Shown here: positions 1 through 42,839 of the stretch, in pieces
Layout of the letters: each line of letters opens with the position of its first letter
How positions within the stretch are numbered: the stretch's first letter is position 1
Virus record (IMG/VR): IMGVR_UViG_3300040758_000113
Reading direction: 5' to 3' (one strand)
Length of the DNA: 42,839 nucleotides
Source: a virus
The notes under the pieces: model-generated
Seen by the model: the letters and a program-made list of their open reading frames with translations, nothing else
The model's database searches: none
Told to the model about the DNA's origin: nothing
Position numbers and translations under genes: made by a program

Positions 1-548
1 GCCTTGGGAGCCTTCTGCGTAGGCCGGGGATTGGCGGCAATGATCCCCTCCGCTTTGTCAACGGCGAACTGCAATCCCCAATAGGAGAAGCGCTCATCCT
101 GCCAAGCTTTCTTGGTGAGGAGAGAATCCTCATCCTCTTCCCAGTCCGGGGAGTCCTGACCTGACGCTATCTTGGCAACCTTATCCCGGTCGGCAACCAT
201 CCAGTCTTCTTCTCCGGGAAGTTTGTAGCCTTGCAGTCTACGCCAGATGTTGGGAACCCGCTTCTTATTGTATCTCTCCGGGAGGTAGCTCTTGATTCCC
301 TTCCATTTCGGATTCATGAACTGCATCAGGGCAAAGTACATCGCCTTGCCCAGTCCGTATCCCCGATGCCGTGGTTTCACTTCCACCAGTGCAATCCCGA
401 GATAGTCGTTCAGGGGTCCACTGTCGCTCTGTCGTTTGGTAGATAGTTTGCCAACACATTTGTTGTCCTCCGTCCATGCCGTAATATATTTAGCGTCTCC
501 GGGGTCATCTACAACGATACGGTAGCTTCCTATATGGGCTACCACATT
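1..548 (-). CDS. GNAT-family N-acetyltransferase, partial (3' end beyond window); probable GTG start at 548
   Basis: My own minus-strand translation gives ...LGIALVEVKPRHRGYGLGKAMYFAL..., the acetyl-CoA-binding motif A of GNATs (R/Q-x-x-G-x-G/A). The frame stays open to position 1 with no stop. A GTG at 548-546 is preceded by AGGAAG. The ORF is in the same frame as the upstream ORF 558-2126, separated only by the TAG at 558-560. Confidence 0.5.
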
Positions 549-557
549 CTTGTCTTC

Positions 558-2126
558 CTATTGTTCTACGGAGGCAATCTTTCTTGGCTCTGGTAGCACT
601 GTGATATTCTTGGGGGGAACAAGGTGGGTTGAATATGAAAGAACACCAGTTTCTCCCATTCCCAAGGGGTCCTTTGCCAAACGCATCCCCTCAGTCTTGA
701 TGCGAAGAGTAACCAACTCATCATCCTTGCCCCGTATAAACTCGGCGAGAAGGTTTTTCCAATAATCCACTCCCTCAATCGCCGTCAGAAATACTAAACC
801 CCGGTTCTCCTCAAAGGGGAAGTTCGGCTCCTTTTGGGGAACCAGTCCCTCTTGAAGTATCTTAGGAACCCGGCTCTTAAAAGTCACGTGATAGAGAATC
901 TCGGGAATCTCCTCAGCGGTCTTGGGGACCAACGCCGAGCCGGTGCCCTTTCGTTGATACTCCGGGTCGTTAAGGTCGGTGATTACCACTCGCCAATCAT
1001 CTTCTTCTCCGGGGTGGAATTGGTCGCAGGTGATGTCGATGATTTTATCCTGCGTCTCTACCCACCAATGTAGTCCATGCCTTCCTACTTGTAAATACTC
1101 ACCCTTCTCCGGTCCTTCTCCATAATACCCACCCGCCCGATGGGCATCAGGGAAACCATGTTCCCGCAGAAACTTCGCTAACAGGTCCGCCAAACAGAGG
1201 CACTGTTCACGGAAACAGGATTTGTCCTCTAACCACTCATACCAATCCTCTTGTTCCTCTCGGAACTGCCATACGAGCTTGGCAAGTGTATCCTCCTCAG
1301 CGGCCCTTCTCCACCTGATGACCTGAATCTGCTTCTTAATGGCCGCTTTGATATTTTCGGGAAGTGGGTAGTTGCAACCGATTGACCCATCATCTTCTAC
1401 CCAGAATATGGTGATATCTCCACTGGTCTTTCCATGGGAGTCTCCCCATGGGGTATCGCCCCAGCCGATGGCGGGTCCACCACCTTGCGGACCTTCGGGG
1501 GCACGAGGGTCGGTTTTGGTCCAGTCGTATTCACTCTGTTCCCTCTCCAGAATCGGCTGGCTGAATATGTGGCTGTGGTGCCATCCACCCGCCTTGCACT
1601 CCTGATAGTTGTGGGCTTCTTCAATGTGCCCATCCAGCAAGGACACCGCTCCCAAGGAAAACGGCTTGCCATTCCAACGGGCGTTGTCTCTTGTGAGCGC
1701 AGCGGTCTTGGGTCTTGGGATAAGCTCGATATGCTTTACTTCGTTCTCCTCCACTACCCGTACTTCCTGCACCGCAGGAGCCTGCTGTTTCTTACGCACA
1801 GAATCCCGGTCGGTACCCTCCGCCTTACAAATTGGGCAGTGGCGGGACAGACCACCACTGTTCTTGAGTTTGCGCTCGAACTCACGAGTCACTCCACTCC
1901 AAATACGAGCCACGGTAAATTCTACATGTCGCTGATGGGCAACCTCCATAAGTCTGGCCCGTGAAGTCCCATTCATATGTAAAGCAATGCGGGCCTCGGG
2001 GTCTAAAGCAAATCCGCAATAATGGCGAACCCTTGCTTGAGACCCATGAAAAATCCCACCTCCTAAGAAGTGAAGAAGATACACAGAGCCTATTTGATTT
2101 TTATCAGCTTGTATATCAAATGACAA
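558..2126 (-). CDS. Large multidomain (polyvalent-type) protein: N-terminal GIY-YIG-like nuclease domain, C4-type zinc motif, papain-fold Cys-His-Asp module; TTG start as given by the ORF track
   Basis: N-terminus GSVYLLHF...RHYCGFALDPEARIALHMNG fits the GIY...YIG...R...H pattern. It is followed by HCPICK. Residues ~311-368 read CLCLADLL...HGLHWWVETQDKIIDITCDQF, which parallels NCGFIAD...HVWNVSEDGTIIDITHDQF in ORF 2782-6039. GGAGG sits 5 nt upstream of the TTG. Confidence 0.45.
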   Translation of the reverse strand: MSFDIQADKNQIGSVYLLHFLGGGIFHGSQARVRHYCGFALDPEARIALHMNGTSRARLMEVAHQRHVEFTVARIWSGVTREFERKLKNSGGLSRHCPICKAEGTDRDSVRKKQQAPAVQEVRVVEENEVKHIELIPRPKTAALTRDNARWNGKPFSLGAVSLLDGHIEEAHNYQECKAGGWHHSHIFSQPILEREQSEYDWTKTDPRAPEGPQGGGPAIGWGDTPWGDSHGKTSGDITIFWVEDDGSIGCNYPLPENIKAAIKKQIQVIRWRRAAEEDTLAKLVWQFREEQEDWYEWLEDKSCFREQCLCLADLLAKFLREHGFPDAHRAGGYYGEGPEKGEYLQVGRHGLHWWVETQDKIIDITCDQFHPGEEDDWRVVITDLNDPEYQRKGTGSALVPKTAEEIPEILYHVTFKSRVPKILQEGLVPQKEPNFPFEENRGLVFLTAIEGVDYWKNLLAEFIRGKDDELVTLRIKTEGMRLAKDPLGMGETGVLSYSTHLVPPKNITVLPEPRKIASVEQ

Positions 2127-2137
2127 ACTTTCCTCCT

Positions 2138-2752
2138 CTACTTTTTATTAAAACGTAACCACCTAGCCATTGATTCAAAAATTTCGGGATTAGTTTCATT
2201 TTGTTTTATGCAATTAGCTTTGTAGGATATAACAGCGATGTTGCCAACCACATATCCTCCTTTAGGGTCAATCCTATCAAGTGATGGGGATTGACGTTGA
2301 GGCCCCATTCCAGTTTTATTGGACTCTAATTCAATTCCTAAAATTGGGCACTTATTGTCTTTTGGCCACGCTTTCTTAATATCTTCCATGGTGATTCCAA
2401 ACTCTAGTCCTCCCTCTCTTGCTCGTCCTTTAGCTGAATGATACATTTTGTATTCTCGTTGTGTTCTTGCTCGGATAGCCCGTCGTGCATGAGACTGTTC
2501 AATGTGACATTGGTAACATTCTGTATTTCTTACAAACCGTTTTGACGTGTGTCCCTCCGAACAAGGACGAGGGAAAGAATAGAATTTTTCTCCTTGGTTT
2601 TTGGCTGCCTTCCTTACCTCCTCTTCCTCCTTTGAGTGTCCCCGAATTACCTTGATTCCCTTATGGGATTCACTAATTTTTCTTCGGTGGTCACTAGAAA
2701 GCTCTGACCCCTTATTCCAAGGAATGTTACCCTTTTCGTATTTTCTGCCCAT
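2138..2752 (-). CDS. HNH homing endonuclease with NUMOD3-like repeats
   Basis: GNIPWNKG...RRKISESHKG (NUMOD3-like) plus C-terminal CPILGIEL...SLDRIDPKGGYVVGNIAVISYKANCIKQN, a phage HNH_3-type motif. Confidence 0.7.
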   Translation of the reverse strand: MGRKYEKGNIPWNKGSELSSDHRRKISESHKGIKVIRGHSKEEEEVRKAAKNQGEKFYSFPRPCSEGHTSKRFVRNTECYQCHIEQSHARRAIRARTQREYKMYHSAKGRAREGGLEFGITMEDIKKAWPKDNKCPILGIELESNKTGMGPQRQSPSLDRIDPKGGYVVGNIAVISYKANCIKQNETNPEIFESMARWLRFNKK

Positions 2753-2781
2753 CCATATCCTCCTATAGATGGGTTGAAAAG

Positions 2782-5700
2782 TTAACTTTCATTAGAAAAC
2801 CTAGGATTCATTAAAGGACCAAATTGCTCATCCAAGTACCCCTCTTTCTCTGCCTTCTCTTCCTGCTTTTCCCTCAATGTTCCGTTAAGGTCCCAAGATG
2901 GGTCAGGTTCATTCATGCCAAAGCGTACAAGGCCAAGTTCCTCAAGCAAATCCTCATTGAGTTTGCGCCAGACCTTTCCATCCCACATCTCTATCCGACT
3001 GGCGGGGATGGTCTTTTGGGTAAAGAAGGCTTCGGCACCAGCATCACCCGTTCCATATTCATCTTCCTCAAACCCGTAACGTTTGTACTCCTTGATGCGC
3101 AAGACTACGGGAATCATGCCATCAGAAACGGGGCTATCTGAGTTGTGGTAAGCCCACTCCTCCACTCTACTGACCCAGAACCCCACGCCCCGTGGGTCAG
3201 AGAAGAAAATACGCCCCTCAGTGTGCCAACCGTAATTCTCACCGATGACCGGGGGATGACCGGGTTCCAACCCCTGCCAGATGATATCCTCAAGTCGGTT
3301 GGCATAGGTCACATGATAGACATACCCCACCGTGGCGGCTTCCTTGGGGATAACCCACGAGGAAGAAGCGGTTACATTCTTCCAAGCTGCCGGGGGTTGA
3401 TGCCATGAATTTTCACTGGTTCCCTTCCAACCGAGTATCTGCGGGTGTGTTCCCTCCTTTAAGCGTATCTCCTTTTCCTCTTCTCCAAGGGAGGGGTCAA
3501 GGTTCACCCAGACGGTTGCCTCCCAGTCAACATCCTGCTCCTGCACTTGTGCATGAATGATGTATTTCTGATACCCCGGTCCAAAGTTTCCCCAGTGTGC
3601 TTCGGCGGCATTTTCATCCCGTGACCAGAAAACCCCGATACCCCGGCGCTTTAATCCCCTGATGTCTTTGAGGGTAACTACCCGGTAGACATCCAATGGG
3701 AAGGACCACATGGAGTGGTCGCCAAGAACATCATAGTACCGGTTCTCCAAATCTTCATAGGCCCGACGCTCCAGATATTCCTGTTGCTCCTTCTGCTCCA
3801 GAGCATCGAAAGCTTCCGTCTCCGCCCGGTCATAGGGTTCCCACTGGTCCCAACTGGAGCCAAACCCATTGACAATCTTCTCAATCCCGCCTTCTTTCTT
3901 AACGAACTCATCCCACGACGGGAAGTGAGCAACAGGAGAGGCGGTCATCGTAAGCTTGGCCTGCTCCTCCAGAACGTTCATAGGAATAATCGCCTTATTA
4001 CCACCCTCGCATTCCGGTTGGTTAGCGTATCCCTCTAGCCCCTCGCCTTCACTCAAGCTCTCGAAGTCATTCTCCCTATGGGGCGTCTGCTTGTGGGAGT
4101 CTGCTGTTTTTATAGACTTGTCTACTATGTCAATCTTCTCAATTTGGTTGACGCTTATCGGCTGTTTCTGTCTTACCGTTTCCATATATCGAAAGCTGTC
4201 TTTCCATGTTATCCCATAGCGGTCATTAAGCTCATCATACCGCCTGACATACTCATCCGATAGTGAATATCCCTCACCCATATCCCGCCTGCTCATGGTG
4301 AGATAGTTGACTAGCCAAGTGAGATTTTGACTCACCCTTGCCTGTTTCCTGATAGCATCCAACCCCACCTTCTGAGAGGAAGTCTTTTTCAGTTCTTCCA
4401 TATCTTCATCAGGCTGGGACTCCTCGTTCACTACTCCATTACCACAGATGGGACAGGCGTTCGCTTCATCCTCTGGGAGATACTGCCAGCAGTAAGCGTG
4501 GTAGTCATCGTACCCCGGCTGACCGGGCTTGACCACGTTGATATCGGGTGGTCCAAACTGGTCATGGGTGATGTCTATGATGGTTCCGTCTTCCGAGACG
4601 TTCCAAACATGGTCGATTTGCTTGCCGTTGTCTTCCAAGTACAGCCCGGCATAAACATCCCAACCATACTTTTTAGAAGCGGAGTCAGCAATGAATCCGC
4701 AGTTACCCTGACCCCTCACGGCGGTGGTATCCCCCATGCGCAACTCCGTGCGCAGAGCACGAGCCTCATCCAAGACCTCGGGAGTGGGCTGAGTATTCAC
4801 AGCGGATGCCTTACTTTGCTGGTAAGCATCCGACCTGTCTTTGAGGTCTTGAAACCACTTCTCGGTTTTCTTCTGTCGCCGGGACCGAGACCACTCCCTC
4901 ATTTTCTCATAAATCTCCTGCCTCTTGGCACGCTCCTCGGCAACACTTGCCGGGGGCTTTTCATCCCATTGCAAACGGAGGTCTGGCATTTTCATCAATG
5001 CCTCGGCAGCGAGAATCAAACCATGGTTATCCTTGTGGGGGTACTCCCAATGCCTAGAACCAATATTAGGGGCATCAACGAAATCTTGGTCGGTGGTCTG
5101 AGTCAGCCGGTACTCTTCCATGTTCTTGCCGCTCATCCATATTTTCTGTTTGCCAGAAATGCGGATAGACGCCTGCCAACGGGGAGAACCCCAGCTAGTA
5201 CGAGAGACTAAAACAAAGAAGGGACGCTCGGTAAACTGTTTCTCGTAACTCTCATCAGATTTATTTGTGATGAAGTCTTTGCCGTGTTTGGCGTTCCAAC
5301 GGTTGGCTATCTCCTTAAAGACCCCACCATGCCCACCTTCGATTCTCACTATCCTATCGAAGACCTTTCCTCCGGGGTAGGTTGACCACACCTTAAGCAT
5401 CTGTTCGTGGTGTACAAGCTCGTGGGCAATGATACGGCGGAGGGTCTCCTCATCATGACAAATGGCTTTTTGAAGGACGATAGTGGTATTGGGTTCCCCG
5501 TGCCGCCACTCGGTCCGGCCTAGCCACTTGGAGCGGGTATAGTCGGCAATCCTGATTTGTGGCTCCGGGAGGCTGGGGTCCACATCCGGCATGAGGCTGT
5601 GAAGCACATTGATGACCTCTCCGTAGTCCAAAGCCTCATCGGCGGCAATGACTCCCCGCTCCTTCAAAGACTTCCTAAGTTCCCCACCCTCTCCCGTGGT

Positions 5701-6039
5701 GCCGCTGCTAACAATTTGCTCACCGGGAAACTCTGCCTTGAGCTTCTCGTACATGGCGGTCGCCACACCACGGCGACGGTATTCCGGCTGAACATGAACG
5801 TACTTTATCCAAATTTCGTTATCGTACTCCGAAAAGTCCACGTAGCCAATACGTGTTCCCTGTTGGGTCTCCTTGCCGTCTGGACCGGTCGCCCATACCC
5901 CGCCACCCTCCAGCCAAGCTTCTACCCTGCCGGAAAGCTCTCCTCGGTGGGAATCATGGATTTCCAAACGAACTGTCATGGGGGGCGCTTCCCCGGATGC
6001 CCCGGCTGTCGGTTGAAGCAATGGATTGAGTGAACTCAT
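2782..6039 (-). CDS. Very large (1085 aa) polyvalent-type protein: GNAT acetyltransferase + SprT-like zincin (HExxH) + papain-fold Cys/His/Asp module + further uncharacterised C-terminal modules
   Basis: GNAT motif VQPEYRRRGVATAMYEKL (~5740-5820). TLRRIIAHELVHHE HExxH (5410-5424), SprT-like. QGNCGFIADS...DHVWNV...IIDITHDQF (4561-4701) parallels the module in ORF 558-2126. ATG start at 6039. Confidence 0.55.
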   Translation of the reverse strand: MSSLNPLLQPTAGASGEAPPMTVRLEIHDSHRGELSGRVEAWLEGGGVWATGPDGKETQQGTRIGYVDFSEYDNEIWIKYVHVQPEYRRRGVATAMYEKLKAEFPGEQIVSSGTTGEGGELRKSLKERGVIAADEALDYGEVINVLHSLMPDVDPSLPEPQIRIADYTRSKWLGRTEWRHGEPNTTIVLQKAICHDEETLRRIIAHELVHHEQMLKVWSTYPGGKVFDRIVRIEGGHGGVFKEIANRWNAKHGKDFITNKSDESYEKQFTERPFFVLVSRTSWGSPRWQASIRISGKQKIWMSGKNMEEYRLTQTTDQDFVDAPNIGSRHWEYPHKDNHGLILAAEALMKMPDLRLQWDEKPPASVAEERAKRQEIYEKMREWSRSRRQKKTEKWFQDLKDRSDAYQQSKASAVNTQPTPEVLDEARALRTELRMGDTTAVRGQGNCGFIADSASKKYGWDVYAGLYLEDNGKQIDHVWNVSEDGTIIDITHDQFGPPDINVVKPGQPGYDDYHAYCWQYLPEDEANACPICGNGVVNEESQPDEDMEELKKTSSQKVGLDAIRKQARVSQNLTWLVNYLTMSRRDMGEGYSLSDEYVRRYDELNDRYGITWKDSFRYMETVRQKQPISVNQIEKIDIVDKSIKTADSHKQTPHRENDFESLSEGEGLEGYANQPECEGGNKAIIPMNVLEEQAKLTMTASPVAHFPSWDEFVKKEGGIEKIVNGFGSSWDQWEPYDRAETEAFDALEQKEQQEYLERRAYEDLENRYYDVLGDHSMWSFPLDVYRVVTLKDIRGLKRRGIGVFWSRDENAAEAHWGNFGPGYQKYIIHAQVQEQDVDWEATVWVNLDPSLGEEEKEIRLKEGTHPQILGWKGTSENSWHQPPAAWKNVTASSSWVIPKEAATVGYVYHVTYANRLEDIIWQGLEPGHPPVIGENYGWHTEGRIFFSDPRGVGFWVSRVEEWAYHNSDSPVSDGMIPVVLRIKEYKRYGFEEDEYGTGDAGAEAFFTQKTIPASRIEMWDGKVWRKLNEDLLEELGLVRFGMNEPDPSWDLNGTLREKQEEKAEKEGYLDEQFGPLMNPRFSNES

Positions 6040-6117
6040 ATAACCCTTGGTTTTTCAAGTCCGGGGACAAGTTTCCCCCTGATTGAGAAATAGGAAGTCG
6101 GGTTGTTTTCAGTAGGG

Positions 6118-6969
6118 TTAAGTGGTTCTCTCATTTACCTTGAGCATAAGCAAAGGATGATATCCGCAGGTACAAGGTTTGCCACGGTTGATGTTCCAGC
6201 GTTGGCAATGCCCTTTTTTAGTCATATAAGACAGGTGTCCTGGCTTGGACATAGTTTTTTTACCATTCAAACTTATGGTAGCTGCTCGTTTCTTAACCCC
6301 CTCCATCATTTTATATCGAGTTTGGGGGTCTGACCATAGCTTCTTAACTAACTCAGATTGTCTGGTGCGAAGCTCTAAATCAGACCACCCCGCATTTACT
6401 GCTTTGGCTTGTTTAGTACGAGCCTCATAAGTAGAAAATCTTTTCCTATTAGCCTTAGATTTTCTATCTCTTACTTCTGGGCTCCTCAGTTTTTTAACAA
6501 CTTTGTCACGGAACTCCGAATCTTGCCATAATTTTTTGATAGACTCGGAATGTTTGGCTTGAGTTTCAGGGTCTTTCCATGCTTCTTTCAACGCCATAGT
6601 TAATCTGGTAATAAATGTGGGGTCGGCTAGTCGATTTTTGGCAATTTCCTTTGCTTCTTCTGAGGTAAATCCCTCTCCTCCTCGACGGATGTTGTAACCA
6701 TATTCAGGGTCTTGGGCTTTTAGAAAAATAATAAAATCCTTTTCGACTTGGTCTAACTCTTCTTTTGTTTGGATATCCGAACGGAGAGCATGAATGCTGA
6801 AACTACTTCTTCCATATTTTCTTATAGCGGCGTAAAGATGGGAGGACCCGCCTAAACCATGTTCCGCTTCCCAAAATTTTTTGTGAAGATATTTGCGGAG
6901 GTCTCTACCCTTATGCTGACCGATGTAGTATTTTCCTGTGATGTGATTAGCGATAAGGTATATGAACAT
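6118..6969 (-). CDS. GIY-YIG homing endonuclease (I-TevI/Seg-like) with NUMOD-type repeats
   Basis: N-terminus MFIYLIANHITGKYYIGQHKG is the GIY-YIG signature. Basic repeats follow in the C-terminal half. GGGGG RBS upstream of the ATG at 6969. Confidence 0.75.
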   Translation of the reverse strand: MFIYLIANHITGKYYIGQHKGRDLRKYLHKKFWEAEHGLGGSSHLYAAIRKYGRSSFSIHALRSDIQTKEELDQVEKDFIIFLKAQDPEYGYNIRRGGEGFTSEEAKEIAKNRLADPTFITRLTMALKEAWKDPETQAKHSESIKKLWQDSEFRDKVVKKLRSPEVRDRKSKANRKRFSTYEARTKQAKAVNAGWSDLELRTRQSELVKKLWSDPQTRYKMMEGVKKRAATISLNGKKTMSKPGHLSYMTKKGHCQRWNINRGKPCTCGYHPLLMLKVNERTT

Positions 6970-7002
6970 AATAAGCCCCCTATAAAGGAACCCATAGTTC
7001 AG

Positions 7003-7278
7003 TTACCTGTGAAACCTAATAGTGGTCTTAGCGTGAAGGGGAATGACGGTGTAATCGTACTCGTCCGCTTCCTCATTCTTCTCCGTTATGATGACTAAGT
7101 AGTGTCCTATCTTGGCGATAAGACCGACTGCGGTAATCTTGGAACCGATAAAGTCCCCGCCCAGCTTAACCTTCTCAAAATCGGGGAGGGGTTTTCTGCC
7201 TTCCGAATAAGCATCTTCCCAGTCCACCTCGCCGGGGCGGAATCGCACACCTTTGATTATTACTCCCTTCGGCTTCAT
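7003..7278 (-). CDS. Hypothetical small protein (ATG at 7278; ORF track uses GTG at 7284)
   Basis: ORF with AGGTAGG RBS before the ATG at 7278. No recognisable motifs. Confidence 0.35.
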   Translation of the reverse strand: MKPKGVIIKGVRFRPGEVDWEDAYSEGRKPLPDFEKVKLGGDFIGSKITAVGLIAKIGHYLVIITEKNEEADEYDYTVIPLHAKTTIRFHR

Positions 7279-7341
7279 GGTCACCTACCTATGAATATTA
7301 CCGGATTTGGGGTCCTTCAACCATGCGCCCGGAAGTTTTCT

Positions 7342-8496
7342 TTATCTCATTGAGTTCAGCACCTTAAAGTAGATGGAGCCGGTCATTGGCTTTTTCTCAA
7401 GCTTTTCTGGGGTTTCTGGTTTGGCCGGTTCGGACTTTTCTTCCTTTTTTACCGGCTTCTGGGCAAACCGGCACCAGTCGTCGGCGTCCACCTCAATGGT
7501 GCCGTCCGGGAGCTTTTTTTCTTGTAGCTCCGGGTCTACCATGACCACGGGATGCTTACAGGAGTCTACTTCTACCCCCTCGGCATTCTTGGAGTGGGGT
7601 GTCCTGTGGCGGCAGTCCATGCAGGTCGCTGGGCCGTCATGCCAGAAACCTGAAAGCTTTGACCCTGCCATGTCATATTCTGTCCCTTTTATTTTCTCCA
7701 AAAGTCCCTCTGTCTTGTTCAAACTACCCATTTTATTCTCCTTGTGTGTAGATTTCCATTCACGGAGCCAAACATCATCCTTGGTCCAGCTTGTCACTGT
7801 CCCCCGTATAGGCAGATAATTCTTCAACTGACGCTTGATGATATCTTCGGGGTCGATTATGTTCGACCGATAAGTCATAGCAAAACGATTCTCCTCATCC
7901 AAAACCTGTACCGTCCACATAGCATGAGGTTCACCCCGACGTAACTTCTTAGGGTTTAAGGGTAAAATGTATATCTCAACTCCTTGCTCCTCGAATGCAA
8001 CTTCCCCAGTATCAAACTTTTTAAGTGTTGCTGTCTTTTTCCTGTCCTCATCCCCTTCTTGATGCTCCTCCACTTTAGTGCGGAGAGAACCAAGGTCTGT
8101 CTCAAACACGTCCCCCAGCCTTTCTTCTTCCCATCCTTTAGGGTAGTGGACAAGATACGCCTGCTGAGCATGTTCTAATGTATCAAATCCCAGCATCACT
8201 TTAAATTCATCCGGGGTCTCCCCATTAGCCTTCAATTGTTCTACTATATAAACTTTATCAGAGTGAGGGTAGGGGCCTATATAGCAGTCCAATCCTTCAT
8301 CATCTTTACCATTTACACCGATAAAATGCCCATAATCGAAGTGCATTTTCCTTCGCCACGTCTTGCCGTCTTCATCAGTACCGACACGCTCCAACCCCGC
8401 TGGCCACTCAATCAGAATGGGCATACCCCGAAATTCGGTAGTATGCATCTGCGAAAGCTTGGCTTGAATTAATTTCTTTTCAGATTCCATGAGCAA
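7342..8496 (-). CDS. Hypothetical protein with C-terminal Cys/His cluster
   Basis: 384-aa ORF packed tightly with its neighbours. C-terminus CMDCRHRTPH...CKHP suggests zinc binding. No confident family assignment. Confidence 0.45.
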   Translation of the reverse strand: MLMESEKKLIQAKLSQMHTTEFRGMPILIEWPAGLERVGTDEDGKTWRRKMHFDYGHFIGVNGKDDEGLDCYIGPYPHSDKVYIVEQLKANGETPDEFKVMLGFDTLEHAQQAYLVHYPKGWEEERLGDVFETDLGSLRTKVEEHQEGDEDRKKTATLKKFDTGEVAFEEQGVEIYILPLNPKKLRRGEPHAMWTVQVLDEENRFAMTYRSNIIDPEDIIKRQLKNYLPIRGTVTSWTKDDVWLREWKSTHKENKMGSLNKTEGLLEKIKGTEYDMAGSKLSGFWHDGPATCMDCRHRTPHSKNAEGVEVDSCKHPVVMVDPELQEKKLPDGTIEVDADDWCRFAQKPVKKEEKSEPAKPETPEKLEKKPMTGSIYFKVLNSMR

Positions 8497-8550
8497 CTTG
8501 CGGTAAACGGGTATTAAATGATTACCGAACTCCTTATTAGAGGATTCCCA

Positions 8551-9675
8551 ATGAAGGAACTCATAGACATATTTATAGAACGATATCCGATGGTTGACCG
8601 AGACGCCTTTTGGGCATACTTAGACCACATCCAAAAGTCAAAACTACCAGAAAGAGAAAAAGGAAACTGGCACCACATCCTCCCTAAATCTATGTTCCCG
8701 GAATACAAGAGTAGAGTCGGTCATCCGTGGAATTCAGTTAAAATAAGCCCATTTGACCACTTCAAGGCTCACTACCTTTTATTCAGGGCCGTCAAATGCC
8801 AAGCTACCGCCTATGCATGGAAAATGATGAGCAAAATGGGAAAGATTAAAATAGAAGACGAATATCTTCAAGAGTACGAAAGGGCGGTTAGTGTGGTTAA
8901 GGACCAGTGCGGTAAAACAATGAGAGGAAAGGTTGCCGCAAAGGATAAAAATGGGGATATATACCATGTAGAAACAAATGACCCCCGCCTTAAAGACGGT
9001 AGCCTAACGCACTTTGCGAGATACACGGTCAATGTTAAAGACTCTCTCGGAAACCGCTTCAAAGTAAGAAAAGATGACCCTCGATATTTGTCCGGGGAGT
9101 TAGTGCATGTACGAAAGGGCAGAATAACAACGAAGGACAAGGCTGGGATTGTGATTGATACCACCTGTGATGACCCACGGCTGATAACCGGGGAACTCAC
9201 CCATGTAAACAAAGGATATGTTCTAACAATAGATAAAGATGGTGTCTACAAACGAGTAAGAGTGACAGACCCGGCGTACCAAAATGGGGACTTGATTCAT
9301 GCCCGTACCGGATATTCGCCAGATGGTAGCCCGGTATCGCCAAACATAAAATCCCGCCTTTGTCCCCAATGTAAAAAAAGACTAATCTATAAGAATAAGT
9401 ACCACTGTAAAATAGCTGATAAGACTAACGGGCTGTGTGGTAGTTGTGCGGCAAAGAATAGATGTGCCCCCTTATATACTAAAACGGAACGCCACTGCCC
9501 GGTTTGTGGTGTTTCTTTGCACTATAAATATGCTTGGTTATGCAAACAAATGGAGGAGCGGGGGAGCGTTTGCAGAAAATGTTCTTCTATGGCAAGGGCT
9601 AAACGCTTACGATGGCCCCAGACTAGATGGGACCACCAAATTAGTGGTATTATAAATCAAAAAGAAGAACAATAA
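8551..9675 (+). CDS. HNH-type endonuclease with four tandem DPRxxxGxLxH repeats and a Cys-rich C-terminal zinc-ribbon region
   Basis: NWHHILPKSMFPE...WNSVKISPFDHFKAH (HNH-like). Repeats: DPRLKDGSLTH / DPRYLSGELVH / DPRLITGELTH / DPAYQNGDLIH. C-terminus has CPQC...CGSC...CPVCG...CRKC. Start moved to the ATG at 8551 (GAGGA RBS) instead of the track's 8518. Confidence 0.55.
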   Translation: MKELIDIFIERYPMVDRDAFWAYLDHIQKSKLPEREKGNWHHILPKSMFPEYKSRVGHPWNSVKISPFDHFKAHYLLFRAVKCQATAYAWKMMSKMGKIKIEDEYLQEYERAVSVVKDQCGKTMRGKVAAKDKNGDIYHVETNDPRLKDGSLTHFARYTVNVKDSLGNRFKVRKDDPRYLSGELVHVRKGRITTKDKAGIVIDTTCDDPRLITGELTHVNKGYVLTIDKDGVYKRVRVTDPAYQNGDLIHARTGYSPDGSPVSPNIKSRLCPQCKKRLIYKNKYHCKIADKTNGLCGSCAAKNRCAPLYTKTERHCPVCGVSLHYKYAWLCKQMEERGSVCRKCSSMARAKRLRWPQTRWDHQISGIINQKEEQ

Positions 9676-9822
9676 GAATCGGGAAATTGTAGTATTAGAC
9701 ATCATGCGCAGAGAATGCTCCATCAAGGGGATGTAACGGCGAGTGCATGGAATGTACCCAAAACGCCAACTATCACCCCCATCAGTAGTGATAACGCCAA
9801 CAAACACCGCCACAGGAGGATT

Positions 9823-11094
9823 ATGAGTGCAGAGAAGCCTACGAGGGAAGATTTTATTCTGGAGGCGCAGAGGCTATCCAACAATGGAAGCCAGCCAGTT
9901 AGTCGTGATTTCTTTCGTAACAACAGCCCACTTAAGGACCGATGGGCTGCGTATTTCCCCACCTTCGAGGCCCTTCTTGATGCAGCCAACATAAAGCACG
10001 CCCGCAAGGTTGCCCAACCCGCCGTCAAAGCCGCCAAAGTTGCTCCACCCCCGGAAGAGCCGAGGGAAGTATATCTGCGCCGGGACAACAGCCGTCTCAG
10101 AAACGAAGTCAGGAAAGCACATGAGGAGCAGGGCTACTGGCAAGAGATGACCGACGCCATTGTGGACGCCATCACTGGCTTGGACCCGTTACCGCCCGTG
10201 GAGTTTGAATCACCCATGGGTGCGGGCAGCGACATGGCTGCGTGCATCAAACTCTCCGACTGGCATATTGGGGAAATCATCAAGCCCGAGGAGACCGAGG
10301 GATTCGGTATTTACAACTGGGATATAGCACAGGAACGTATGAAGTACATTGCGCAGAAGTTCCTCGGCTGGGTGGATACACACCGAACTACCTTCAACAT
10401 CCCCAACCTGTATGTCTTCGGAGAAGGTGACTGGGTATCCGGCGACATCCACGAAGAACTCCGCCGCACGAATGAGTTCCCCCTCCCCGTACAGGCAACG
10501 CAAGCGGGCAAACTGCTTGCACAGACCGTCTCCACTTTCGCTCCCCATTTCGACAAGATAACCCTTGTGGAGATTGGGGCGGACAACCACGGACGGCTGT
10601 TACAGAAGCCGCAATCCAAGCAGAAGTCCAGCAACTCCATGAGCCACGTGGTGTACGAAATCGCCAATGCCTATCTCCAGAATCACGAGAACATTGACAT
10701 CGTCACTACCGAGGGCATGAAGCATGTGGTCGATATGGTGGGTGTGAAGTTCCTCATCGAACACGGCGACACCGTAAAGGCATGGATGGGCATTCCCTTC
10801 TATGGCCTCGAACGTGAGCGGGGCCGGGAAGCCATCAAGCGGATGCAGGCAATGCTGGATGCTTGGCGGCAGGAAATGGAAGACATGGCGAAGCTCGGCT
10901 TCGACTATATCTCCTGTGGTCACTGGCATGTCCCCGGTATTGTATCCGGCAACATTCTCATCAACGGAAGTCTCAGCGGCACATCGGAATTTGACCACGG
11001 CTGTGGACGGCACGCCCGCCCATCGCAGGTCAGCTTCCTTGTTCACCCGGAACACAAGCTGTTCGATTGGGTCGCTTGGACGCCGCCCATGTAA
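9823..11094 (+). CDS. Calcineurin-like metallophosphoesterase (Mre11/SbcD-type fold) with N-terminal extension
   Basis: Phosphoesterase motifs LSDWHIG (D-x-H), GEGDWVSGDIH, IGADNHG (GNH), EHGD, CGHWHVPG (GHxH). Strong RBS ACAGGAGGATT-ATG at 9823. The track ORF begins at 9715 but has no RBS there. The N-terminal ~90 aa (…NNSPLKDRWAAYFPTFEALLDAANI) resemble the homing-endonuclease-associated DNA-binding repeat. Confidence 0.65.
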   Translation: MSAEKPTREDFILEAQRLSNNGSQPVSRDFFRNNSPLKDRWAAYFPTFEALLDAANIKHARKVAQPAVKAAKVAPPPEEPREVYLRRDNSRLRNEVRKAHEEQGYWQEMTDAIVDAITGLDPLPPVEFESPMGAGSDMAACIKLSDWHIGEIIKPEETEGFGIYNWDIAQERMKYIAQKFLGWVDTHRTTFNIPNLYVFGEGDWVSGDIHEELRRTNEFPLPVQATQAGKLLAQTVSTFAPHFDKITLVEIGADNHGRLLQKPQSKQKSSNSMSHVVYEIANAYLQNHENIDIVTTEGMKHVVDMVGVKFLIEHGDTVKAWMGIPFYGLERERGREAIKRMQAMLDAWRQEMEDMAKLGFDYISCGHWHVPGIVSGNILINGSLSGTSEFDHGCGRHARPSQVSFLVHPEHKLFDWVAWTPPM

Positions 11095-11153
11095 TTATGT
11101 TTTTCAAAAAGGCTCAAGTGGACATTCATCCATCTAGTTATGGGTTACATATA

Positions 11154-11204
11154 CCCGCTTAGGTGAAGAGGGATAATACCAGTTCTCCTCTTCACCTAAG
11201 CGGG
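11154..11204. terminator. Perfect 18-bp inverted repeat hairpin (15-nt loop) between convergent genes; candidate bidirectional terminator
   Basis: cccgcttaggtgaagagg (11154-11171) pairs with cctcttcacctaagcggg (11187-11204). It lies between the + gene ending at 11094 and the - gene ending at 11196. U-tracts are weak. Confidence 0.45.
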
Positions 11205-12020
11205 AGTAAATGTATAGGGGTGGTGTTCTCTCATTGCCTTTATGAGTTGTCCAATTTCTACCCACTGTTCATATGTAAACCGGTTTGATTTTCCGCAATT
11301 GCATTTAGGGCAGCACGGAACCAAGTTATCTTTTCGATATCCAATTGAAGAGTCTTTCCTATCAAGGTTTGTCCTATTGTTCGCCCCACATCCCTTATGG
11401 GATAAAGCATTCCAAATTAGGGGTTCATCACAATAGTGGCATGTTTTAGATTCGGTTATAGTAACAAGTTCCTCATAAGTTAATCCCTCCCATTTTTTAC
11501 TTCTACGAATTTGCGCTATCATCCACTCAAGGGGCCGTTTCTGACGACCTAAAGATTGAAGATGCCGCCCGCAAAGGTAACAACCGCTGTTCCTGTCTTT
11601 CCTTATACGAATCCAAGACTTCACTCCATGAATGCGGCATCGTGCGTGCCAAAGATATGCCTTACCTCGTTGCTGTTGGATAGTTTTAGGAGGTTCATCC
11701 AAAATTTCCCAAGGACACTCTGGGGGTAACGGCTGAATCCTCATATCAATAAGCTGCCTTTGAGACATCCGCTTACCCCAGCATCGTCTACAACCTAGTG
11801 TTCTACCAGAACGTAAATTCAACCCCACAATCCAGCGTTTAACCCCACACCCAGAACACTGACAATACCACTTATACGGCTTACCCCTCTTCCCTCCACC
11901 TTGAGGTGAATCACTTAAAACAATCCATATACAATCTTGGGGCAATAACTCTGGTCTATTTCTCATATCTATAAATTTGTGCATTCGTTGTATATTCCTC
12001 CCATTACTAATATATTCCAT
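11196..12020 (-). CDS. HNH endonuclease with N-terminal tandem zinc-ribbon (CxCxxCG...GCxxC) repeats
   Basis: C-terminus CHYCDEPL...NLDRKDSSIGYRKDNLVPCCPKCNCGKSN (HNH). Repeats WYCQCSGCGVKRW...LGCRRCWG and LWHARCRIHGVKSW...GCYLCG. Confidence 0.65.
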   Translation of the reverse strand: MEYISNGRNIQRMHKFIDMRNRPELLPQDCIWIVLSDSPQGGGKRGKPYKWYCQCSGCGVKRWIVGLNLRSGRTLGCRRCWGKRMSQRQLIDMRIQPLPPECPWEILDEPPKTIQQQRGKAYLWHARCRIHGVKSWIRIRKDRNSGCYLCGRHLQSLGRQKRPLEWMIAQIRRSKKWEGLTYEELVTITESKTCHYCDEPLIWNALSHKGCGANNRTNLDRKDSSIGYRKDNLVPCCPKCNCGKSNRFTYEQWVEIGQLIKAMREHHPYTFTPA

Positions 12021-12039
12021 ATTTGATTTTCTTAATCAA

Positions 12040-12495
12040 ATGGCTAAAGAAAGAGGAATGTCACATAGTTGGGAAGATTTTCCAAAACGTAAAGATGAAT
12101 TAGGGTTTAACCTTTGCCGCTTCTGCGGCAAAGCTCTAACCGGTCGCCGGACCTCATGGTGCAGCAAACAATGCACCATCGAAGTCCTCCTCCTCTGCGA
12201 CTGGTCATTCATCCGCAACAAAGTAAAGCGCCGGGACAAGTACCGCTGTGTCCTCTGTCATCGCAATAAGCATGAGGCGGGTTCGCTGGAAGTTGACCAT
12301 ATCGTGGAGTTGCAAGACGGTGGGCAGACAGTGATGGAGAACTTACGAACAATGTGTTTAGAGTCTCATAAAGTTAAGACCAAACTCATGAAAACGGCAA
12401 GGTTTGAAAGACGGGTGGTTCTTTCACAAAAGGAATTATCCACCCTTCCATGCATTTCAAAAAAATGGGCAGGGCTTCCGGTCTTAAGCATTTGA
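12040..12495 (+). CDS. HNH endonuclease (small, McrA/HNH_5-like)
   Basis: CRFCGKAL...YRCVLCHRNKHEAGSLEVDHIVELQDGGQTVMENLRTMCLESHKVKT. ATG at 12040 chosen; the track ORF starts at 11977 inside the convergent gene's end. Confidence 0.6.
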   Translation: MAKERGMSHSWEDFPKRKDELGFNLCRFCGKALTGRRTSWCSKQCTIEVLLLCDWSFIRNKVKRRDKYRCVLCHRNKHEAGSLEVDHIVELQDGGQTVMENLRTMCLESHKVKTKLMKTARFERRVVLSQKELSTLPCISKKWAGLPVLSI

Positions 12496-13039
12496 AAAAC
12501 CCAATCATACCACCCCTCAAACGATTACACTTATTACATGAAATAACTAGATTTTCTGGACTATTATCCTCTTTAATTTCATTTAAGTGGTCACCCACAA
12601 TATCCTTCCATTCAAGAGTATTTCCACACCAAAAACAGGGGTGAACGCCGGGACCATACCTATCGTATAAAACTTTTCTGTGTTCTAAAACGTATCCCGC
12701 ACTAATCGCTAAAGGATGCTGAGGGAGGATTAGTCTTACATACCCATCTTTCTTGACGGCACGAAACTTAACTCCTTGTCTAACCACACTGCCCGTTCTT
12801 CTTTGTTGATAATAACAAGCCTCACATAGACCGTAGGTGGGGCGGTCAACCAGCTTACCACAATTTGGTGTATTACAAACTAACGCTCTTTTAATTTTTC
12901 TTCTGGATTTTAAGGTAGACTTTTCATACTCGGTTCTACACTTAACAGAGCAATATTTGCGGTCTGTACCCCTACCAACTTGGTAAGAAAACTCTCTTCC
13001 ACAAATACAGGTACGAAATCTCTCCGTTAGTTTATCCAT
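12386..13039 (-). CDS. HNH endonuclease (HNH_3-like) with N-terminal Cys-rich region
   Basis: GYVLEHRKVLYDRYG...CFWCGNTLEW...HLNEIKEDNSPENLVISCNKCN. The 3' end overlaps the convergent + HNH gene by ~110 nt. Confidence 0.6.
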   Translation of the reverse strand: MDKLTERFRTCICGREFSYQVGRGTDRKYCSVKCRTEYEKSTLKSRRKIKRALVCNTPNCGKLVDRPTYGLCEACYYQQRRTGSVVRQGVKFRAVKKDGYVRLILPQHPLAISAGYVLEHRKVLYDRYGPGVHPCFWCGNTLEWKDIVGDHLNEIKEDNSPENLVISCNKCNRLRGGMIGFFKCLRPEALPIFLKCMEGWIIPFVKEPPVFQTLPFS

Positions 13040-13156
13040 ATAAAGGGGAGCGAAAGTTGTTGTTTTTATGACAATGAGTTCTTATTGTGGCAAAACCAGA
13101 GAAGAATACCACCAATAGAGATTACGCCAAAAGCGAAATATGCGACAACTCCCCAA

Positions 13157-13744
13157 TCAATGTGCATCCCCTTTTTCCTTCTTGATGCGCTTCATTACCT
13201 TCCGGCTGAGGGCATTCAGCCACTTGCAGTCGGCGCACGGGCGAGAGCACTTCCCTTCTCGAACCATGTTCTTTTTGAGCCGATAGTTTCCGTAATGTTT
13301 GAACGTCAAATTGGCAAGCTCGATAAGAGCTTCATCGAAAGTGGGACCGCCGCAGTCAAGCTCCACGTCATGGAAGGGCATCAGGGCGGTACTGGTATCC
13401 CACTCCGACATGTAACCCCACTCCAAGTGACCCAGTTCCAGCCAGCACTCAGGGTTGACATTCTTGGTTCTGTCATCGTTGACTTCACCCTTGTCGTCCA
13501 CGAGCGTGTAGAAGATGCTAAGGTTTTCCTCAATAGCACGATGGAACTCGTGCCGCCATTCCCGCCAGTGCTGACCACCCCTGTCTTTGGTAACGATGAA
13601 TCCCTTCCGCTTGGACCGGGCGGCATCCACAGGAGACTCCGGGGTTCTCACCCGACAGTTAAGTTTAGGATGGTAGTAGAGAAACCACCAAGCCCCAAAA
13701 CCATCTGTTATCTTACGTTTTTCTTGCAATTTTCCCCGTGCCAT
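13157..13744 (-). CDS. Hypothetical protein
   Basis: 195-aa ORF. C-terminus has CSRPCADCKW. No family recognised. Confidence 0.4.
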   Translation of the reverse strand: MARGKLQEKRKITDGFGAWWFLYYHPKLNCRVRTPESPVDAARSKRKGFIVTKDRGGQHWREWRHEFHRAIEENLSIFYTLVDDKGEVNDDRTKNVNPECWLELGHLEWGYMSEWDTSTALMPFHDVELDCGGPTFDEALIELANLTFKHYGNYRLKKNMVREGKCSRPCADCKWLNALSRKVMKRIKKEKGDAH

Positions 13745-14439
13745 TTATAATAGAACCTCTCTACTACGGTTTTACCGCAGTGGGGACATTGAAACCGAGT
13801 AACCGTACTCCAATAATTTTGTTGAGCGACTTTACTGTGTTTTTTACTTTCCTCGTTTCTTTTTTCACCCCGTAACCGAAACTTCCACGCTTCTCTTAAA
13901 TGTTCTCGATGAGTCTCTGATTTCGTTTTTCCTTTAAGTCCTAGACTGATTTTCTTTTTAACTTCAGTGGTCATGCTAGCTTTCTTGGCTTTAGACATCA
14001 TAGTGCGATATATTTCACTTGCTGACCGAATAACCGCAGACCTTTTCATTTTAATTAAAGTACTTTTTGAAAATTTCCTTCCTTTTAATGTCGCCGAAAT
14101 TTTAGCTCGTGTAACGGCGGACTGGTTTTTAGAGATTATTGACCGAACTTTTCTTTGTTTTTCATTTAGAGTGTATCCGGCGGTGCCTTCTCCACCATCT
14201 GTGTGATTATGGAGAATTCCGGTACCCAAATCTTTTCTACCGTATTTAGCCACCAAGCTTTTTTCCAAATTAAAGGCAGTTGGTTCATCAAGATTATCTT
14301 TAACTATTTGAATTCGTGTTAAATCACGAGGGTGAAACCTCCGACTGGCGTTAAACGCCCGTTTGCCATGGCCCTTACCAACATAATAAGGGGTACCATC
14401 CTTTCGTAGAAATACGTACACATAAAAATTATTTAACAT
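13708..14439 (-). CDS. GIY-YIG homing endonuclease with NUMOD3-type repeats and C-terminal zinc finger
   Basis: YVYVFLRKDGTPYYVGKGHGKR (GIY-YIG). Repeated KISATLKGRK / KISLGLKGKTKSETHREHLREA. CPHCGKTV...HGENC. Confidence 0.7.
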   Translation of the reverse strand: MLNNFYVYVFLRKDGTPYYVGKGHGKRAFNASRRFHPRDLTRIQIVKDNLDEPTAFNLEKSLVAKYGRKDLGTGILHNHTDGGEGTAGYTLNEKQRKVRSIISKNQSAVTRAKISATLKGRKFSKSTLIKMKRSAVIRSASEIYRTMMSKAKKASMTTEVKKKISLGLKGKTKSETHREHLREAWKFRLRGEKRNEESKKHSKVAQQNYWSTVTRFQCPHCGKTVVERFYYKWHGENCKKNVR

Positions 14440-14564
14440 TCATAACTCCCCACATAGGGAAATCATATTGGTTCTTTTATAAACACCCATTTAATTATCG
14501 GACCTATGAAGCAAAGAAAATATTACGTTTTGGCTTATTTATAATACTGAGTTTTATGGGAAAT

Positions 14565-15071
14565 TTAGTACTCTTCTTCCGGCTCTTCTTCGAGGGGATT
14601 TTGCATTTGCTCCATGAACTGCCCCATTTGTTCAAGCATCTTTATCTTACGAGGGTCTTCCCTCCCGTCGCCGATGTAGGAGAACAGGCCCGTGGAAGGA
14701 ACCGGAGTCAGCTTAAACCCGATAGCCCGCAGAGCCAGCCCGTACATCTTGGTCTTGACGGCGCTATGGGAAGCAACCACCAGCATGTGGTATTGGGCGA
14801 GCCAGCGGGTGATGGATTCCTTGAACGCCTTGCGGTCGAAGCTACCCCAGACCTTGGGGACGATGTGTTCCAACTGCTCTTCGCTGGTGAAGTCCTGTCC
14901 CCGGCGCTGGAGACCAATCTGATGAAATCCAAAGCGGGAGTCTACGGTGAGAAAGAGTTCGTAGTCCCCCACCTGTACCTCATCCAAGACACGGTCCCCC
15001 GTTACCTTAAAGCGCTTCTGCGCTTCGGGAGTCAAGGGCATCGCCTGCTTGGGGCGGAGCAACGGATTCAT
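14565..15071 (-). CDS. Hypothetical protein with acidic C-terminal tail
   Basis: 168-aa ORF with GAGG RBS. Ends ...EEEPEEEY. The overlapping + ORF looks like a shadow frame. Confidence 0.45.
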   Translation of the reverse strand: MNPLLRPKQAMPLTPEAQKRFKVTGDRVLDEVQVGDYELFLTVDSRFGFHQIGLQRRGQDFTSEEQLEHIVPKVWGSFDRKAFKESITRWLAQYHMLVVASHSAVKTKMYGLALRAIGFKLTPVPSTGLFSYIGDGREDPRKIKMLEQMGQFMEQMQNPLEEEPEEEY

Positions 15072-15096
15072 GGGGCCTCAATAGAGGCTTTCATAG

Positions 15097-15735
15097 CTAC
15101 CTTGGTGGAGTTAGAGCAACCTCAACCGAAGTCATGGTGCTCCTGAACTCTTTCCGTATCAACGTCTTAAGGGCCTCTCTTTGAGTCCTGTCGGAAGAAG
15201 AAGCGTCAAGGATAGTCAGCACCCTGCCTTCCAATGACCGGAAGTAACCGAGGTTTGCACTCTTGTCCAAACCGGAAACACGGGAAGGCACAATATCAAC
15301 GGCTAGATGCGGGAATCGTTTGAATTCCGAAACCTCCACCTCGGTTTTGATGGCCTCTGCCTTGGCGTCTGCATTTGCCACGGCGCAATGCATCTTCTCT
15401 TCATCCGCTTCCATCAGGTTTTCGAGTGCCTGCACGGGGCGGCTGACCTTCTCCGGGGGTGGGGGTGTTTCCACCAGTGGTTCCCCATCCTTCCCCTCAT
15501 GAAAAAGGGAAGCAACCAAGGTCTCTGCCGTCTTGGGGGTGAGCTTGGGAACGTCGGCACCATAATCAAAGAAATCGGCGGCACCGGCTTCGGTAAGCTC
15601 CTTCTCCAATCTTTCTATTTCGGCTCTGAGTTTGGTGGTTTTGGCTTTGACGGTCTCCGTTTGAATTCCCTCGGGAGACACACGGGTCTTACGAATCTTT
15701 CTTTTTGCGGACATATATCCCCCACTGTACTGCAC
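15097..15735 (-). CDS. Hypothetical protein (charged, coiled-coil-like N-terminus)
   Basis: 212-aa ORF packed tightly against its neighbours. Confidence 0.4.
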   Translation of the reverse strand: MQYSGGYMSAKRKIRKTRVSPEGIQTETVKAKTTKLRAEIERLEKELTEAGAADFFDYGADVPKLTPKTAETLVASLFHEGKDGEPLVETPPPPEKVSRPVQALENLMEADEEKMHCAVANADAKAEAIKTEVEVSEFKRFPHLAVDIVPSRVSGLDKSANLGYFRSLEGRVLTILDASSSDRTQREALKTLIRKEFRSTMTSVEVALTPPR

Positions 15736-15799
15736 TGAATTTGACTACACTAGGGGCATAATAGCCCCACAATAGAGGGTGTGATAGTTGTGGTTTTGA

Positions 15800-16462
15800 T
15801 TATGCTAAGGCGTGAAACACGCCTCGGTCACCACTCCAGTTAGCGGGTTTGTATTTAATGCTGACCATGTGGGCATCATTGAAACCAGCGAACTTTAGCC
15901 AAGATTCAACGCATGGGGGATTTGGTCCCCAAAGGCATGTGGGGTCACCGTAAGGCTTGTTTTTATCATAGAAACTGCATATGGGTTCTTCCTTGAAAAT
16001 CCAATCCAAATGGGTTTCCAAGATGAGCTTTCCCTTGCAGACAGAGTGAAGCTTCTGGAGGGCAAGAAGGGGGTTTTGAAAGTGGTGGAGCGCCCCGAGG
16101 CAAAGAACGAAGTCATACTTCCCAAGAAGGTCCGGGTCCAAGTCATGAACATCAAGTTTTATCCCCACCACCTTGGAATTTAACACTCGTGTGGCGAGGT
16201 CAAATCCCCGGCGTCCGGTGTCAAAGCACCACGTATCCACGGCAGTCACCGCAGAGGCCCCCCGGCGCTCGCACAAGAAGCTCCACCAGCCATCCCACGC
16301 ACCTACATCCAGTACGCTCTTGCCGGTTAAGTCCTCGGGGAGATGCAAACGACGAAGCTTCTCCTCGCTGTCGGTGGTGCCGGGGGTGATGACCCCGTCG
16401 CCAAGGTCAATCCTGTGCCACCACTTAATTGCATCAATTTCGGCCTTAAGTTTTAGATTCAT
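15800..16462 (-). CDS. Class I SAM-dependent methyltransferase
   Basis: Motif I GKSVLDVGAWDGWWSF, plus the acidic loop and a DFVLCLGALHH-type motif. Confidence 0.6.
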   Translation of the reverse strand: MNLKLKAEIDAIKWWHRIDLGDGVITPGTTDSEEKLRRLHLPEDLTGKSVLDVGAWDGWWSFLCERRGASAVTAVDTWCFDTGRRGFDLATRVLNSKVVGIKLDVHDLDPDLLGKYDFVLCLGALHHFQNPLLALQKLHSVCKGKLILETHLDWIFKEEPICSFYDKNKPYGDPTCLWGPNPPCVESWLKFAGFNDAHMVSIKYKPANWSGDRGVFHALA

Positions 16463-17033
16463 GTAAACCCATCTTTTTTATATAATGGCTTGCTGTAATC
16501 AAATAGTCAATGAATTCCATATAAGACATATTACTTTTACAACGATTACATATTTTGCAACAAGTCACCGTATTTCCCTCTGTATAACCGCAATCATTAT
16601 TCATGCGGTCCAGACCGTTGTATATAAAAGCCCCATTGTTAGCTTTAGTTTTTGCACATCCAACAGGGGGTCTACCACAGTAATGACAAGGCTGACAAAC
16701 AAGAGTATCGAATTGGGCATCGCTTAATGCCCACTCGTATCCACGTTTTTTTGCTTGGTTTTTATAGATTGAGAGAACCCGGTTTCTCATACTTTGACCG
16801 GCAGGGAGTTTATTCCCGGATGCTTTGCCTAATCTACACTTTCTTGCATTTTCTCTTTGAAGACACCCACAACTCTTTACAGCACCACTAATCAGGTGTC
16901 TTCCTAAAGTGGGTTTTTCTACACCACAATCACAACGAGCCAACCACTTTATTTTTTGGTACTTATCCCTGCCAAACAATTTAAGGATGGTTAATCTACC
17001 AAAACGCATTCCCGTCAAATCTTTGAACATCAT
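16446..17033 (-). CDS. HNH endonuclease with zinc-ribbon repeats (paralog of 11196-12020 and 41210-41974)
   Basis: CHYCGRPP...NGLDRMNNDCGYTEGNTVTCCKICNRCKSN. N-terminal WLARCDCGVEK...CGCLQ repeat. Start set at the MMFKDL ATG (17033), which has a GGGGA RBS and avoids a 46-nt overlap with the glycosyltransferase gene. The track gives 17117. Confidence 0.6.
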   Translation of the reverse strand: MMFKDLTGMRFGRLTILKLFGRDKYQKIKWLARCDCGVEKPTLGRHLISGAVKSCGCLQRENARKCRLGKASGNKLPAGQSMRNRVLSIYKNQAKKRGYEWALSDAQFDTLVCQPCHYCGRPPVGCAKTKANNGAFIYNGLDRMNNDCGYTEGNTVTCCKICNRCKSNMSYMEFIDYLITASHYIKKMGLHESKT

Positions 17034-17071
17034 TTGATGTACATCCCCAAATAAGCAAATGATAATCCATA

Positions 17072-18232
17072 TTATGACCAGAGGTCTTTGACTAACTGAA
17101 TAAGCTGGCTTACCCAACCGGGTTCTTCCACTTCCGGGACAGGCTCGGGAGCCGGGATGACCGGCTCCTCTGGTTCCTCATCGTAGAGATAGTTCTTCCA
17201 CAGACGAAGACCTTTGTGGTTGTGCTCGTTGAGAGCTTCCTTACCATCAAGCCACGCCCGTGGGTCGTCCAGAAGGTGAAGGCCCACGTTGGCGATGTTC
17301 TCCGGGCTATCGGGGTTTGCCTTCCACTGCTTGGGTGCCCATCGCACAGCGTCAGAGACCACGGTAGGAACTCCCATGACCACACCATCCGCCGTCACGA
17401 TATTGAACGACTCGGTGAATGACGGCTGAAACAGGAGGTCCATGGTTCTCACGAGTTCGGAGAACTTTTCCCACGGCATCCACCTGTGCTTGACTACATC
17501 AAATCCGGGGATAGCCTGAGACATCTGTTCAATCGTGTTAACAATGGCCTTGCCCTCAGACTCCCCTCCCTGATTGATATGGAAAGAGACGGGCACCTGC
17601 AAGCGGTTCTGAATGAGAAGACCGGCAGCAACCGCCGAGGGGATGTTCTTCTCCGGGCGGAGTGCGCCGAATGCACCAAGACGTAGAGGTTGAGATGAGA
17701 ACCGTACCTTGCCCTCGTGATGGCCCCGACTGGAATACAAGTCAGGCAGCAGGAAGGTATTGACCCCATAGGCTTCACTGAACCACTGGGTGAATGAACG
17801 AGAGTTCCCGGATACCGAAAGGTTGGGAAGGTCGTTCATCAAGTCGGCGTACTGGCGGAAGTTTCCTATTCCCCGGTAATCGCCATATAAAGCCGCCACG
17901 TTACAATGCGACTTTACGGTGAACTCCATGTCGGGGAAGTAGTTGACCAGTGCCTTCAAATCCAGCGGCGTAATCCACGGTGCCATGATGACACAGTGGG
18001 TCAATGGACCCTTGCCTTCTTTCGCTCGCTTGCCATTGTGAAAGAGAATGGACTGGAGAAGCTCAACGTTATCTTTAACGCCGATAACGTAAGTCCTGAT
18101 TCCATGTTGGTTAAGTTCTTCCGCTGTCTTCTTTGCTGCTACGGCGAGACCCACCGAACTGTACCCTGTCCAAAAGGCAAAGTCCTTGTAGCATAGGGCA
18201 ACTGCCACTTTTTTCCTGCACCCCTCACTCAT
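17072..18232 (-). CDS. GT-B fold glycosyltransferase (family 4-like)
   Basis: C-terminal FQPSFTESFNIVTADGVVMGVPTVVSD matches the E-x7-E / G-x-P motif of retaining GT4 enzymes. Length ~386 aa. Confidence 0.6.
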   Translation of the reverse strand: MSEGCRKKVAVALCYKDFAFWTGYSSVGLAVAAKKTAEELNQHGIRTYVIGVKDNVELLQSILFHNGKRAKEGKGPLTHCVIMAPWITPLDLKALVNYFPDMEFTVKSHCNVAALYGDYRGIGNFRQYADLMNDLPNLSVSGNSRSFTQWFSEAYGVNTFLLPDLYSSRGHHEGKVRFSSQPLRLGAFGALRPEKNIPSAVAAGLLIQNRLQVPVSFHINQGGESEGKAIVNTIEQMSQAIPGFDVVKHRWMPWEKFSELVRTMDLLFQPSFTESFNIVTADGVVMGVPTVVSDAVRWAPKQWKANPDSPENIANVGLHLLDDPRAWLDGKEALNEHNHKGLRLWKNYLYDEEPEEPVIPAPEPVPEVEEPGWVSQLIQLVKDLWS

Positions 18233-18285
18233 TGTTTCCTCCCCGAAATTTTTGCTTTCACTATGAGGATGATAGTCGAACTTCC

Positions 18286-18867
18286 CTACGCAGTTGCGTC
18301 GGCGGAGGGGGTGGACTCCTCCACAGCGGGACCCGTAGGACCGGTCACAGCATCCGGGAAGGCGGTACCTTGAGGCACGACATCAGCCGGATTTTCATCG
18401 GCGGTGAACGTAGAAGGCCCCGCAGGCCCGCTAGGAGGCGCTCCCGGCGCAGGGGCGGGCGGTGGGGCGGGCTGAGCCTGCATCTTGGCGAGTTCGGCCT
18501 CTGTAATGGCATCGTAGGAGAAAACGTAGGACTCGGCTTTCTCAGCGTCGGTGATTCCTTCCGGCAGTTCCCACTTGATGTTGATTGCCATGCCCTTGAA
18601 CTGTTCAAGTTCCACCTTGCTGAGTTCCACCCTGCCCCCGGCGTGCTTGAGGAGTGTGGCGGCAAGAGCGGATAGCCTCTTGGCGGAGCCTTGTGCTCCC
18701 TGATAGGCGGTCGCCAGTTTGCCAACGATTTCATCCGGGTTGTTGTAAATCTTCTGGAGTTCTTCTTCGAGTTGTCTGCAGTACTTTTGCAGGGAACTGA
18801 GGAACTGCTTTTTGACGGTGGACTTTTTCAATACAAAGGGCTTGGGCTGTAAGGATGATTTACTCAC
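18286..18867 (-). CDS. Hypothetical protein with Pro/Ala-rich C-terminal low-complexity tail
   Basis: 193-aa ORF. ...QPAPPPAPAPGAPPSGPAGP... Confidence 0.4.
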   Translation of the reverse strand: MSKSSLQPKPFVLKKSTVKKQFLSSLQKYCRQLEEELQKIYNNPDEIVGKLATAYQGAQGSAKRLSALAATLLKHAGGRVELSKVELEQFKGMAINIKWELPEGITDAEKAESYVFSYDAITEAELAKMQAQPAPPPAPAPGAPPSGPAGPSTFTADENPADVVPQGTAFPDAVTGPTGPAVEESTPSADATA

Positions 18868-18906
18868 ACTTCCTCCTGTTGGGATTTTTCTGTAAAGAAA
18901 TCGAGA

Positions 18907-19287
18907 CTACATCAGTTCTTTGGCCTTCATGAACCGGACGGCTTCGATTGCCTTCTTCACCATGATTTCGTAATCCTCGGGGCCGCAGTCGAACAGAGCG
19001 GAACCCCAAAGCTCGGCGAAAGCCGCCTCGGCGGTCCGATACTTGTAATTGGGGTTGGGGGTAACCAGCCGGGTCTGAGGATTGGTGATGAACTTGTCCT
19101 CGGTATTGACCGGTTTCCCGTCCGAGGGTGCACCCACTCCTTCGATTCTGGCATCAAACATGGGGTCCCAGTAAATCTCAATGTCGGGGGATTCCAAGCT
19201 CACGTAGATGCCGGGAGCGGTCTTCTTGTAGCTCGCCCCAGCCGCCTTGAAGTACCGACCAACCGCAATGCTATCAAATTTGCTCAT
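18907..19287 (-). CDS. Hypothetical protein
   Basis: 126-aa ORF. The upstream region contains gtatttatacagtGGAGG before the ATG. Confidence 0.4.
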   Translation of the reverse strand: MSKFDSIAVGRYFKAAGASYKKTAPGIYVSLESPDIEIYWDPMFDARIEGVGAPSDGKPVNTEDKFITNPQTRLVTPNPNYKYRTAEAAFAELWGSALFDCGPEDYEIMVKKAIEAVRFMKAKELM

Positions 19288-19366
19288 ACAACCTCCACTG
19301 TATAAATACCAAAAAATAACGGAAATAATCGGTCACATTGAGGTATACTGTAAGTGGAGGGAAAAC

Positions 19367-19831
19367 ATGATGCAGGGAATGATTACGGACCCCGAGGCTG
19401 CCCTAAAGTTCATGCTCAGTGGGAAGGTTGGTGAAAAAGAATATATCCCCACAGTTACTTTCAGAAGCCAAAAGACCGGCAACCATTTCACCTACAAAAT
19501 CAAACCTTTGTCCAAGAAGGAAGGGATGCCTCCGGCATATTTCGTCAGTGTCTTGAGCGGACCCGACAACGAGAACGACTACACTTATGTCGGCATGATT
19601 TTTGACCGCCCAACCGAGGTCACCTTCAACCTCACTAAGGGTTCCAAGTTTAACTACAACAGCCCGTGCGTTATAGCAATAAGCTGGGTAATAGAGTACC
19701 TTGCCTGCGAGCAAGAACCTCCCATGACGGAGATATACCACGAAGGAAGGTGCGGAGTTTGTGGGAGAACACTTACGACCCCGGAGTCATGCTTAACCGG
19801 CATTGGCCCTATTTGTGCTGCAAAAATGTAA
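19367..19831 (+). CDS. Hypothetical protein with C-terminal CxxC...C...C zinc motif
   Basis: RBS GTGGAGGG 6 nt before ATGATG at 19367. C-terminus CGVCGRTLTTPESCLTGIGPIC. Confidence 0.45.
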   Translation: MMQGMITDPEAALKFMLSGKVGEKEYIPTVTFRSQKTGNHFTYKIKPLSKKEGMPPAYFVSVLSGPDNENDYTYVGMIFDRPTEVTFNLTKGSKFNYNSPCVIAISWVIEYLACEQEPPMTEIYHEGRCGVCGRTLTTPESCLTGIGPICAAKM

Positions 19832-19888
19832 GGAATCGGTCTCTAATGCGCAAAACTTGCCTAACAAAACTATAAGTGAAGGAAACAT

Positions 19889-20614
19889 ATGGCACGACTC
19901 GTCCATTCATGGCAAGACCTATGCGCTTGCGGAAATCCTAAGAACCGCTACGCAGTAGAATGCCAGCAATGCCACTTGAAAAACCGCAGGGATACTTGCG
20001 TATGCGGTAAACCTAAATATAAAACTAAACCCTTGTGTCGGGACTGTAACCACAAACGAGACTTCTGCCCCTGTGGTCTTACAAAGGACAAGAGGGCACT
20101 GAGATGCACGGTGTGCAAGGGCAAAGAGCCATTAGAAAAAAGGTGCAACAGGTGTGGAAATCCTTTCCCAATTGAGGCATATAGTCTCAGACCTGATGGC
20201 AGGGGCGGACATAAACGACGTAGCCGCTGCAAGAAGTGCGAGTCAGACGAACAAAAGGAACGGCGTTCCAAGTTTCCGAAGAAAGCTAAGGACATAAAAC
20301 AACGCTCGTTGGAAAGATGCAAGAAAGACCCTGTGCGCTCAGCCAAGGCACAGAAAGCCCAATGGCGGCGGCAATGGAGAAAATTAGGACTCGACCCCAA
20401 AGAGGTCTTCAAATGGATAGAAATTCATGGGTGGTTCTGTGCTATCTGCGGGGAAGCAGTGGGTCATCGGACACGGGCAGCGGACCACGACCACATCACA
20501 GGAAAATTTCGTGGTATTTTATGCTCAAGATGTAATCCCGGTCTCGGTATGTTCAAAGATAAACCTGAACTACTTAGGAAAGCGGCACAATACTTAGAAG
20601 ATTCTATAAGGTAG
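19889..20614 (+). CDS. Endonuclease VII-family (T4 gp49-like) nuclease with N-terminal CxCG...CxxC repeats
   Basis: CAICGEAVGHRTRAADHDHITGKFRGILCSRCNPGLG (Endo VII core). N-terminal repeats CACGNPKNRYAVECQQCH, CVCGKPKYKTKPLCRDCNHK, CPCGLTKDKRALRCTVCKG. Confidence 0.7.
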   Translation: MARLVHSWQDLCACGNPKNRYAVECQQCHLKNRRDTCVCGKPKYKTKPLCRDCNHKRDFCPCGLTKDKRALRCTVCKGKEPLEKRCNRCGNPFPIEAYSLRPDGRGGHKRRSRCKKCESDEQKERRSKFPKKAKDIKQRSLERCKKDPVRSAKAQKAQWRRQWRKLGLDPKEVFKWIEIHGWFCAICGEAVGHRTRAADHDHITGKFRGILCSRCNPGLGMFKDKPELLRKAAQYLEDSIR

Positions 20615-20619
20615 GTATT

Positions 20620-20835
20620 ATGGCAGGAAACACCGGTAAGATGACACGAGGAGCAATCGAGCGCCGGGGGCCAAGGATGTGCCTCAGTTATTTGGTGGGC
20701 GGAGAAGGGTATTTCATCTTCCGGGAAGGCCAACTGCCCCTTAAGAATAACTTCTACCGGCTTCGAGTGCTGGCAAGGTCCTACAGCAAGTCCTACCTCA
20801 TGGGGATTGGGCGGGCGCAAAACATCATGCCCTAA
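20620..20835 (+). CDS. Hypothetical small protein
   Basis: AAGGTAGG RBS before the ATG, immediately after the EndoVII gene. 71 aa, no motifs. Confidence 0.3.
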   Translation: MAGNTGKMTRGAIERRGPRMCLSYLVGGEGYFIFREGQLPLKNNFYRLRVLARSYSKSYLMGIGRAQNIMP

Positions 20836-21392
20836 TCCTTGGCCTGCGTCAAATTCTTGTTTTCGGTCGGGTCACTATCATCCAACAACTGGTCCAAAGA
20901 TTGTGCTGGTCCATCCGCAGCAAAAGCTACCCCGGATTCTTCTGCCGCCACACCAGCCAACTCCCGGTCTACCGCCGCCCCGGCTGCGGCAAGCTGCTCC
21001 TGATTCCGCTTGATGGTCTTAACGATGGGCGGGCGCTTCGGCCCGGCGAGGGCGGCAACCTTCTGTACGGCCTCACCATCAAAGTTCTCGGTCGGAGCCA
21101 TGGGTACACCGGCAACAAGCCTCTGAGGCGCTGCTGGAGCCTTCTGCGCCTCCGCAACGGCCTCTTCCAGACGCTCCGCCATCATAAACTCCAACATGGA
21201 GCGCTGCGGGTCCTTGGCGTGCTTCTTACAGATGTCATAGACCTTGCTGGCTTCCACCACTTCCTCACCCTCCTTGTTGGGTAAGGGAGCGAATGGCTCC
21301 TTGCAAAGCCTGTCTTTGAAGTCGGCAATGACCCCGCAGCCACATGATAGCTTTACGCTAATCCTATGAATACTAAGGCTTTCTACTTTCAT
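20832..21392 (-). CDS. Hypothetical protein
   Basis: 186-aa ORF. N-terminus has CGCG...C. Confidence 0.4.
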   Translation of the reverse strand: MKVESLSIHRISVKLSCGCGVIADFKDRLCKEPFAPLPNKEGEEVVEASKVYDICKKHAKDPQRSMLEFMMAERLEEAVAEAQKAPAAPQRLVAGVPMAPTENFDGEAVQKVAALAGPKRPPIVKTIKRNQEQLAAAGAAVDRELAGVAAEESGVAFAADGPAQSLDQLLDDSDPTENKNLTQAKD

Positions 21393-21393
21393 C

Positions 21394-21597
21394 TTAAACT
21401 CCCTTCATGAGTGCTTTGAAGCACAGTTCAGAGGCGTCGGTCAGCACCTTCTTGGCGATTTCAAGCTTATCCTCGTAGAGGATGCCGCTGGACATATCGT
21501 TGTAGAACTCCAATGAGAGGAGTGGTGCGTGGTCATCTTCCGGGTCACTGGCGATGAACTTCTTCTGATTGATAGTACTGTAAATCTCTAATTTCAT
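21394..21597 (-). CDS. Hypothetical small protein
   Basis: 67-aa ORF whose start overlaps the stop of the upstream gene (ATGA). Confidence 0.3.
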   Translation of the reverse strand: MKLEIYSTINQKKFIASDPEDDHAPLLSLEFYNDMSSGILYEDKLEIAKKVLTDASELCFKALMKGV

Positions 21598-22499
21598 AAG
21601 TGTTTCCCCAGTTCATAACCGGCTAATAGCGCCCCGGCAATCTCCGCACCCTTTTTGGTGCCCGCCCAAATTTTCTGCCATCTCGTCTTGACGGATACTG
21701 CCTTGTACTTCTTCACAGTGTCTTGGCACTGCCCGTTGGCGAGCTTAAGCTTGTCATCATCGGCCCGAAGAGCATTGAAATCCGTAGTCAGGCTGGCGTT
21801 GGTCTTGGTCAGACCGTCAATGGTCTGGTTCTTGGTTGTTATCTGTTGGTTAAGGTTGTCCACGTTACTTGCCAGCCGGTCCCGGTCCAGTTTCGTGGCG
21901 GTAAACTGCTGCACGATGGTGATGGGGAAGGTGAGCAACTGTTCTTTCGTCGCCGGGTCGGCGGATACGTTAAGTGTGAGCGGCAGCGGGGTGTTCTTGT
22001 AAGAATCCTTCAAGTCCCCGAATACTTCCTGTGCCGACTTGCCCGGCTGGAGAACGGCGGTAATGGACTGGTCAACCTTGGTGTTGAGGTCTTTTAGTTG
22101 CTGAATGAGGCCAGCTTCCTTGGCGTTGGCGGCGGCAATCTGTGTGGCCCATTGCGCCCGGTCAGCGGCATGTTCCGTCGCCTCCTTCTGATACTGGCTG
22201 TCGGCCTGCTTCCACGACTGCTCATACTGAACCATGAGCTTCTCAGAAGCCTCCGCCCGCTGCATGAGTTTGTCATATCCTTTAAGGCCGTAGTACGCTC
22301 CTACGCCGCCACAGGTGAGAACAAAAAACAGGATGAGAACGATGACATAGTTGAGCGTGATATGGTGGTTCACCATCTTATTCAAAATTTCCTGCGGCAC
22401 AGTTACGGTGGGGGCGACCGGGGCCGGGGGCGACAATGGACCCGTATATCCCGTGTTGCCCATATATCCCGTGGTTCCCGTGGGTGCGATATTACTCAT
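21594..22499 (-). CDS. Membrane-anchored coiled-coil protein (single predicted TM helix)
   Basis: HHITLNYVIVLILFFVLTCGGVGAYYGL hydrophobic span, followed by a long heptad-like region. Confidence 0.45.
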   Translation of the reverse strand: MSNIAPTGTTGYMGNTGYTGPLSPPAPVAPTVTVPQEILNKMVNHHITLNYVIVLILFFVLTCGGVGAYYGLKGYDKLMQRAEASEKLMVQYEQSWKQADSQYQKEATEHAADRAQWATQIAAANAKEAGLIQQLKDLNTKVDQSITAVLQPGKSAQEVFGDLKDSYKNTPLPLTLNVSADPATKEQLLTFPITIVQQFTATKLDRDRLASNVDNLNQQITTKNQTIDGLTKTNASLTTDFNALRADDDKLKLANGQCQDTVKKYKAVSVKTRWQKIWAGTKKGAEIAGALLAGYELGKHL

Positions 22500-22503
22500 G
22501 ATT

Positions 22504-23688
22504 CTACTCCTCTTTGCTGCTACCTAAAGGAATTGGTAGTGAGGGGTCCACCTTTGCCATCTGTTTAGCGGAAAACTTATAGGTATCTCCATACTTCTTC
22601 ACCACTTCCCGGTAGTTTTTGAAGGCTGGATTTTCCTTTTTCACCCAGTGCTTCATGACGTTATCCTTCACTATTGTGTAAATAATGAAGTAGTTCTTAG
22701 GGGATTTGACTTCCCCTTTCTTGATGGCCTCCACAATTTTGGCAGCGATGGTGGAGGGAACGTGGATGCCATCCACGAGAATGAGTTTGCGCACAAGGGC
22801 TGTGACCGTCTTCTGCCGGGACTTCTTGAGCGGCTCGTGCTGGTCTTTCCGCTTGGCGGTGGGAACGAGGGGAGACTCTCCCAGCTTGGTGTCTTCCCGG
22901 ATGAGGCTTAAAGCCTCCTTGATATCCTTCGCCCGGCTGGCGGCGGCAAACTTCCTGCGGACAGTGGAGTCCTTGATTTCCCCAATCTCTTTTTCGGTAG
23001 TTGCTTCCTTGAGCGCCTCAGCCTCTTCGGCGTCGAACTCAGCATAAAGTTCGGAGAGGGCCTTTTCTCCTTCCTTTTCGTCATCTTCCTTGAGGGTGGA
23101 AACAAGGGGACAATAGTAGTAAGTTCGTATGTCTTTGGGAACATAGGAGAGGTTGAGGAGGTTCCGAACAGGGGTCTCCAGCATGATACTCTTGGTCTTC
23201 AAGGTTATGCGAATGACCGCCCGCCCGGCTCCAATAGCTGTTACCGTCCCACAGAAATCTCGGGTCTCGCCGTTAAGAACCCGGACAAAGGACCCCACCT
23301 CTACCCCGGAGGAGTGTTCCCTGAACTGCTTCTCGGCAGGGGACATAAGCTTCTGAACTTCCGTGTCGGAGACTCTTATTACCTTATTTGGCCGGTTTGA
23401 ATCTCCCTCAGTGACCAGAGACACCACACCCGTGATGGTCTTTAGCCGCAATAGCCCTTGGAAACTATCACTGCGGACAAAGAGGTACGCCGCCGCCGTG
23501 AGGTCAAAAACGTCAAGGTCCCGGTGACCTACCGGTATGAACAATTCCACAGCATCTTCTCGAAAAATCTGAGGTATTTGTTTGCCTATCCGGCGTAGGG
23601 TGGGTTCGATGGTCTTCTCGCTGCGAACTTCCAGCATACACCACTCCTTGCCTTTCAGCTTGGAGCAGTCTCTATATGTTAGTAACAT
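22504..23688 (-). CDS. NusG-like (NGN + KOW) domain protein; putative phage transcription elongation/antitermination factor
   Basis: KOW-like GSFVRVLNGETRDFCGTVTAIGAGRAVIRITLKTKSIMLETPV, preceded by an NGN-like N-terminus. Long lysine-rich C-terminal extension. Confidence 0.4.
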   Translation of the reverse strand: MLLTYRDCSKLKGKEWCMLEVRSEKTIEPTLRRIGKQIPQIFREDAVELFIPVGHRDLDVFDLTAAAYLFVRSDSFQGLLRLKTITGVVSLVTEGDSNRPNKVIRVSDTEVQKLMSPAEKQFREHSSGVEVGSFVRVLNGETRDFCGTVTAIGAGRAVIRITLKTKSIMLETPVRNLLNLSYVPKDIRTYYYCPLVSTLKEDDEKEGEKALSELYAEFDAEEAEALKEATTEKEIGEIKDSTVRRKFAAASRAKDIKEALSLIREDTKLGESPLVPTAKRKDQHEPLKKSRQKTVTALVRKLILVDGIHVPSTIAAKIVEAIKKGEVKSPKNYFIIYTIVKDNVMKHWVKKENPAFKNYREVVKKYGDTYKFSAKQMAKVDPSLPIPLGSSKEE

Positions 23689-23691
23689 GGT

Positions 23692-23710
23692 CCTCCACAG
23701 TATAATACTG
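23692..23710 (-). promoter_or_regulatory. AGTATTATA box abutting the Shine-Dalgarno of gene 22504-23688 (candidate phage promoter -10-like element)
   Basis: Minus strand reads cagtattatactgtGGAGGaccATG. The same architecture recurs at 26109-26126, 36661-36678, 41213-41234, 7288-7302 and 19299-19312 on the minus strand, and at 9688-9700 and 19341-19358 on the plus strand. Confidence 0.3.
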
Positions 23711-23715
23711 ATTGT

Positions 23716-24465
23716 TTAGCGCAAACGTCCTAGCTTATCCCGTTGTCTTCCCTGTGTGCTTTTACTGATTTTGGCACGTATCTCGGGAGAAAGCCGTCTC
23801 GCACTCGCTATTTTACTAAGTTTGGCTCTAGTCTCATCTGACACAACCCTCTGTCTGCACTTAGCACGGAATTCTTCCGACCGTTTTCTACCACGATTGG
23901 ATGCGGATATTTTAGCAGTGCATTCGGGAGCCTGCTTTCTTCCTTTCGCTACTTTACTCATCTTGATTCTTTCCTCAATTGGAACTTCTCTGCCCGTTAA
24001 TGCATTGCTCAATTTTTGTCTTGTTTCCTGAGACACCTCTCGGTTACACATACATTTCCGTATGCTGTCAATGCGGGACTGTTTAGTCTCTGGATTAGCC
24101 CAAGCAGCCTTATTACCTTCTCCAATCTTCTTACGAGTTTCATCTGAAAGGGGTCCGGTTCTTCCCTCCCCACCCCGGCATATATTGTACCCATACTCAG
24201 GGTCCTGCGACCGCAGGAACTTGATGAAATCCCGTTCAGTTTGGTCAAGCTCTTCTCGGTCAGTGATGTCGGCCCGGAGGGCGTGTATGGACCAAGAAGA
24301 GGGGTCTGAGTGTGCTCGCATAGACTGATAAAGGCGAGATTGGTTTGAGATACCTCTTTGGGCGTGGTGAAACTTCTGCTGAAGATATTTCTTTAGATTG
24401 TTCCCCTTATGCTGACCGACATAGTACTTACCGGTCTCGTGGTTAACAATGAGATAAATGAACAT
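23716..24465 (-). CDS. GIY-YIG homing endonuclease, paralog of 6118-6969
   Basis: MFIYLIVNHETGKYYVGQHKG is nearly identical to the N-terminus of ORF 6118-6969. Basic repeat-rich C-terminus. Confidence 0.75.
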   Translation of the reverse strand: MFIYLIVNHETGKYYVGQHKGNNLKKYLQQKFHHAQRGISNQSRLYQSMRAHSDPSSWSIHALRADITDREELDQTERDFIKFLRSQDPEYGYNICRGGEGRTGPLSDETRKKIGEGNKAAWANPETKQSRIDSIRKCMCNREVSQETRQKLSNALTGREVPIEERIKMSKVAKGRKQAPECTAKISASNRGRKRSEEFRAKCRQRVVSDETRAKLSKIASARRLSPEIRAKISKSTQGRQRDKLGRLR

Positions 24466-24500
24466 AACTTCTTCCCGATTAAGGATTAGGAAGTTGTTTT

Positions 24501-25607
24501 TTACAAAACTTCACCTTTCAGGATGGCTTGGCTGGAAGAGAAATTCTTGCTTGGAGCATTGGTCGGCGGCTTGACTGATTTGAGGATTCTCGCCGCCGCC
24601 ATAAGCTCGTACACAAAAAGGGGGAGGGCATCAGCGGGAATGAACGGGGTCGCTAACCATTTGAGAAATATAGCGGAAGTCTCCTTAATGTTGGGGAGCG
24701 TCTCAGCAATACGAGCAAGCTCCGAGGCTGGCTCCGACCATGGGGACTTGGCATAAAGGGAAAAGGTAGTTTCAATGACCTTGGTTGGAAGCGCTACCCG
24801 TGCGCCATCGTCGGCAAGCTTGACGGCAGCGGCTTGGTCCCCATGGCTTATAGCCAGCAGGATGCTGTAGCATACGCTTTCTAGGGGATTATCCAGAACC
24901 TTGTCAACGTTCTCCCTGTTCACCTTGCCCAGTGCGGCGGCGAATCCCAGCCAACGGACCGCCTCCCTTATGATGCCTTTGGAGTGTTTGGCGATGTCCT
25001 TGATAGCATCAAGTTCATAGTCAATGCCGTTACGGGAGGCTATGCTCGCCATCAGGCCGGTAATCACGTCGTCTGTGGCACGATAGAAAGTCAGCGGCAA
25101 ACAGCGGGACTGGATGGTCTTGGGGATGCGGTTGTCATCGGTGGTAACGAACATGAAGATACTGTCAGTGTCGGGGCGCTCCAGTGGCTTGAGGAAAACA
25201 TCCCAAGCTTCCGAAGAAAGCCGATGGGCTTCATCAATCACAGCGACCCGGCGCTTCCCAGTGATGGGCGGCTGCGCCATGCAGTCCATTAAATTGCGGG
25301 CATCTTGCACGCCGGGGTGTTCAGCAGCATCCGTTTCAAAGAAGTCGGCGTCATGCTCAATTGTCTCTTGGTCGATGAAGCGACAGGAGGGGCACGTTCC
25401 ACAACCCAGTGGGTCACTCCCGGCGCACATGAGCGCACGGGAAAGAAGGTAGGCCACAGAGGTTTTCCCAAGGCCCCATGGACCTTTGAGGATGAAACCA
25501 CGAGGAAGAAACTTTCCCGTAGTCAGGAGACTCTTGAGTAAGGATACGACTCTGTCTTGTCCCACGACTTCGCTCCAAGCCGTGGGACGAAAGGAGATTA
25601 GATTCAT
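24501..25607 (-). CDS. Clamp-loader ATPase (DnaX gamma/tau-like AAA+)
   Basis: RPTAWSEVVGQ..., Walker A GPWGLGKTS, zinc module CGTCPSC, VAVIDEAHRLS, sensor SRC in IQSRCLPLTF. Confidence 0.7.
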   Translation of the reverse strand: MNLISFRPTAWSEVVGQDRVVSLLKSLLTTGKFLPRGFILKGPWGLGKTSVAYLLSRALMCAGSDPLGCGTCPSCRFIDQETIEHDADFFETDAAEHPGVQDARNLMDCMAQPPITGKRRVAVIDEAHRLSSEAWDVFLKPLERPDTDSIFMFVTTDDNRIPKTIQSRCLPLTFYRATDDVITGLMASIASRNGIDYELDAIKDIAKHSKGIIREAVRWLGFAAALGKVNRENVDKVLDNPLESVCYSILLAISHGDQAAAVKLADDGARVALPTKVIETTFSLYAKSPWSEPASELARIAETLPNIKETSAIFLKWLATPFIPADALPLFVYELMAAARILKSVKPPTNAPSKNFSSSQAILKGEVL

Positions 25608-25625
25608 AGCGTTACGTTACCTCTC

Positions 25626-26102
25626 CTATGCTTGTTTGGGAATAGAGGCAACGTGAGCCGCCTGCCTTTGCAGGACGGTGCTGAGCTTCTGGAATCCCTC
25701 CACGGCGATGTCAGTCATCTCGTCTTGATATTGACCGAGGTCCCGGACATCAACCCATAGAGCATCGGAGTTACCGGAAATCCTGCCCATGCGCTTGGCG
25801 AACACGAACACCACCAGCCGATGGACCTGTTGGTCCTGTCGAATTTCCTCGCACACAAACAGGGCGTGCTGAGGGTCAATGTCCACCCCGGACCACTCGA
25901 TAGCAAGACGACGGGACGTTTCAAAGAACGACTCGAAGGACATGATTTGACCGATGGGAACGGTTATCCGGTCTTTGTCGATGCCTTCCTTGGCTTTGCC
26001 GAGAAGCACCAACCCGTGTTCATCCATGACGATTACAGCTACCTCTGCCTGTGGCAGGGAGATATATGTCTCCCCCTCATCAAAGTCTTTTTCGACTGCC
26101 AT
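25626..26102 (-). CDS. Hypothetical protein; degenerate NUDIX-like box
   Basis: G-x5-E-x7-R-L-A-I-E-W-S-G-V resembles the Nudix box Gx5Ex7REUxEExGU, but the RE and EE positions are substituted. Confidence 0.35.
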   Translation of the reverse strand: MAVEKDFDEGETYISLPQAEVAVIVMDEHGLVLLGKAKEGIDKDRITVPIGQIMSFESFFETSRRLAIEWSGVDIDPQHALFVCEEIRQDQQVHRLVVFVFAKRMGRISGNSDALWVDVRDLGQYQDEMTDIAVEGFQKLSTVLQRQAAHVASIPKQA

Positions 26103-26108
26103 GACTGG

Positions 26109-26126
26109 CCTCCTTTGTATAATACT
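26109..26126 (-). promoter_or_regulatory. AGTATTATA box + SD upstream of gene 25626-26102
   Basis: Minus strand: gcagtattatacaaAGGAGGccagtcATG. Confidence 0.3.
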
Positions 26127-26129
26127 GCG

Positions 26130-26543
26130 TTATCTTGACGCCCGAGGGCAAGCCTTCGGGTGTTTCTTACACGCTGCGAGAATTTCCTCCACGAAGGGAA
26201 CAAAGTGAACGTACAATCCCCATCCGTTGGAAGCATTGAATTTCTCAAACCGGGCAGGGCCAGCCTTCATCTCAGCTATCGCCTTAGTGAGCGGCTCAAT
26301 AAGCCCCTCTGCCTTGGTGATACCAATCTCCTCGGGTCGCCAGAGGTGCTTATAAATACCCGCTTCCACTGCCATCCTGCCAAGATTGTGAGTGATATTG
26401 CTATCATACACAACCTCCCTTTCATCCAACTCAGGGAGAGTAGACCCGCACTCCGGGCAGTTCCGCAGCCGGTTTATCGGGTACTCAAGATAGAAATCAA
26501 GACTCATCCTTAATCTCCTCGCTGGAATCCGCTTCGGTGCCAA
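26130..26543 (-). CDS. Hypothetical protein (CPECG motif)
   Basis: 137-aa ORF. Confidence 0.4.
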   Translation of the reverse strand: MAPKRIPARRLRMSLDFYLEYPINRLRNCPECGSTLPELDEREVVYDSNITHNLGRMAVEAGIYKHLWRPEEIGITKAEGLIEPLTKAIAEMKAGPARFEKFNASNGWGLYVHFVPFVEEILAACKKHPKACPRASR

Positions 26544-27147
26544 TCACCGCCAGTCCATAATTTCCCGCACCGTCTAATGCCAAGGCGTTGATAATGCTGT
26601 CAACGATGGTGAGCGTGGCATCATGCATATCGGTTAGCCAGATAGCCCAGAAATCCTTGATTTGCAACCCGCCCTGCGCCTTGATGGCGAGCTTGACATG
26701 CTTCCTGAATTCTGGCATGTCGAACCCCCGGAGCAATGCCGCCCCGGCGTCGAAGTTGTTGACATTGGGGTTGATATCTACGCTCAAGATAGGCTTGTTG
26801 ACAATCTTCTCCCCGCCACCCTTGACCTTCTTGGCAACCGGCTGCACGAGGGTAAGATTCGCCCCGGCAAGCTCGGGGTCATTGGTCATCTCCATCAGAG
26901 TGAACGCCACGGAAGGACTTGTTACCCCCACAGGGTCGCTGACCTTATGGATGCGCACCTGTGACGGGCATCCGAGGCAGGCGACAAACTCATTCTCCAA
27001 GGGTGTGAAAGCGAAGAAAGCGGAAACAATCTTTTCCATCTCTTTGTCTTCCAGCTTCTCTACTTCATCCGGGCGGAATTTGGCAAGCTCGTCCGCACGG
27101 GATTTCATCTCCGCTGAATAGCGAGTCCCGTTGTAGATTTTGTTCAA
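26497..27147 (-). CDS. Hypothetical protein
   Basis: 216-aa ORF. Confidence 0.4.
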   Translation of the reverse strand: MNKIYNGTRYSAEMKSRADELAKFRPDEVEKLEDKEMEKIVSAFFAFTPLENEFVACLGCPSQVRIHKVSDPVGVTSPSVAFTLMEMTNDPELAGANLTLVQPVAKKVKGGGEKIVNKPILSVDINPNVNNFDAGAALLRGFDMPEFRKHVKLAIKAQGGLQIKDFWAIWLTDMHDATLTIVDSIINALALDGAGNYGLAVIGTEADSSEEIKDES

Positions 27148-27701
27148 AAAGAAAGACGGCCATTCCGCCCCCCGAACGACCAGCAGAGGGAGAACGTCTT
27201 TACACCTAAATCCTCAAGGATGTTCCGTAGAGCAAGGATAACATCTTTGGAAGTATTCTCAATAAACGCCTGCCCATGTGGGAAATCCAAGAGTACGGGA
27301 AATTGTTGTCGAGAAGTAACAATAGAAGAATTGACCTGTTCTTCAATAACCTCCTTTTCCTTTTTAGCGAGGAACTTAAAGGGTCTTCCCATATTTCGGT
27401 AAGAGAGTGCCTCCTTTTTTGACATCGGGTCTTGAAGGTCTTTACCCCCGTTTACTATTAGCCAAAACCCATAACATCCATTACTCAATGAGAAGTCTAA
27501 GGCGGGGGGAACTTCCTTTTCCTCATCAAGGCGGGGGCTAAAGAAGGGATTTATGCCTATGCTTTCAGTTTCGGTTCCCTTAGTTTCAGCCAAAACCGTA
27601 GCTTGTAGAAACTCCTGAATATTACCACCATTAAGGTTGTTTTGAAAAACTGTAGAATCTGATTCTATGCCGAAGATAGCCCAGTTAGAATGTCCAAACA
27701 T
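27144..27701 (-). CDS. Hypothetical protein
   Basis: 185-aa ORF with ATGA overlap to the upstream gene. Confidence 0.4.
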   Translation of the reverse strand: MFGHSNWAIFGIESDSTVFQNNLNGGNIQEFLQATVLAETKGTETESIGINPFFSPRLDEEKEVPPALDFSLSNGCYGFWLIVNGGKDLQDPMSKKEALSYRNMGRPFKFLAKKEKEVIEEQVNSSIVTSRQQFPVLLDFPHGQAFIENTSKDVILALRNILEDLGVKTFSLCWSFGGRNGRLSF

Positions 27702-28249
27702 TTTTCCTCCTCATATTTCTTAAGGTATTCAGCCAATCCTAAAATTCTTTCCTTGTTCTCGTGTAAAAACCCCAAAGCAGCATTGCATCCATTACAGAGG
27801 ATTCCTCTCACTTTCAAAGTAGTGTGATTATGGTCTATTGACCAATCCCACCCCCTCCGCCCCGGTGAAGTAGAACCACACCCTAAGTTAGCACATTTTC
27901 TTCCCTGTAATTCAAACATTTCCTTTACTTTTTCTGGAGTTAACTTATATTGCCTTTTTAAAACGGAACGTCGGCGTATAAGCTTGTCTTTTTCTGTGTT
28001 ATTTTTTCTCCACCGACGAGTTTTAGCTGCAACCTTTTCAGGATTAGCAAGCCTCCACTTTTCAACAATATTTCGGCGACATATCTTACACCGCCTTCTC
28101 TTTCCTCCCGTTAAATTGTCTTCGGTTAACGGATGACCATATTTGCAGGTTAACCGAGAATTTATATACTTTTTACCTTTTCTACAGTTAGCATATTGGG
28201 CTAACCGCTGTTTTTGTTCTGCTGTTCTCTCATAAACCCCTGTAGGCAT
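27665..28249 (-). CDS. Endonuclease VII-family nuclease
   Basis: QGRKCANLGCGSTSPGRRGWDWSIDHNHTTLKVRGILCNGCNAALG. ATG at 28249 with GAGGGGG RBS (the track uses TTG at 28255). Confidence 0.65.
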   Translation of the reverse strand: MPTGVYERTAEQKQRLAQYANCRKGKKYINSRLTCKYGHPLTEDNLTGGKRRRCKICRRNIVEKWRLANPEKVAAKTRRWRKNNTEKDKLIRRRSVLKRQYKLTPEKVKEMFELQGRKCANLGCGSTSPGRRGWDWSIDHNHTTLKVRGILCNGCNAALGFLHENKERILGLAEYLKKYEEEKCLDILTGLSSA

Positions 28250-28323
28250 AATCAACCCCCTCTCTTTCTGATATAGGGGCTGATAGTCATTTTAATGAAA
28301 ATAACCAACCCAATCACTAAAGG

Positions 28324-28596
28324 CTATTTGACATTGGGGGCCTCCATTTCGCACTCTCCCGGACCGGGCTGTTGCGGACGGGGTGGTAACGTGGCATAGG
28401 GATAATGGTCATGACCATCCCTGCCCGTTTTGGGGTTAAAGTCCCGGTGGATGTCTTTGCGCTTCCACCACCATGGAGCATCCTTGGCTATGCCGATATG
28501 CCATCTGCCGGTGTTATCCTCCACGCACGTACCAGGGGTGGGAATGTTGCCTTCTCGATGGTCTTGCATCTTTACCAACCCATCCTCCAAGTACAC
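28324..28596 (-). CDS. Hypothetical small protein
   Basis: GTG start per the ORF track. Weak RBS. Confidence 0.3.
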   Translation of the reverse strand: MYLEDGLVKMQDHREGNIPTPGTCVEDNTGRWHIGIAKDAPWWWKRKDIHRDFNPKTGRDGHDHYPYATLPPRPQQPGPGECEMEAPNVK

Positions 28597-28674
28597 ATCA
28601 AAGCGGAGACCGCAGATACAGCAATCGAAATCCCTAGTCTCCCTTTGGAAATAGAGACTCTGGAACTGGTGACA

Positions 28675-30828
28675 TTAAGGGCACTCAATTAGTCCAAAGT
28701 CTCCGTCCCGATTAACCACGTACACTGTGCGAGACCACTGGACTTTGTTGCCGGAATAGAGTCCTTCACCGATGAGGATTTCCGGGCTGAATCCAAGACC
28801 AATAGACAGGTCAGAGTTGGTGTGCTGCCATTCTCCATCCAGAGATAGCAACCTACCATCTGAACCAATTTCATCCCACCGGGCCTCATAGTTCAACACG
28901 ACGCTGTAGTCCGGGTCGGCCTTGGCTTCGTCAATGTGCGCACGAAGAGCCATAACTTCGGCGGGCGGGATGTCAGGAGCAATGACTAACGTCTTGGGCG
29001 TCATGTTACGAGACGCCAACGTGGACTGCACTTGCCGCAGCTTTTCACGGTAGATGACTGTGCGGATACAACGCTGGAGGATAGAACGACCGTGAAGCTC
29101 GTAGTCACTCTTCTTGCGGGCGAAGTGGATGACGTAAGAACCCTCGAAGGGGTCCTTGTTCAAAGCAACTTTGCCGTCCGCTTCCAACATACCCTTGACT
29201 TCGGAATCGACCTCGGGGTCTTCAAGGTATGCGGTTTTCTGCTTTTCGAGCGGTTTATAGTATACGGTCGGCCCGGCTGTCATGCTGTCCCCGGCCTCAA
29301 GCTCTATCTGCTCGGGAGGAAGGACATTGATGGCATCAAAGCCCTCGTAGTCTTTATTCTCCAAGTGGGAGAAAAGCTCCTCTTCTTCCTTACGCTTCTC
29401 ACGGATTTCCTGCAACTCCTCCAAAACCTGCTTCTTTTTCTCCAACAGTTTGATGATGCGTTTGAGTTCGAGAAGCTCCTTTTGCTTGGCGAGGGTTGAC
29501 CCTTGGGCAATGGCATTCTGCACCGCACCCACTTGGTCGCCGGGGGTCGTCGGCTCGGGAGGCATTCCCCCTCCACCACCGCCTCCCATAGGGGGAAGCC
29601 CACCGCCTCCACCTAAATCTCCACCTAAATCTCCACCCAAGTCACCGGGAGGAAGGTCTCCACCGGGTTCTCCCATGGGGTCTACACCAGCAACGCCTTC
29701 CAACCCGGCGTCTCCCATCGGCGCTCCCTCTCCACCAGCGGGTGGGGGTGCGCCCGCATCAGGAGGAGCGGCGACCTTTACCTGAATAGGGTAGTCATCG
29801 TCAGCATCATCACGGGAGATGAGTTTAGATTCTTTATTGTCCATAGCCAGCTTGATGAAGCTCTTAATGCTGACCGCTTTCTTTGTGTAGCTGATTTTCT
29901 TCTTGCGGATTTCATTCTTGACGTTGGCAATGGTTTCATCGGGGGCGAAGAGATTGAACTTAATGCCTGCCTTCTTGATTTCACAGATAACAGCGGATTT
30001 CTTTCTAAGCCAACTTGAACGCTTCTCAGGCTGGAGGAAGTCCAAGATGGCATCCGATGTACCGCCCATCATGGAGCCTTCACCTTCCATGCCCGGCTCG
30101 GTGGACTGAGAATTAGAATGCTGCTTATTCTTAGCCTTCGCTTTTTCTAACTGAGCCTTTGCCAGCTTGGAAGGTTCAACGGGTTCGGCTTCCTGAATAA
30201 AGATGAAAGCCTCTCCGATAGTCCAATACTCCCGGACTGCCTGAATCAAAACCTGAAAGAACTTGGTGCCGCTGATGAGTCCCTGATAGAAGTCGTAAAC
30301 GTAGTCGGCAAAGTCATCACTGGAACACTTGGGCTTTTCTAATGCCCACTTGGACAGGGGAAGCTCGGTGTGCATGTCGATAGCACGTCCGACGATGGGG
30401 TCCCGGTCATAGGCAAGCCGATAGAACCGGAGTTCTTCCGCCCGGCTGGCTGGCAGTTCGAGGGCGTCTACGGGAAACTCGTAGCTGTAGTAACCAATGT
30501 TGTTGCTGTCGGCGATGTCGGCATTGCCGAGGGTGCCATCACTGAACAGAGCGGCGGTCTTGTTGCGGGTAAGTTCGTACATCCCCCATCCCTGCGCCCC
30601 AAAGGGAGAGCCTTGGGTCGCCATCTGGCGGACCCGGCTAACCAGAACGTCGGCAATCATTCCGTCGTTCGTCATACTGGTCCGGGGGCCTGCGGAGGCG
30701 TATTGCTTACCACCCTTGCTGGCAGCAACCTTTCGCTTTATTTCGGTGGTCCCCACACGCAAATTGGCTCCCCGTTCCCTCTTAACCAACACGCTCTTGG
30801 GGGTCGTCGTAGTTTTCTTTTCAACCAT
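28675..30828 (-). CDS. Large hypothetical protein with internal Gly/Pro/Asp low-complexity linker and coiled-coil segment
   Basis: 717 aa. ...GDLPPGDLGGDLGGDLGGGGGLPPMGGGGGGGMPPEP... followed by KQKELLELKRIIKLLEKKKQVLEELQEIREKRKEEEE. No enzymatic motif recognised. Confidence 0.5.
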   Translation of the reverse strand: MVEKKTTTTPKSVLVKRERGANLRVGTTEIKRKVAASKGGKQYASAGPRTSMTNDGMIADVLVSRVRQMATQGSPFGAQGWGMYELTRNKTAALFSDGTLGNADIADSNNIGYYSYEFPVDALELPASRAEELRFYRLAYDRDPIVGRAIDMHTELPLSKWALEKPKCSSDDFADYVYDFYQGLISGTKFFQVLIQAVREYWTIGEAFIFIQEAEPVEPSKLAKAQLEKAKAKNKQHSNSQSTEPGMEGEGSMMGGTSDAILDFLQPEKRSSWLRKKSAVICEIKKAGIKFNLFAPDETIANVKNEIRKKKISYTKKAVSIKSFIKLAMDNKESKLISRDDADDDYPIQVKVAAPPDAGAPPPAGGEGAPMGDAGLEGVAGVDPMGEPGGDLPPGDLGGDLGGDLGGGGGLPPMGGGGGGGMPPEPTTPGDQVGAVQNAIAQGSTLAKQKELLELKRIIKLLEKKKQVLEELQEIREKRKEEEELFSHLENKDYEGFDAINVLPPEQIELEAGDSMTAGPTVYYKPLEKQKTAYLEDPEVDSEVKGMLEADGKVALNKDPFEGSYVIHFARKKSDYELHGRSILQRCIRTVIYREKLRQVQSTLASRNMTPKTLVIAPDIPPAEVMALRAHIDEAKADPDYSVVLNYEARWDEIGSDGRLLSLDGEWQHTNSDLSIGLGFSPEILIGEGLYSGNKVQWSRTVYVVNRDGDFGLIECP
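29607..29642. repeat. 3 x 12-nt tandem repeat (ctccacctaaat) encoding the GDLGG repeats
   Basis: ctccacctaaat | ctccacctaaat | ctccacccaagt, read directly from the sequence. Confidence 0.6.
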
Positions 30829-30862
30829 AAGTCCTCAATAAAGGGGATAGAAAGCGGAAAAA

Positions 30863-31510
30863 TTACGATTTCGGCTCTTCCGTGGGTCTATCCACCGCCT
30901 CGCTGTTTCTGGGAAGTAGCCTAAAATGCTCCAAAATGACCTCGTTATCGAGGCCAACTGGCAACATCTCCAACGTCGGACTTCCGGCTCTTAGAATTCC
31001 AAACTCATTATTTTTCTTACGTTTATCCACAGACTCCTTGGCTATCCTCATCCGCACGGTGCGAGCCTTACGCCGCTCCTTTTCGAGTAATTCCTCCATC
31101 TGCACGGCATATTTGACTTTCTGGGCGGAAAGCTGCTCCAGACCATATAGGGAGGTTCCCACCATGGCGAGAACGGGAGAAATGTCAGTTTTGTCCTCCT
31201 CGTCCATGTTGTCAAGCAGCCGGGAGAGCCACTTCGCCGACTCCTTCATGGAGTTTAACGCTTGCACGGCACACCCCATCTGAGAATAGACCCGTTGGGA
31301 GTTTAGCCGAAGAAGTGCTCTCTTTTGAACTACTTCCGTCTCACCATCCTCCTTAACATCCAACTCTGCTCGGAATTTGAAGGGGAGTTCCCCCTCCTTC
31401 AATCCCATCTGTTTTCGGGTCTTAAAAGTCCTGACGGGAGAGTGAGCGCACCTGTGATGGTCGCCGTAGTAAGAGCTTCCGCATTTCGTGCATTTCTTGG
31501 TCATGTGCAT
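30863..31510 (-). CDS. Hypothetical protein with N-terminal zinc ribbon (CTKCG...H..C)
   Basis: 215-aa ORF. Confidence 0.4.
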   Translation of the reverse strand: MHMTKKCTKCGSSYYGDHHRCAHSPVRTFKTRKQMGLKEGELPFKFRAELDVKEDGETEVVQKRALLRLNSQRVYSQMGCAVQALNSMKESAKWLSRLLDNMDEEDKTDISPVLAMVGTSLYGLEQLSAQKVKYAVQMEELLEKERRKARTVRMRIAKESVDKRKKNNEFGILRAGSPTLEMLPVGLDNEVILEHFRLLPRNSEAVDRPTEEPKS

Positions 31511-31929
31511 TCTGCCTTCTCTAAGTATTGGATAGCGGCAATAAGAAACCTTCCTTCACCTAAAAGACCTATTCCCATATTGCAGGTTGGGCAAAGAAGT
31601 CCTCTAACTTTTCCAGTGTCGTGGTTATGGTCTAAATGACTTTTATTCCCTTGCACGGGGATGGGTTCTTTACATATCCCGCAGCATCTATTTTGTTTTT
31701 CCCACAAGATTTCTCGTTCTTCCAGTGTAATCCCATAGAGGTGATTATGGGTATACTTTTTCTGATGTTTATACCCCCATTTTTGATTTTTTTTCTTTTT
31801 GCAGAGCCGACAATAGGTTGCTCTACCGGAAGGTTCTCTCTTCAATTTTGAAAAAGCATCCAATGGGAGCCATGATGTACAAGCGGAACACCACTTTTCC
31901 TTATCATTGAATAATCGAAGTCTACCCAT
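31501..31929 (-). CDS. Endonuclease VII-family nuclease
   Basis: YGITLEEREILWEKQNRCCGICKEP...HLDHNHDTGKVRGLLCPTCNMGIG. Confidence 0.65.
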   Translation of the reverse strand: MGRLRLFNDKEKWCSACTSWLPLDAFSKLKREPSGRATYCRLCKKKKNQKWGYKHQKKYTHNHLYGITLEEREILWEKQNRCCGICKEPIPVQGNKSHLDHNHDTGKVRGLLCPTCNMGIGLLGEGRFLIAAIQYLEKAECT

Positions 31930-31965
31930 GGTCTCCCCCTATAGAAGAGAACGATAGGTGGTTTA

Positions 31966-34900
31966 TTAGGCAGGTTTCTTGAGGTAATGTTCGGGAACGG
32001 AGTCCATGGCTCGGTCATGAAGGCACATCCGTATGCCATCATGAAGCACCCATACGGACTTGTCCCCCTTACCCAGAGTGATGTCGATTTGCATAAGGGT
32101 AAGCTGGTCGGCCCCGGAGATATCGTACACGGTTACACCGGGAGGGGGTCCCTTGGTTTCCGGTACTTGGGGGGTGGAATCTACCACGGGGGGAGCTACA
32201 GTGGGTTCTGGCGGGGCTACAGGGAGGTTCTCCGCTGCGACGAACAGATTGAGGGTACCTTGGGTACCCCCAACCCCTTCTGACGCTTCCTGTGGTGAAT
32301 TCCACGAAATCTCCACTTTCAGGGGTTCGGGGACATAGCGTTTCACCGGAGCGTCTAAGGGCAGAGAACCGAGAGGTCCATATATCAAAGCTGCCGGGTT
32401 ACGGTCAGCCGGTCCAAGGCCCATCCGAGTTTCGTACTGTTCCAAGGTCTCCAACTTCGCATCATCCTCGTCGGGCATATTGTCAATACGCCAGAATTCA
32501 TCAAGCTGAATAGCCGCTATGAGCGCCCGCTGGATTTCCTTGGGGTCGGTCTGAAGTACGACTTCTTTCTTCCCCTTCTTCTTGTTGAAGCACCACCAAG
32601 CCGCTTGGAAGGCCCGCTCGTGCAGGTTTTCCTTGAGGAAGGCTTTTGCCTTTTCGACCCGAGCTTCCACCTGCGAAGAGATGGCTTTTATCAGGTTCTT
32701 GATAGTCGCACTATCCCACTCGCCGGGGAGGTACCTGTCCATACCGGATACCCTTGTCCAAGCGGCGGGGATGTGGTCATCATCACCGGTCACATGGTGT
32801 TCAACGTCCCAACTGGATCCATATTCAGCATCCGCTTCGATGGGCACCTGCCACTTCATAATCTGGTGCAGCTTGCGCAACTTCATCATGCGAGTGATAC
32901 GGGGGAGAACGAAAGGCACGTATTCATTCTTCACGGAAAAGTCGATTTCATCGTGAACCGAACAATGCAACATGAAGATGGTTGCAATAAGCGGGTCTGC
33001 TTCAACCCACTGGCGAATCTTGTTGAGAGACATCCGCATGAAATCCCCGCAGAGTCCTTGAATGGGGGCATTAACGCTGACCCGCTGAATCTTGCCCATG
33101 AACTTGCTGTAGTCCATGGTATTGCGAACGCCAGTGTCGGGGTTCTTCCACATGGAGTTGGCAAGGTTGAGATACTCTTTCCACCGGGGGTCATCAGCTT
33201 CCCTAAGCTCCTTCGACTTTTTCATGTAATCCCGATACTGCCATAGGTTCTTCTTTTCCTCCTCGTTCGGGACATGAATGTGTAGCGCCTTCATGGCGGA
33301 GTCAAACTTGATGACTCGATTCGTAGTGGTGGTGCAAATGAGTTGGTCTCGGGCAATTGCTTGTTTGCGCTGGCAAAACTCGAAGAACACCGGCACGCCC
33401 TTCCAGTAGTTTTCCACCATTTCCTCGCACCGTTGGAAGGTGATGTTGGGGTCCTGCTTCTTCATGTTCTCGTAAATGGTGTAGGCGATACCGCCGTATA
33501 AAAGTGCAAAATTGATGATTTTTGCCAAGTCACGCAGGTGCTTAGCACGGTAGTTAGGACTCTTGGAGTCGGAGAACTCCGGGAAGACCTTGCTAGCAGT
33601 GAGGGAGTGGAAGTCACCCTTGCCATGCAAAAACTCATTGATGAATTCCGGCTCACCCGAGCAGTTGGCGGCGGCACGCATTTCGATATTGCCGTAGTCA
33701 ACGGTGAAGAATGTCCATCCGGGCGGCGAGTAGAACAAGCAGCGGAGATTGACTCTCTGGTTGGCATCAATCTTACCGTTCTCAATAAGGAAGCCAAACT
33801 TATCTTTGCAGGTCTGACAGCCCGGCACCAGACAAACGGTATAACCCATGTACTGACCCATATGATTATGGATAATACCGGGAGCCCGCTTTTTGACCTT
33901 GCGCTTGCCCATGGTAACGACGTGTTTAATCGTGGAACGGGGCTTACCATCAACCCAATCCCCGGCTGGCTCCGCCGCTACTTCCTCATCGTGCTCTTCA
34001 ACGATGTAACTCTCTTCCATCTCCCTGAAACATGAAGGGTGAAGCTCTTCCTCGGTGTGGGGTTCTATCTGGTCTTCGGGAATCTCATCGGGAATGAGGA
34101 CATTTCCCGTCACTTTCCACATCAAATAACCTTCCACCTTTTTCACAGCTTGGCTGTTAAGACCGAACCCACCATCCTTGTAAAAGTCACCGCCAGCGGA
34201 AGACAGGCGTCCCCCGGAGACCACATTCTGCTTGAGGTATATGCGGGCGGTGCCATCACTCGGGTCATAGTGGAGGCTGGAAGGGTGTAGGGAGATGTAG
34301 CTCTTGTAGTCTGAGAATACTTCGAGGAACTCATCCTCCGGGTGCAGCTTGTGGAGGTCTTCCACCACCTCGGCATCACACGAGGCTTTCTTCACGCCGC
34401 TCTTCCCACCATCCGTCATCTTGAGGGGAGCATATCCTTTGACATCAAAGAAAAGTATGCGCAGGTCGTCATTGGAATCGGGATTAAAACGGTCATGAGG
34501 TAACACCACACCGTCATCAGTGGCATTCTCTTTGTACCCAGCCGCTATGGCAAGGTCATACAGTTTCTTCTGAAATTGAGCGAGAACCCGTTGGTGCCCT
34601 TTGACAGTGCGAGTATGACGGTCGGTGTCGATAAGGAACCGCTGCCGTTCAATCCAAGTGATAGAGTCAACAAGCTCATGGTCGATGCGATGCACGGTCT
34701 TGCGGGTCCGGGCAAGGGGATGGAGCTTTTCCCATAGAAGCCAAGTACAAATGGCATCAGAGGCGGCGTAATAGAGAGCGATGTCTACGGGTATCCAACT
34801 GAAAGGAACAAAGTGCTGCTTAAGCCCGTGCTTATTCTCTTTCTTCTGCTCCAACGTGCAGGAGCAGAAAGGAGAGCCATTGTGGGGACAAGTATCCGCC

Positions 34901-35661
34901 TTGACCTTGGCGATTTCCTCAAGCTCGATTTGCTCAATACCCAGCAGGTTGCTGGACAACGCCTTCAAGCCGCCGCTATCCCCCGTATAGAACTGCTTGT
35001 CTTCCATGTCAGCTTTGGGGTCATCAATGTATTGCAAAACCTGCACATCTTCAAAGTGAGGATAAGGACGAAAGACAATGCCCATGGTGAGGCGCATGAC
35101 TTCCCGGTCGAATTTCCCATTGTAAAAAACAAGGTGTACCTGATTGAAGAACGGCTGGAGAATCTCAGCGCATATCCTGCGGTCTATGTTGCGGGCCGGG
35201 GTGGTGAGAGCAAGGTCCTGAAACTCATGGGTGATGGGGATGTATATGCCCTTGACACCATCGGCAGAGAGACAGATGCCGGAAATATCGGTCTTGATTT
35301 CATACTCTTGGTGGTAGGAGCCATCAGGCAGCTTCACCATCCTGATAAAGAGCCGGGTGTCAAGGCTCACGTCTTCCGTATCCAAAGCCACAACTGGTTC
35401 GGTGACCCCGTAAAACTCAAAGCGGGGAGCATTGGTGAGAACCTCGTCAACCCACTTCTGTAGGGCTTCGGGCGTATCGACAATCTCGAACGCCTTCTTA
35501 CTCATCCAGTCTTTTTTGACTTTGGCTACACCACCGCCAGCGGAAAGCTCGGCAAGAATCTCCCGGAACATGGTGCGAATGTCCCGGAGCTTGACGACTT
35601 TCTTCTTCTTAACCTTCTTCAAATCGTCGGTGGTGACTTTTTCTTTCTTAACCTTTGCCAT
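31966..35661 (-). CDS. Family A DNA polymerase with 3'-5' proofreading exonuclease
   Basis: Exo I ALDTED, Exo II FYNGKFDREV, Exo III YYAASDA. Pol motif A VDYGNIEMRAAA, motif B RAKHLRDLAKIINFALLYGG, motif C SVHDE. Confidence 0.85.
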   Translation of the reverse strand: MAKVKKEKVTTDDLKKVKKKKVVKLRDIRTMFREILAELSAGGGVAKVKKDWMSKKAFEIVDTPEALQKWVDEVLTNAPRFEFYGVTEPVVALDTEDVSLDTRLFIRMVKLPDGSYHQEYEIKTDISGICLSADGVKGIYIPITHEFQDLALTTPARNIDRRICAEILQPFFNQVHLVFYNGKFDREVMRLTMGIVFRPYPHFEDVQVLQYIDDPKADMEDKQFYTGDSGGLKALSSNLLGIEQIELEEIAKVKADTCPHNGSPFCSCTLEQKKENKHGLKQHFVPFSWIPVDIALYYAASDAICTWLLWEKLHPLARTRKTVHRIDHELVDSITWIERQRFLIDTDRHTRTVKGHQRVLAQFQKKLYDLAIAAGYKENATDDGVVLPHDRFNPDSNDDLRILFFDVKGYAPLKMTDGGKSGVKKASCDAEVVEDLHKLHPEDEFLEVFSDYKSYISLHPSSLHYDPSDGTARIYLKQNVVSGGRLSSAGGDFYKDGGFGLNSQAVKKVEGYLMWKVTGNVLIPDEIPEDQIEPHTEEELHPSCFREMEESYIVEEHDEEVAAEPAGDWVDGKPRSTIKHVVTMGKRKVKKRAPGIIHNHMGQYMGYTVCLVPGCQTCKDKFGFLIENGKIDANQRVNLRCLFYSPPGWTFFTVDYGNIEMRAAANCSGEPEFINEFLHGKGDFHSLTASKVFPEFSDSKSPNYRAKHLRDLAKIINFALLYGGIAYTIYENMKKQDPNITFQRCEEMVENYWKGVPVFFEFCQRKQAIARDQLICTTTTNRVIKFDSAMKALHIHVPNEEEKKNLWQYRDYMKKSKELREADDPRWKEYLNLANSMWKNPDTGVRNTMDYSKFMGKIQRVSVNAPIQGLCGDFMRMSLNKIRQWVEADPLIATIFMLHCSVHDEIDFSVKNEYVPFVLPRITRMMKLRKLHQIMKWQVPIEADAEYGSSWDVEHHVTGDDDHIPAAWTRVSGMDRYLPGEWDSATIKNLIKAISSQVEARVEKAKAFLKENLHERAFQAAWWCFNKKKGKKEVVLQTDPKEIQRALIAAIQLDEFWRIDNMPDEDDAKLETLEQYETRMGLGPADRNPAALIYGPLGSLPLDAPVKRYVPEPLKVEISWNSPQEASEGVGGTQGTLNLFVAAENLPVAPPEPTVAPPVVDSTPQVPETKGPPPGVTVYDISGADQLTLMQIDITLGKGDKSVWVLHDGIRMCLHDRAMDSVPEHYLKKPA

Positions 35662-35678
35662 GCTCTATATAGTACTCC

Positions 35679-36359
35679 TTAAATTACCTTTCCATCGGCG
35701 ATTGCCGTCAACTCTTCCTTGCCCAGCACTTCGGCAAGCCCTACCGTGGCTTGCAAGTGCAACTCCTGTGGGTCTACCTCATCGCTCCTCTCCGCATCCT
35801 TGGCGCTCTTTTCCAGCGTCAACCCAGTGAAGTAGATGCGGATGTAGTCTTCGGCAAGCTCCGCATCCTTGGTTTCCTGAACATCTCGTTGCGCCTTCAA
35901 AATAAAGTGCTCCGCAAGGTCCCAGAAGCTTAAAACACCACCCTCTTCTTCCTCGTCGTCAACCAGCATATTAGGTATGGAGGGAAGGTTGAAGGTTTTT
36001 TCCAGCCAGTAAAGAGCCTGCACCCGGCTGAGTTCCATATACTTGGATACAAAGGTTACATTGTCATACAACATGCTGCCGGGCGGACATCCAAAGCAAT
36101 AAGCGTCATTGGTGCGGGAATAGAGGGTAAAAGACGGCGTGCGGTCACGACCATGAAAGGGGCAGCGGATGACCGTATCACGATGACCGGTAAGCTCCGC
36201 TACGACATCCTGAAACGGGATTTCGTTGTTGGCTCGTTCCCACCGGTCAGGATTGATGCCCCCATATGAGCTACGATAGAAGTTTTGAACGGCATCCCGC
36301 TCAAGACTAACCTCCTGCCCGACAAGCTCTTCGATTGCCGGAAGCTGTTCATTTTCCAT
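35679..36359 (-). CDS. DnaG-type CHC2 zinc-finger protein (primase zinc-binding domain, stand-alone)
   Basis: CPFHGRDRTPSFTLYSRTNDAYCFGCPPGS matches CPFHxExTPSF...CFGCG. No TOPRIM domain in this ORF. Confidence 0.55.
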   Translation of the reverse strand: MENEQLPAIEELVGQEVSLERDAVQNFYRSSYGGINPDRWERANNEIPFQDVVAELTGHRDTVIRCPFHGRDRTPSFTLYSRTNDAYCFGCPPGSMLYDNVTFVSKYMELSRVQALYWLEKTFNLPSIPNMLVDDEEEEGGVLSFWDLAEHFILKAQRDVQETKDAELAEDYIRIYFTGLTLEKSAKDAERSDEVDPQELHLQATVGLAEVLGKEELTAIADGKVI

Positions 36360-36655
36360 TACTGTGCCTGTTGAAATTGTTCGTAGTCTTTGAGCAAAGA
36401 CTCACCGTTCTCAAGGGAGGCCATGAGGCTACTCAGGTTCTTTTCCAACTCCAACTGGGTATCCTCGGCGAGCTTCTTAAGCTCCTCCACCGACAGACGC
36501 TCGGGGTTGCTGATGTTAAGTGCCCGGAGGTTATCATGGACCTGCTTGAGCTTCTGCTCCTCAACCCCCACTTCCCGGTTAAGCTGGTCTCGTTTGCCTG
36601 CCAAGGTTTTCACTCTTGCTTGAGCAGTGCGCAACTGTTCTTGGATGTCGGGCAT
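36359..36655 (-). CDS. Hypothetical coiled-coil protein
   Basis: 98 aa, heptad-rich. TAATG overlap with the downstream zinc-finger gene. AGTATTATAgtgAGGAGG element upstream. Confidence 0.4.
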   Translation of the reverse strand: MPDIQEQLRTAQARVKTLAGKRDQLNREVGVEEQKLKQVHDNLRALNISNPERLSVEELKKLAEDTQLELEKNLSSLMASLENGESLLKDYEQFQQAQ

Positions 36656-36660
36656 GTAAT

Positions 36661-36678
36661 CCTCCTCACTATAATACT
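36661..36678 (-). promoter_or_regulatory. AGTATTATA box + SD upstream of gene 36359-36655
   Basis: Minus strand: ttagtattatagtgAGGAGGattacATG. Confidence 0.3.
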
Positions 36679-36694
36679 AATTCCGGCTGGACCT

Positions 36695-37351
36695 TTAAGG
36701 TCTAATCCACTCAAATTTGAGTATATTCAACAGTCGAATTTGATGGGGGGTGGGGTCAATATCATCTTCGCATAAAAAGGTCCCCCAGCATGTACCATCG
36801 CATAACTTCCAAAGGTCTTGGCGAGAACCCCGATGAAACATCAGGGCCAGCCTAAAGGAGATGTGACGTGAAGCATCCTCCTTACGATAACTGAAATCTG
36901 CAAGAAAATACTTCCCCTTTGGGACATCCTCCGTAAGGACAGTGTATGCATTCAAACCATCAAGAGAGAAACTAAACTGAAAGAGCGCCGGGGAGTCTTT
37001 CCGTCTGTCAAATATGGAAACTGTGTTGTGTTTGAAGCAAGGGTGACCGTTGTGCATCACCCACGGATTGTCGCTCCGCTTTTCATCTCTAATTTCCACA
37101 TCCCCCGTCACCCACTTACCCTCGGGATGACGTGGTCCTAGATAAACCTGAACATCGCCAAGTCCAACTTCACGGAGTTTTTTTGCCCAGATTTCCCGTT
37201 GGGACAGGAATTCAATTAAGGCAGATTTTCCGGGGTTATCATATGCATCATAATCCTTATCCCGAAAATCAGCGCCCTCAAGTTTTCCCATATCTACCTC
37301 GATTCCGGTTGACAAGACGGGCAGCATAGCTCCGTACCACAGTCCGGGCAT
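36695..37351 (-). CDS. Hypothetical protein
   Basis: 218-aa ORF. No ATPase signature motif seen. Confidence 0.4.
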   Translation of the reverse strand: MPGLWYGAMLPVLSTGIEVDMGKLEGADFRDKDYDAYDNPGKSALIEFLSQREIWAKKLREVGLGDVQVYLGPRHPEGKWVTGDVEIRDEKRSDNPWVMHNGHPCFKHNTVSIFDRRKDSPALFQFSFSLDGLNAYTVLTEDVPKGKYFLADFSYRKEDASRHISFRLALMFHRGSRQDLWKLCDGTCWGTFLCEDDIDPTPHQIRLLNILKFEWIRP

Positions 37352-39564
37352 TTCGGTTTGGATTCCTTGGACAGAAGCAACGTCAAAGAGTTAACCTTGG
37401 CGTTAGCGGCGTCCAGTTCCTCTTCCGTAAACTTAAGCTCACTCTTCTTGCTGGGGAGCTTCAATGCCTCTGCCAACAAGTTGATGTTCTTAAGCGCCGA
37501 GAGGTAGTGAGCAATGACTCCGAGTAGGAAGTTGGCTTCTTGTAGCACACCCTCTAACTTCTCCCCGCACTCCTTGGGGCTTGCTCCCTTTCTTTCGACA
37601 ATTTCCAACAGGGATAGAACCGCCTGCTTGCGTTTGTACCCCTTAGCCACAAGGTCCCACTGGACTATAGTATTGTCAATGCCATGTACCACCTGTCCCG
37701 TGACTTCCCGGCGACGGAGGATTTTTACCGCCTCGGCATACATCCGGGCGAGGCGCTCCTGTTTCTCAATGGGGGATACATCCGGCACAGACAGCTTGAG
37801 GATGAAGGACCGCATCTTCGCTATCCGATTCGTCCTTGTAAGTGTCTCGGTCAGCGAGGCCAACAATGACTCATAGCTGTTGACCTTTGCCTCATAACCA
37901 GACACGGTGTGGGCGGAGTCCTGTGCCGAGGCATTAAACCTCTCAAGTTTACCCCGGCGTTCCTCTGCCTCACGGATTTCTTCGGCGAGCGTTCGGGCTT
38001 CCCCGTTCTTTTCGGTAATGCGCCGGTTGGCTTCCTTCTTCCCTGCATCCAATTTTTCGGTAGAGGCAAAGGCCCCAAGGATGGCATTCAGGTCGTTGGG
38101 CTTCCATGCGTCGGGGTCAATGAGGAATTGTGCCTTGTTCTGTTGAGAAAAGATGGGGTCTATGGTTGTGTCCCCCACTTTGACGGTGCCATACTTGAGC
38201 ACCTTCATGGGTTCGGGGACACTATCGCCGAGAGCCTTATACTCTATCGGCTTACCCTTTTCATCTTCACCAATGGCGTACTTGGTGGAACCCTTGCGGG
38301 TCCGGGTGGCCCTGATGGGGTCGTTGACACCCTCAACCTCAAGAGTCACTTCCATCTTCTCATCCTGTCCATTACGGACAAAATCCTGCGGGAGTTCATT
38401 GCGGAATACCCCCCGCAGGGCACGGAAGATGGAGCTATTATGAGTTATAGTAAAATCACCAAGAAGAAAAAGCCCATCCCCGCTCAACTCAAATCCGAAA
38501 TATTCTCCCCACCCTTTATGCTTTATTTTAAACCCCGTTGTTAAACAAGATTTTTTGGATTGCGATAATGCCTTTTTTCGCTTTATGATAGTAGGAATAC
38601 TAGGCAAATTCCCGAAAATTAAAACCGTATGGTATATCTTATTGTATCGTTTGTTTAACTTAGGAGAAATAGATGCCCTAAACCCGAGAGACCTCGCTAA
38701 AAATGCCACTTGTTTAGCAAGTCGCTCAAACTGCGAACAAAAGGCAAATTGAGACGGTTCTAATCCAGCATCAGAATCTAGCAACCCAGCCAATAGTAAA
38801 AGTCTATCTTCCCTTGAGCCAACCAGATAGCTATGTGGTATGCATTTTCCGTCTGCATCCACCAACTTTAACAACCGGAAACGGTTAAGAAGGGCATTAC
38901 TTCGACTTCCTTTATGTTTAGTAGAAAATCGGTAGGAATCATCATCATTGGGTATAAGATGGAGACCATACTTGGTGGCAAGTTTTCGACAATAGTTTAC
39001 AACCTCAAGGTCGGCGGTTGTTACTTCTAATTTATGTAAATCGGTGGTACCATCGCCAAGCCAATAGCCCACCAAATAAGGTTCAAATTTTTTATCTACC
39101 CGGCACTTAAAATCTATACCTCCCGAACGATGCAAACGGGCATTCCGTTTATAGGTAGCACTTTTGGAAAGAAAGTCCTTAACTGAAATCTCCACCCTGC
39201 ATTGTCTTAACTGTAAGGGACTGAGACGACGTTTTTTTCCATCTAATCGGCAAATCAAGGACAAAATGTGATACTGATTACACCCCCAAGAACCATCGAA
39301 GCCCCCTTTATTGGGCAAAACCTCATACATATCATCAAACCCGTGGGAAATACTAAGAACGGTGCGAGGCGTGCTATCCGGCCCCATAAGAAAGTCACCT
39401 ACACCTATGTTCTTTGCTAATTTATTTGTCCCGTCATACATAAGAACAGGAGTATTTGGAGCAAGACACTTACCCTTATTCGACGGTCCGACAATCAATG
39501 TCAACCCGTCCACAATAAGGGAGAAATCTTTCCATGGTTGAAAATTCTTACCGGATAGTTTCAT
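37294..39564 (-). CDS. SbcC/Rad50-like P-loop ATPase (N-terminal ATPase lobe + coiled coil ending in CxxC...CxxC), interrupted by an intein in the Walker A motif
   Basis: Spliced N-terminus would read MKLSGKNFQPWKDFSLIVDGLTLIVGPSNKGK|SSIFRALRGVF, the canonical Rad50/SbcC start with GxNGxGKSSI. Long coiled-coil. Ends KCPDCGTELCCPSCQ. Confidence 0.65.
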   Translation of the reverse strand: MKLSGKNFQPWKDFSLIVDGLTLIVGPSNKGKCLAPNTPVLMYDGTNKLAKNIGVGDFLMGPDSTPRTVLSISHGFDDMYEVLPNKGGFDGSWGCNQYHILSLICRLDGKKRRLSPLQLRQCRVEISVKDFLSKSATYKRNARLHRSGGIDFKCRVDKKFEPYLVGYWLGDGTTDLHKLEVTTADLEVVNYCRKLATKYGLHLIPNDDDSYRFSTKHKGSRSNALLNRFRLLKLVDADGKCIPHSYLVGSREDRLLLLAGLLDSDAGLEPSQFAFCSQFERLAKQVAFLARSLGFRASISPKLNKRYNKIYHTVLIFGNLPSIPTIIKRKKALSQSKKSCLTTGFKIKHKGWGEYFGFELSGDGLFLLGDFTITHNSSIFRALRGVFRNELPQDFVRNGQDEKMEVTLEVEGVNDPIRATRTRKGSTKYAIGEDEKGKPIEYKALGDSVPEPMKVLKYGTVKVGDTTIDPIFSQQNKAQFLIDPDAWKPNDLNAILGAFASTEKLDAGKKEANRRITEKNGEARTLAEEIREAEERRGKLERFNASAQDSAHTVSGYEAKVNSYESLLASLTETLTRTNRIAKMRSFILKLSVPDVSPIEKQERLARMYAEAVKILRRREVTGQVVHGIDNTIVQWDLVAKGYKRKQAVLSLLEIVERKGASPKECGEKLEGVLQEANFLLGVIAHYLSALKNINLLAEALKLPSKKSELKFTEEELDAANAKVNSLTLLLSKESKPKCPDCGTELCCPSCQPESR
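38437..39468 (-). mobile_element. Intein (344 aa) with LAGLIDADG homing-endonuclease domain, inserted after the Walker-A Lys
   Basis: N-terminal splice junction GK|CLAPNTPVLMYDG (Cys1). LAGLIDADG blocks LVGYWLGDGT and LAGLLDSDAG. C-terminal FTITHN|S (His-Asn plus +1 Ser). Boundaries checked codon by codon: 39468 = Cys1, 38437-38439 = terminal Asn. Confidence 0.7.
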
Positions 39565-39866
39565 TTGTAAATAACCTTGATGTTATGAACGACAACCCAA
39601 ATGTAAACTGCTATCAGGATAGAAAGTGTGATATCCACCCCTGGGGCACCCCTCACACCGACAATGAAAATCCCAGCCGCAATGGTGCTTAAGGCTAAGA
39701 CCTTCACCACAATAATTCCAGGAATACTGCCGATTTTACACATCAACCAAGATGCAATGGGGTTTACCTCCTCATTTTCCGTTTTCTTAAGTCCCATATA
39801 GGTAGTTATCCCATCAGAGATATTAAGAACTACAAGGACCAAAAACAGTAAAATAAAAAGAGCCAC
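39561..39866 (-). CDS. Small membrane protein (3 predicted TM helices)
   Basis: MALFILLFLVLVVL..., ...GIIVVKVLALSTIAAGIFIVGV..., ...ITLSILIAVYIWVVV. Conserved-looking DGITTYMGLK...E.NPI segment. ATGA overlap with the Rad50-like gene. Confidence 0.45.
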   Translation of the reverse strand: MALFILLFLVLVVLNISDGITTYMGLKKTENEEVNPIASWLMCKIGSIPGIIVVKVLALSTIAAGIFIVGVRGAPGVDITLSILIAVYIWVVVHNIKVIYK

Positions 39867-39872
39867 GCCACC

Positions 39873-41210
39873 TCACTTAAGTTCGTCTATCTCTGTTACT
39901 GCATTTTCAAGAGATTCTGCGGTGGGGACTTCACCAAAATCTTCCTCATCGGGGTAGCTCCCCGCTGGCTCTTCGAGGAATGCCTTTTCCGCTTCACTGA
40001 GACCTTCACCCTTGAAGCGCTCGGTTTCATCGTGCTCCACGGCATCCAAAACCATGCCCTTGAGCTTCCCGAGAACCTCCGGGTTTTGCTTGATAACGAG
40101 GTCTTCGACAAGCTCTGTTTTGCTGGCATAGGTGATGATGGCGTCGTCGGCGGACTTGCCGACAAACCACTTCTTTTTGTCGTACTCAATGAAGCCATAC
40201 CCGCAGGCAAGCTCCCGGATGCTCATGTTCTCGTCAATGCCGAAGTTGGGCCTGACGTAGACGAAGGCTTCCCGGTAGCCGCCGCCCGTCACCTTGTTCT
40301 TGAGGGAGCGAACCCGGACCTTGTTAGCGGTCGGGTAGTTTTTGAGCACTTCACCCATGGGCTGGATGAGAAGCCACTGTTCTTTTTTGTCCGGCATCTT
40401 ATCCCAACTCCACGGCTTGATTTCCGTTTCCAGAATGAGTTCCAGCATCACGCTGGGAGCAAACCTCGCCATATATCCGCCCGGCAGGCTGTATTCCCGG
40501 TTAGTGTAACTCCAGTGGGAAGCGTTCTCCGCATCGTCGTCCATACGGGCACGAGTCTGGTTAATGATGGTCAGGTGGGCATCCTGCTCCATAAGGTGAG
40601 GAGTGAGAAACTTGTAGAACGTGGTGATGCCCTTAGCATGGCTTCCGTAGTTAGCCCGGAATGCTTTGCCGCTTTCAATATCCTTAAGCTCCACCTTCAT
40701 CTGCATGAACGGGATGGAGTCATCCACGAAGTAGCGGATACCATATTTGGTGAGAAGCTGAATATGCCGCTTGATGGACTCTTGCAAGTTGGACGGCTGC
40801 TCGAAGAAACAGAGGTCGGGGTCAACACCGAGAGCGTAAGCGTACTGGGCGCTAATGGCCGGTTCGTACTCGAAGATAGCGATGGGTTCACCGGTTGCTT
40901 GCTGGTAATTGGCGGCGTTTACAAAGGCAGTGGTGGTCTTGCCAGCGCCCTCATTGCCGTGTATCTGCGTAATGCGTCCGCCTCGGGCGATACCGCCGAG
41001 CCGTAGAACCTTGTCAAAGACGAAGTGACCATAGGGAACAAGGATTTCCTGAAAGTCCTTGCCGTAGATACGATGGTCGGACTTCGTATCCTTGCGCAAG
41101 TAAGCAAGGGCATTACGCCGCTGTTCCACCGTCCAAGTCCGGGGACTGCCAGTCGGCATTTCAAAATTGAGTTCCTTTTCCTTCTTCTTCTTTGCGGCTG
41201 CCTTTGCCAT
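39873..41210 (-). CDS. RecA/UvsX-family recombinase
   Basis: GGIARGGRITQIHGNEGAGKTTTAF (RecA Walker A/L1 region). 445 aa with an extended acidic C-terminus. Confidence 0.75.
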   Translation of the reverse strand: MAKAAAKKKKEKELNFEMPTGSPRTWTVEQRRNALAYLRKDTKSDHRIYGKDFQEILVPYGHFVFDKVLRLGGIARGGRITQIHGNEGAGKTTTAFVNAANYQQATGEPIAIFEYEPAISAQYAYALGVDPDLCFFEQPSNLQESIKRHIQLLTKYGIRYFVDDSIPFMQMKVELKDIESGKAFRANYGSHAKGITTFYKFLTPHLMEQDAHLTIINQTRARMDDDAENASHWSYTNREYSLPGGYMARFAPSVMLELILETEIKPWSWDKMPDKKEQWLLIQPMGEVLKNYPTANKVRVRSLKNKVTGGGYREAFVYVRPNFGIDENMSIRELACGYGFIEYDKKKWFVGKSADDAIITYASKTELVEDLVIKQNPEVLGKLKGMVLDAVEHDETERFKGEGLSEAEKAFLEEPAGSYPDEEDFGEVPTAESLENAVTEIDELK

Positions 41211-41947
41211 TATTCCTCCTGTGATAGAATACTGAGATGAACTGCCATTTTTCTTATATGATTCAAAAACTCTTCATAGGAAAGTTGTTGTTTTGCCCAA
41301 TTACATATACGACAACAAGGAACTACATTGCCCGGAATATATCCCTTATGGATATCTTTCCTATCAATCCCATTGTAGGGCAGCTTTCCATTATTGTAAA
41401 GACGACGGGTAACCGCTTCATTGCTGGGGGGTGCTCCACAATAATGGCAGGGTTGAAAAATTAAACTCAAGAATAATTCTTTCTCTAGCCCCCATTTCAA
41501 TCCCCTAGACTTAGCACTGGTCTTATACTCACGGTATACCCGTCCACTCAGAAACTCTTTGGGTTCTAAAAGATTGGCATAGCGCCGACACCCACAACTA
41601 GTAGTGCGGGATAAATTATTGGTACTTACAGGTAAAATCTTTCCACAAACACACAGGCACTTCCAAAAAACCCGGTTTTTTTCAACATGGTCTAGTTCTT
41701 GTACCTCCAAAAAACCAAACCTTTTACCGGAAAGGTCTTTGAAATTCCATGCTTTTCTGGTGGGAAAAGGTACACACCCGCAACTCCCAGTTTTCTTTTG
41801 AGTAAGATTGGAACCGTATACCGGTTTCTCAGTTCCACATCTACATCGGCATTGATAAACTCCCCGACCTTTGTAAGATATGACAAACCACAACCCAAAT
41901 GTTTTCCCAACCAAATGACGGGCCTTAGATTTGGTACTCACACACAT
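41210..41947 (-). CDS. HNH endonuclease with zinc-ribbon repeats (paralog of 11196-12020 / 16446-17033)
   Basis: CHYCGAPP...YNGIDRKDIHKGYIPGNVVPCCRICNWAKQQ. Repeats YQCRCRCGTEK...CGCV and WKCLCVCGKI...CGCRR. The track start at 41974 overlaps the RuvC gene by 50 nt, so the ATG at 41947 is preferred. Start uncertain. Confidence 0.55.
   Translation of the reverse strand: MCVSTKSKARHLVGKTFGLWFVISYKGRGVYQCRCRCGTEKPVYGSNLTQKKTGSCGCVPFPTRKAWNFKDLSGKRFGFLEVQELDHVEKNRVFWKCLCVCGKILPVSTNNLSRTTSCGCRRYANLLEPKEFLSGRVYREYKTSAKSRGLKWGLEKELFLSLIFQPCHYCGAPPSNEAVTRRLYNNGKLPYNGIDRKDIHKGYIPGNVVPCCRICNWAKQQLSYEEFLNHIRKMAVHLSILSQEE
41213..41234 (-). promoter_or_regulatory. AGTATTCTA variant box + SD upstream of recA/uvsX-like gene
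   Basis: Minus strand: tcagtattctatcacAGGAGGaataATG. Confidence 0.3.
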
Positions 41948-42827
41948 CGAGTTTTCGTTCCGTTGAGCTTGCATCCCTACTCAAGAATTTGAAAGTTAAT
42001 TTTTGATACTCATAGAAATACTCAGGACGATGCAAAACTCCTGCCGTTACGAAATGTTGATTACGCCCCTTGCCCTTGGAGATTTGGGCGGAGTTGCAAA
42101 GTGACTGGAGGACCCTCTCCGGGATTTCACGAGGCCGACCGAGCAATATGCTGGATACATACCGCCCCATCATCGCCAACAGAACGGCGTCACAGGAATC
42201 AGGGTCCAGAGCCGGAAACCGGGTCTTGTCAATAAACTCGTAAGCCTTGAGGATGTTCTCTTTCTTATTGGTAGTTCCCCGCTGGGACAGGCCCATGAGG
42301 CTACGCAAGGTGCTGGCATTGATGGAGAGAATCTTTACCACGGCAAACTTCTTCCACAAGTCTCCATCGAACAGAACAAGATGCATAATACGGTTCAATG
42401 CCACAAGGTAATCGTTGGTCGGCGTGGGATGCTCCGTGGCAATGAGCAGACCCATGGTATGAATGGGAGTGACGCTGGGCTGCCCATTGTTTATGGCAAG
42501 AAAATCCTCGAACTTGATGGTTGTGGCCGCTTCACTGAGACGTTCCTTGAGGAACAGGGAGATACCCTTGCTGCGAATCCAAATGGGGTCTTTGGAAGAA
42601 TCCGGCTTGACACTGCCCACCTGTGTCCAATCAGCGTAGGTACCGAACATGCCCGCCGTGCGTCCGCATTCCTCACAAGGGTGGGATACATGGCTGAGAC
42701 ATCCGGGATGCTCACAGGGTTGGCCTTTGTGGGGGTCTTCGGGCAGGATGACATGCATCATCGCATACCCGGTGCGGGAGAGGCTGGGGTCCAACCCCAT
42801 GACAAGCCAATGGTCCACGTCCGGCAA
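41925..42827 (-). CDS. RuvC-like Holliday-junction resolvase with inserted Cys/His zinc module
   Basis: LVMGLDPSLSRTGYAMM (RuvC motif I, catalytic Asp). ...DSCDAVLLAMM (motif IV-like). Insert CEHPGC...HPCEECG. The track start is a TTG at 42827. The frame is open to the window edge, so the true start may lie at 42800 (ATG) or beyond 42839. Confidence 0.6.
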   Translation of the reverse strand: MPDVDHWLVMGLDPSLSRTGYAMMHVILPEDPHKGQPCEHPGCLSHVSHPCEECGRTAGMFGTYADWTQVGSVKPDSSKDPIWIRSKGISLFLKERLSEAATTIKFEDFLAINNGQPSVTPIHTMGLLIATEHPTPTNDYLVALNRIMHLVLFDGDLWKKFAVVKILSINASTLRSLMGLSQRGTTNKKENILKAYEFIDKTRFPALDPDSCDAVLLAMMGRYVSSILLGRPREIPERVLQSLCNSAQISKGKGRNQHFVTAGVLHRPEYFYEYQKLTFKFLSRDASSTERKLDVCEYQI

Positions 42828-42839
42828 GGCTTCCGGGAA

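What the first reader, a model, noticed from the sequence alone, without database searches (positions are those of the whole stretch)
1..2126. GNAT domain ORF lies in the same frame as the upstream polyvalent-type ORF, separated only by a single TAG
Translating the minus strand in the frame of ORF 558-2126 shows its TAG stop (558-560) followed with no frame change by an open frame running to the window edge. That frame encodes a textbook GNAT motif A (LGIALVEVKPRHRGYGLGKAMY). The only candidate start is a GTG 4 codons after the stop. The neighbouring polyvalent ORF (2782-6039) has a GNAT domain genuinely fused to it. So this could be (a) a separate GTG-initiated GNAT gene, (b) stop-codon readthrough or amber suppression producing a C-terminal GNAT fusion, or (c) a recent nonsense split of a fused ancestor.
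Basis: partly seen in the sequence, partly recalled or inferred. Interest (0 to 1): 0.55.

Follow-up and report, generated by a model that had tools for sequence, protein, structure and literature searches.

The report
Nonsense-split polyvalent gene in jumbo phage
A single G-to-A change turned a conserved tryptophan codon into a stop and cut one large multi-domain phage "polyvalent" gene into two same-frame genes; this is an ordinary gene split caught early, and nothing found here points to programmed stop-codon readthrough.

Summary
On the minus strand, the 522-aa ORF (2126..558) ends in TAG (560-558). The same frame then stays open to the window edge and encodes a GNAT domain. The only usable start is GTG at 545-543.

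The geometry alone is what chance gives: 8 of 30 neighbouring gene pairs in this phage share a frame across a single stop.

The junction is special because of its relatives. Six related loci (42-94% protein identity) carry TGG (Trp) where this strain has TAG. In five of them the reading frame runs straight through the junction, as ORFs of 388 to more than 2129 aa. That Trp is the first conserved residue of this GNAT subfamily.

So TAG is a derived TGG->TAG nonsense mutation in an ancestrally fused ART-like/GNAT/ParB-like polyvalent gene. It is identical in 16 contigs from different assemblies.

Readthrough or recoding finds no support. TAG ends 31% of ORFs, the standard code gives the highest coding density, no tRNA lies in the 61 kb I could see, and the stop is not conserved.

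The downstream ORF shows no branch-specific relaxation of selection, so it is probably still made from the GTG, but with a weak ribosome-binding site and without the conserved Trp and Lys. Expression is untested.

A second split of the same ancestral gene, by an HNH endonuclease gene, lies just beyond the window edge.

The parts
558..2126 (-). 522-aa polyvalent-type ORF with a TTG start and AGGAGGA at 2137-2131. It has an N-terminal GIY-YIG-like/Zn-ribbon module, middle modules and a C-terminal ART-fold module. It is the upstream fragment of the ancestral fused gene.
   Evidence: Homolog P0002 starts at the same position. Residues 103-522 are 93% identical to residues 270-689 of the 1436-aa ORF of L007.
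561..959 (-). ART-superfamily (Tpt1/KptA-like) module with an invariant YH motif. It is the last domain before the stop.
   Evidence: A profile of alignment A3 hits RNA 2'-phosphotransferase chains at E = 1.2e-6 and PARP10/DarT weakly. The single sequence gives only a weak Pfam PTS_2-RNA hit, E = 0.015.
570..581 (-). K-I-A-S inter-module linker motif, ending four codons before the stop.
   Evidence: K[TILV]A[ASG] occurs 23 times in 17 related polyvalent proteins against 3.7 +/- 2.0 in shuffles, and flanks the GNAT module on both sides.
558..560 (-). TAG stop codon, derived from TGG (Trp). This Trp is the first conserved residue of the GNAT module.
   Evidence: TGG at the homologous codon in L007, L009, L010, L012, L025 and L026. 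Trp is present in all 12 other rows of alignment A1. TAG is identical in 16 contigs.
554..559 (-). AGGAAG, a weak Shine-Dalgarno-like match that overlaps the stop, 8 nt upstream of the GTG.
   Evidence: Duplex with the anti-SD is -4.2 kcal/mol, rank 27 of 42 called starts. 35% of internal start-like codons do as well.
543..545 (-). GTG, the only possible (re)initiation codon for the downstream ORF, 12 nt after the stop. In relatives it is an internal Val or Ala codon.
   Evidence: GTG in this strain and in L009; GTA in the sister L007; GCC in L025 and L010; GTC in L026 and L012. Gene callers use it as the start of a 346-aa product.
162..557 (-). GNAT acetyltransferase module (motif A is PRHRGYGLG), ending at a second K-I-A-S linker.
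   Evidence: Pfam Acetyltransf_1 26.9 bits. The family has 182 representatives, both solo and inside polyvalent proteins of up to 6205 aa. In the AF2 model of homolog P0015 the module has pLDDT above 90 and its PDB Foldseek hits with E <= 0.001 are GNAT acetyltransferases.
1..116 (-). Start of the ParB-like module (KKAWQDERF...). It continues beyond the window edge to the DGNHR motif and a truncated cREC_REC remnant; the ORF ends at L001:12622.
   Evidence: Homologs P0013-P0017, P0019 and P0020 start at this module. cREC_REC matches only profile positions 2-37 of 88.

Best explanation
Shown: in the lineage leading to this strain, one G->A transition changed the Trp codon TGG into TAG. That Trp opens the GNAT module of a single large polyvalent gene (ART-like, then GNAT, then ParB-like, then cREC, then a C-terminal domain). 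The change lies four codons after a K-I-A-S inter-module linker. The upstream product (522 aa) therefore ends almost exactly at a natural domain border, and the rest of the old gene remains as a same-frame 346-codon ORF.

Inferred: the downstream GNAT/ParB-like protein is still made. Translation would start at the GTG 12 nt after the stop, either by ribosomes that have just terminated at UAG (termination-reinitiation) or by weak direct initiation on AGGAAG. The product would lack the conserved Trp-x-x-Lys and the first beta-strand, and would probably be made at a lower level than in the ancestral 1:1 fusion.

The split is one of several ways this modular gene cluster is being cut and rejoined. 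The others are an HNH endonuclease gene inserted into the cREC domain and swaps of whole modules.
For: Fused relatives:
- L007/L008 (89% nt identity) encode one 1436-aa ORF that reads ...KIASVEQ-W-EDKNVVAH... through the junction.
- L025 has a 2667-aa ORF, L026 a 1631-aa ORF, L009 a 388-aa ORF, and L012 an open frame of more than 2129 aa in which one BLASTP alignment spans the junction (E = 1e-50). All have TGG at this codon.
- L010, a 1991-bp contig, also has TGG at this codon, with the junction internal to the reading frame.

Polarity: the Trp is present in every other member of alignment A1 and in the closest ~15 family members, including solo proteins where it lies 5-40 residues from the N-terminus. 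TAG is therefore the derived state.

Not an artefact: the junction is identical in 16 contigs.

Downstream ORF still constrained:
- dN/dS against L007 is 0.055 (GNAT) and 0.037 (ParB-like), against 0.026 upstream.
- With L025 as outgroup, this branch has 40 synonymous and 15 non-synonymous changes downstream. The intact sister branch has 55 and 22 (p = 1.0).
- 6 non-synonymous of 19 changes in the GNAT is far below the neutral expectation of 78% (p = 1.6e-5).
- If the ORF were silent, the TAG would have to be confined to roughly the last 10% of the branch (my estimate from these counts).

Start codon: GTG is a derived synonymous change relative to the sister's GTA.

Literature:
- GNAT next to ART in one polypeptide is a described polyvalent architecture, and solo versions of such domains are known (PMC5512222).
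- Reinitiation falls off with distance but is variable at about +14 nt (PMC10666635).
Against: - No expression data exist.
- The SD is weak (-4.2 kcal/mol; well-supported non-ATG starts in this phage have AGGAGG at -10 to -12).
- The GTG product loses Trp8 and the invariant Lys11 of the family, and the strand that holds the Trp in the AF2 model of P0015 (E130-132).
- The TAG-bearing population is nearly clonal (0-4 SNPs per 4 kb). The mutation could therefore be so recent that an intact ORF says nothing about function.
- GTG also occurs in L009, so the start codon may be chance.
- A 12-nt gap is longer than the overlaps that couple best (PMC10666635).
Confidence: 0.6

Rival explanations
1. Same nonsense mutation, but the downstream GNAT/ParB-like ORF is no longer translated. 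It would be a very young pseudogene remnant that has not yet had time to decay.
For: - Weak SD.
- Loss of the conserved Trp and Lys and of the first strand.
- A near-clonal population, compatible with a very recent event.
- The same ancestral gene has a second disruption, with a truncated cREC domain.
- In the GNAT alone, with L010/L009 as outgroups, this branch has 6 missense and 13 synonymous changes against 1 and 17 in L007 (p = 0.09).
Against: - With the better outgroup L025, the ratio of non-synonymous to synonymous changes downstream equals that of the intact sister branch (15/40 against 22/55, p = 1.0).
- All six missense changes fall at variable columns of the family alignment.
- There are no frameshifts or further stops in 346 codons.
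- The allele is fixed in at least 16 assemblies.
Confidence: 0.28
2. Programmed or tRNA-mediated amber readthrough. A suppressor tRNA encoded elsewhere in the ~338-kb genome, or supplied by the host, reads UAG, so that both the 522-aa protein and an 869-aa fusion are made.
For: - The frame is open for 350 codons after the TAG.
- About 277 kb of the genome could not be scanned for tRNAs.
- A relative (L010) has another in-frame TAG inside the same GNAT module.
Against: - The stop is not conserved: TGG in six relatives.
- TAG terminates 20 of 64 ORFs, with no excess of back-up stops after it.
- Coding density is 0.952 under the standard code and 0.934 with TAG as sense.
- There is no tRNA in the window or its flanks, and no Rfam match in the window.
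- The L010 TAG is a singleton CAG->TAG on a 2-kb contig; the two relatives that share that sequence, L025 and L026, have CAG.
- The two TAGs align with different residues (Trp and Gln).
- The RNA fold around the stop is unremarkable (z = -1.44).
Confidence: 0.06
3. Two separate genes are the ancestral state, and the relatives fused them by a TAG->TGG change.
For: Solo GNATs of this family exist. Polyvalent proteins are thought to grow by accretion of solo domains (PMC5512222).
Against: - It would need the same stop-to-Trp change in at least five separate lineages, at a position where even solo family members carry Trp internally.
- The linker plus VEQ/K-W is conserved down to 42% identity.
- This strain's GTG has no proper SD.
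Confidence: 0.03

Closest known systems
[quoted passage not shown]
   Same: - Large mosaic multi-effector ORFs in a phage, with an ART-fold module directly followed by a GNAT.
- ParB-like and other modules, solo and fused versions of the same domains, and rapid module shuffling between close relatives.
   Different: - Here the ART-GNAT pair is cut by a point nonsense mutation at the first conserved residue of the GNAT. It shows the reverse direction (fission) of the accretion the paper emphasises.
- The ParB-like module was recognised only by its DGNHR motif and by homologs, not by a Pfam hit. I did not test whether it is the DdrB-like family of that paper.
Translationally coupled gene pairs (termination-reinitiation; Huber et al. 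2019 PMC6728339 and 2023 PMC10666635)
   Same: Co-directional cistrons with a short gap, and a start codon within reach of a terminating ribosome.
   Different: The gap is +12 nt rather than the typical -4 or -1 overlap, the SD is weak, and the arrangement arose by accident from an internal Val codon. Coupling is inferred, not measured.
Stop-codon recoding in phages (TAG->Gln, code 15; bioRxiv 10.1101/2021.08.26.457843; PMC9523058), and leaky termination such as the Q-beta A1 readthrough protein (my own knowledge)
   Same: An in-frame stop followed by a long open frame that encodes a real domain.
   Different: - There is one in-frame TAG, not many.
- TAG is a normal terminator in this genome, an alternative code gives no gain in coding density, no suppressor tRNA was seen, and the stop is absent from all relatives.
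Phage genes split by free-standing homing endonuclease genes (for example split nrd or topoisomerase genes in T4-like phages; my own knowledge)
   Same: Just beyond the window edge, an HNH endonuclease gene sits inside the cREC_REC-coding part of the same ancestral gene.
   Different: The TAG split itself involves no inserted DNA. The alignment with L007 is ungapped across it for 1586 nt.

Membership tests
Polyvalent proteins (PMC5512222) | Several unrelated effector or catalytic domains in one polypeptide | tested here: met
   - Ancestral and relative forms of 1436-2667 aa carry ART-PolyVal, several GNATs and cREC_REC.
- This strain's 522-aa fragment keeps an ART-fold module plus other modules.
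- The 346-aa fragment has a GNAT plus a ParB-like module.
Polyvalent proteins (PMC5512222) | Encoded by a phage or a conjugative element | tested here: met
   The contigs are 317-339 kb, and the window and flanks carry DNA polymerase A, RecA-like, primase zinc-ribbon, intein and homing endonuclease genes. Relatives are in IMG/VR.
Polyvalent proteins (PMC5512222) | Mosaic domain architecture that varies between close relatives | tested here: met
   The N-terminal module is swapped, an extra GNAT is inserted in L007, and other modules differ in L025, L026 and L012.
Polyvalent proteins (PMC5512222) | Packaged in the virion and delivered with the DNA early in infection | not testable with these tools
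   Needs virion proteomics.
GNAT acetyltransferase superfamily | Sequence match above the curated threshold, and the acetyl-CoA motif A (R/Q-x-x-G-x-G/A) | tested here: met
   Acetyltransf_1 scores 26.9 bits against a cut-off of 20.7. RHRGYG is present.
GNAT acetyltransferase superfamily | GNAT fold | tested here: met
   In the AF2 model of homolog P0015 the module has pLDDT above 90. The 19 PDB Foldseek hits with E <= 0.001 are GNAT acetyltransferases such as EctA, Naa10 and YhbS; the GNAT toxins TacT and AtaT follow just above that cut-off. This was tested on the homolog, not on the truncated GTG product.
Programmed stop-codon readthrough / stop-codon recoding | The in-frame stop is conserved in related genomes | tested here: not met
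   TGG in L007, L009, L010, L012, L025 and L026.
Programmed stop-codon readthrough / stop-codon recoding | The recoded stop is avoided as a terminator, and coding density rises under the alternative code | tested here: not met
   TAG ends 20 of 64 ORFs. Coding density is 0.952 under the standard code and 0.934 with TAG as sense.
Programmed stop-codon readthrough / stop-codon recoding | A cognate suppressor tRNA (anticodon CUA) is encoded by the phage | tested here: inconclusive
   No tRNA at all in the window plus both 10-kb flanks (61 kb) or in the loci of relatives. No Rfam hit in the window.
Termination-reinitiation coupled gene pair | Stop and start overlap or lie within a few nucleotides, and there is a usable start codon | tested here: inconclusive
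   The gap is +12 nt and the start is GTG with a weak SD. The literature shows variable efficiency at +14 nt (PMC10666635).

The most novel reading that the evidence does not exclude
The TAG is a regulated switch. A suppressor tRNA (anticodon CUA) encoded in the unseen ~277 kb of the genome, or a host suppressor, lets the phage make both the 522-aa protein and the full 869-aa ART-GNAT-ParB fusion from one mRNA, perhaps at different times in infection. The second in-frame TAG, in the GNAT of relative L010, would then hint at the same mechanism in the wider group.
Probability: 0.06. Interest if true: 0.7.

Novelty: new member of a known kind. Interest (0 to 1): 0.3.

Why it matters
It is a clean, polarised snapshot of how phage polyvalent genes come apart. 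One transition at the first conserved codon of a module, right after a linker, yields two cistrons that roughly match the domain borders. An intact fused sister allele (89% nt identity) is available for comparison.

For annotation, it shows that the 346-aa 'gene' called in at least 16 public contigs has an accidental GTG start and an N-terminally clipped GNAT.

It would matter more if the downstream protein proved functional. That would show that such effector modules tolerate fission, and would fit the solo/fused duality described for polyvalent proteins. The enriched K-[TILV]-A-[ASG] junction motif is a testable candidate for a processing site or a recombination joint.

Tried and rejected
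- **Phage database:** blastn of bases 1-6100 against INPHARED phages gave no match.
- **First protein search:** a query made of the two ORFs joined by X returned only homologs of the N-terminal module and missed the GNAT relatives. A second search with the 346-aa protein was needed.
- **Stimulatory RNA element at the stop:** the 161-nt fold has z = -1.44, with 20 of 200 shuffles as good. An 8-bp hairpin (543-521) starts one base after the first G of the GTG, but it follows from the coding sequence and is unproven.
- **Promoter and terminator scan of 1-2800:** counts are at shuffle level.
- **Rfam on the whole window:** nothing.
- **tRNA scans of the window, both flanks and 12 loci of relatives:** none.
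- **Alternative genetic codes:** no gain.
- **Relaxed selection downstream of the TAG on this branch:** suggestive with a poorer outgroup (p = 0.09), gone with L025 (p = 1.0).
- **Within-lineage polymorphism:** too low (0-4 SNPs per 4 kb), and biased because the look-up is by exact protein.
- **L010's in-frame TAG as evidence of recoding:** rejected after L025 and L026 showed CAG there.
- **The 9,172-bp contig with frameshifted GNAT fragments (P0171, P0175, P0178):** disregarded, because it has several frameshifts and is probably error-prone.
- **Look-up of P0021:** not on record.
- **Structure job for the ART-like module (A3):** It was replaced by a profile search of PDB sequences.
- **Walking the rest of the 338-kb contig:** not possible with the remaining look-ups.
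Full report
**1. What is in the sequence**

On the minus strand an ORF starts at TTG 2126-2124, with AGGAGGA at 2137-2131, runs for 522 codons and ends in TAG at 560-558. The same frame continues GAA GAC AAG AAT GTG(545-543) and stays open to base 1. The next in-frame start-like codon lies at 386, inside GNAT motif A, so GTG-545 is the only start that keeps the domain.

Pfam places the downstream frame in Acetyltransf_1 (26.9 bits, cut-off 20.7). It also confirms an N-terminal GNAT and an SprT-like hit in the neighbouring 1085-aa ORF.

**2. Where the window comes from**

The exact 522-aa protein is encoded on 12 contigs, the longest 338,351 bp. That contig matches the window at all but one of the 12,126 overlapping bases.

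A gene from the far end of the window maps to positions 2,446-23,210 of the same record, while the near end maps to 300,031-321,599. The window therefore bridges the contig ends. By my arithmetic this implies a circular or terminally redundant genome of about 338.2 kb.

DNA polymerase A, RecA-like, primase zinc-ribbon, intein and homing endonuclease genes, and relatives in IMG/VR, mark it as a jumbo phage. Beyond the window edge the downstream ORF runs to 346 codons: GNAT, a second K-I-A-S linker, a ParB-like module with DGNHR, and a short cREC_REC remnant.

**3. Is the geometry special?**

No. A greedy ORF call on 61 kb (the window plus both flanks) gave 30 adjacent same-strand pairs separated by 0-150 nt. 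Eight of them are in the same frame with a single stop between them (3 TAG, 2 TGA, 3 TAA). That is about the one-third expected.

**4. What makes this junction special: the relatives**

| Locus | Relation to this strain | ORF across the junction | Codon at the TAG position |
|---|---|---|---|
| L007 / L008 (two IMG/VR contigs, 316,945 and 237,553 bp, identical here) | 89% nt identity, ungapped over 1586 nt across the junction | 1436 aa, reads ...PEPRKIASVEQ-W-EDKNVVAHVGSYR... | TGG |
| L025 | close relative, 81% nt identity | 2667 aa | TGG |
| L026 | close relative | 1631 aa | TGG |
| L009 (P0015) | 68% protein identity | 388 aa | TGG |
| L010 | short 1991-bp contig | junction is internal to the frame, but a separate TAG follows 42 codons later | TGG |
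| L012 | 42% protein identity | open frame of more than 2129 aa; one BLASTP alignment (E = 1e-50) runs from the ART-like module through the junction into the GNAT | TGG |

An exhaustive search with the GNAT part found 182 representatives. Some are solo proteins of 110-160 aa; others are embedded in proteins of up to 6205 aa. In the closest 15 or so, the module opens with W-N/E-x-K-x-V-V, and the Trp lies 5-40 residues inside even the solo proteins.

In a 13-sequence alignment the Trp is present in every row except this strain, and the Lys three residues later is invariant. The stop is therefore a derived TGG->TAG transition in an ancestrally continuous gene. It is not an assembly error, because 16 contigs from separate JGI, ENA and Logan assemblies have the identical junction.

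**5. Anatomy of the break**

A profile of the module before the stop matches Tpt1/KptA RNA 2'-phosphotransferases at E = 1.2e-6, and PARP10 and DarT weakly. It is therefore an ART-superfamily domain. ART followed by GNAT in one polypeptide is a described polyvalent-protein architecture (PMC5512222).

The break lies four codons after a K-I-A-S motif. K-[TILV]-A-[ASG] recurs at module borders: 23 times in 17 related proteins, against 3.7 +/- 2.0 in shuffles. It flanks the GNAT module on both sides. The 522-aa product thus ends almost at a natural border.

The AF2 model of homolog P0015 gives the GNAT module pLDDT above 90. It places the Trp in a short first strand (E130-132) and the GTG-equivalent Val inside the second strand. 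Its PDB Foldseek hits with E <= 0.001 are all GNAT acetyltransferases. A GTG-initiated product would lack that first strand, the Trp and the invariant Lys.

**6. Is the downstream ORF still used?**

For:
- dN/dS against L007 is 0.055 (GNAT) and 0.037 (ParB-like), against 0.026 upstream and 0.02-0.09 in other genes.
- With L025 as outgroup, this branch has 40 synonymous and 6 non-synonymous changes upstream, and 40 and 15 downstream. The intact sister branch has 36 and 3, and 55 and 22. The two downstream ratios do not differ (p = 1.0).
- If the ORF had drifted neutrally, these counts would confine the TAG to roughly the last tenth of the branch (my estimate).
- The codon used as the start is GTG here but GTA in the sister, GCC in L025 and L010, and GTC in L026 and L012. 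It is thus a derived synonymous change that creates the only possible start. L009 also has GTG, so chance is not excluded.

Against:
- The SD-like AGGAAG gives only -4.2 kcal/mol, rank 27 of 42, and a third of internal start-like codons do as well. The phage's other well-supported non-ATG starts have AGGAGG.
- The gap of 12 nt is in the range where reinitiation is variable (PMC10666635).
- The TAG lineage is nearly clonal, so the mutation may simply be very young.

I rate 'still translated from the GTG' at about 0.6 and 'silent young remnant' at about 0.3.

**7. Readthrough or recoding**

- No tRNA lies in the window, in either 10-kb flank or in 12 loci of relatives, and the window has no Rfam match.
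- TAG ends 20 of 64 ORFs, and coding density is highest under the standard code (0.952, against 0.934 with TAG as sense).
- Distances to the next in-frame stop after TAG-terminated genes are not short.
- The RNA around the stop folds no better than shuffles.
- The stop is absent from every relative.
- One oddity was followed up. The 1991-bp contig L010 has an in-frame TAG in a variable loop of the same GNAT. The two relatives that share that sequence, L025 and L026, have CAG there, so it is a singleton CAG->TAG change or an error.

Readthrough remains possible only through a suppressor in the roughly 277 kb that I could not reach. I give it about 0.06.

**8. Wider context**

The same ancestral gene is cut a second time just beyond the window edge. 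The 346-aa ORF ends after profile positions 2-37 of 88 of a cREC_REC domain that is complete in L007 (66.7 bits). A 260-aa HNH endonuclease gene follows, and the next ORF (237 aa) resumes the homology.

Two more endonuclease genes sit between the polyvalent ORFs inside the window (2138-2752, endonuclease VII/HNH type; 6118-6969, GIY-YIG). N-terminal modules are swapped between this strain and L007, and L007 carries an extra GNAT. The TAG split is thus one event in a locus that is being cut and rejoined constantly.

**9. Verdict**

This is a new example of known kinds of things (polyvalent proteins, and gene fission by a nonsense mutation). It is useful for annotation and as a natural experiment, but not surprising to a specialist.

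Noticed in passing
L001:12609-13610 (just beyond the window's left edge; the window ends at L001:12126): A 260-aa HNH endonuclease gene (Pfam HNH 23.3 bits; phrog_1271 2e-22) sits inside the cREC_REC-coding part of the same ancestral polyvalent gene. The 346-aa ORF keeps only profile positions 2-37 of 88, and the following 237-aa ORF resumes the homology to L007. This is a second, independent fission of the gene.
   Followed up: partly
window 570-581 and 162-173 (minus strand), and related proteins: The motif K-[TILV]-A-[ASG] recurs at module borders of these polyvalent proteins (23 observed against 3.7 +/- 2.0 in shuffles). It flanks the GNAT module on both sides. It may be a protease processing site or a recombination joint. 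A search of PMC5512222 for 'linker' found no occurrence.
   Followed up: partly
window 2138-2752 (-) and 6118-6969 (-): Free-standing endonuclease genes lie between the polyvalent ORFs. The 204-aa protein matches endonuclease/endonuclease VII/HNH PHROGs (1e-30). The 283-aa protein matches GIY-YIG homing endonuclease PHROGs (5e-21). Its Pfam 'GerD' hit is probably spurious.
   Followed up: partly
L010:1069-1071: A 1991-bp metagenome contig of a relative has an in-frame TAG in a variable loop of the same GNAT module. L025 and L026 have CAG there. It is a singleton nonsense variant or a sequencing error.
   Followed up: yes
window 18286-19287 (-): Another same-frame pair is separated by a single TAG: a 126-aa ORF, then a 193-aa ORF with a GTG start. 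This one has a strong AGGAGGA SD (-10.3 kcal/mol), so it looks like two ordinary genes. Neither has a Pfam hit.
   Followed up: partly
window 37294-39564 (-): The 756-aa ORF carries intein-type hits (Hom_end_hint, faint LAGLIDADG_3) in the precomputed Pfam list. It is an intein-containing gene in the replication module, next to RecA-like and primase genes.
   Followed up: no
whole window, relative to ena:ERZ27250039:k141_400892: The two ends of the window map to positions ~311,600 and ~13,200 of the same 338,351-bp contig. The window therefore spans the contig ends, which implies a circular or terminally redundant genome of about 338.2 kb.
   Followed up: partly
window 1760-2126 (-) compared with L007:3919-4785: The N-terminal ~120 aa of the 522-aa ORF is a GIY-YIG-like module plus a CxxC zinc ribbon. 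It is shared with P0002-P0012 and named GIY-YIG only by one source, for P0008. In L007 a different N-terminal block containing another GNAT takes its place. Homology to L007 starts at codon 123.
   Followed up: partly
window 521-543 (minus strand: GGUAGCCCAUAUAGGAAGCUACC): An 8-bp hairpin begins one base after the first G of the GTG start codon. It could mask the start unless an upstream ribosome opens it. The region as a whole folds no better than shuffles.
   Followed up: partly

Follow-up and report, generated by a model that had tools for sequence, protein, structure and literature searches.

Recombination, gene exclusion and competition among co-infecting phages are all shaped by homing endonuclease genes, whose mechanisms, to our knowledge, have been worked out almost entirely in T4 and a handful of other cultured phages. 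Bacteriophage T4 carries 15 homing endonuclease genes genome-wide, corresponding to 11% of its coding potential (PMC2988022), and the highest whole-genome count reported is that of Pectobacterium phage CB7, with 23 such genes in 142.8 kb, or ~7% (PMC7344957). A C-terminal EndoVII motif marks the F-CphI endonuclease clade (Fang et al., 2018; PMC6083498), and group 20 of the His-Me finger nucleases is mostly viral and lacks a Pfam model (Jablonska et al., 2017; PMC5714182).

The DNA analyzed here, referred to as the window, is the whole 42,839-nt stretch of IMG/VR record IMGVR_UViG_3300040758_000113 rather than any single element within it. It corresponds to the replication and recombination module of a jumbo phage from soil or peat that has not been cultured. 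The phage genome is ~340 kb, and its nearest cultured relative is Tunturi_5, a phage of Tunturiibacter (Acidobacteriota). Megablast of 25 kb of the window against cultured phages gave no match; relatives were identified by protein searches. A 317-kb sister contig from IMG/VR (IMGVR_UViG_3300041809_000571; hereafter c571) is collinear with the window at 93.2% identity across 28,350 nt. The outgroups share PolA amino acid identities of 68% (L001 and L029), 73% (L004) and 44% (Tunturi_5) with the window, and their coverage excludes the sites at 2138, 6118 and 8518, where only sister contigs could be compared. When metagenomes were scanned with the exonuclease, the matches were limited to c571, already known, and one 2.6-kb fragment.

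A sequence-only reading of the window had claimed 14 free-standing nuclease genes and one intein. All 15 were found at their positions and all match nuclease families, and they are listed here with two further features:

1752-2093, minus strand: candidate GIY-YIG-fold module and CxxC zinc ribbon in the N-terminal part of ORF 558-2126
2138-2752, minus strand: PacI-like (tyrosine-type) His-Me/HNH endonuclease gene (phrog_3322, 1e-30)
6118-6969, minus strand: free-standing GIY-YIG homing endonuclease gene (phrog_314 homing endonuclease, 5e-21; phrog_7168, 4e-17)
8518-9675 (likely start 8551), plus strand: HNH homing endonuclease gene (phrog_12434 HNH, 7e-32; phrog_655, 1e-17)
11196-12020, minus strand: PacI-like HNH endonuclease gene (phrog_1035, 2.5e-8, the weakest profile support of the set)
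12040-12495, plus strand: canonical HNH endonuclease gene (Pfam HNH, PF01844, 1.1e-8)
12386-13039, minus strand: HNH endonuclease gene (Pfam HNH, 1.4e-3, below gathering score; phrog_9443, 7e-16)
13708-14439, minus strand: free-standing GIY-YIG homing endonuclease gene (phrog_15526, 6e-19; phrog_314, 8e-14)
16446-17033, minus strand: PacI-like HNH endonuclease gene (phrog_374, 6e-19)
19889-20614, plus strand: endonuclease gene encoding an N-terminal Cys-rich region and, in an F-CphI-like arrangement, a C-terminal EndoVII motif (Endonuclease_7, 1e-17)
23716-24465, minus strand: free-standing GIY-YIG + NUMOD3 homing endonuclease gene (Pfam NUMOD3, 1.7e-13; GIY-YIG, 7e-4)
27665-28249, minus strand: endonuclease gene with a C-terminal EndoVII motif (Endonuclease_7, 5e-18, residues 99-180 of 196)
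28737-28905, no strand: 169-nt repeat of portal-internal sequence
31501-31929, minus strand: endonuclease gene with a C-terminal EndoVII motif (Endonuclease_7, 9.6e-21, residues 61-138 of 142)
38437-39468, minus strand: 344-aa LAGLIDADG intein (Pfam Hom_end_hint, 1e-14; LAGLIDADG_3, 1e-8; Hom_end, 4e-5)
39561-39866, minus strand: small non-nuclease ORF (Pfam DUF5658, 3e-12)
41210-41974, minus strand: PacI-like HNH endonuclease gene (phrog_374, 8.5e-24)

The profile searches did not find most of these ORFs to be something other than nucleases, such as generic zinc-finger proteins, and a screen of the remaining 30 ORFs of the window revealed no additional nuclease genes. For six genes, no Pfam match exceeded the threshold, and their assignment depends on PHROG names, mostly predictions themselves. 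Starts at 8551, 17033 and 28249 fitted the profile alignments more closely than did the starts of the longest ORFs. An Rfam scan of the whole window returned no family at gathering score and hence no recognized intron; a reading of the genes as intron-encoded was therefore dropped, and they are treated as free-standing. The nuclease genes make up 14 of ~44 genes and 10,057 of 42,839 nt (23.5%), or 0.35 elements per kb, and have a GC content of 0.42 against 0.52 for the rest of the window. In the same strain, at least six further elements lie in ~25 kb of DNA adjoining the window, for a total of at least 21 elements of five families in ~68 kb of one replication module. By comparison, c571 has three nuclease genes in 56.9 kb, other relatives have one or two per 11-24 kb, and Tunturi_5 has none in 78 kb. 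The earlier assertion that the locus is denser per kb than T4-like genomes holds inside the window, at about four times the T4 density, but sets a window against a whole genome. The elements belong to known kinds but are unusually dense, and they look like recent acquisitions.

Each of the three GIY-YIG genes encodes an N-terminal catalytic domain with the GIY, YIG, Arg, Glu and Asn residues, and the motifs FIYLI...YYIGQ...E..FI...GYN are readable in the translations. PHROG homing-endonuclease families matched the three genes at 5e-21, 8e-14 and 6e-19, and the Pfam GIY-YIG model matched only 23716-24465, at 7e-4, under its gathering score. A C-terminal DNA-binding region was represented by NUMOD3 in 23716-24465 and by weak zinc-ribbon-like matches in 13708-14439; in 6118-6969 it consisted only of NUMOD3-resembling repeats that appeared as a false-family match to GerD. 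The products of 6118-6969 and 23716-24465 are 39% identical, and the latter gene lies between a clamp loader gene and an antiterminator-like gene. A GIY-YIG-like domain had also been counted within ORF 558-2126. The candidate fold module there suits a polyvalent-type protein, as one of its domains, better than it suits a homing gene. A PDB sequence search and a homolog search with the module were almost without matches. The module belongs to a giant multidomain (polyvalent-type) protein system, and it is probably not a homing gene of the free-standing kind.

The seven genes originally grouped as HNH proved to be of two kinds, namely three canonical HNH genes and four PacI-like genes without the catalytic His. 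The His-Asn-His beta-beta-alpha-metal motif was found in 8518-9675, 12040-12495 and 12386-13039. The product of 8518-9675, a gene located upstream of an SbcD-like exonuclease gene, has four DPRxxxGxLxH repeats and C-terminal zinc ribbons; the motif NWHHILPK...N...H was seen in its translation, which had no Pfam match. Genes 12040-12495 and 12386-13039 are convergent, with 3′ ends that overlap by 110 nt. A profile of the products of 2138-2752, 11196-12020, 16446-17033 and 41210-41974 (alignment A1) matched the restriction endonuclease PacI (3LDY; Shen et al., 2010) with an E-value of 3.5e-7 over the catalytic region, and D159, R160, G166, Y167, N171, N180 and K183 (numbering of the 2138-2752 protein) were invariant. 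All four resemble group 20 in that they are similar to the PacI core, lack the catalytic His and conserve the omega-loop Tyr. Zinc-binding CxxC pairs flank the active site in all but the 2138-2752 protein, where they are replaced (NKCPILG...SYKAN). The products of 16446-17033, located between methyltransferase and glycosyltransferase genes, and 41210-41974 are 38% identical. The stop codon of 41210-41974 shares 1 nt with the start of a RecA-like gene, and the exact protein was present on 23 contigs examined (26 listing blocks) from several samples, with its context unchanged.

PF02945 lies at the C-terminus in all three EndoVII-motif proteins (residues 174-237 of 241 in that of 19889-20614), and DHDH/DHNH...RG(I/L)LC..CN is readable in their translations. 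The proteins are mutually distant (30-39% identity). Gene 27665-28249 lies upstream of the gp23-like recombination exonuclease gene, and 31501-31929 is directly downstream of PolA. The intein interrupts an SbcC-like ATPase gene (37294-39564) after GPSNKGK, in the Walker A loop, and has boundaries Cys1...His-Asn with Ser at +1. Hint blocks and two LAGLIDADG motifs were identified in it (CLAPNTPV...LVGYWLGDGT...LLAGLLDSDAG...ITHN|S), and it shares ~40% identity with P-loop inteins of numerous unrelated ATPases. Across the set, paralogous elements are at most 39% identical to each other, which points to multiple sources rather than a single recent burst.

Comparison of syntenic junctions showed that 13 of the 14 free-standing genes, as well as the intein, are missing from c571, the exception being 12040-12495. 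The elements are also missing at every covered site in L001/L029, L004 and Tunturi_5; because these more distant relatives lack them as well, we consider the elements at those sites to be gains. While 89.5% of non-nuclease positions could be aligned to c571, only 335 of 10,057 nuclease positions could, all of them in 12040-12495. Ten junctions were clean, stretches of 305-1033 nt in the window corresponding to 4-267 nt in c571, and a search of the empty c571 sites for element remnants revealed none, only short spacers. The site of 2138-2752 measures 834 nt in the window and 122 nt in c571, and those of 6118-6969 (with clean flanks), 8518-9675 and 11196-12020 measure 924 and 27 nt, 1961 and 481 nt, and 941 and 94 nt, respectively. 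Corresponding values are 848 and 267 nt for 13708-14439, 637 and 29 nt for 16446-17033, 891 and 123 nt for 23716-24465, 464 and 25 nt for 31501-31929, and 788 and 84 nt for 41210-41974. Genes 11196-12020, 12386-13039, 13708-14439, 16446-17033 and 19889-20614 are absent from L029, 31501-31929 from L001 and Tunturi_5, and 41210-41974 from L001 and L004. In Tunturi_5, the gp22|gp23 and gp24|gp25 junctions, corresponding to 27665-28249 and 23716-24465, respectively, are empty. At the sites of 12386-13039, 19889-20614 and 27665-28249, c571 is not empty but carries unrelated sequence, including a 189-aa ORF without a PHROG match at the first and a 284-aa ORF at the third; the ORFs filling the three sites had no match when scanned for nuclease families. 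The intein is missing from c571 exactly and in frame (GPSNKGK|SSIFRAL), and the ATPase homologs of c571, L001 and L004 join residue 32 or 33 straight to 377. The adjacent DUF5658 ORF, whose site spans 305 nt in the window and 4 nt in c571 and which is absent from L001, may be cargo or a hitch-hiker beside the intein-bearing gene. A homolog of 12040-12495 occurs at the same position, after the exonuclease gene, in c571 (74% identity) and L029 (65%). As the sole element conserved here in all relatives, it appears to be an old resident or domesticated; its conservation across three lineages is not the behavior of a recently mobile gene.

In relatives, other junctions are occupied by different nuclease genes, and PolA motif A of L004 contains a LAGLIDADG intein. 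Together with the presence and absence at the window's sites, this is how homing elements would be expected to be distributed. In addition, the first 300 nt of 23716-24465 are 88.5% identical to a GIY-YIG gene located at another site in c571. Near-identical copies of two elements were sought across IMG/VR, but only distant relatives (at most 43% identity) and no donor were found. A 465-nt extra segment in the PolA gene of c571 was considered as a mini-intein and rejected, because the segment, a variable loop that keeps the reading frame, has no intein boundaries.

Identity to c571 was 90.5% within 100 nt of an element and 94.5% beyond 1 kb, and gene ends beside elements were 91.1% identical compared with 94.5% for other gene ends, a modest gradient that is confounded by divergence varying from region to region. 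In the InPase adjoining 8518-9675, the near half shows 53% amino acid identity and the far half 89%. N-extein identity was 79% versus 97.5%, and identity also drops sharply at the N-terminus of the gp23-like protein. The pattern in the window agrees with the criteria by which homing genes of phages have been recognized in the literature (PMC2988022; PMC10448857).

Two sites showed larger changes. Gene 2138-2752 sits exactly between ORF 2782-6039 and the GIY-YIG-fold module, which form a single continuous ORF in c571. At 28737-28905, the window passes from the portal gene to ORF 28324-28596, bypassing a conserved 10-12 kb block with homologs of Tunturi_5 gp8, gp9 (sliding clamp), gp14 (ATPase) and gp22 (primase). 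The block is present in c571 and in L019, the latter 99.98% identical to positions 24073-28905 of the window, and the window's portal protein ends at residue 660, compared with 815 residues in Tunturi_5 gp7. The window therefore probably skips this block at the 169-nt repeat. Nuclease activity could lie behind both changes, the split gene at 2138 and the repeat-mediated rearrangement at 28737-28905. A ~60-nt duplication around a 5.4-kb insertion in c571, hinted at by tblastn, was rejected, since only a 7-nt microhomology was found.

We consider it likely that at least 13 independent selfish homing elements of five nuclease families have invaded this module, which also holds one older resident HNH gene. 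Of the invading elements, 12 or 13 are free-standing in intergenic spacers and one is an intein. A junction resembling a repeat-mediated shortcut (28737-28905), one homopolymer frameshift in the window and the Cys-rich nature of several proteins might instead suggest that the density is an artifact of chimeric metagenome assembly or of generic zinc-finger ORFs. This can hardly be the case, as the window's gene order is identical on a 338-kb ENA contig (ERZ27250039 k141_400892), a JGI contig of 55 kb and over 20 further contigs, which come from different samples, and the catalytic motifs and the profile and fold matches of the elements are nuclease-specific. It is also very unlikely that the elements are ancestral and were deleted in c571 and the other relatives, i.e., that loss rather than recent invasion explains the distribution. 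Homing genes can decay and be lost, and the sites at 2138, 6118 and 8518 are covered by sister contigs only, but loss would need at least ten independent, precise deletions without remnants in c571 and deletions again in L001/L029, L004 and Tunturi_5, and the foreign-looking GC content of the elements argues against it as well.

A somewhat stronger case can be made that some or many of the nucleases are domesticated phage tools and not selfish elements, with candidate roles as a Holliday-junction resolvase (one EndoVII gene), in packaging or replication (12040-12495), in host-DNA degradation, or in excluding competing phages or satellites. Conservation of 12040-12495 at its site in c571 and L029 fits such a role, no other resolvase was found among the window ORFs screened, and the literature describes homing nucleases co-opted for competition and anti-defense (PMC10448857; PMC13096335). 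Nevertheless, a 93%-identical genome and the outgroups do without 13 of the 14 genes, all three EndoVII motifs are C-terminal, a feature tied to endonucleases rather than resolvases by Fang et al. (PMC6083498), and the genes belong to five unrelated families, each gene inserted singly between core genes. Domestication is thus an unlikely explanation, and invasion by selfish homing elements is preferred.

Conserved genes adjoining the elements encode PolA, the clamp loader, RecA-like, SbcC-like and SbcD-like proteins, the gp23-like exonuclease and a methyltransferase. In a mixed infection with a related phage that lacks the element, the encoded endonuclease would cut the naive genome in or near the adjoining conserved gene. 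Recombination-dependent repair by the phage would then copy the nuclease gene and a flanking stretch from the carrier, which itself may be spared through target sequence differences or target disruption. The distribution of the elements points to intense homing or marker exclusion, as had been proposed from the sequence alone; the analysis establishes their family membership with intact catalytic motifs, their intergenic or in-frame position, their precise presence or absence relative to close and distant relatives, their low GC content and the local dips in flank identity, while cleavage activity, cleavage specificity and homing of the elements are predicted. A more tentative suggestion, possible but doubtful, is that this strain bears the heaviest phage homing-endonuclease load so far, gained since its split from a 93%-identical, almost element-free sister. 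The 21 or more elements counted in ~68 kb already approach the 23 of the whole CB7 genome. The element-poor sister occurs in comparable metagenomes. If this is true, the two strains form a natural "invaded versus naive" pair, and multi-family homing, co-conversion tracts and nuclease-bounded recombination could be read from population metagenomes of an Acidobacteriota jumbo phage. At more than ten sites, the two genomes provide defined filled and empty alleles, on which cleavage could be assayed and natural co-conversion tracts measured. The comparison also provides evidence of mobile-element behavior for PacI-like (tyrosine-type) nucleases and for EndoVII-motif nucleases that are free-standing. 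In practical terms, such loads both break up and inflate gene calls, and the repeats that they create mislead the assembly of huge-phage genomes.

At the level of individual families, the PacI-like proteins share with PacI the (L/I)DRxD...GY...N...CxxCNxxK motif, with Tyr in place of the catalytic His. PacI is a 142-aa bacterial rare-cutting restriction enzyme, whereas these are phage proteins of 195-274 aa with extra N-terminal Cys-rich repeats, and their genes behave as insertion polymorphisms, suggesting that they are of homing type rather than restriction type. The EndoVII-motif genes resemble F-CphI and the "DHHRN" nucleases in being small phage genes that encode a C-terminal Endonuclease_7 domain with DHxH...R...N and an N-terminal DNA-binding region. 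Unlike F-CphI and most characterized members, which are associated with group I introns, 19889-20614, 27665-28249 and 31501-31929 are intergenic and free-standing, with no intron found by Rfam. Like other P-loop LAGLIDADG inteins, the intein is inserted after the GK of GxxxxGK[ST] and has a complete Hint domain and two LAGLIDADG motifs, but it differs in its host protein, an SbcC-like ATPase of a jumbo phage.

Taken as a whole, the locus is a very dense case of a known phenomenon, free-standing homing. As with the seg (GIY-YIG) and mob (HNH) genes of T4, the elements are intergenic between conserved genes and mostly co-oriented with their neighbors, lie beside replication and recombination genes, are absent from close relatives, include a GIY-YIG + NUMOD-type architecture and have flank divergence compatible with co-conversion (Edgell, Gibb and Belfort, 2010; PMC2988022). 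The window differs from T4 in its unrelated, Acidobacteriota-type jumbo phage lineage, in that no introns were found in it, in its ~4-fold higher density per kb (23.5% of DNA versus 11% of coding potential; PMC2988022) and in its five families, among them PacI-like and EndoVII-motif nucleases, which do not serve homing in T4. Its local load also lies above the whole-genome fractions of CB7 (~7%) and T4 (11%). As in ICP1 (PMC10448857) and CB7 (PMC7344957), both rich in homing endonuclease genes, nuclease genes mark the boundaries of sequence exchange between related phages.

The window encodes a replication and recombination module, and the minus strand is the main transcribed strand of its 42.8 kb. 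By window position its genes include:

31966-35661, family A DNA polymerase (PolA)
24501-25607, clamp loader
39873-41210, RecA-like protein
37294-39564, SbcC-like ATPase
9715-11094, SbcD-like exonuclease
28675-30828, portal-like protein
2782-6039 and 558-2126, giant multidomain proteins
within the window, primase zinc-finger protein
within the window, methyltransferase, glycosyltransferase and InPase-domain protein

No close match to the window was found among cultured phages. The nearest cultured relative, with a PolA 44% identical and local gene order in common, was Tunturiibacter phage Tunturi_5, a 309-kb jumbo myovirus infecting Acidobacteriota (PMC11924767). The genotype of the window has been assembled repeatedly from environmental samples: among the assemblies are an ENA contig of 338 kb and a JGI contig of 55 kb, the latter with 1 base different from the window over 22 kb.

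The sequence-only reading had listed 14 free-standing nuclease-like genes and a LAGLIDADG intein, and all were located and matched to a nuclease family in Pfam or PHROGs. The elements with Pfam matches were:

12040-12495 (+), HNH
12386-13039 (-), HNH, marginal match
19889-20614, Endonuclease_7
27665-28249, Endonuclease_7
31501-31929, Endonuclease_7
23716-24465, GIY-YIG and NUMOD3
inside 37294-39564, Hint and LAGLIDADG (intein, 38437-39468)

The remaining genes matched PHROGs endonuclease, HNH or homing-endonuclease families (E 1e-30 to 2.5e-8). A motif, (L/I)DRxD...GY...N...CxxCNxxK, was common to four 'HNH' genes (2138, 11196, 16446 and 41210, named by their starts), and their profile matched the restriction endonuclease PacI (E 3.5e-7). 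PacI is the type of a mainly viral His-Me finger group that has Tyr in place of the catalytic His and lacks a Pfam model (PMC5714182), which explains the silence of Pfam on these four genes. In all three EndoVII-type genes the EndoVII motif lies at the C-terminus, an arrangement associated with endonucleases rather than resolvases (Fang et al., PMC6083498). The intein, which spans Cys33 to Asn376, is followed by Ser and contains two LAGLIDADG motifs, sits directly after GPSNKGK in the Walker A loop. Together, the elements occupy 10,057 nt (23.5% of the window; 14 of ~44 genes) and have a GC content of 0.42 vs. 0.52 for the rest. No nucleases of these kinds were found among the other ~30 ORFs of the window, nor did an Rfam search of it find an intron or other RNA family. 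The HNH genes 12040-12495 and 12386-13039 are convergent and their 3' ends overlap by 110 nt (12386-12495), with the catalytic motifs of both outside the overlap.

Polymorphism at the junctions, which the sequence-only reading had named as a check, was assessed in 57 kb of a 317-kb sister contig, IMGVR_UViG_3300041809_000571 (c571; prefixes c and w denote contig and window positions), put together from IMG/VR. The two are collinear and 93.2% identical across the 28,350 bases that align. Outside the nuclease elements 89.5% of positions aligned to c571, vs. 335 of the 10,057 nuclease positions, all 335 within HNH 12040-12495. Thirteen of the 14 free-standing genes, as well as the intein, are missing from their sites in c571. 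At eight sites (2138, 6118, 11196, 13708, 16446, 23716, 31501, and 41210), 464-941 nt in the window correspond to a 25-267-nt spacer in c571, where no element remnants were found, and the flanks resume at high identity. Site 8518 comprises 1,961 nt in the window and 481 nt in c571, while sites 12386, 19889, and 27665 are occupied in c571 by unrelated ORFs in which no nuclease signature was found. The absence of the intein is exact and in frame.

The more distant relatives compared were a 59-kb contig (L001 and L029; PolA 68% aa identity), contigs L004 and L005 (PolA 73% aa identity), and Tunturi_5. These possess other nuclease genes at other junctions. HNH 12040-12495, the only conserved element (74% aa identity in c571 and 65% in L029), has either long been resident or been domesticated. 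None of the other elements was found at any site covered in these relatives, and we therefore regard those elements as gains in the window's lineage. If they were instead ancestral and lost in all relatives, many precise, independent deletions would be needed. HNH 12040-12495 could plausibly have a domesticated function, and so possibly could one EndoVII gene, but this is not plausible for genes that are dispensable in a 93%-identical genome. An assembly artefact is excluded at the element junctions because they recur in independent contigs, and probably applies to one other junction, 28737-28905.

At that junction, a 169-nt copy of portal-internal sequence acts as a repeat, inside which both ends of the 338-kb ENA contig also lie. 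The join is either a deletion variant mediated by this repeat or a shortcut in the assembly. The portal gene (ORF 28675-30828), whose product ends at residue 660 of 815 of Tunturi_5 gp7, leads directly to ORF 28324-28596, leaving out a 10-12 kb block with homologs of Tunturi_5 gp8, gp9 sliding clamp, gp14 ATPase, and gp22 primase. Both c571 and contig L019 (99.98% identical to w24073-28905) contain the block. Nearby, at 27167, the window has G6 and the otherwise identical JGI contig L030 has G7. Lack of this base, whether a sequencing error in the homopolymer or a genuine frameshift variant, divides a gene of 401 aa between ORFs 27144-27701 and 26497-27147; the Tunturi_5 homolog of that gene, gp23, is annotated 'exonuclease recombination-associated protein'.

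Other length differences were seen among the relatives. The PolA of L004 contains a LAGLIDADG intein of ~252 aa in motif A (L004 11959-12719; IDY|CLSPETRLL...LLSHN|CNIEMRAAAN), and that of the window has none. A hypervariable in-frame segment between the PolA exonuclease and polymerase domains (33886-34012; residues about 550-590) measures ~40 aa in the window vs. ~195 aa in c571, with flanks >97% identical; the segment is not an intein. Between its ORF 36359 homolog and primase, L004 also has extra ORFs amounting to ~1 kb. Between the RecA-like and SbcC-like genes, a 101-aa DUF5658 ORF (39561-39866), not a nuclease, is replaced by 4 nt in c571 and missing from L001.

The pattern of the elements fits free-standing ('intron-less') homing. 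Given the family matches and the presence/absence comparisons with c571 and the distant relatives, the abundance noted from sequence alone is real, and its attribution to such homing appears essentially right. During mixed infection, the nuclease would cut a naive genome near a conserved neighbour gene, and recombinational repair would then copy in the nuclease gene with flanking sequence. Window and c571 are 90.5% identical up to 100 nt from an element and 94.5% identical farther than 1 kb away, and gene ends that adjoin elements show ~3 points more divergence than the remaining gene ends. The InPase shows 53% aa identity adjoining HNH 8518 vs. 89% farther off, the N-extein of the SbcC-like ATPase is 79% identical vs. 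97.5% on the C-extein side, and the N-terminus of the gp23-like gene, adjoining 27665, is also diverged. As evidence for co-conversion these gradients are indirect; they are modest in size and partly confounded by divergence that varies from region to region.

Paralogs among the elements are at most 39% identical and IMG/VR searches with two elements found no near-identical copies elsewhere, which argues for several donors rather than one recent burst. The first ~300 nt (catalytic domain) of GIY-YIG 23716-24465 (24164-24466) are 88.5% identical to c39173-39475, which belongs to a GIY-YIG gene located elsewhere in c571, downstream of the portal; the remainder of the two genes is only ~52% aa identical overall, suggesting domain shuffling or movement between sites.

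ORFs 2782-6039 and 558-2126 are parts of a giant multidomain protein system (w558-6039; c1-11767), and 558-2126 includes a module with a predicted GIY-YIG fold. In c571 a single ORF of 2048 aa comprises the 2782-6039 homolog, 837 aa of duplicated domains inserted in frame and, at its C-terminal end, this module, with no break between them. A neighbouring giant gene (1345 aa) to the left of the window carries an ART-PolyVal domain, and we interpret the module as one domain of a polyvalent-type protein. HNH 2138-2752 lies exactly between the two segments that c571 has as a single ORF; either the insertion split a gene or the segments became fused in c571. After the 2048-aa ORF, c571 has an ORF of 1269 aa and an EndoVII gene, neither in the window; the breakpoint is a 7-nt microhomology (w1754-1760).

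Elements in the relatives were counted by homology to the window's own element set.

Elements counted in related genomes
c571: 3 elements in 56.9 kb
L001: 1 element in 23.6 kb
L029: 2 elements in 11.4 kb
L004: 1 element and an intein in 24.4 kb
Tunturi_5: 0 elements in 78 kb

In the window's strain, the 9 kb to the right hold one HNH and two GIY-YIG genes, as well as a short stretch that matches the 6118 GIY-YIG protein in its C-terminal region. On the left, 9 kb hold one GIY-YIG and one HNH-like gene, and in the block skipped by the window the sliding clamp and ATPase genes are accompanied by two GIY-YIG genes. Some 5-6 kb beyond the right end of the window, among the extra genes, a 388-aa ORF (3510-4676 of contig L010) may be a further mobile-element protein; its precomputed Pfam match is DUF723, and our own scan gave a weak DUF7560 match only. 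T4 has 15 elements in its entire genome (11% of its coding potential), a load that its relatives are reported not to equal (PMC2988022), and phage CB7 has 23 (~7%), reported to be among the highest counts known (PMC7344957). Those figures are for whole genomes, and the strain's total of at least 21 in ~68 kb is for a local region. The kinds of element are already known; the density, family diversity, and apparently recent acquisition are what stand out.

What the first reader, a model, noticed from the sequence alone, without database searches (positions are those of the whole stretch)
7288..41234. Recurrent AGTATTATA-like box fused to the Shine-Dalgarno of at least eight genes
Read on the coding strand, eight gene starts show the same layout. 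Minus-strand genes: cagtattatactgtGGAGGaccATG (22504-23688); gcagtattatacaaAGGAGGccagtcATG (25626-26102); ttagtattatagtgAGGAGGattacATG (36359-36655); tcagtattctatcacAGGAGGaataATG (39873-41210); ggtaatattcatAGGTAGGtgaccATG (7003-7278); gtatttatacagtGGAGGttgtATG (18907-19287). Plus-strand genes: aggtatactgtaagtGGAGGGaaaacATG (19367-) and tgtagtattagacatc upstream of 9823. The -10-like box (TATTATA/TATACT) sits only ~4-9 nt from the SD, implying very short leaders or a phage-specific promoter or processing signal.
Basis: seen in the sequence. Interest (0 to 1): 0.55.

Follow-up and report, generated by a model that had tools for sequence, protein, structure and literature searches.

The report
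Phage promoter box abutting gene starts
A nine-base box (AGTATTATA) that sits exactly four bases ahead of the ribosome-binding site or the start codon of replication genes in this giant soil phage is most likely a phage-style promoter that starts each messenger RNA right at its translation signal; it is real and conserved across a phage clade, and it is a variant of known promoter designs.

Summary
The box is real. AGTATTATA (up to 1 mismatch) followed by exactly 4 nt and then ATG, GTG or (A)GGAGG occurs 5 times in the window, against 0.14 in dinucleotide shuffles (maximum 1 of 300). After the Shine-Dalgarno hexamers, its 6-mers are the most enriched words upstream of genes. Three are loose variants. 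One lies 124 nt from its gene. I add DNA polymerase (35668) and 14540.

Related genomes keep the same geometry. In the adjacent DNA of the same genome and in 73%-identity relatives, the box is followed by 4 nt and then ATG or GTG, with no SD. In the cultured jumbo phage Tunturi_5, GGTATTAG occurs 38 times (about 6 expected). It is always sense to local genes, has a purine at +13 in 34 of 38 sites, lies at divergent junctions and precedes tRNA genes.

There is no conserved -35, no RNA structure and no Rfam match.

Best reading (about 0.75): a -35-independent, -10-type promoter (TATTAT core). Its start site, 5 nt past the box, gives leaderless mRNAs or mRNAs that begin at the SD. It drives replication and recombination genes. 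The start sites and the sigma factor are inferred, not shown. Novelty: a new variant of a known kind. Interest is moderate.

The parts
23701..23709 (-). Box AGTATTATA. Then 4 nt, GGAGG (23692-23696) and ATG (23686-23688) of the 394-aa NusG-KOW-like gene (homolog of Tunturi_5 gp25). Predicted transcription start at G 23696.
   Evidence: The ortholog in HEG-less relative L005 keeps a box variant (cagtatttatctaatGGAGGaccATG) although the upstream flank is unrelated. Homology to gp25.
26118..26126 (-). Box AGTATTATA. Then caaa, GGAGG (26109-26113) and ATG 26100-26102 of a 158-aa gene just upstream of the clamp-loader gene. Predicted start at G 26113.
   Evidence: Identical in L004-L006.
36670..36678 (-). 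Box AGTATTATA. Then gtga, GGAGG (36661-36665) and ATG 36653-36655 of a 98-aa gene that heads the primase-like/DNA-polymerase block. Predicted start at G 36665.
   Evidence: Orthologous sites: L002 cAGTATTATAgtgaGGAGG and L157 AGTATTAGGatagGGAGAcaaaaATGCC.
41225..41233 (-). Box variant AGTATTCTA, lying inside the last codons of HNH endonuclease gene 41210-41974. Then tcac, AGGAGG (41215-41220) and the ATG of uvsX (41208-41210). Predicted start at A 41220.
   Evidence: HEG-less relatives L001/L002 have only a degenerate box here (agaatatctaatctgacGGAGG), and homology resumes at the SD.
35668..35676 (-). Box variant AGTACTATA, 6 nt before the ATG (35659-35661) of DNA polymerase, with no SD. This is leaderless or 2-nt-leader geometry.
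   Evidence: Relatives: L003 AGTATTGTAggatATG and L157/L166 aAGTATTTATAaagtATG. The box also lies upstream of pol in L153, L159 and L167.
14540..14548 (-). Exact box AGTATTATA. Predicted start at A 14535, with a leader of about 96 nt to homing-endonuclease gene 13708-14439. In relatives without this cassette the same box is followed by ggacATG of a leaderless gene.
9691..9699 (+). Box AGTATTAGA, then catc and ATG (9704) of a 10-codon ORF. The exonuclease gene proper starts at 9823 behind its own AGGAGG. A second box-like GGTATTATA lies at 9646-9654.
19301..19309 (-). One-base-insertion variant GTATTTATA, then cagt, GGAGG (19292-19296) and ATG 19285-19287. It is one arm of a divergent promoter region.
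   Evidence: The same variant stands at the L005 ortholog of site 23701 and at the L157 DNA polymerase.
19342..19350 (+). Variant GGTATACTG (TATACT core), then taagt, GGAGGG (19356-19361) and ATG 19367. It is the other arm of the divergent region 19288-19366.
7294..7302 (-). Weak candidate GGTAATATT (3 mismatches, TAATAT core), then cata, GGTAGG and ATG 7276-7278.
   Evidence: Geometry fits, sequence match is poor, and there is no comparative support.

Best explanation
The box is the -10-type core of a -35-independent promoter class used by this clade of jumbo phages. The consensus in the window lineage is A-G-T-A-T-T-A-T-A, with TATTAT as the TANNNT hexamer.

RNA polymerase holoenzyme melts the DNA at the box and starts at the purine 5 nt past the 9-mer, 13 nt from its first base. 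The genes are laid out so that this first transcribed base is one of two things. Either it is the first base of the Shine-Dalgarno sequence, giving mRNAs that begin 5'-(A)GGAGG with leaders of 8-12 nt. Or it is the A/G of the start codon itself, giving leaderless mRNAs without an SD.

In the window the box drives replication, recombination and transcription-factor genes: uvsX, DNA polymerase, the primase block, the gene ahead of the clamp loader, and a NusG-like gene. This points to an early or middle class.

Shown: the recurrence, strand bias, fixed geometry, absence of an SD in the leaderless set, and conservation across lineages.

Inferred: that it is a promoter, the exact start site, the temporal class, and the sigma factor (a host primary sigma used in an extended-box mode, or a phage-encoded sigma).
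For: 1. Enrichment and position.
- Composite box-N4-signal occurs 5 times in the window, against 0.137 in shuffles.
- 8 of 13 GTATTA copies lie in the 5.5% of the window that is non-coding.
- The box 6-mers rank just after the SD 6-mers in an unbiased test.

2. Fixed geometry in 16 aligned sites from the window, its own genome (L136) and relatives (L002, L003). Each has exactly 4 nt and then a purine. That purine begins ATG, GTG, (A)GGAGG or GAGGAG in 14 of 16. The composite is found at 3 of 4 box hits in L136 and 4 of 4 in L003.

3. Leaderless set without an SD.
- L136 4809: AGTATTATTccttATG, which equals the called gene start.
- L136 3911 with orthologs L003 6333 and L002 6317. All three keep AGTATTATC-N4-ATG while the four spacer bases differ (cagt, cggc, tggt), and the N-terminal peptide ..FRPGI.. 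is conserved.
- DNA polymerase in three lineages.
- L005: AGTATTATTggacATG.

4. The core is TANNNT, at the distance from the start codon reported for leaderless genes (PMC3160421).

5. The distant cultured relative Tunturi_5.
- GGTATTAG occurs 38 times, against 5.9 expected.
- It is always co-oriented with local genes.
- There is a purine at +13 in 34 of 38 sites.
- At exactly +13 there is a start codon (11-12 sites) or an SD-like run (about 13 sites).
- It lies at divergent junctions where a promoter must exist. gp48 starts at 44490, which is box 44477 + 13. gp313 starts at 256523, which is box 256510 + 13.
- It precedes tRNA-Thr and tRNA-Arg.
- In L147 a tRNA-Met starts at box +12/13.

6. 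There is no RNA structure around the window boxes and no Rfam family.

7. The box is kept when flanks are replaced by homing-endonuclease cassettes.

8. No gene-start boxes occur in the 8 kb beyond the window's left end, so the box is class-specific rather than general.
Against: - No 5' ends are mapped, so the start site is inferred from geometry only.
- The hexamer-to-start gap would be 5 nt, one shorter than the commonest sigma-70 spacing.
- Tunturi_5's invariant TATTAG lacks the usually essential final T of a sigma-70 -10 element.
- No -35 is present (mean best match 2.31 against 2.37 at random positions). The AG abutting the hexamer is not the classical TGn extended -10. How a holoenzyme would recognise the box is therefore open.
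- No sigma or RNA polymerase gene was found in the window. The called genes of adjacent loci carry no sigma or RNA polymerase Pfam label. A search with Tunturi_5's ECF-like sigma gp211 returned only 9 hits, none traced to the window lineage.
- An mRNA that begins exactly at the SD is an unusual substrate for SD-led initiation.
- The uvsX box is not conserved in HEG-less relatives.
Confidence: 0.75

Rival explanations
1. RNA processing signal. An endoribonuclease recognises AGUAUUAUA in polycistronic transcripts and cuts a few bases downstream, releasing mRNAs that begin at the SD or the AUG.
For: Most box-bearing genes follow co-oriented genes without an obvious terminator. The motif is A/U-rich, like many RNase E-type sites. 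A fixed distance to the functional 5' end would also fit a ruler-type cut. Boxes between tRNA genes in Tunturi_5 could be processing sites.
Against: In Tunturi_5 the box stands at divergent junctions, where no upstream transcript on that strand is expected, and there the start codon is exactly at +13. The core matches a -10 element at -10 distance. There is no conserved RNA structure. Some relatives add a canonical -35 at 16-17 nt, for example L161 TTGACA-17-TATTAT.
Confidence: 0.1
2. Translational operator. A phage RNA-binding repressor (RegA-like) binds the box next to the SD or AUG and shuts off translation of replication genes.
For: The gene set (uvsX, DNA polymerase, clamp-loader neighbourhood) resembles the T4 RegA regulon (PMC3014915). 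The box abuts the ribosome-binding site.
Against: Related boxes precede tRNA genes. Some boxes lie 91-124 nt from the next real ORF (14540 and 9691). The constant distance is to the purine at +13, not to the start codon: the SD-to-ATG gap varies from 3 to 6 nt. No RegA-like hit appeared in PHROGs or Pfam scans of window proteins. A dual role (promoter in DNA plus operator in read-through RNA) is not excluded.
Confidence: 0.05
3. Antisense sigma-70 promoter. The reverse complement TATAATACT contains a perfect TATAAT, so the functional element could fire on the opposite strand.
For: The consensus scan lists CTGCCA-16-TATAAT on the + strand at 26096-26123.
Against: All exact boxes are on the gene-sense strand. 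Conserved variants destroy the antisense TATAAT (AGTATTGTA, AGTATTCTA, and Tunturi_5 GGTATTAG giving CTAATACC). The conserved geometry is on the sense side. Promoter-like sigma-70 matches in the region are not above the shuffle level (11 against 14.3).
Confidence: 0.03
4. Recombination linker or cassette junction (PeSL-like). The box is kept mainly because it serves as a short homology patch at which gene cassettes, including homing-endonuclease genes, are swapped.
For: Three homology breakpoints between the window and close relatives fall at a box or at its SD: 14541, 23697 and 41219. PeSLs of T4-type phages are promoter-containing linkers with SD and ATG at their 3' end (PMC2839356, PMC4122927).
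Against: Cassette breakpoints fall in intergenic DNA anyway, and about one intergenic gap in five carries a box, so 3 of about 20 is close to expectation (my estimate). A 9-bp patch is short for homologous exchange. No stem-loop accompanies the window boxes. This reading complements rather than replaces the promoter reading.
Confidence: 0.05
5. Chance. AT-rich words happen to lie in AT-rich intergenic DNA.
For: Total hits with up to 1 mismatch (11) are only about 2.6-3 sd above shuffles, and 3 of 100 shuffles reached 11.
Against: The composite geometry gives 5 against 0.137. The box is conserved in relatives with 60% G+C, where the flanks diverge. In Tunturi_5 it occurs 38 times against 5.9 expected.
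Confidence: 0.02

Closest known systems
T4 late promoters (TATAAATA, gp55/gp33/gp45) and the gene e / soc / 49 / I-TevI arrangement
   Same: [quoted passage not shown] In Tunturi_5 many boxes lie in the loop of a hairpin whose 5' arm (CCTCC-like) pairs with the downstream SD. Only box-initiated transcripts would then have a free SD, which is the logic of T4 gene e.
   Different: The sequence differs (AGTATTATA or GGTATTAG, not TATAAATA). The genes served are replication and recombination genes, not late structural genes. No gp55, gp33 or RegA homolog was detected in the window. The window boxes have no hairpin. The start is predicted at the very first base of the SD or AUG.
Leaderless-gene promoters (TANNNT about 12 bp before the start codon) of Actinobacteria and Deinococcus-Thermus
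   Same: A TANNNT hexamer lies 10-12 nt before ATG/GTG with no SD (PMC3160421). Window DNA polymerase, L136 3911/4809, L005 and the L003 sites fit this pattern.
   Different: Here the same box at the same distance also serves SD-led genes and, in relatives, tRNA genes. The conserved word is longer (9 bp, with invariant RG before the hexamer). The hexamer-to-start gap is 5 nt. The host phylum is probably Acidobacteriota, judged only from the relationship to Tunturi_5.
PeSL / PmSL composite promoter-stem-loop cassettes of T4-type phages
   Same: Both are repeated intergenic regulatory cassettes ending in SD + ATG. The stem-loop often overlaps the -10 box, and the cassettes are linked to indels between close relatives. 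PmSLs of nt-1 have a TATTAT -10 (PMC4122927, PMC2839356). Tunturi_5 elements (a conserved unit of about 55 bp, half with strong hairpins) resemble them.
   Different: The window boxes lack both the -35 (or Mot box) and the stem-loop. Only the 9-mer is conserved.
Virion-RNAP early promoters of phiKZ-like jumbo phages (e.g. AR9 AAATATATATTAT-N6-G+1)
   Same: Both have a highly conserved AT-rich word ending in TATTAT, a start at a fixed purine a few bases downstream, and no -35 (PMC5312081).
   Different: Those phages encode multisubunit RNA polymerases, and their leaders are 26-491 nt with no leaderless transcripts. No such polymerase is annotated in Tunturi_5 or seen in the window.
Extended -10 (TGnTATAAT) promoters
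   Same: They function without a -35 through extra contacts just upstream of the hexamer.
   Different: The conserved upstream bases are A/G-G directly abutting the hexamer (G at -13 in hexamer numbering), not T-15 G-14.

Membership tests
Sigma-70-family promoter (-10 element) | Hexamer TANNNT (A at position 2, T at position 6) | tested here: met
   TATTAT, TATTCT, TACTAT and TATTGT in 15 of the 16 window-lineage sites aligned (AGTATTAAA in L002 has TATTAA; 9691 has TATTAG). Tunturi_5's invariant TATTAG does not meet it.
Sigma-70-family promoter (-10 element) | -35 hexamer TTGACA-like, 16-18 bp upstream | tested here: not met
   Mean best match is 2.31 of 6 (window lineage) and 2.21 (Tunturi_5), against 2.37 at random positions. 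Only a few relatives have one, for example L161 541.
Sigma-70-family promoter (-10 element) | Primary transcript start at a purine 5-8 nt after the hexamer | not testable with these tools
   The geometry is compatible: purine at box +13 in 16 of 16 sites and 34 of 38. No 5'-end data exist.
Extended -10 promoter | TG at -15/-14, one base before the hexamer | tested here: not met
   The conserved bases are A/G-G immediately adjacent to TATTAT.
T4-type late promoter | Box TATAAATA | tested here: not met
   The consensus is AGTATTATA.
T4-type late promoter | [quoted passage not shown] | tested here: met
T4-type late promoter | gp55-type sigma and gp33 encoded by the phage; late (structural) genes served | tested here: not met
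   No such hit in PHROGs or Pfam scans of window proteins. The genes served are replication and recombination genes. The rest of the 338-kb genome was not seen.
Leaderless-mRNA promoter | -10 box about 10-12 nt before the start codon, and no SD | tested here: met
   Window DNA polymerase (35668), L136 3911 and 4809, L005 20362, L003 6333, 7138 and 13677, and L157 pol.
PeSL (promoter + stem-loop cassette) | Stable stem-loop within or next to the promoter | tested here: not met
   Folding energies of the window sites equal those of shuffles. The feature is met in about half of the Tunturi_5 sites.
PeSL (promoter + stem-loop cassette) | Association with indel or cassette junctions between close relatives | tested here: inconclusive
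   Three junctions lie at boxes, but this is near the expectation for intergenic breakpoints.
RegA-type translational operator | RNA site overlapping the SD/AUG of protein-coding genes only; RegA encoded | tested here: not met
   Boxes occur before tRNA genes and 91-124 nt from ORFs. No RegA hit was found.
phiKZ-like virion-RNAP early promoter | Phage-encoded multisubunit RNA polymerase | tested here: inconclusive
   None in the window and none annotated in Tunturi_5. Several very large Tunturi_5 proteins carry doubtful labels and were not analysed.

The most novel reading that the evidence does not exclude
A clade of soil jumbo phages (probably infecting Acidobacteriota; genomes of 230-460 kb, including the cultured Tunturi_5) uses one -35-less promoter word, RGTATTA(T/G)N. 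A phage-adapted or phage-encoded sigma reads it. Its start site is placed to the nucleotide on the functional 5' end of the product: the A of AUG (leaderless mRNA), the first G of the SD (mRNA with a 5'-terminal SD), or base +1 of a tRNA. In Tunturi_5 an anti-SD arm upstream of the box silences read-through copies. Promoter choice would then decide directly whether a gene can be translated.
Probability: 0.35. Interest if true: 0.6.

Novelty: new variant of a known kind. Interest (0 to 1): 0.45.

Why it matters
If the inferred start sites are right, this gives a ready-made promoter model for a large, almost unstudied group of soil jumbo phages. One member (Tunturi_5) is in culture with its Acidobacteriota host.

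The model lets gene starts be re-annotated. Several leaderless starts are missed or misplaced by gene callers, for example L136 3911 and possibly Tunturi_5 gp225.

It points to a regulon of replication and recombination genes. It also offers a natural system for asking how ribosomes use mRNAs that begin exactly at the Shine-Dalgarno sequence, compared with leaderless mRNAs made from the same promoter type.

For synthetic biology in Acidobacteriota it would provide a compact 9-bp promoter.

If the start sites are wrong, it is still a conserved cis-element that marks the replication module of these phages.

Tried and rejected
It was useless for collecting family members.

2. Megablast of 10 kb against INPHARED phages found no match. 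The only useful named relative, Tunturi_5, came from a tblastn search with UvsX.

3. I looked for the trans factor.
- ORFs 36695-37351 and 36359-36655 are syntenic with the Tunturi_5 'sigma factor' gp3. They show no similarity to it and have no Pfam domain.
- gp3 itself has no Pfam or PDB match.
- The search with the genuine ECF-like sigma gp211 gave 9 hits, none traced to the window lineage.
- The 158-aa protein has only weak Nudix (E = 0.003) and sigma region-4 (E = 0.16) matches.
- The 394-aa protein has a weak NusG-KOW match (E = 0.19).
- None of this identifies the factor.

4. A conserved -35, Mot box or UP-like element upstream of the box: none found.

5. RNA hairpins around the window boxes: none beyond the shuffle level.

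6. I tested whether the box is simply the host's general promoter. Tunturi_3, an unrelated phage of the same host species, has GGTATTAG once and GTATTA 21 times, with no positional pattern. This is weak evidence against a generic host signal, but Tunturi_3 may use other promoters.

7. Sequence variants upstream of uvsX in six population contigs were all identical in the last 90 nt, so they were uninformative.

8. The idea that homing-endonuclease cassettes generally carry a box at their 3' end holds for only 2 of about 10 cassettes.

Full report
**What the window is.** The 42.8-kb window is part of a large phage genome. Genes lie almost entirely on the minus strand. PHROGs and Pfam scans identify:
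- UvsX (39873-41210)
- a terminase-like gene with an intein (37294-39564)
- a primase-like gene (35679-36359)
- a family-A DNA polymerase (31966-35661)
- a portal-like gene (28675-30828)
- a clamp loader (24501-25607)
- an Mre11-like exonuclease (9823-11094, + strand)
- about twelve free-standing homing-endonuclease genes

Nothing in INPHARED matches at the DNA level. The nearest named phage is the 309-kb Tunturiibacter phage Tunturi_5 (UvsX 40% identical). Its gene order terminase, (sigma-like gene), primase, DNA polymerase, portal ... clamp loader, gp25 is syntenic with the window. The exact UvsX protein lies on a 338-kb metagenome contig, ena:ERZ27250039:k141_400892. The window maps across that contig's ends, as expected for a circular or circularly permuted genome.

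**The observation.** The four best sites are exactly as quoted. AGTATTATA, or AGTATTCTA at uvsX, is followed by four bases, then (A)GGAGG, then 3-6 bases and ATG. The box-to-SD distance is therefore constant, while the SD-to-ATG distance varies.

I also found AGTACTATA 6 nt before the DNA polymerase ATG, with no SD. A further exact box at 14540 lies 91 nt upstream of a homing-endonuclease gene.

The site at 7003-7278 is weak. The box near 9823 is real, but it lies 124 nt from that gene and is followed after 4 nt by the ATG of a 10-codon ORF.

The statistics are as follows:
- The composite box-N4-(ATG|GTG|SD) occurs 5 times, against a mean of 0.137 and a maximum of 1 in 300 dinucleotide shuffles.
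- 8 of 13 GTATTA copies lie in the 5.5% of the window that is non-coding.
- In an unbiased 6-mer test of 40-nt upstream regions, ATTATA (5 of its 7 genome-wide copies), TATTAT and GTATTA rank directly after the SD hexamers.

**Comparative evidence in the same lineage.** Loci from the same genome and from relatives at 90-97% and about 73% identity add sites with the same geometry but no SD. Box, four bases, then ATG or GTG:
- L136 3911: AGTATTATCcagtATG. Orthologs are L003 6333 (cggc) and L002 6317 (tggt), with the conserved N-terminal peptide ..FRPGI..
- L136 4809: AGTATTATTccttATG, which is exactly the called gene start.
- L136 6351: AGTATTATAtctcGTG.
- L003 7138.
- The DNA polymerase of L003 (AGTATTGTAggatATG) and of L157/L166 (aAGTATTTATAaagtATG).

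In 16 aligned sites the fifth base after the 9-mer is always a purine. It begins a start codon or an SD in 14 of them. In L003, a 60% G+C genome, all four hits with up to 1 mismatch are on the gene strand and all have the composite geometry.

Where homing-endonuclease cassettes differ between the window and its relatives, the box is retained while the flanks are replaced. At 23701 the HEG-less relative has cagtatttatctaatGGAGGaccATG behind a completely different upstream sequence. At 14540 the relatives have AGTATTATTggacATG of a leaderless gene where the window has the box followed by a HEG cassette.

**Comparative evidence in distant relatives.** I fetched the whole Tunturi_5 genome.
- GGTATTAG occurs 38 times, against 5.9 in shuffles.
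- It is always co-oriented with the local genes. It occurs almost only in replication, nucleotide-metabolism and tRNA regions.
- With the first base of the box as position 0, position 13 is a purine in 34 of 38 sites. This is the same distance as in the window.
- At exactly +13 stands ATG or GTG in 11-12 sites, several of them the annotated starts (gp48, gp94, gp145, gp186, gp192, gp210, gp313). An SD-like run stands there in about 13 sites.
- Two of the leaderless cases (gp48, gp313) are at divergent junctions, where a promoter must exist.
- Two boxes precede tRNA genes.

A profile search with DNA polymerase found about twenty further jumbo-phage loci, from contigs of up to about 460 kb, at 41-73% identity. 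Many carry RGTATTA boxes upstream of the polymerase or other genes. One lies 12-13 nt before the first base of a tRNA-Met. A few have a good -35 at 16-17 bp, for example TTGACA-17-TATTAT in L161. As a class, however, the boxes have no -35.

**Interpretation.** A 9-bp word with a TANNNT core has these properties:
- It is strand-specific.
- It sits at a fixed distance from a purine that coincides with three different kinds of functional 5' end (AUG, SD, tRNA +1).
- It is present at divergent junctions.
- It lacks RNA structure and matches no Rfam family.

This is best explained as a -10-type promoter whose start site is that purine. The geometry matches what is described for leaderless genes in bacteria (TANNNT about 12 bp before the start codon; PMC3160421). 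Placing a -35-less box directly on the ribosome-binding site recalls T4 late promoters (PMC3014915).

I put this reading at about 0.75. Which holoenzyme reads the box is open.
- For a host primary sigma: the TANNNT core and the occasional canonical -35.
- For a phage-adapted or phage-encoded factor: the invariant RG, the invariant final G in Tunturi_5, the absence of a -35, the absence of the motif from Tunturi_3 (an unrelated phage of the same host species), and the presence of a genuine ECF-like sigma (gp211) in Tunturi_5.

I found no sigma in the window, and none is flagged by Pfam among the called genes of the adjacent loci. The gp211 search returned no hit that could be traced to the window lineage.

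**Rivals.**
- An RNA-processing signal is not excluded without triphosphate-specific 5' mapping. It does not explain the divergent-junction cases or the -10-like core.
- A RegA-like translational operator is contradicted by the tRNA-linked and distant boxes.
- An antisense TATAAT promoter is contradicted by strand bias and by the conserved variants.
- A PeSL-like recombination role may be an added property. In the window there is no stem-loop, and the number of junctions at boxes is near expectation.
- Chance is excluded.

**Comparison with what is known, and novelty.** This works like a T4-late-type or leaderless-type promoter. It is not a member of either family by sequence, by factor or by gene class. 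It also resembles PeSLs and phiKZ/AR9 early promoters in single features.

Three things look new. The first is the consensus itself. The Tunturi paper does not mention promoters, sigma factors or leaderless transcripts. The second is its conservation across a clade of soil jumbo phages. The third is the inferred use of one promoter geometry for leaderless mRNAs, mRNAs with a 5'-terminal SD and possibly tRNAs.

I rate it a new variant of a known kind, with moderate interest (0.45). It is directly testable because Tunturi_5 and its host are in culture.

Noticed in passing
window 2762-2768, 6979-6985, 31938-31944 (all -), 19870-19876 and 20604-20610 (+): A second box, YTATARG (e.g. tTCTATAGGgggagaccATG), is fused directly to the SD of four homing-endonuclease genes (2138-2752, 6118-6969, 31501-31929, 19889-20614) and of ORF 20620-20835. 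TTCTAT, TATAGG and TCTATA are also enriched in upstream regions. It may be a separate promoter class for the endonuclease genes. With 0 nt between box and SD the geometry differs from the AGTATTATA class.
   Followed up: partly
window 11145-11205 (box GGTATTATC at 11172-11180, - strand): A box-like word sits in the loop of a perfect 15-bp inverted repeat (-39 kcal/mol) between the convergent genes 9823-11094(+) and 11196-12020(-). It looks like a bidirectional terminator. Position +13 is a T, so it may not fire. It echoes the box-in-hairpin-loop design of Tunturi_5.
   Followed up: partly
Tunturi_5 (L128-L134), e.g. record positions 45408, 62752, 74262, 93664, 218496: About half of the 38 GGTATTAG boxes lie in the loop of a strong hairpin (down to -29.5 kcal/mol). 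Its 5' arm is CCTCC-like and pairs with the SD that starts at +13. The whole unit is a conserved element of about 55 bp (TCAATAWTC..GGAAG.GCCC...atGGGTATTAGc...tR). Read-through RNAs would have the SD sequestered or be terminated, while box-initiated RNAs would not. This is the logic of T4 gene e, soc and I-TevI.
   Followed up: partly
L147 2265-2354; Tunturi_5 240025-240050 and 253388-253410: Boxes precede tRNA genes. In L147 the tRNA-Met begins at box +12/13, so the primary transcript might start at or next to the mature tRNA 5' end.
   Followed up: partly
window 9704-9736 (+): The box at 9691 is followed after 4 nt by the ATG of a 10-codon ORF (MRRECSIKGM*), about 90 nt ahead of the exonuclease gene's own SD. 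It could be a leaderless upstream mini-ORF, or only the 5' end of a long leader.
   Followed up: no
window 2138-2752, 6118-6969, 8518-9675, 11196-12020, 12386-13039, 13708-14439, 16446-17117, 19889-20614, 23716-24465, 27665-28255, 31501-31929, 41210-41974: About twelve free-standing HNH/EndoVII/GIY-YIG homing-endonuclease genes lie in 43 kb. Their presence differs between near-identical population variants and relatives.
   Followed up: partly
window 37294-39564 (-), especially 38434-39870: The terminase-like gene carries an intein (Hom_end_hint / LAGLIDADG hits on the 756-aa product). Relatives L001/L002 lack about 1.4 kb here, and L138 has a 397-aa version.
   Followed up: no
window 33886-34012 within DNA polymerase: Relatives L001/L002 (and L146/L160) carry about 460 extra in-frame bases at this point of the polymerase gene. 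This could be an inserted domain or a mini-intein that the window lacks.
   Followed up: no
window 22504-23688 (-): This box-driven 394-aa gene lies downstream of the clamp loader. It is homologous to Tunturi_5 gp25 ('transcription antiterminator', 48% identity). It has a weak match to the NusG KOW domain (E = 0.19) and to PHROG 6386. It may be a phage NusG-like transcription factor.
   Followed up: partly
window 30845-30854 and 39617-39626 (-): The same 10-mer, CTTTCTATCC, lies upstream of the portal-like gene (28675-30828) and of the terminase-like gene (37294-39564). There are only two copies, so it may be chance or a hint of a late-gene signal.
   Followed up: no
Tunturi_5 L127 upstream regions (e.g. 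record genes gp201, gp188, gp182, gp11): A different recurrent word, (T)GTAGGTTGAG, often preceded by TTTCATCTTT about 20 nt upstream, sits close to several Tunturi_5 gene starts. It may be another promoter class of that phage.
   Followed up: no
window 25626-26102 (-): This box-driven 158-aa protein ahead of the clamp loader has weak matches to Nudix hydrolases (residues 15-90, E = 0.003) and to sigma region 4 of RpoS (residues 100-154, E = 0.16). Neither is significant enough to name it.
   Followed up: no

Follow-up and report, generated by a model that had tools for sequence, protein, structure and literature searches.

To our knowledge, NusG/Spt5 stands alone among transcription factors in being conserved throughout cellular life. 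RfaH, UpxY and LoaP serve as models for the reprogramming of RNA polymerase on particular operons, and phages hijack host Nus factors, e.g. through lambda N and Q. The housekeeping protein of E. coli carries in its KOW loop the residue Phe165, which we take to be the contact residue for Rho and S10. Contacts of the NGN domain with the clamp helices and the gate loop of RNA polymerase are universal in the NusG family, a single KOW region of NusG binds both Rho and S10, and the specialised paralogues RfaH, UpxY and LoaP are antiterminators that activate long operons (PMC7819879). The occurrence of rfaH-like genes on prophages has also been noted (PMC7593976). NusG-like phage proteins are already catalogued, both as PHROG 6386 and through the GenBank label of gp25 of Tunturiibacter phage Tunturi_5. 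In the literature searched (the Tunturi phage paper, a jumbo-phage comparative review and NusG reviews) we found no description of the family reported here or of its third domain, no apparent characterised phage-encoded NusG paralogue and neither of the phrases 'phage NusG' and 'viral NusG'; the Tunturi phage paper mentions neither NusG nor antiterminator.

Here we describe a NusG-like gene in a stretch of 42,839 nucleotides of viral DNA (IMG/VR record IMGVR_UViG_3300040758_000113), which is referred to as the window throughout.

Results

The window is phage DNA, since it encodes a DNA polymerase (31966-35661), a large terminase (37294-39564), a portal protein (28675-30828), a UvsX-like recombinase (39873-41210) and a clamp loader; a primase-like protein and an exonuclease are encoded there as well. 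The NusG-like gene is a complete ORF of 394 aa plus stop codon with an ATG start (22504..23688), delimited by the ORF list, the homologues and the AlphaFold model; it was present as originally predicted, and to that prediction we add the missing strand, which is the minus strand. A search of 5.8 billion proteins retrieved 206 homologues with 45-99% identity and 98-100% coverage, nearly all of them full length (320-450 aa) and encoded on phage contigs of up to 463 kb, and the alignment of 49 sequences contains 57 invariant columns that are scattered over the whole protein and fall in all domains. So many homologues, together with invariant columns spread over the full length, indicate that the ORF is a genuine gene and not a chance reading frame. 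Elsewhere in the window, a 1085-aa ORF (2782-6039, minus strand) combines an N-terminal GNAT acetyltransferase domain with a weak SprT-like metalloprotease match.

The first 125 residues of the protein (23314..23688, minus strand) make up an NGN-like domain with a predicted beta-alpha-beta core and a helix at residues 108-124. It is followed by a KOW domain at residues 126-192 (23113..23313, minus strand), whose predicted beta-barrel extends over residues ~131-179 and which contains VGSFVRVLNGETRDFCGTV and a near-invariant L-K-T-K loop; the peptide GSFVRVLNGETRDFCGTVTAIGAGRAVIRITLKTK quoted in the original prediction corresponds to residues 132-166. Two NCBIfam models match the window protein, UpxY with an E value of 3.8e-5 over residues 64-173 and NusG with 1.3e-4, and PHROG 6386 ('transcription antiterminator') does so weakly over residues 66-163 only (E 9e-5). 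When the family profile was compared with all PDB sequences, 13 out of 13 matches were NusG proteins (best E 0.007), and single scans of 72 diverse members returned UpxY as the commonest weak match (32 members, best E 9e-8), along with NusG (21), mycoplasma-type NusG (7), LoaP (5) and RfaH (5). The hhalign comparison of a diverse family alignment with an E. coli NusG sequence, of which the C-terminal half is confirmed by the PDB-hit alignments, yielded a match of 92.4% probability (E 5e-7, 103 columns) that begins at the NGN strand GYVLVQ, takes in the GG(T/D)S(D/N)RP motif and the linker and continues until the KOW barrel ends, and the EGDSNRP motif of the NGN-like domain aligns with GGTSDRP of E. 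coli NusG. Each of these pieces of sequence evidence is weak, and all of them are consistent.

Structure prediction points in the same direction. In the AlphaFold2 model built on 49 homologues (mean pLDDT 88), the predicted N-terminal domain matches the NGN domain of four NusG/Spt5/RfaH structures over 82-98 residues and the predicted KOW domain matches those of NusG and Spt5, with matches spanning both domains to M. jannaschii Spt5 (119 aa) and A. aeolicus NusG (121 aa) and with the canonical domain order NGN-linker-KOW. Both features that define NusG/Spt5 proteins are found, i.e. an N-terminal alpha/beta NGN domain and, C-terminal to it, a KOW motif within a five-stranded beta-barrel. The structure matches and the continuous profile alignments thereby bear out the NGN-like region that had been proposed to precede the KOW motif, and the counter-case raised at the time, an SH3-like barrel lacking an NGN partner, does not apply, an NGN domain preceding the barrel; the arrangement is equally distinct from stand-alone KOW-like barrels of the ribosomal L24, eL27 or NdhS type. 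Sequence comparison and model together place the protein in the NusG/Spt5 superfamily at the fold level.

None of the curated thresholds (PF02357, PF00467, TIGR00922) is reached by the window protein. The Pfam search with the whole protein produced no NusG (PF02357) or KOW (PF00467) match at E values up to 10 and a sole, sub-threshold match to DUF4286, and the scores for UpxY (23.7 bits) and for NusG TIGR00922 (21.9 bits) compare with cut-offs of 100 and 135.7, respectively. An exhaustive HMMER search of 1.84 billion cluster representatives with the family profile retrieved 177 proteins at E values up to 0.001 and did not reach cellular NusG; the 150 of these matches that were listed are all family members or fragments. 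Because the profile search stays within these 177 proteins, cellular NusG not being among them, we regard the family as a closed, deeply divergent lineage and not as a recently captured host gene.

The KOW loop sets the family apart from housekeeping NusG in particular. By hhalign, L163-K164-T165-K166 of the window protein aligns with I164-F165-G166-R167 of E. coli NusG, and the L, T and K of this loop are near-invariant across the family; the loop residues through which housekeeping NusG contacts Rho and S10 are thus not found. Since Phe165 is not conserved, an L-K-T-K loop standing in its place, a NusG-type contact to Rho or S10 cannot be assumed for the phage protein. No match to E. coli RfaH was obtained with hhalign, and the single AlphaFold prediction, which may miss a fold switch, presents the KOW domain as a beta-barrel, with no sign of the alpha-helical, autoinhibited state of RfaH. 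Nor does the gene occupy the place of UpxY, which is the first gene of a capsular polysaccharide operon and is accompanied by UpxZ; its actual neighbours encode a clamp loader, a homing endonuclease and a membrane/coiled-coil protein. As it fails the thresholds of all the curated families and lacks their contexts, we classify the protein as a superfamily-level relative that belongs to none of them (NusG, RfaH, UpxY, LoaP).

What had been described as a long Lys-rich tail is indeed rich in Lys (15.8% in the C-terminal half of the protein), but it is not a tail, as it comprises an acidic linker and a conserved folded domain. The linker, placed at residues 193-289 (22822..23112, minus strand) on the basis of alignment, secondary structure, pLDDT and composition, consists of a long acidic helical stretch (residues 193-271, pI 4.65) and a disordered basic segment (residues 272-289), and ~60 of its residues are an insertion that the alignment reveals only in the clade of the window. 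The C-terminal domain at residues 290-381 (22546..22821, minus strand) is predicted with pLDDT values above 90 to fold into five helices; it is strongly basic (pI 10.0, 18.5% Lys, net charge +12), displays the motifs SRQ(K/R)TVTALV, PKNxFIxYxIxKD, NYR(E/D)V and YKFSA, and has no match in PDB, BFVD or Pfam by sequence or fold. The remaining low-confidence tail, which with the stop codon occupies 22504..22545 (minus strand; alignment and pLDDT), contains a conserved DPxLxIP(L/V) peptide with a nearly invariant P387 (pLDDT 42-78), beyond which many relatives continue with a basic KDGRSREAR... stretch. In six of the collected proteins (P0029, P0060, P0068, P0072, P0107 and P0118) the basic tail ends in a zinc-ribbon-like CxxC...CxC segment, and P0085, with a zinc-ribbon-like C-terminus as well, was named 'ribosomal protein L32' by JGI.

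The last 200 residues are kept as a unit in most homologues, and the C-terminal domain was recognised in 186 of the 268 proteins collected, four of which (P0125, P0131, P0157 and P0166) carry it as a tandem duplication. There are also short forms of ~190 aa that consist of NGN and KOW only, and a few proteins in which the C-terminal domain stands alone or is fused to an unrelated N-terminus; the surroundings of one short-form member and of one stand-alone C-terminal-domain member were uninformative. To judge from this distribution the C-terminal domain behaves as an independent module and, since the supposed tail is made of a linker and a conserved, independently occurring domain, the protein is a three-module factor and not a NusG with a tail. 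In one protein of 755 aa (P0121) an intein with two LAGLIDADG motifs (first residue Cys, HN end, next residue Cys) is inserted exactly at FIVY|CIIKD, within the most conserved motif of the C-terminal domain, and this exact position suggests that the motif is functionally critical.

Of the 50,697 GenBank phage records only one contains a homologue, that of the sole cultured carrier Tunturi_5, a jumbo myovirus of 309 kb that infects an Acidobacteriota host from tundra soil in Finland. Its gp25 (XOB77468.1), labelled 'transcription antiterminator' in GenBank, is a true homologue that is 45% identical to the window protein, has the same three modules and occupies the same place after the clamp loader. 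IMG/VR added 26 further loci on contigs of 9-463 kb. A scan with two peptide patterns found no cellular relative in 185,579 bacterial and archaeal species represented by one genome each, which leaves a prophage or cellular origin unsupported; as far as the searched collections show, the family is phage-only.

No RNA polymerase subunit is annotated in positions 1-300 kb of Tunturi_5, which encodes two sigma factors, gp3 and gp211, the latter scoring above the Pfam Sigma70_r2 cut-off; no RNA polymerase was detected among the window ORFs scanned either. The lineage appears to use the host core RNA polymerase and, because Tunturi_5 has sigma factors but no annotated RNA polymerase, the host enzyme is the likely target of the NusG-like protein. 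A phage sigma factor at the window position syntenic with gp3 was considered and rejected, the ORFs there (36695-37351 and 36359-36655) having no similarity to gp3.

The conserved upstream neighbour of the NusG-like gene is the clamp-loader gene (24501..25607, minus strand; PHROG 5846, E 3e-46), which 25 of 29 related loci have no more than 4 kb upstream; in Tunturi_5 the two genes overlap (TAGTG). Between the two, the window carries a GIY-YIG homing endonuclease gene (23716..24465, minus strand; PHROG 314, E 4e-25) that is missing from L014 and L015, two relatives with 99% identity; there cAGTATTTATctaatGGAGGaccATG comes straight after the stop codon of the clamp-loader gene. Beside this insertion, the last ~125 nt of the clamp-loader gene have 67% nucleotide identity as opposed to 97-99% elsewhere (window 23716-24640 compared with 3850-4000 of L014/L015), and by its sequence the divergent tract resembles the product of co-conversion during homing or else an immunised target site. 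At least four other lineages (L018, L026, L033/L034 and L035/L036) have GIY-YIG homologues in this intergenic position. Inteins and homing endonucleases typically target conserved essential genes, and the importance of the NusG-like gene is suggested by its invariant columns and conserved synteny together with the intein and the recurrent homing endonucleases found there.

Mobile elements of this kind are frequent over the whole window, with twelve homing-endonuclease-like ORFs of the GIY-YIG, HNH and endonuclease VII types in 42.8 kb, an unusually high density. They interleave with core replication and packaging genes and are located at 2138-2752, 6118-6969, 8518-9675 (plus strand), 11196-12020, 12386-13039, 13708-14439, 16446-17117, 19889-20614 (plus strand), 23716-24465, 27665-28255, 31501-31929 and 41210-41974. 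The gene on the downstream side (21594-22499, minus strand) encodes a protein of 301 aa with a Gly/Tyr/Thr-rich N-terminus, a membrane-like segment and a coiled coil, and with weak matches to spanin and 'hol-like' PHROGs; its first ~250 nt are highly divergent from the relative L015, the rest being 90-95% identical. This gene was rejected as a conserved partner, as its conservation does not extend beyond close relatives and it is not related to Tunturi_5 gp26.

Directly upstream of the NusG-like gene there is a AGTATTATA box (23701..23709, minus strand), a candidate promoter element, and a GGAGG Shine-Dalgarno sequence read 3 nt before the ATG (23692..23696, minus strand), the order on the coding strand being AGTATTATA-ctgt-GGAGG-acc-ATG. 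The window contains four exact copies of AGTATTATA (14540-14548, 23701-23709, 26118-26126 and 36670-36678), all on the minus strand, versus 0.12 expected from shuffles, and variants at 9691 (plus strand), 35668 (minus strand) and 41225 (minus strand). Reading of the sequence and the shuffle count thus agree with the earlier remark that the gene is immediately preceded by such a box with its Shine-Dalgarno. Window copies of the box precede the ATG by 12-15 nt and are separated from it by GGAGG, apart from the copy at 14540, which has no start codon nearby. At least 14 of 29 related loci show an (A)GTATT(A/G) variant ahead of the orthologous gene, and several of these have GTATTA-N6-ATG and no Shine-Dalgarno, the spacing in relatives being N5/6. 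In one related locus (L002) four AGTATTAG copies (at 1635, 5143, 9969 and 12075) are all on the gene strand, two of them 5 nt before an ATG and the other two ~24 and 35 nt before a start codon.

No -35 element is conserved upstream of the box, and a scan for sigma-70 promoters around the gene returned no more sites than in shuffled sequence. The AGTATTATA box probably serves as a promoter element specific to the lineage, which a phage sigma factor might recognise and which would give rise to mRNAs that are leaderless or have a very short leader. A GC-rich hairpin CCCGAAGGC-TT-GCCCTCGGG (26127-26170, minus strand), located ~15 nt upstream of the box at 26118, could be a terminator or a processing structure between transcription units; Rfam matched nothing in the window.

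Discussion

The phage protein has in common with housekeeping NusG (TIGR00922; E. coli, PDB 2jvv and 6vz7) the order of NGN, linker and KOW, the GG(T/D)S(D/N)RP motif that closes the NGN domain, the KOW signature G-x-x-V-R-V-x-x-G-x-x-x-x-F-x-G-x-V, and NGN and KOW folds that superpose on the phage model. In contrast to housekeeping NusG, it adds a linker of ~100 residues and a C-terminal domain of ~90 residues, it has L-K-T-K in place of I-F-G-R in the KOW loop, and its family is phage-only in the collections searched and closed to profile searches. UpxY (NF033644), LoaP (NF033641) and RfaH (TIGR01955) are, like the phage protein, accessory NusG copies whose carrier genome moves horizontally and has long arrays of co-directional genes. 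However, the third domain found in the phage family is absent from all three, and the phage locus has neither a UpxZ partner nor a capsule or polyketide operon context. The NGN domain and KOW barrel also match archaeal and eukaryotic Spt5 (3lpe, 4zn3 and several Spt5 KOW domains), and eukaryotic Spt5 likewise extends the NGN-KOW core by extra C-terminal modules. Unlike Spt5, the phage protein has no Spt4 partner and only one KOW domain, and its extension is a helical domain whereas that of Spt5 is made of KOW repeats or a C-terminal repeat region (CTR).

Taking the sequence comparisons and the structural model together, we consider it likely that the protein is a highly divergent, specialised phage paralogue of NusG that binds RNA polymerase; the direction of its effect, antitermination, is put forward with less confidence. 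We propose that the NGN domain would dock on the beta-prime clamp helices and the beta gate loop of the multisubunit RNA polymerase of the host, because all NGN domains make that contact. Host NusG, and possibly sigma, would then be displaced or excluded from the enzyme. Elongation on phage DNA could become more processive, with less pausing and less termination, as would be favoured on long co-directional phage gene arrays. The KOW barrel would supply a family-specific partner loop, L-K-T-K instead of the E. coli I-F-G-R, and the basic C-terminal domain on its long flexible linker would act as a new tether, for which nucleic acid (nascent RNA or DNA) or a phage-specific partner is the most likely anchor; this would confine the effect to phage transcription units. 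Given the family, the original proposal of a processive antitermination or anti-Rho factor is reasonable; nonetheless, some bacterial NusG proteins stimulate pausing instead of suppressing it, and the effect may therefore be of either sign.

It is tempting to speculate on a self-contained phage 'recruit-and-ride' system, although we judge it unlikely. The C-terminal domain would be a new nucleic-acid-binding fold reading a phage-specific signal, with the (A)GTATTA box that precedes many start codons by 5-15 nt throughout the lineage and the nascent 5' end of leaderless or short-leader phage mRNAs as candidates and the phage sliding clamp as an alternative, and it would load the NGN-KOW core onto the host RNA polymerase only on phage DNA. 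If true, this would be a recruitment principle unlike those of RfaH/ops, UpxY and LoaP, and it could extend to ribosome recruitment on the SD-less messages of related phages.

The same NGN-fold evidence would fit a factor directed against the host, which occupies the NusG site on the host RNA polymerase and disables the functions of host NusG, so that Rho stimulation and transcription-translation coupling are lost or pausing and termination are raised on host DNA. A KOW partner loop unlike that of E. coli NusG and the long acidic helical insertion in the clade of the window are in keeping with such a decoy, but the known specialised paralogues RfaH, UpxY and LoaP all activate long operons (PMC7819879) and the conserved extra basic domain suggests a gained tethering rather than simple occlusion, which makes host shutoff an improbable reading. 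The position of the gene raises a further alternative, in which the NusG-like core sits on RNA polymerase and the C-terminal domain or the DPxLxIP tail binds the sliding clamp or the replisome, thereby tying phage transcription to replicating DNA. T4 gp33/gp55 with the gp45 clamp follow an analogous logic, with the difference that an elongation factor would be involved here. The placement immediately downstream of the clamp loader in 25 of 29 loci, with the overlap in Tunturi_5, the conserved short peptide in the low-confidence tail after the C-terminal domain and the processivity factor that Tunturi_5 itself encodes (gp9) all speak for this coupling. Yet synteny within a conserved replication block is weak evidence of a physical link, the gene is preceded by its own box in many loci, and the tail peptide matches no clamp-binding consensus known to us; hence we regard a replication-coupled factor as very unlikely. 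Less probable still is a generic KOW/SH3-like RNA- or ribosome-binding module of the L24, eL27 or NdhS type with a role in translation, RNA processing or DNA metabolism. Against such a non-transcriptional role, the N-terminal domain matches four NGN structures in the canonical order NGN-linker-KOW, and the profile matches run unbroken from the end of NGN, including GG(T/D)S(D/N)RP, through the linker into KOW.

If the specialised paralogue that we favour indeed represents a conserved phage-only NusG lineage, it would be a new way for large phages without their own polymerase to take over host elongation. The family is present throughout a clade of soil phages of 200-460 kb, and its extra domain, for which no fold match is known, may offer a new RNA polymerase-tethering domain. 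The question is experimentally accessible, as one member (Tunturi_5 gp25) belongs to a cultured phage-host pair.

A different elaboration of the core was observed in a group of five collected proteins of 411-457 aa (P0254, P0259, P0261, P0264 and P0267) that are devoid of the C-terminal domain and have an N-terminal extension of 220-260 residues before the NGN-KOW core. This extension resembles sigma-70 region 4 or an ECF sigma factor, two of the members matching TIGR02937 and one showing a weak Phage_antitermQ match.

Follow-up and report, generated by a model that had tools for sequence, protein, structure and literature searches.

An intein of the PI-SceI type within the Walker A motif of a phage SbcC/Rad50-like ATPase subunit

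The Walker A Lys↓Thr position (↓ marks the point of insertion) has been described as the "classic" P-loop site for inteins (PMC5050341; PMC4760082). P-loop inteins located at Walker A Lys↓Ser/Thr include mycobacteriophage TerL1-a, DnaB-b, MCM-a and RFC-a (Kelley et al. 2016, PMC5050341; Novikova et al. 2016, PMC4760082), and the intein described here occupies the identical position, GK↓[S/T]. A host of the Rad50/SbcC family is absent from the main text of both papers. No paper containing "Rad50 intein", "SbcC intein" or similar was found in a literature search, which is absence of evidence only.

PI-SceI, the VMA1 intein of Saccharomyces cerevisiae, has a two-domain architecture in common with the present intein. 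Both carry Cys1, an NxxH block B and a C-terminal His-Asn, and their LAGLIDADG motifs align; the two are about 20% identical. They differ in length (454 aa for PI-SceI, 344 aa here) and in the +1 residue, which is Cys in PI-SceI and Ser here. PI-SceI interrupts the A subunit of the V-ATPase, whereas the present intein lies in a phage SbcC-like subunit, inside the Walker A motif itself.

The locus was analyzed within a 42,839-nt stretch of viral DNA (IMG/VR record IMGVR_UViG_3300040758_000113), referred to below as the window. Its source is a large phage, a relative of the jumbo phage Tunturi_5 of Acidobacteriota. Megablast of positions 36000-42839 against GenBank phages gave no match; the phage is one without a close sequenced isolate. 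Seven free-standing homing-type nuclease genes are found together with the intein within 43 kb, indicating a densely colonised region.

Location and boundaries of the insertion

The minus-strand ORF at 37294..39564 encodes a 756-aa precursor and is intact across all 756 codons. It contains a 1,032-nt in-frame insertion at 38437-39468 (minus strand) between Lys32 and the Walker A Ser (GPSNKGK↓S), so that the intein comprises aa 33-376 of the ORF (nt 39468..38437). An earlier note on this DNA had given the same coordinates, leaving the strand unstated, and its readings of both junctions and of the LVGYWLGDGT and LAGLLDSDAG motifs match the sequence. The N-terminal junction reads ...LIVGPSNKGK↓CLAPNTPVLMYDG... 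and the C-terminal junction ...GDFTITHN↓SSIFRALRGVF. Neither boundary splits a codon, and the two coincide with the canonical Cys1 and His-Asn↓Ser. In silico excision of the insert yielded a 412-aa host product and a 344-aa intein, reproducing the sizes proposed previously. The claim that excision restores an SbcC/Rad50 N-terminus also held, as GPSNKGKSSIFRAL is restored and intein-free homologues align with it.

When MAFFT was used to align the whole ORF with intein-free homologues, the homologue N-termini were set against the end of the intein, which is an alignment artefact. The junction was therefore read directly and then confirmed at the DNA level, where comparison with the empty-site loci L002, L004 and L006 shows a single clean break of 1,032 nt at the insert. 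With the intein removed, the 412-aa product aligns to homologue P0001 over its full length at 97% identity, and the closest intein-free homologues among the matches listed are 97% and 90% identical (412 and 411 aa, respectively).

It is almost inconceivable that the inserted region is native to this ATPase family as a domain, or that it results from a chimeric assembly, and no point in support of either reading was found. Of 139 homologues found, all 120 listed are 302-488 aa long and devoid of a Hint or homing-endonuclease domain, the insert is absent in 76 of 79 IMG/VR loci, and the boundaries sit on codon boundaries at the expected splicing residues. The earlier note had named an alignment with intein-less homologues as the comparison by which an intein might be refuted; once run, it demonstrated that the inserted region is absent from the homologues listed, and on this basis both a normal family domain and a chimera were ruled out. 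The original reading of a LAGLIDADG intein in Walker A is thus backed by homologue alignment, domain profiles and fold comparison.

Splicing and endonuclease motifs

The 344-aa intein (38437..39468, minus strand) was assigned by Pfam, phmmer and Foldseek as a Hint splicing domain combined with a double-motif LAGLIDADG homing endonuclease of the PI-SceI type. Pfam analysis of the ORF returned Hom_end_hint (1.1e-14), LAGLIDADG_3 (1.1e-8) and Hom_end (4.3e-5). In a phmmer search of the PDB, PI-SceI was matched at 1e-10 by an alignment that begins at Cys1 and extends to the terminal His-Asn. The AlphaFold2 model of the intein (pLDDT 93.2, pTM 0.92) matched PI-SceI by Foldseek with E=1.8e-28 and a TM score of 0.77-0.79, and the endonuclease part matched the PI-SceI endonuclease domain. 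Matches to the TliVMA, PI-PfuI and Prp8 inteins were also obtained, as well as to I-DmoI (E about 4e-6). Such agreement greatly exceeds what chance would give.

Block A, Cys1-LAPNTPVLMYDG, lies at 39430..39468 (minus strand, as are all intein blocks below); C1 and T6 do not vary among 55 relatives, and the region aligns to PI-SceI residues 1-52. Cys1 is the nucleophile of the N-S acyl shift. Block B (39268..39279) is N64-Q-Y-H67, an NxxH motif; all of the same 55 relatives have H67, and at least 90% have N64. Blocks F and G, EYFGFELSGDGLFLLGDFTITHN, occupy 38437..38505 and end in the penultimate His343 and terminal Asn344, with Y323, G325, H343 and N344 invariant; this C-terminus aligns to that of PI-SceI (...VVVHN), and the +1 residue following Asn344 is Ser. 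The splicing residues C1, N64, H67, H343 and N344 are thus all present, and each is invariant or near-invariant in the 55 relatives.

The first LAGLIDADG motif, LVGYWLGDGT (intein aa 132-141; 39046..39075), contains the candidate catalytic Asp139 and aligns to LLGLWIGDGL of PI-SceI; G138, D139 and G140 are invariant in the 55 relatives. The second, LAGLLDSDAG (aa 226-235; 38764..38793), contains the candidate catalytic Asp233 and aligns to LAGLIDSDGY of PI-SceI. Here L226, A227 and G228 are invariant and D231, D233 and G234 near-invariant in the family, with D233 at least 90% conserved among the 55 relatives. Position 234 is Ala in the window intein and Gly in at least 90% of relatives. Both candidate catalytic Asp residues are present. 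The insert carries every canonical class-1 intein block together with two LAGLIDADG motifs, and from these conserved residues both protein splicing and endonuclease activity are predicted.

It is very probable that the locus holds a canonical class-1, PI-SceI-type intein, in the Walker A motif of the N-terminal half of a split SbcC-like ATPase, that splices, homes and was gained horizontally. Judging from the conserved residues, the 756-aa precursor would fold, Cys1 would undergo the N-S acyl shift, and the resulting thioester would be transferred to the hydroxyl of Ser+1. Cyclization of Asn344, assisted by His343, and a final O-N shift would then release a 412-aa subunit with an intact P-loop and a free 344-aa intein. 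The endonuclease would cleave this site in the intein-free alleles of co-infecting relatives, and recombinational repair would copy the intein in along with neighbouring extein sequence. Before splicing, the P-loop is split by a foreign protein of about 39 kDa and therefore should not bind ATP; it is a reasonable inference from this position that host ATPase activity would depend fully on splicing.

Acquisition and related inteins

The intein differs in composition from the surrounding genes. Its GC content is 0.407 and GC3 0.352, compared to 0.539 and 0.651 for the C-extein; the GC3 of core genes is 0.59-0.67. The N-extein shares only 79% nucleotide identity with that of the empty-site allele L002, yet 29 of 32 amino acids are identical. 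On the other side of the intein, a co-conversion-like tract extends into the C-extein (38287..38436, minus strand), in which most differences from L002 are synonymous and their number decays from 4-5 to 0-1 per 10 codons. Over the first 80 extein codons 35 of 240 nt differ from L002, against 28 of 999 in the remainder (14.6% vs 2.8%; Fisher p=5e-11), and nearly all of these changes are synonymous. The AT-richness and the decaying tract of synonymous differences appear as expected after homing from a diverged donor, and the window appears to record acquisition of the intein from a more diverged, AT-richer source. The flanks also differ from each other, as identity to L002 is about 91% upstream of the intein (RecA) and about 98% downstream, representing different mosaic backgrounds; general recombination among phages, and not homing, may explain part of this asymmetry.

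No close relative of the window intein was found in IMG/VR, and the top identity among 5.8 billion proteins was 51%. The distribution of inteins in the SbcC-N gene family is sporadic. The same site holds an intein in 3 of 79 IMG/VR loci of the family, corresponding to 2 distinct sequences, and these belong to two other lineages of the host family. They are represented by L046 (identical to L047 and P0121) and by L037, from IMG/VR and ENA metagenomic phage contigs; their inteins of 352 and 355 aa, respectively, occupy the site seen in the window (GPSxxGK↓C...HN↓S), and the P0121 locus likewise has RecA upstream. Identity to the window intein is 51% for L046/P0121 and 47% for L037.

A possible reading, although not the favored one, is that the intein remains splicing-competent while its endonuclease is inactive or decaying, such that the element is resident and vertically inherited late in the homing cycle. 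The residue after the second candidate catalytic Asp, near-invariably Gly in relatives, is Ala234 here, so endonuclease activity could be reduced or lost. Near-identical copies of the intein were not found anywhere searched, and the inteins at this site in other lineages (47-51% identity) have diverged roughly as far as the exteins (52-57% across the initial 150 residues of the C-extein), which fits long residence. However, the endonuclease domain has its full length, the Asp residues of both LAGLIDADG motifs are retained along with other near-invariant positions, and the domain models with pLDDT above 90. The closest relatives among the matches listed (97% and 90%) are intein-free, and the foreign composition and the synonymous tract at the insertion argue for a fairly recent gain.

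More distant relatives of the window intein (33-44% identity) reside in PhoH, DnaB, thymidine kinase, ABC, DEAD/ResIII, UvrD, SNF2, AAA+, terminase and RecA proteins. Their insertion site is xK↓[S/T] in 86 of 112 cases, 82 of which are GK↓[S/T]. The L037 intein is closer to the PhoH intein P0122 (59%) than to the window intein, which suggests more than one invasion of the SbcC-N site, or movement between hosts. A broader proposal, that the window catches a recent step in the cross-host spread of a single PI-SceI-type P-loop intein family, is unlikely. If true, endonucleases would recognize DNA coding for GxxxxGK[S/T] and hop between non-homologous P-loop NTPase genes; the differing ancestry of inteins at the SbcC-N site, exemplified by L037, bears on this idea. 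The pair of filled and empty alleles, 97% identical and showing a co-conversion-like tract, would allow a direct test of ectopic homing.

The host gene and its partners

The host ORF encodes the precursor of the N-terminal-half subunit of a split phage SbcC/Rad50-like ABC ATPase, as identified from homologues, Pfam and Foldseek. The N-extein (aa 1-32; 39469..39564, minus strand) ends in the Walker A residues GPSNKGK (nt 39489-39469), and the 380-aa C-extein occupies 37297..38436 (minus strand). Ser+1 (AGC, 38436-38434) completes the Walker A motif, GPSNKGKS after splicing, which fits GxxxxGK[ST], and would also act as the +1 splicing nucleophile. Beyond Ser+1 come a conserved segment containing Gln, a predicted long coiled coil and a tail resembling a zinc hook. 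In the host model, helices span residues 158-389 and lead to CPDC-x4-CCPSC (37312..37350, minus strand), a zinc-hook or zinc-ribbon-like end in which C395, C398 and C404 (extein numbering) are conserved in 61 homologues. Profile matches to the Rad50 zinc hook were weak (1l8d, E=0.13; 6zff, E=0.11), and the motif lies at the C-terminus of the polypeptide rather than mid-protein.

The top Foldseek matches of the host were the N-lobes of Rad50 (9a9j, 1f2u), SMC and RecN heads (E 7e-5 to 3e-3), and its profile matched the N-termini of OLD and Rad50. Intein-free homologues carry AAA_23 and AAA_15 and are named "SbcCD ATPase subunit" in their source records, and the gene adjoins RecA/UvsX and RuvC-like genes. 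The earlier description of a Rad50/SbcC-like ATPase was therefore correct as to fold class by Foldseek, but not as a full ATPase: the ORF and its listed homologues (302-488 aa) stop at the hook-like end and contain no signature motif, Walker B, D-loop or H-loop. Because those C-lobe motifs lie on a separate protein in relatives, the host is considered a subunit of a split SbcC-like enzyme and not a full-length Rad50/SbcC. "Terminase large subunit", the name of the top PHROG matches, was rejected as host identity; these matches cover residues 23-301, that is, the intein and P-loop, and stem from intein-containing terminases. The appropriate annotation is one intein-containing precursor of an SbcC-like N-half, rather than a terminase or a 756-aa ATPase.

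In relatives, the lobe with the signature motif, Walker B and H-loop is a separate protein of 205-236 aa, and such genes are found in five phage genomes that also have the N-half. The modules compared were Bacillus phage 0305phi8-36 gp8/gp7/gp5, phBC6A51 BC1852-BC1857 and Tunturi_5 gp181/gp180/gp14/gp177. Like the window, each has an N-half with Walker A, coiled coil and terminal CxxC, as well as a short ORF (roughly 77-100 aa) for a coiled-coil protein; their N-halves are without an intein, and that of 0305phi8-36 is fused to an Mre11-like nuclease. Their separate C-lobe, with an RGGG-type signature, a Walker B hhLDE and an H-loop (VTH), has no counterpart nearby in the window. Motif scanning, tblastn with 0305phi8-36 gp5 and Tunturi_5 gp14, and HMM searches detected none in the 42,839 nt. 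A profile search for C-lobes from the contigs of the closest relatives found none among the 120 matches listed of 427, and Tunturi_5 gp14 as query gave no C-lobe match in metagenome contigs. A functional ATPase in the window phage is assumed by analogy with these relatives. The downstream ORF of 198/218 aa (36695-37351) was rejected as a C-lobe, having no ABC motifs and no Pfam or PHROG match and being absent from that position in L006.

A conserved 98-aa coiled-coil ORF (36359..36655, minus strand) follows the N-half gene, as it does in L002, L006 and Tunturi_5 (gp180); it is the positional counterpart of 0305phi8-36 gp7 and a probable accessory subunit. A candidate SbcD/Mre11-like nuclease partner of 459 aa is encoded at 9715..11094 (plus strand). 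It matches PHROG 284 "exonuclease" (E=3e-46), with Pfam silent, and contains the phosphoesterase-like motifs DWHIG, GDWVSGD, ADNHGR, EHGD and GHWH. The SbcD gene adjoins the N-half in Tunturi_5, phBC6A51 and LR745208.

The missing C-lobe partner in the window could be taken as a sign that the interrupted gene is dead, through either a splicing-incompetent intein or a pseudogenised host. This is very unlikely, given that the 756-codon ORF is intact, all catalytic splicing residues are conserved, the C-extein beyond the tract differs from L002 at 2.8% of nucleotides, mostly synonymously, and the second intein-bearing allele, L046, is likewise an intact ORF. Somewhat less remote, yet still decidedly improbable, is a conditional splicing switch gating the SbcC-like end-processing ATPase, for example through redox chemistry of Cys1 and Cys63. 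Such a switch would draw on the strict splicing dependence predicted from the insertion position and on a Cys directly preceding the block B Asn in the window, P0121/L046 and a subset of relatives. Precedent comes from documented conditional splicing of P-loop and other inteins (DnaB, RadA, RecA). Most family members, including the closest among the matches listed, have no intein, so it is dispensable to the phage lineage, and both the composition and the flanks bear the marks of a selfish element gained recently. As a further possibility, the intein may gate assembly or activation of the split ATPase.

The favored reading remains a splicing, homing and horizontally gained intein. The element, predicted to splice and propagate itself, interrupts a phage DNA-repair ATPase gene; it is a well-preserved case of a familiar kind of selfish element, and nothing in the window overturns current understanding. 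The natural empty-site alleles (97% and 90%) and the graded tract make the locus convenient for studies of homing, co-conversion length and target recognition. Descriptions of a split SbcC in phages were sought in the literature, with no relevant result; in the modules compared here, separate polypeptides for the N-half, the small coiled coil and the C-lobe make up the SbcC-like ATPase of this large-phage group. With this locus, the Rad50/SbcC class is added to the hosts of the classic Lys↓Ser/Thr P-loop insertion.

Identity of the intein and its empty alleles

The 756-aa precursor ORF at 37294..39564 (-) contains a 344-codon segment (38437-39468 (-), aa 33-376) that was interpreted in an earlier note as a LAGLIDADG intein in the Walker-A P-loop of a Rad50/SbcC-like ATPase. 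The junctions, marked here by slashes, are ...LTLIVGPSNKGK/CLAPNTPVLMYDG... on the N side and ...LFLLGDFTITHN/SSIFRALRGVF... on the C side. The two LAGLIDADG-type blocks are LVGYWLGDGT (intein residues 132-141) and LAGLLDSDAG (residues 226-235), and the host protein without the segment is 412 aa long. Coordinates, junctions, blocks and remainder were all correctly described in that note, as confirmed by re-reading of the ORF.

A protein search with the spliced 412-aa query returned 139 homologues. All 120 homologues listed are 302-488 aa in size, and each is devoid of a Hint or homing-endonuclease domain. The closest over the full length are P0001 (97%, 412 aa) and P0002 (90%, 411 aa), and their N-termini, MKLAGKNFQPWKDFSLLIDGLTLIVGPSNKGKSSIFRALRGVF, are uninterrupted in the alignment. 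Genomic loci with intein-free alleles were retrieved (L002, located on a 364-kb contig, and L003-L006). Comparison of the window DNA with L002, L004 and L006 demonstrated that 1,032 nt are cleanly inserted after the Lys32 AAG codon and before the Ser codon. Alignment with intein-less homologues had been proposed as a means of refuting the intein; the reading survives it.

Pfam analysis of the precursor identified Hom_end_hint (1.1e-14), LAGLIDADG_3 (1.1e-8) and Hom_end (4.3e-5). PI-SceI was matched at 1e-10 by phmmer against PDB sequences, in an alignment that spans Cys1 to the terminal His-Asn of the window intein and pairs both LAGLIDADG motifs. Upon alignment with 54 relatives, C1, T6, G29, R35, H67, Y131, G134, G138, D139, G140, L226, A227, G228, R259, L261, Y323, G325, H343 and N344 were invariant and N64, D231 and D233 were at least 90% conserved. 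The window intein therefore has blocks A, B (N64xxH67), F and G, along with the two candidate Asp residues of the endonuclease. The +1 residue after the intein is Ser. The sole blemish is Ala234, a position occupied by Gly in at least 90% of relatives. An AlphaFold2 model built from the same alignment (mean pLDDT 93.2, pTM 0.92) matched PI-SceI by Foldseek with E=1.8e-28 and TM 0.77-0.79, followed by the TliVMA, PhoVMA and PI-PfuI inteins, Prp8 inteins and I-DmoI.

Together with the intein-free alleles, these domain matches, conserved residues and modelled fold indicate that the 344-aa segment is almost certainly an intein. It is very probably splicing-competent, and its endonuclease has a somewhat better than even chance of still being active. 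Standard class-1 splicing would proceed by an N-S shift at Cys1, transfer to Ser+1, Asn344 cyclisation and an O-N shift. The unspliced precursor would be expected to lose nucleotide binding, while the endonuclease would cut empty sites and the intein would home through recombinational repair.

Architecture of the host protein

The spliced protein consists, in order, of Walker A (GPSNKGKS), a conserved segment with invariant Gln131 and Gln135, ~230 residues of long helices and a C-terminal CPDC-x4-CCPSC. Its modelled N-lobe matched Rad50 (9a9j, 1f2u), SMC, Smc5/6, RecN and RecF heads, GajA and PtuA by Foldseek, and the family profile matched an OLD-family ATPase and the N-termini of Rad50, with a weak match to the zinc hook of Rad50. 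Intein-free homologues are annotated at source as 'SbcCD ATPase subunit', and the nearest isolate homologue is gp181 ('exonuclease', 42.6% identity) of phage Tunturi_5 of Tunturiibacter, an Acidobacteriota genus. The head and profile matches, the homologue names and gp181 therefore place the host in the Rad50/SbcC-like fold class originally stated. The protein is, however, an N-half only: signature motif, Walker B and H-loop were found neither in the host ORF nor in any homologue examined, and a C-lobe was undetected by motif scan, tblastn and HMM in the window or the flanks of close relatives. Because these motifs are absent from the ORF, window and near flanks, and separate C-lobes occur in annotated phages, the most fitting description of the host is an N-half subunit belonging to a split SbcC/Rad50-like enzyme, with the C-lobe presumably encoded beyond the 43-kb window.

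In Bacillus phage 0305phi8-36, gp8 is a Mre11-like nuclease fused to a homologous N-half ending in CPTC, gp7 is a 92-aa coiled-coil protein, and gp5 (236 aa) contains a coiled coil, signature-like DSRGGG, Walker B IILDEP and H-loop VTHQP. A like modular layout is found in phBC6A51 ('SbcC' of 518 aa, two small ORFs, a 211-aa 'chromosome segregation ATPase' and SbcD), Microbacterium phage Magritte and the 485-kb uncultured phage LR745208. An HMM of phage C-lobes identified Tunturi_5 gp14 ('ATPase', 221 aa) as a C-lobe (E=1.5e-35), ~108 kb from gp181. In 23 of 79 IMG/VR loci the HMM also placed a C-lobe downstream of the N-half, at a distance of no more than 2.5 kb.

Two likely partners are encoded in the window. 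A conserved 98-aa coiled-coil ORF (36359-36655 (-)) follows the N-half gene in relatives, and a 459-aa likely SbcD-type nuclease (9715-11094 (+)) matched PHROG 284 'exonuclease' at 3e-46 and had no Pfam match. The latter, a candidate SbcD/Mre11-type partner with phosphoesterase-like motifs (DWHIG, GDWVSGD, ADNHGR, EHGD, GHWH), is ~26 kb distant from the SbcC-like N-half gene, and an HNH homing-endonuclease gene directly precedes it. The host gene and the 98-aa ORF are separated by a 198-aa ORF (36695-37351 (-), probable true start 37291; GC3 0.45) without a Pfam or PHROG match. The window and L002 share this ORF, L006 and Tunturi_5 lack it at the corresponding place, and it could represent a further mobile or accessory gene.

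Composition, flanks and neighbouring mobile genes

The intein has a GC of 0.407 and GC3 of 0.352, compared to 0.539 and 0.651 for the C-extein; GC3 is 0.59-0.67 in the core neighbours (RecA, RuvC-like, PolA, primase and the 98-aa ORF). AT-richness is common to other window-specific insertions (GC3 of 0.365 for an HNH gene, 0.364 for an EndoVII-type gene and 0.44 for a DUF5658 gene). The N-extein is 79% identical to L002 over the 97 nt compared, yet 29 of 32 aa are identical. Differences from L002 per 10 codons are 7, 6 and 6 before the junction and 4, 5, 3, 2, 2, 0, 1, 0 and 0 after it; 35/240 nt differ in the first 80 extein codons versus 28/999 in the remainder (Fisher p=5e-11). Such a pattern would be expected if flanking extein DNA had been carried over with the intein, by co-conversion from a donor that was more diverged. 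The surrounding genome is mosaic (RecA upstream ~91% to L002, everything downstream ~98%) and the DUF5658 gene is inserted immediately upstream of the host start codon, so the upstream limit of the transferred segment is not defined. This 101-aa ORF (39561-39866 (-); Pfam 3.4e-12) lies between the RecA stop and the host gene start, its stop overlapping the host ATG (ATGA). It is missing from L002 and L006, where 4-7 nt are found, and may have arrived along with the intein and N-extein segment.

Seven free-standing homing-type nuclease genes accompany the intein in 43 kb. An HNH/EndoVII-like gene (41210-41974 (-); PHROG 374, 8.5e-24; GC3 0.365) is flanked by the RuvC-like and RecA/UvsX genes and is missing from L002 and L006 (~83 nt there). 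The other six, at 31501-31929, 27665-28255, 12386-13039 and 23716-24465 (-) and 19889-20614 and 8518-9675 (+), comprise three Endonuclease_7, two HNH and one GIY-YIG/NUMOD3; that at 31501-31929 is also missing from L002 and L006.

The L006 family-A DNA polymerase carries a 375-aa intein (L006 14256-15375; ...EMRAAAN/CLAGETK...GLLTGN/CSGEPEF), for which the site is empty in L002 and in the window (~33666, PolA gene 31966-35661, after aa 665). PolA is 1231 aa in the window, 1386 aa in L002 and 1607 aa in L006. The ~155 extra residues of L002 near window PolA aa 557-583 (window 33887-34011, L002 14522-15111) do not look intein-like and form a variable insert. Gene order differs between the window and L002, genomes otherwise 93-98% identical, and ~4.2 kb of the window (24467-28736) is without a counterpart at the corresponding L002 place (19823-20334). 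This region contains a clamp-loader-like gene, a weak NUDIX-like ORF, an EndoVII-type gene and adjacent ORFs 26497-27147 and 27144-27701 (-), which jointly correspond to one 465-aa protein, Tunturi_5 gp23 ('exonuclease recombination-associated protein'). Their matches overlap in different frames at ~27174-27246, indicating a frameshift that is a sequencing error, a pseudogene or programmed. A 1085-aa ORF (2782-6039 (-)) has an N-terminal GNAT acetyltransferase match (1e-6) and a weak SprT-like match, the remainder being unannotated.

Distribution and significance of the intein

An intein is carried by only 3 of 79 IMG/VR loci of the host family, as independent alleles, two of them identical (L046 and L047, 1319-3679, encoding P0121) and the third being L037 (1370-3658), all at the same Walker-A site, GK/C...HN/S. 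Among 5.8 billion proteins, the top match to the window intein was P0121/L046 (49-51% identity), followed by L037 (47%) and remaining matches of at most ~45%; no close relative was found in IMG/VR. The 398 significant matches reside in very diverse P-loop NTPases, including PhoH, AAA_24, DEAD/ResIII, ABC_tran, UvrD, DnaB, thymidine kinase, AAA_33, AAA+, KaiC-like, SNF2, terminase and RecA. Junctions in 112 full-length relatives were GK/T (48), GK/S (34), the neighbouring P-loop position PG/[ST] or SG/S (25), other xK/[ST] (4) and RE/C (1). P-loop clustering of inteins has been documented (Novikova et al. 2016, PMC4760082), and insertion at the K/T position is termed 'classic' for P-loop inteins (Kelley et al. 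2016, PMC5050341). Because the L037 intein resembles a PhoH intein (P0122, 59%) more than the window intein (47%), sequence comparison hints that the SbcC N-half site was invaded more than once or that inteins moved between host genes.

Rad50 and SbcC are unmentioned in the main texts of PMC4760082 and Kelley et al. 2016 (PMC5050341), and the phrase 'Rad50/SbcC intein' was not found in searchable literature, although this amounts to no more than absence of evidence. The observation holds up, and its initial interpretation is essentially right; the intein belongs to a well-known kind rather than a new one. Its added value lies in extending the classic P-loop site to a new class of host, in pairing filled alleles with matching empty ones, and in the split architecture seen for the host enzyme.
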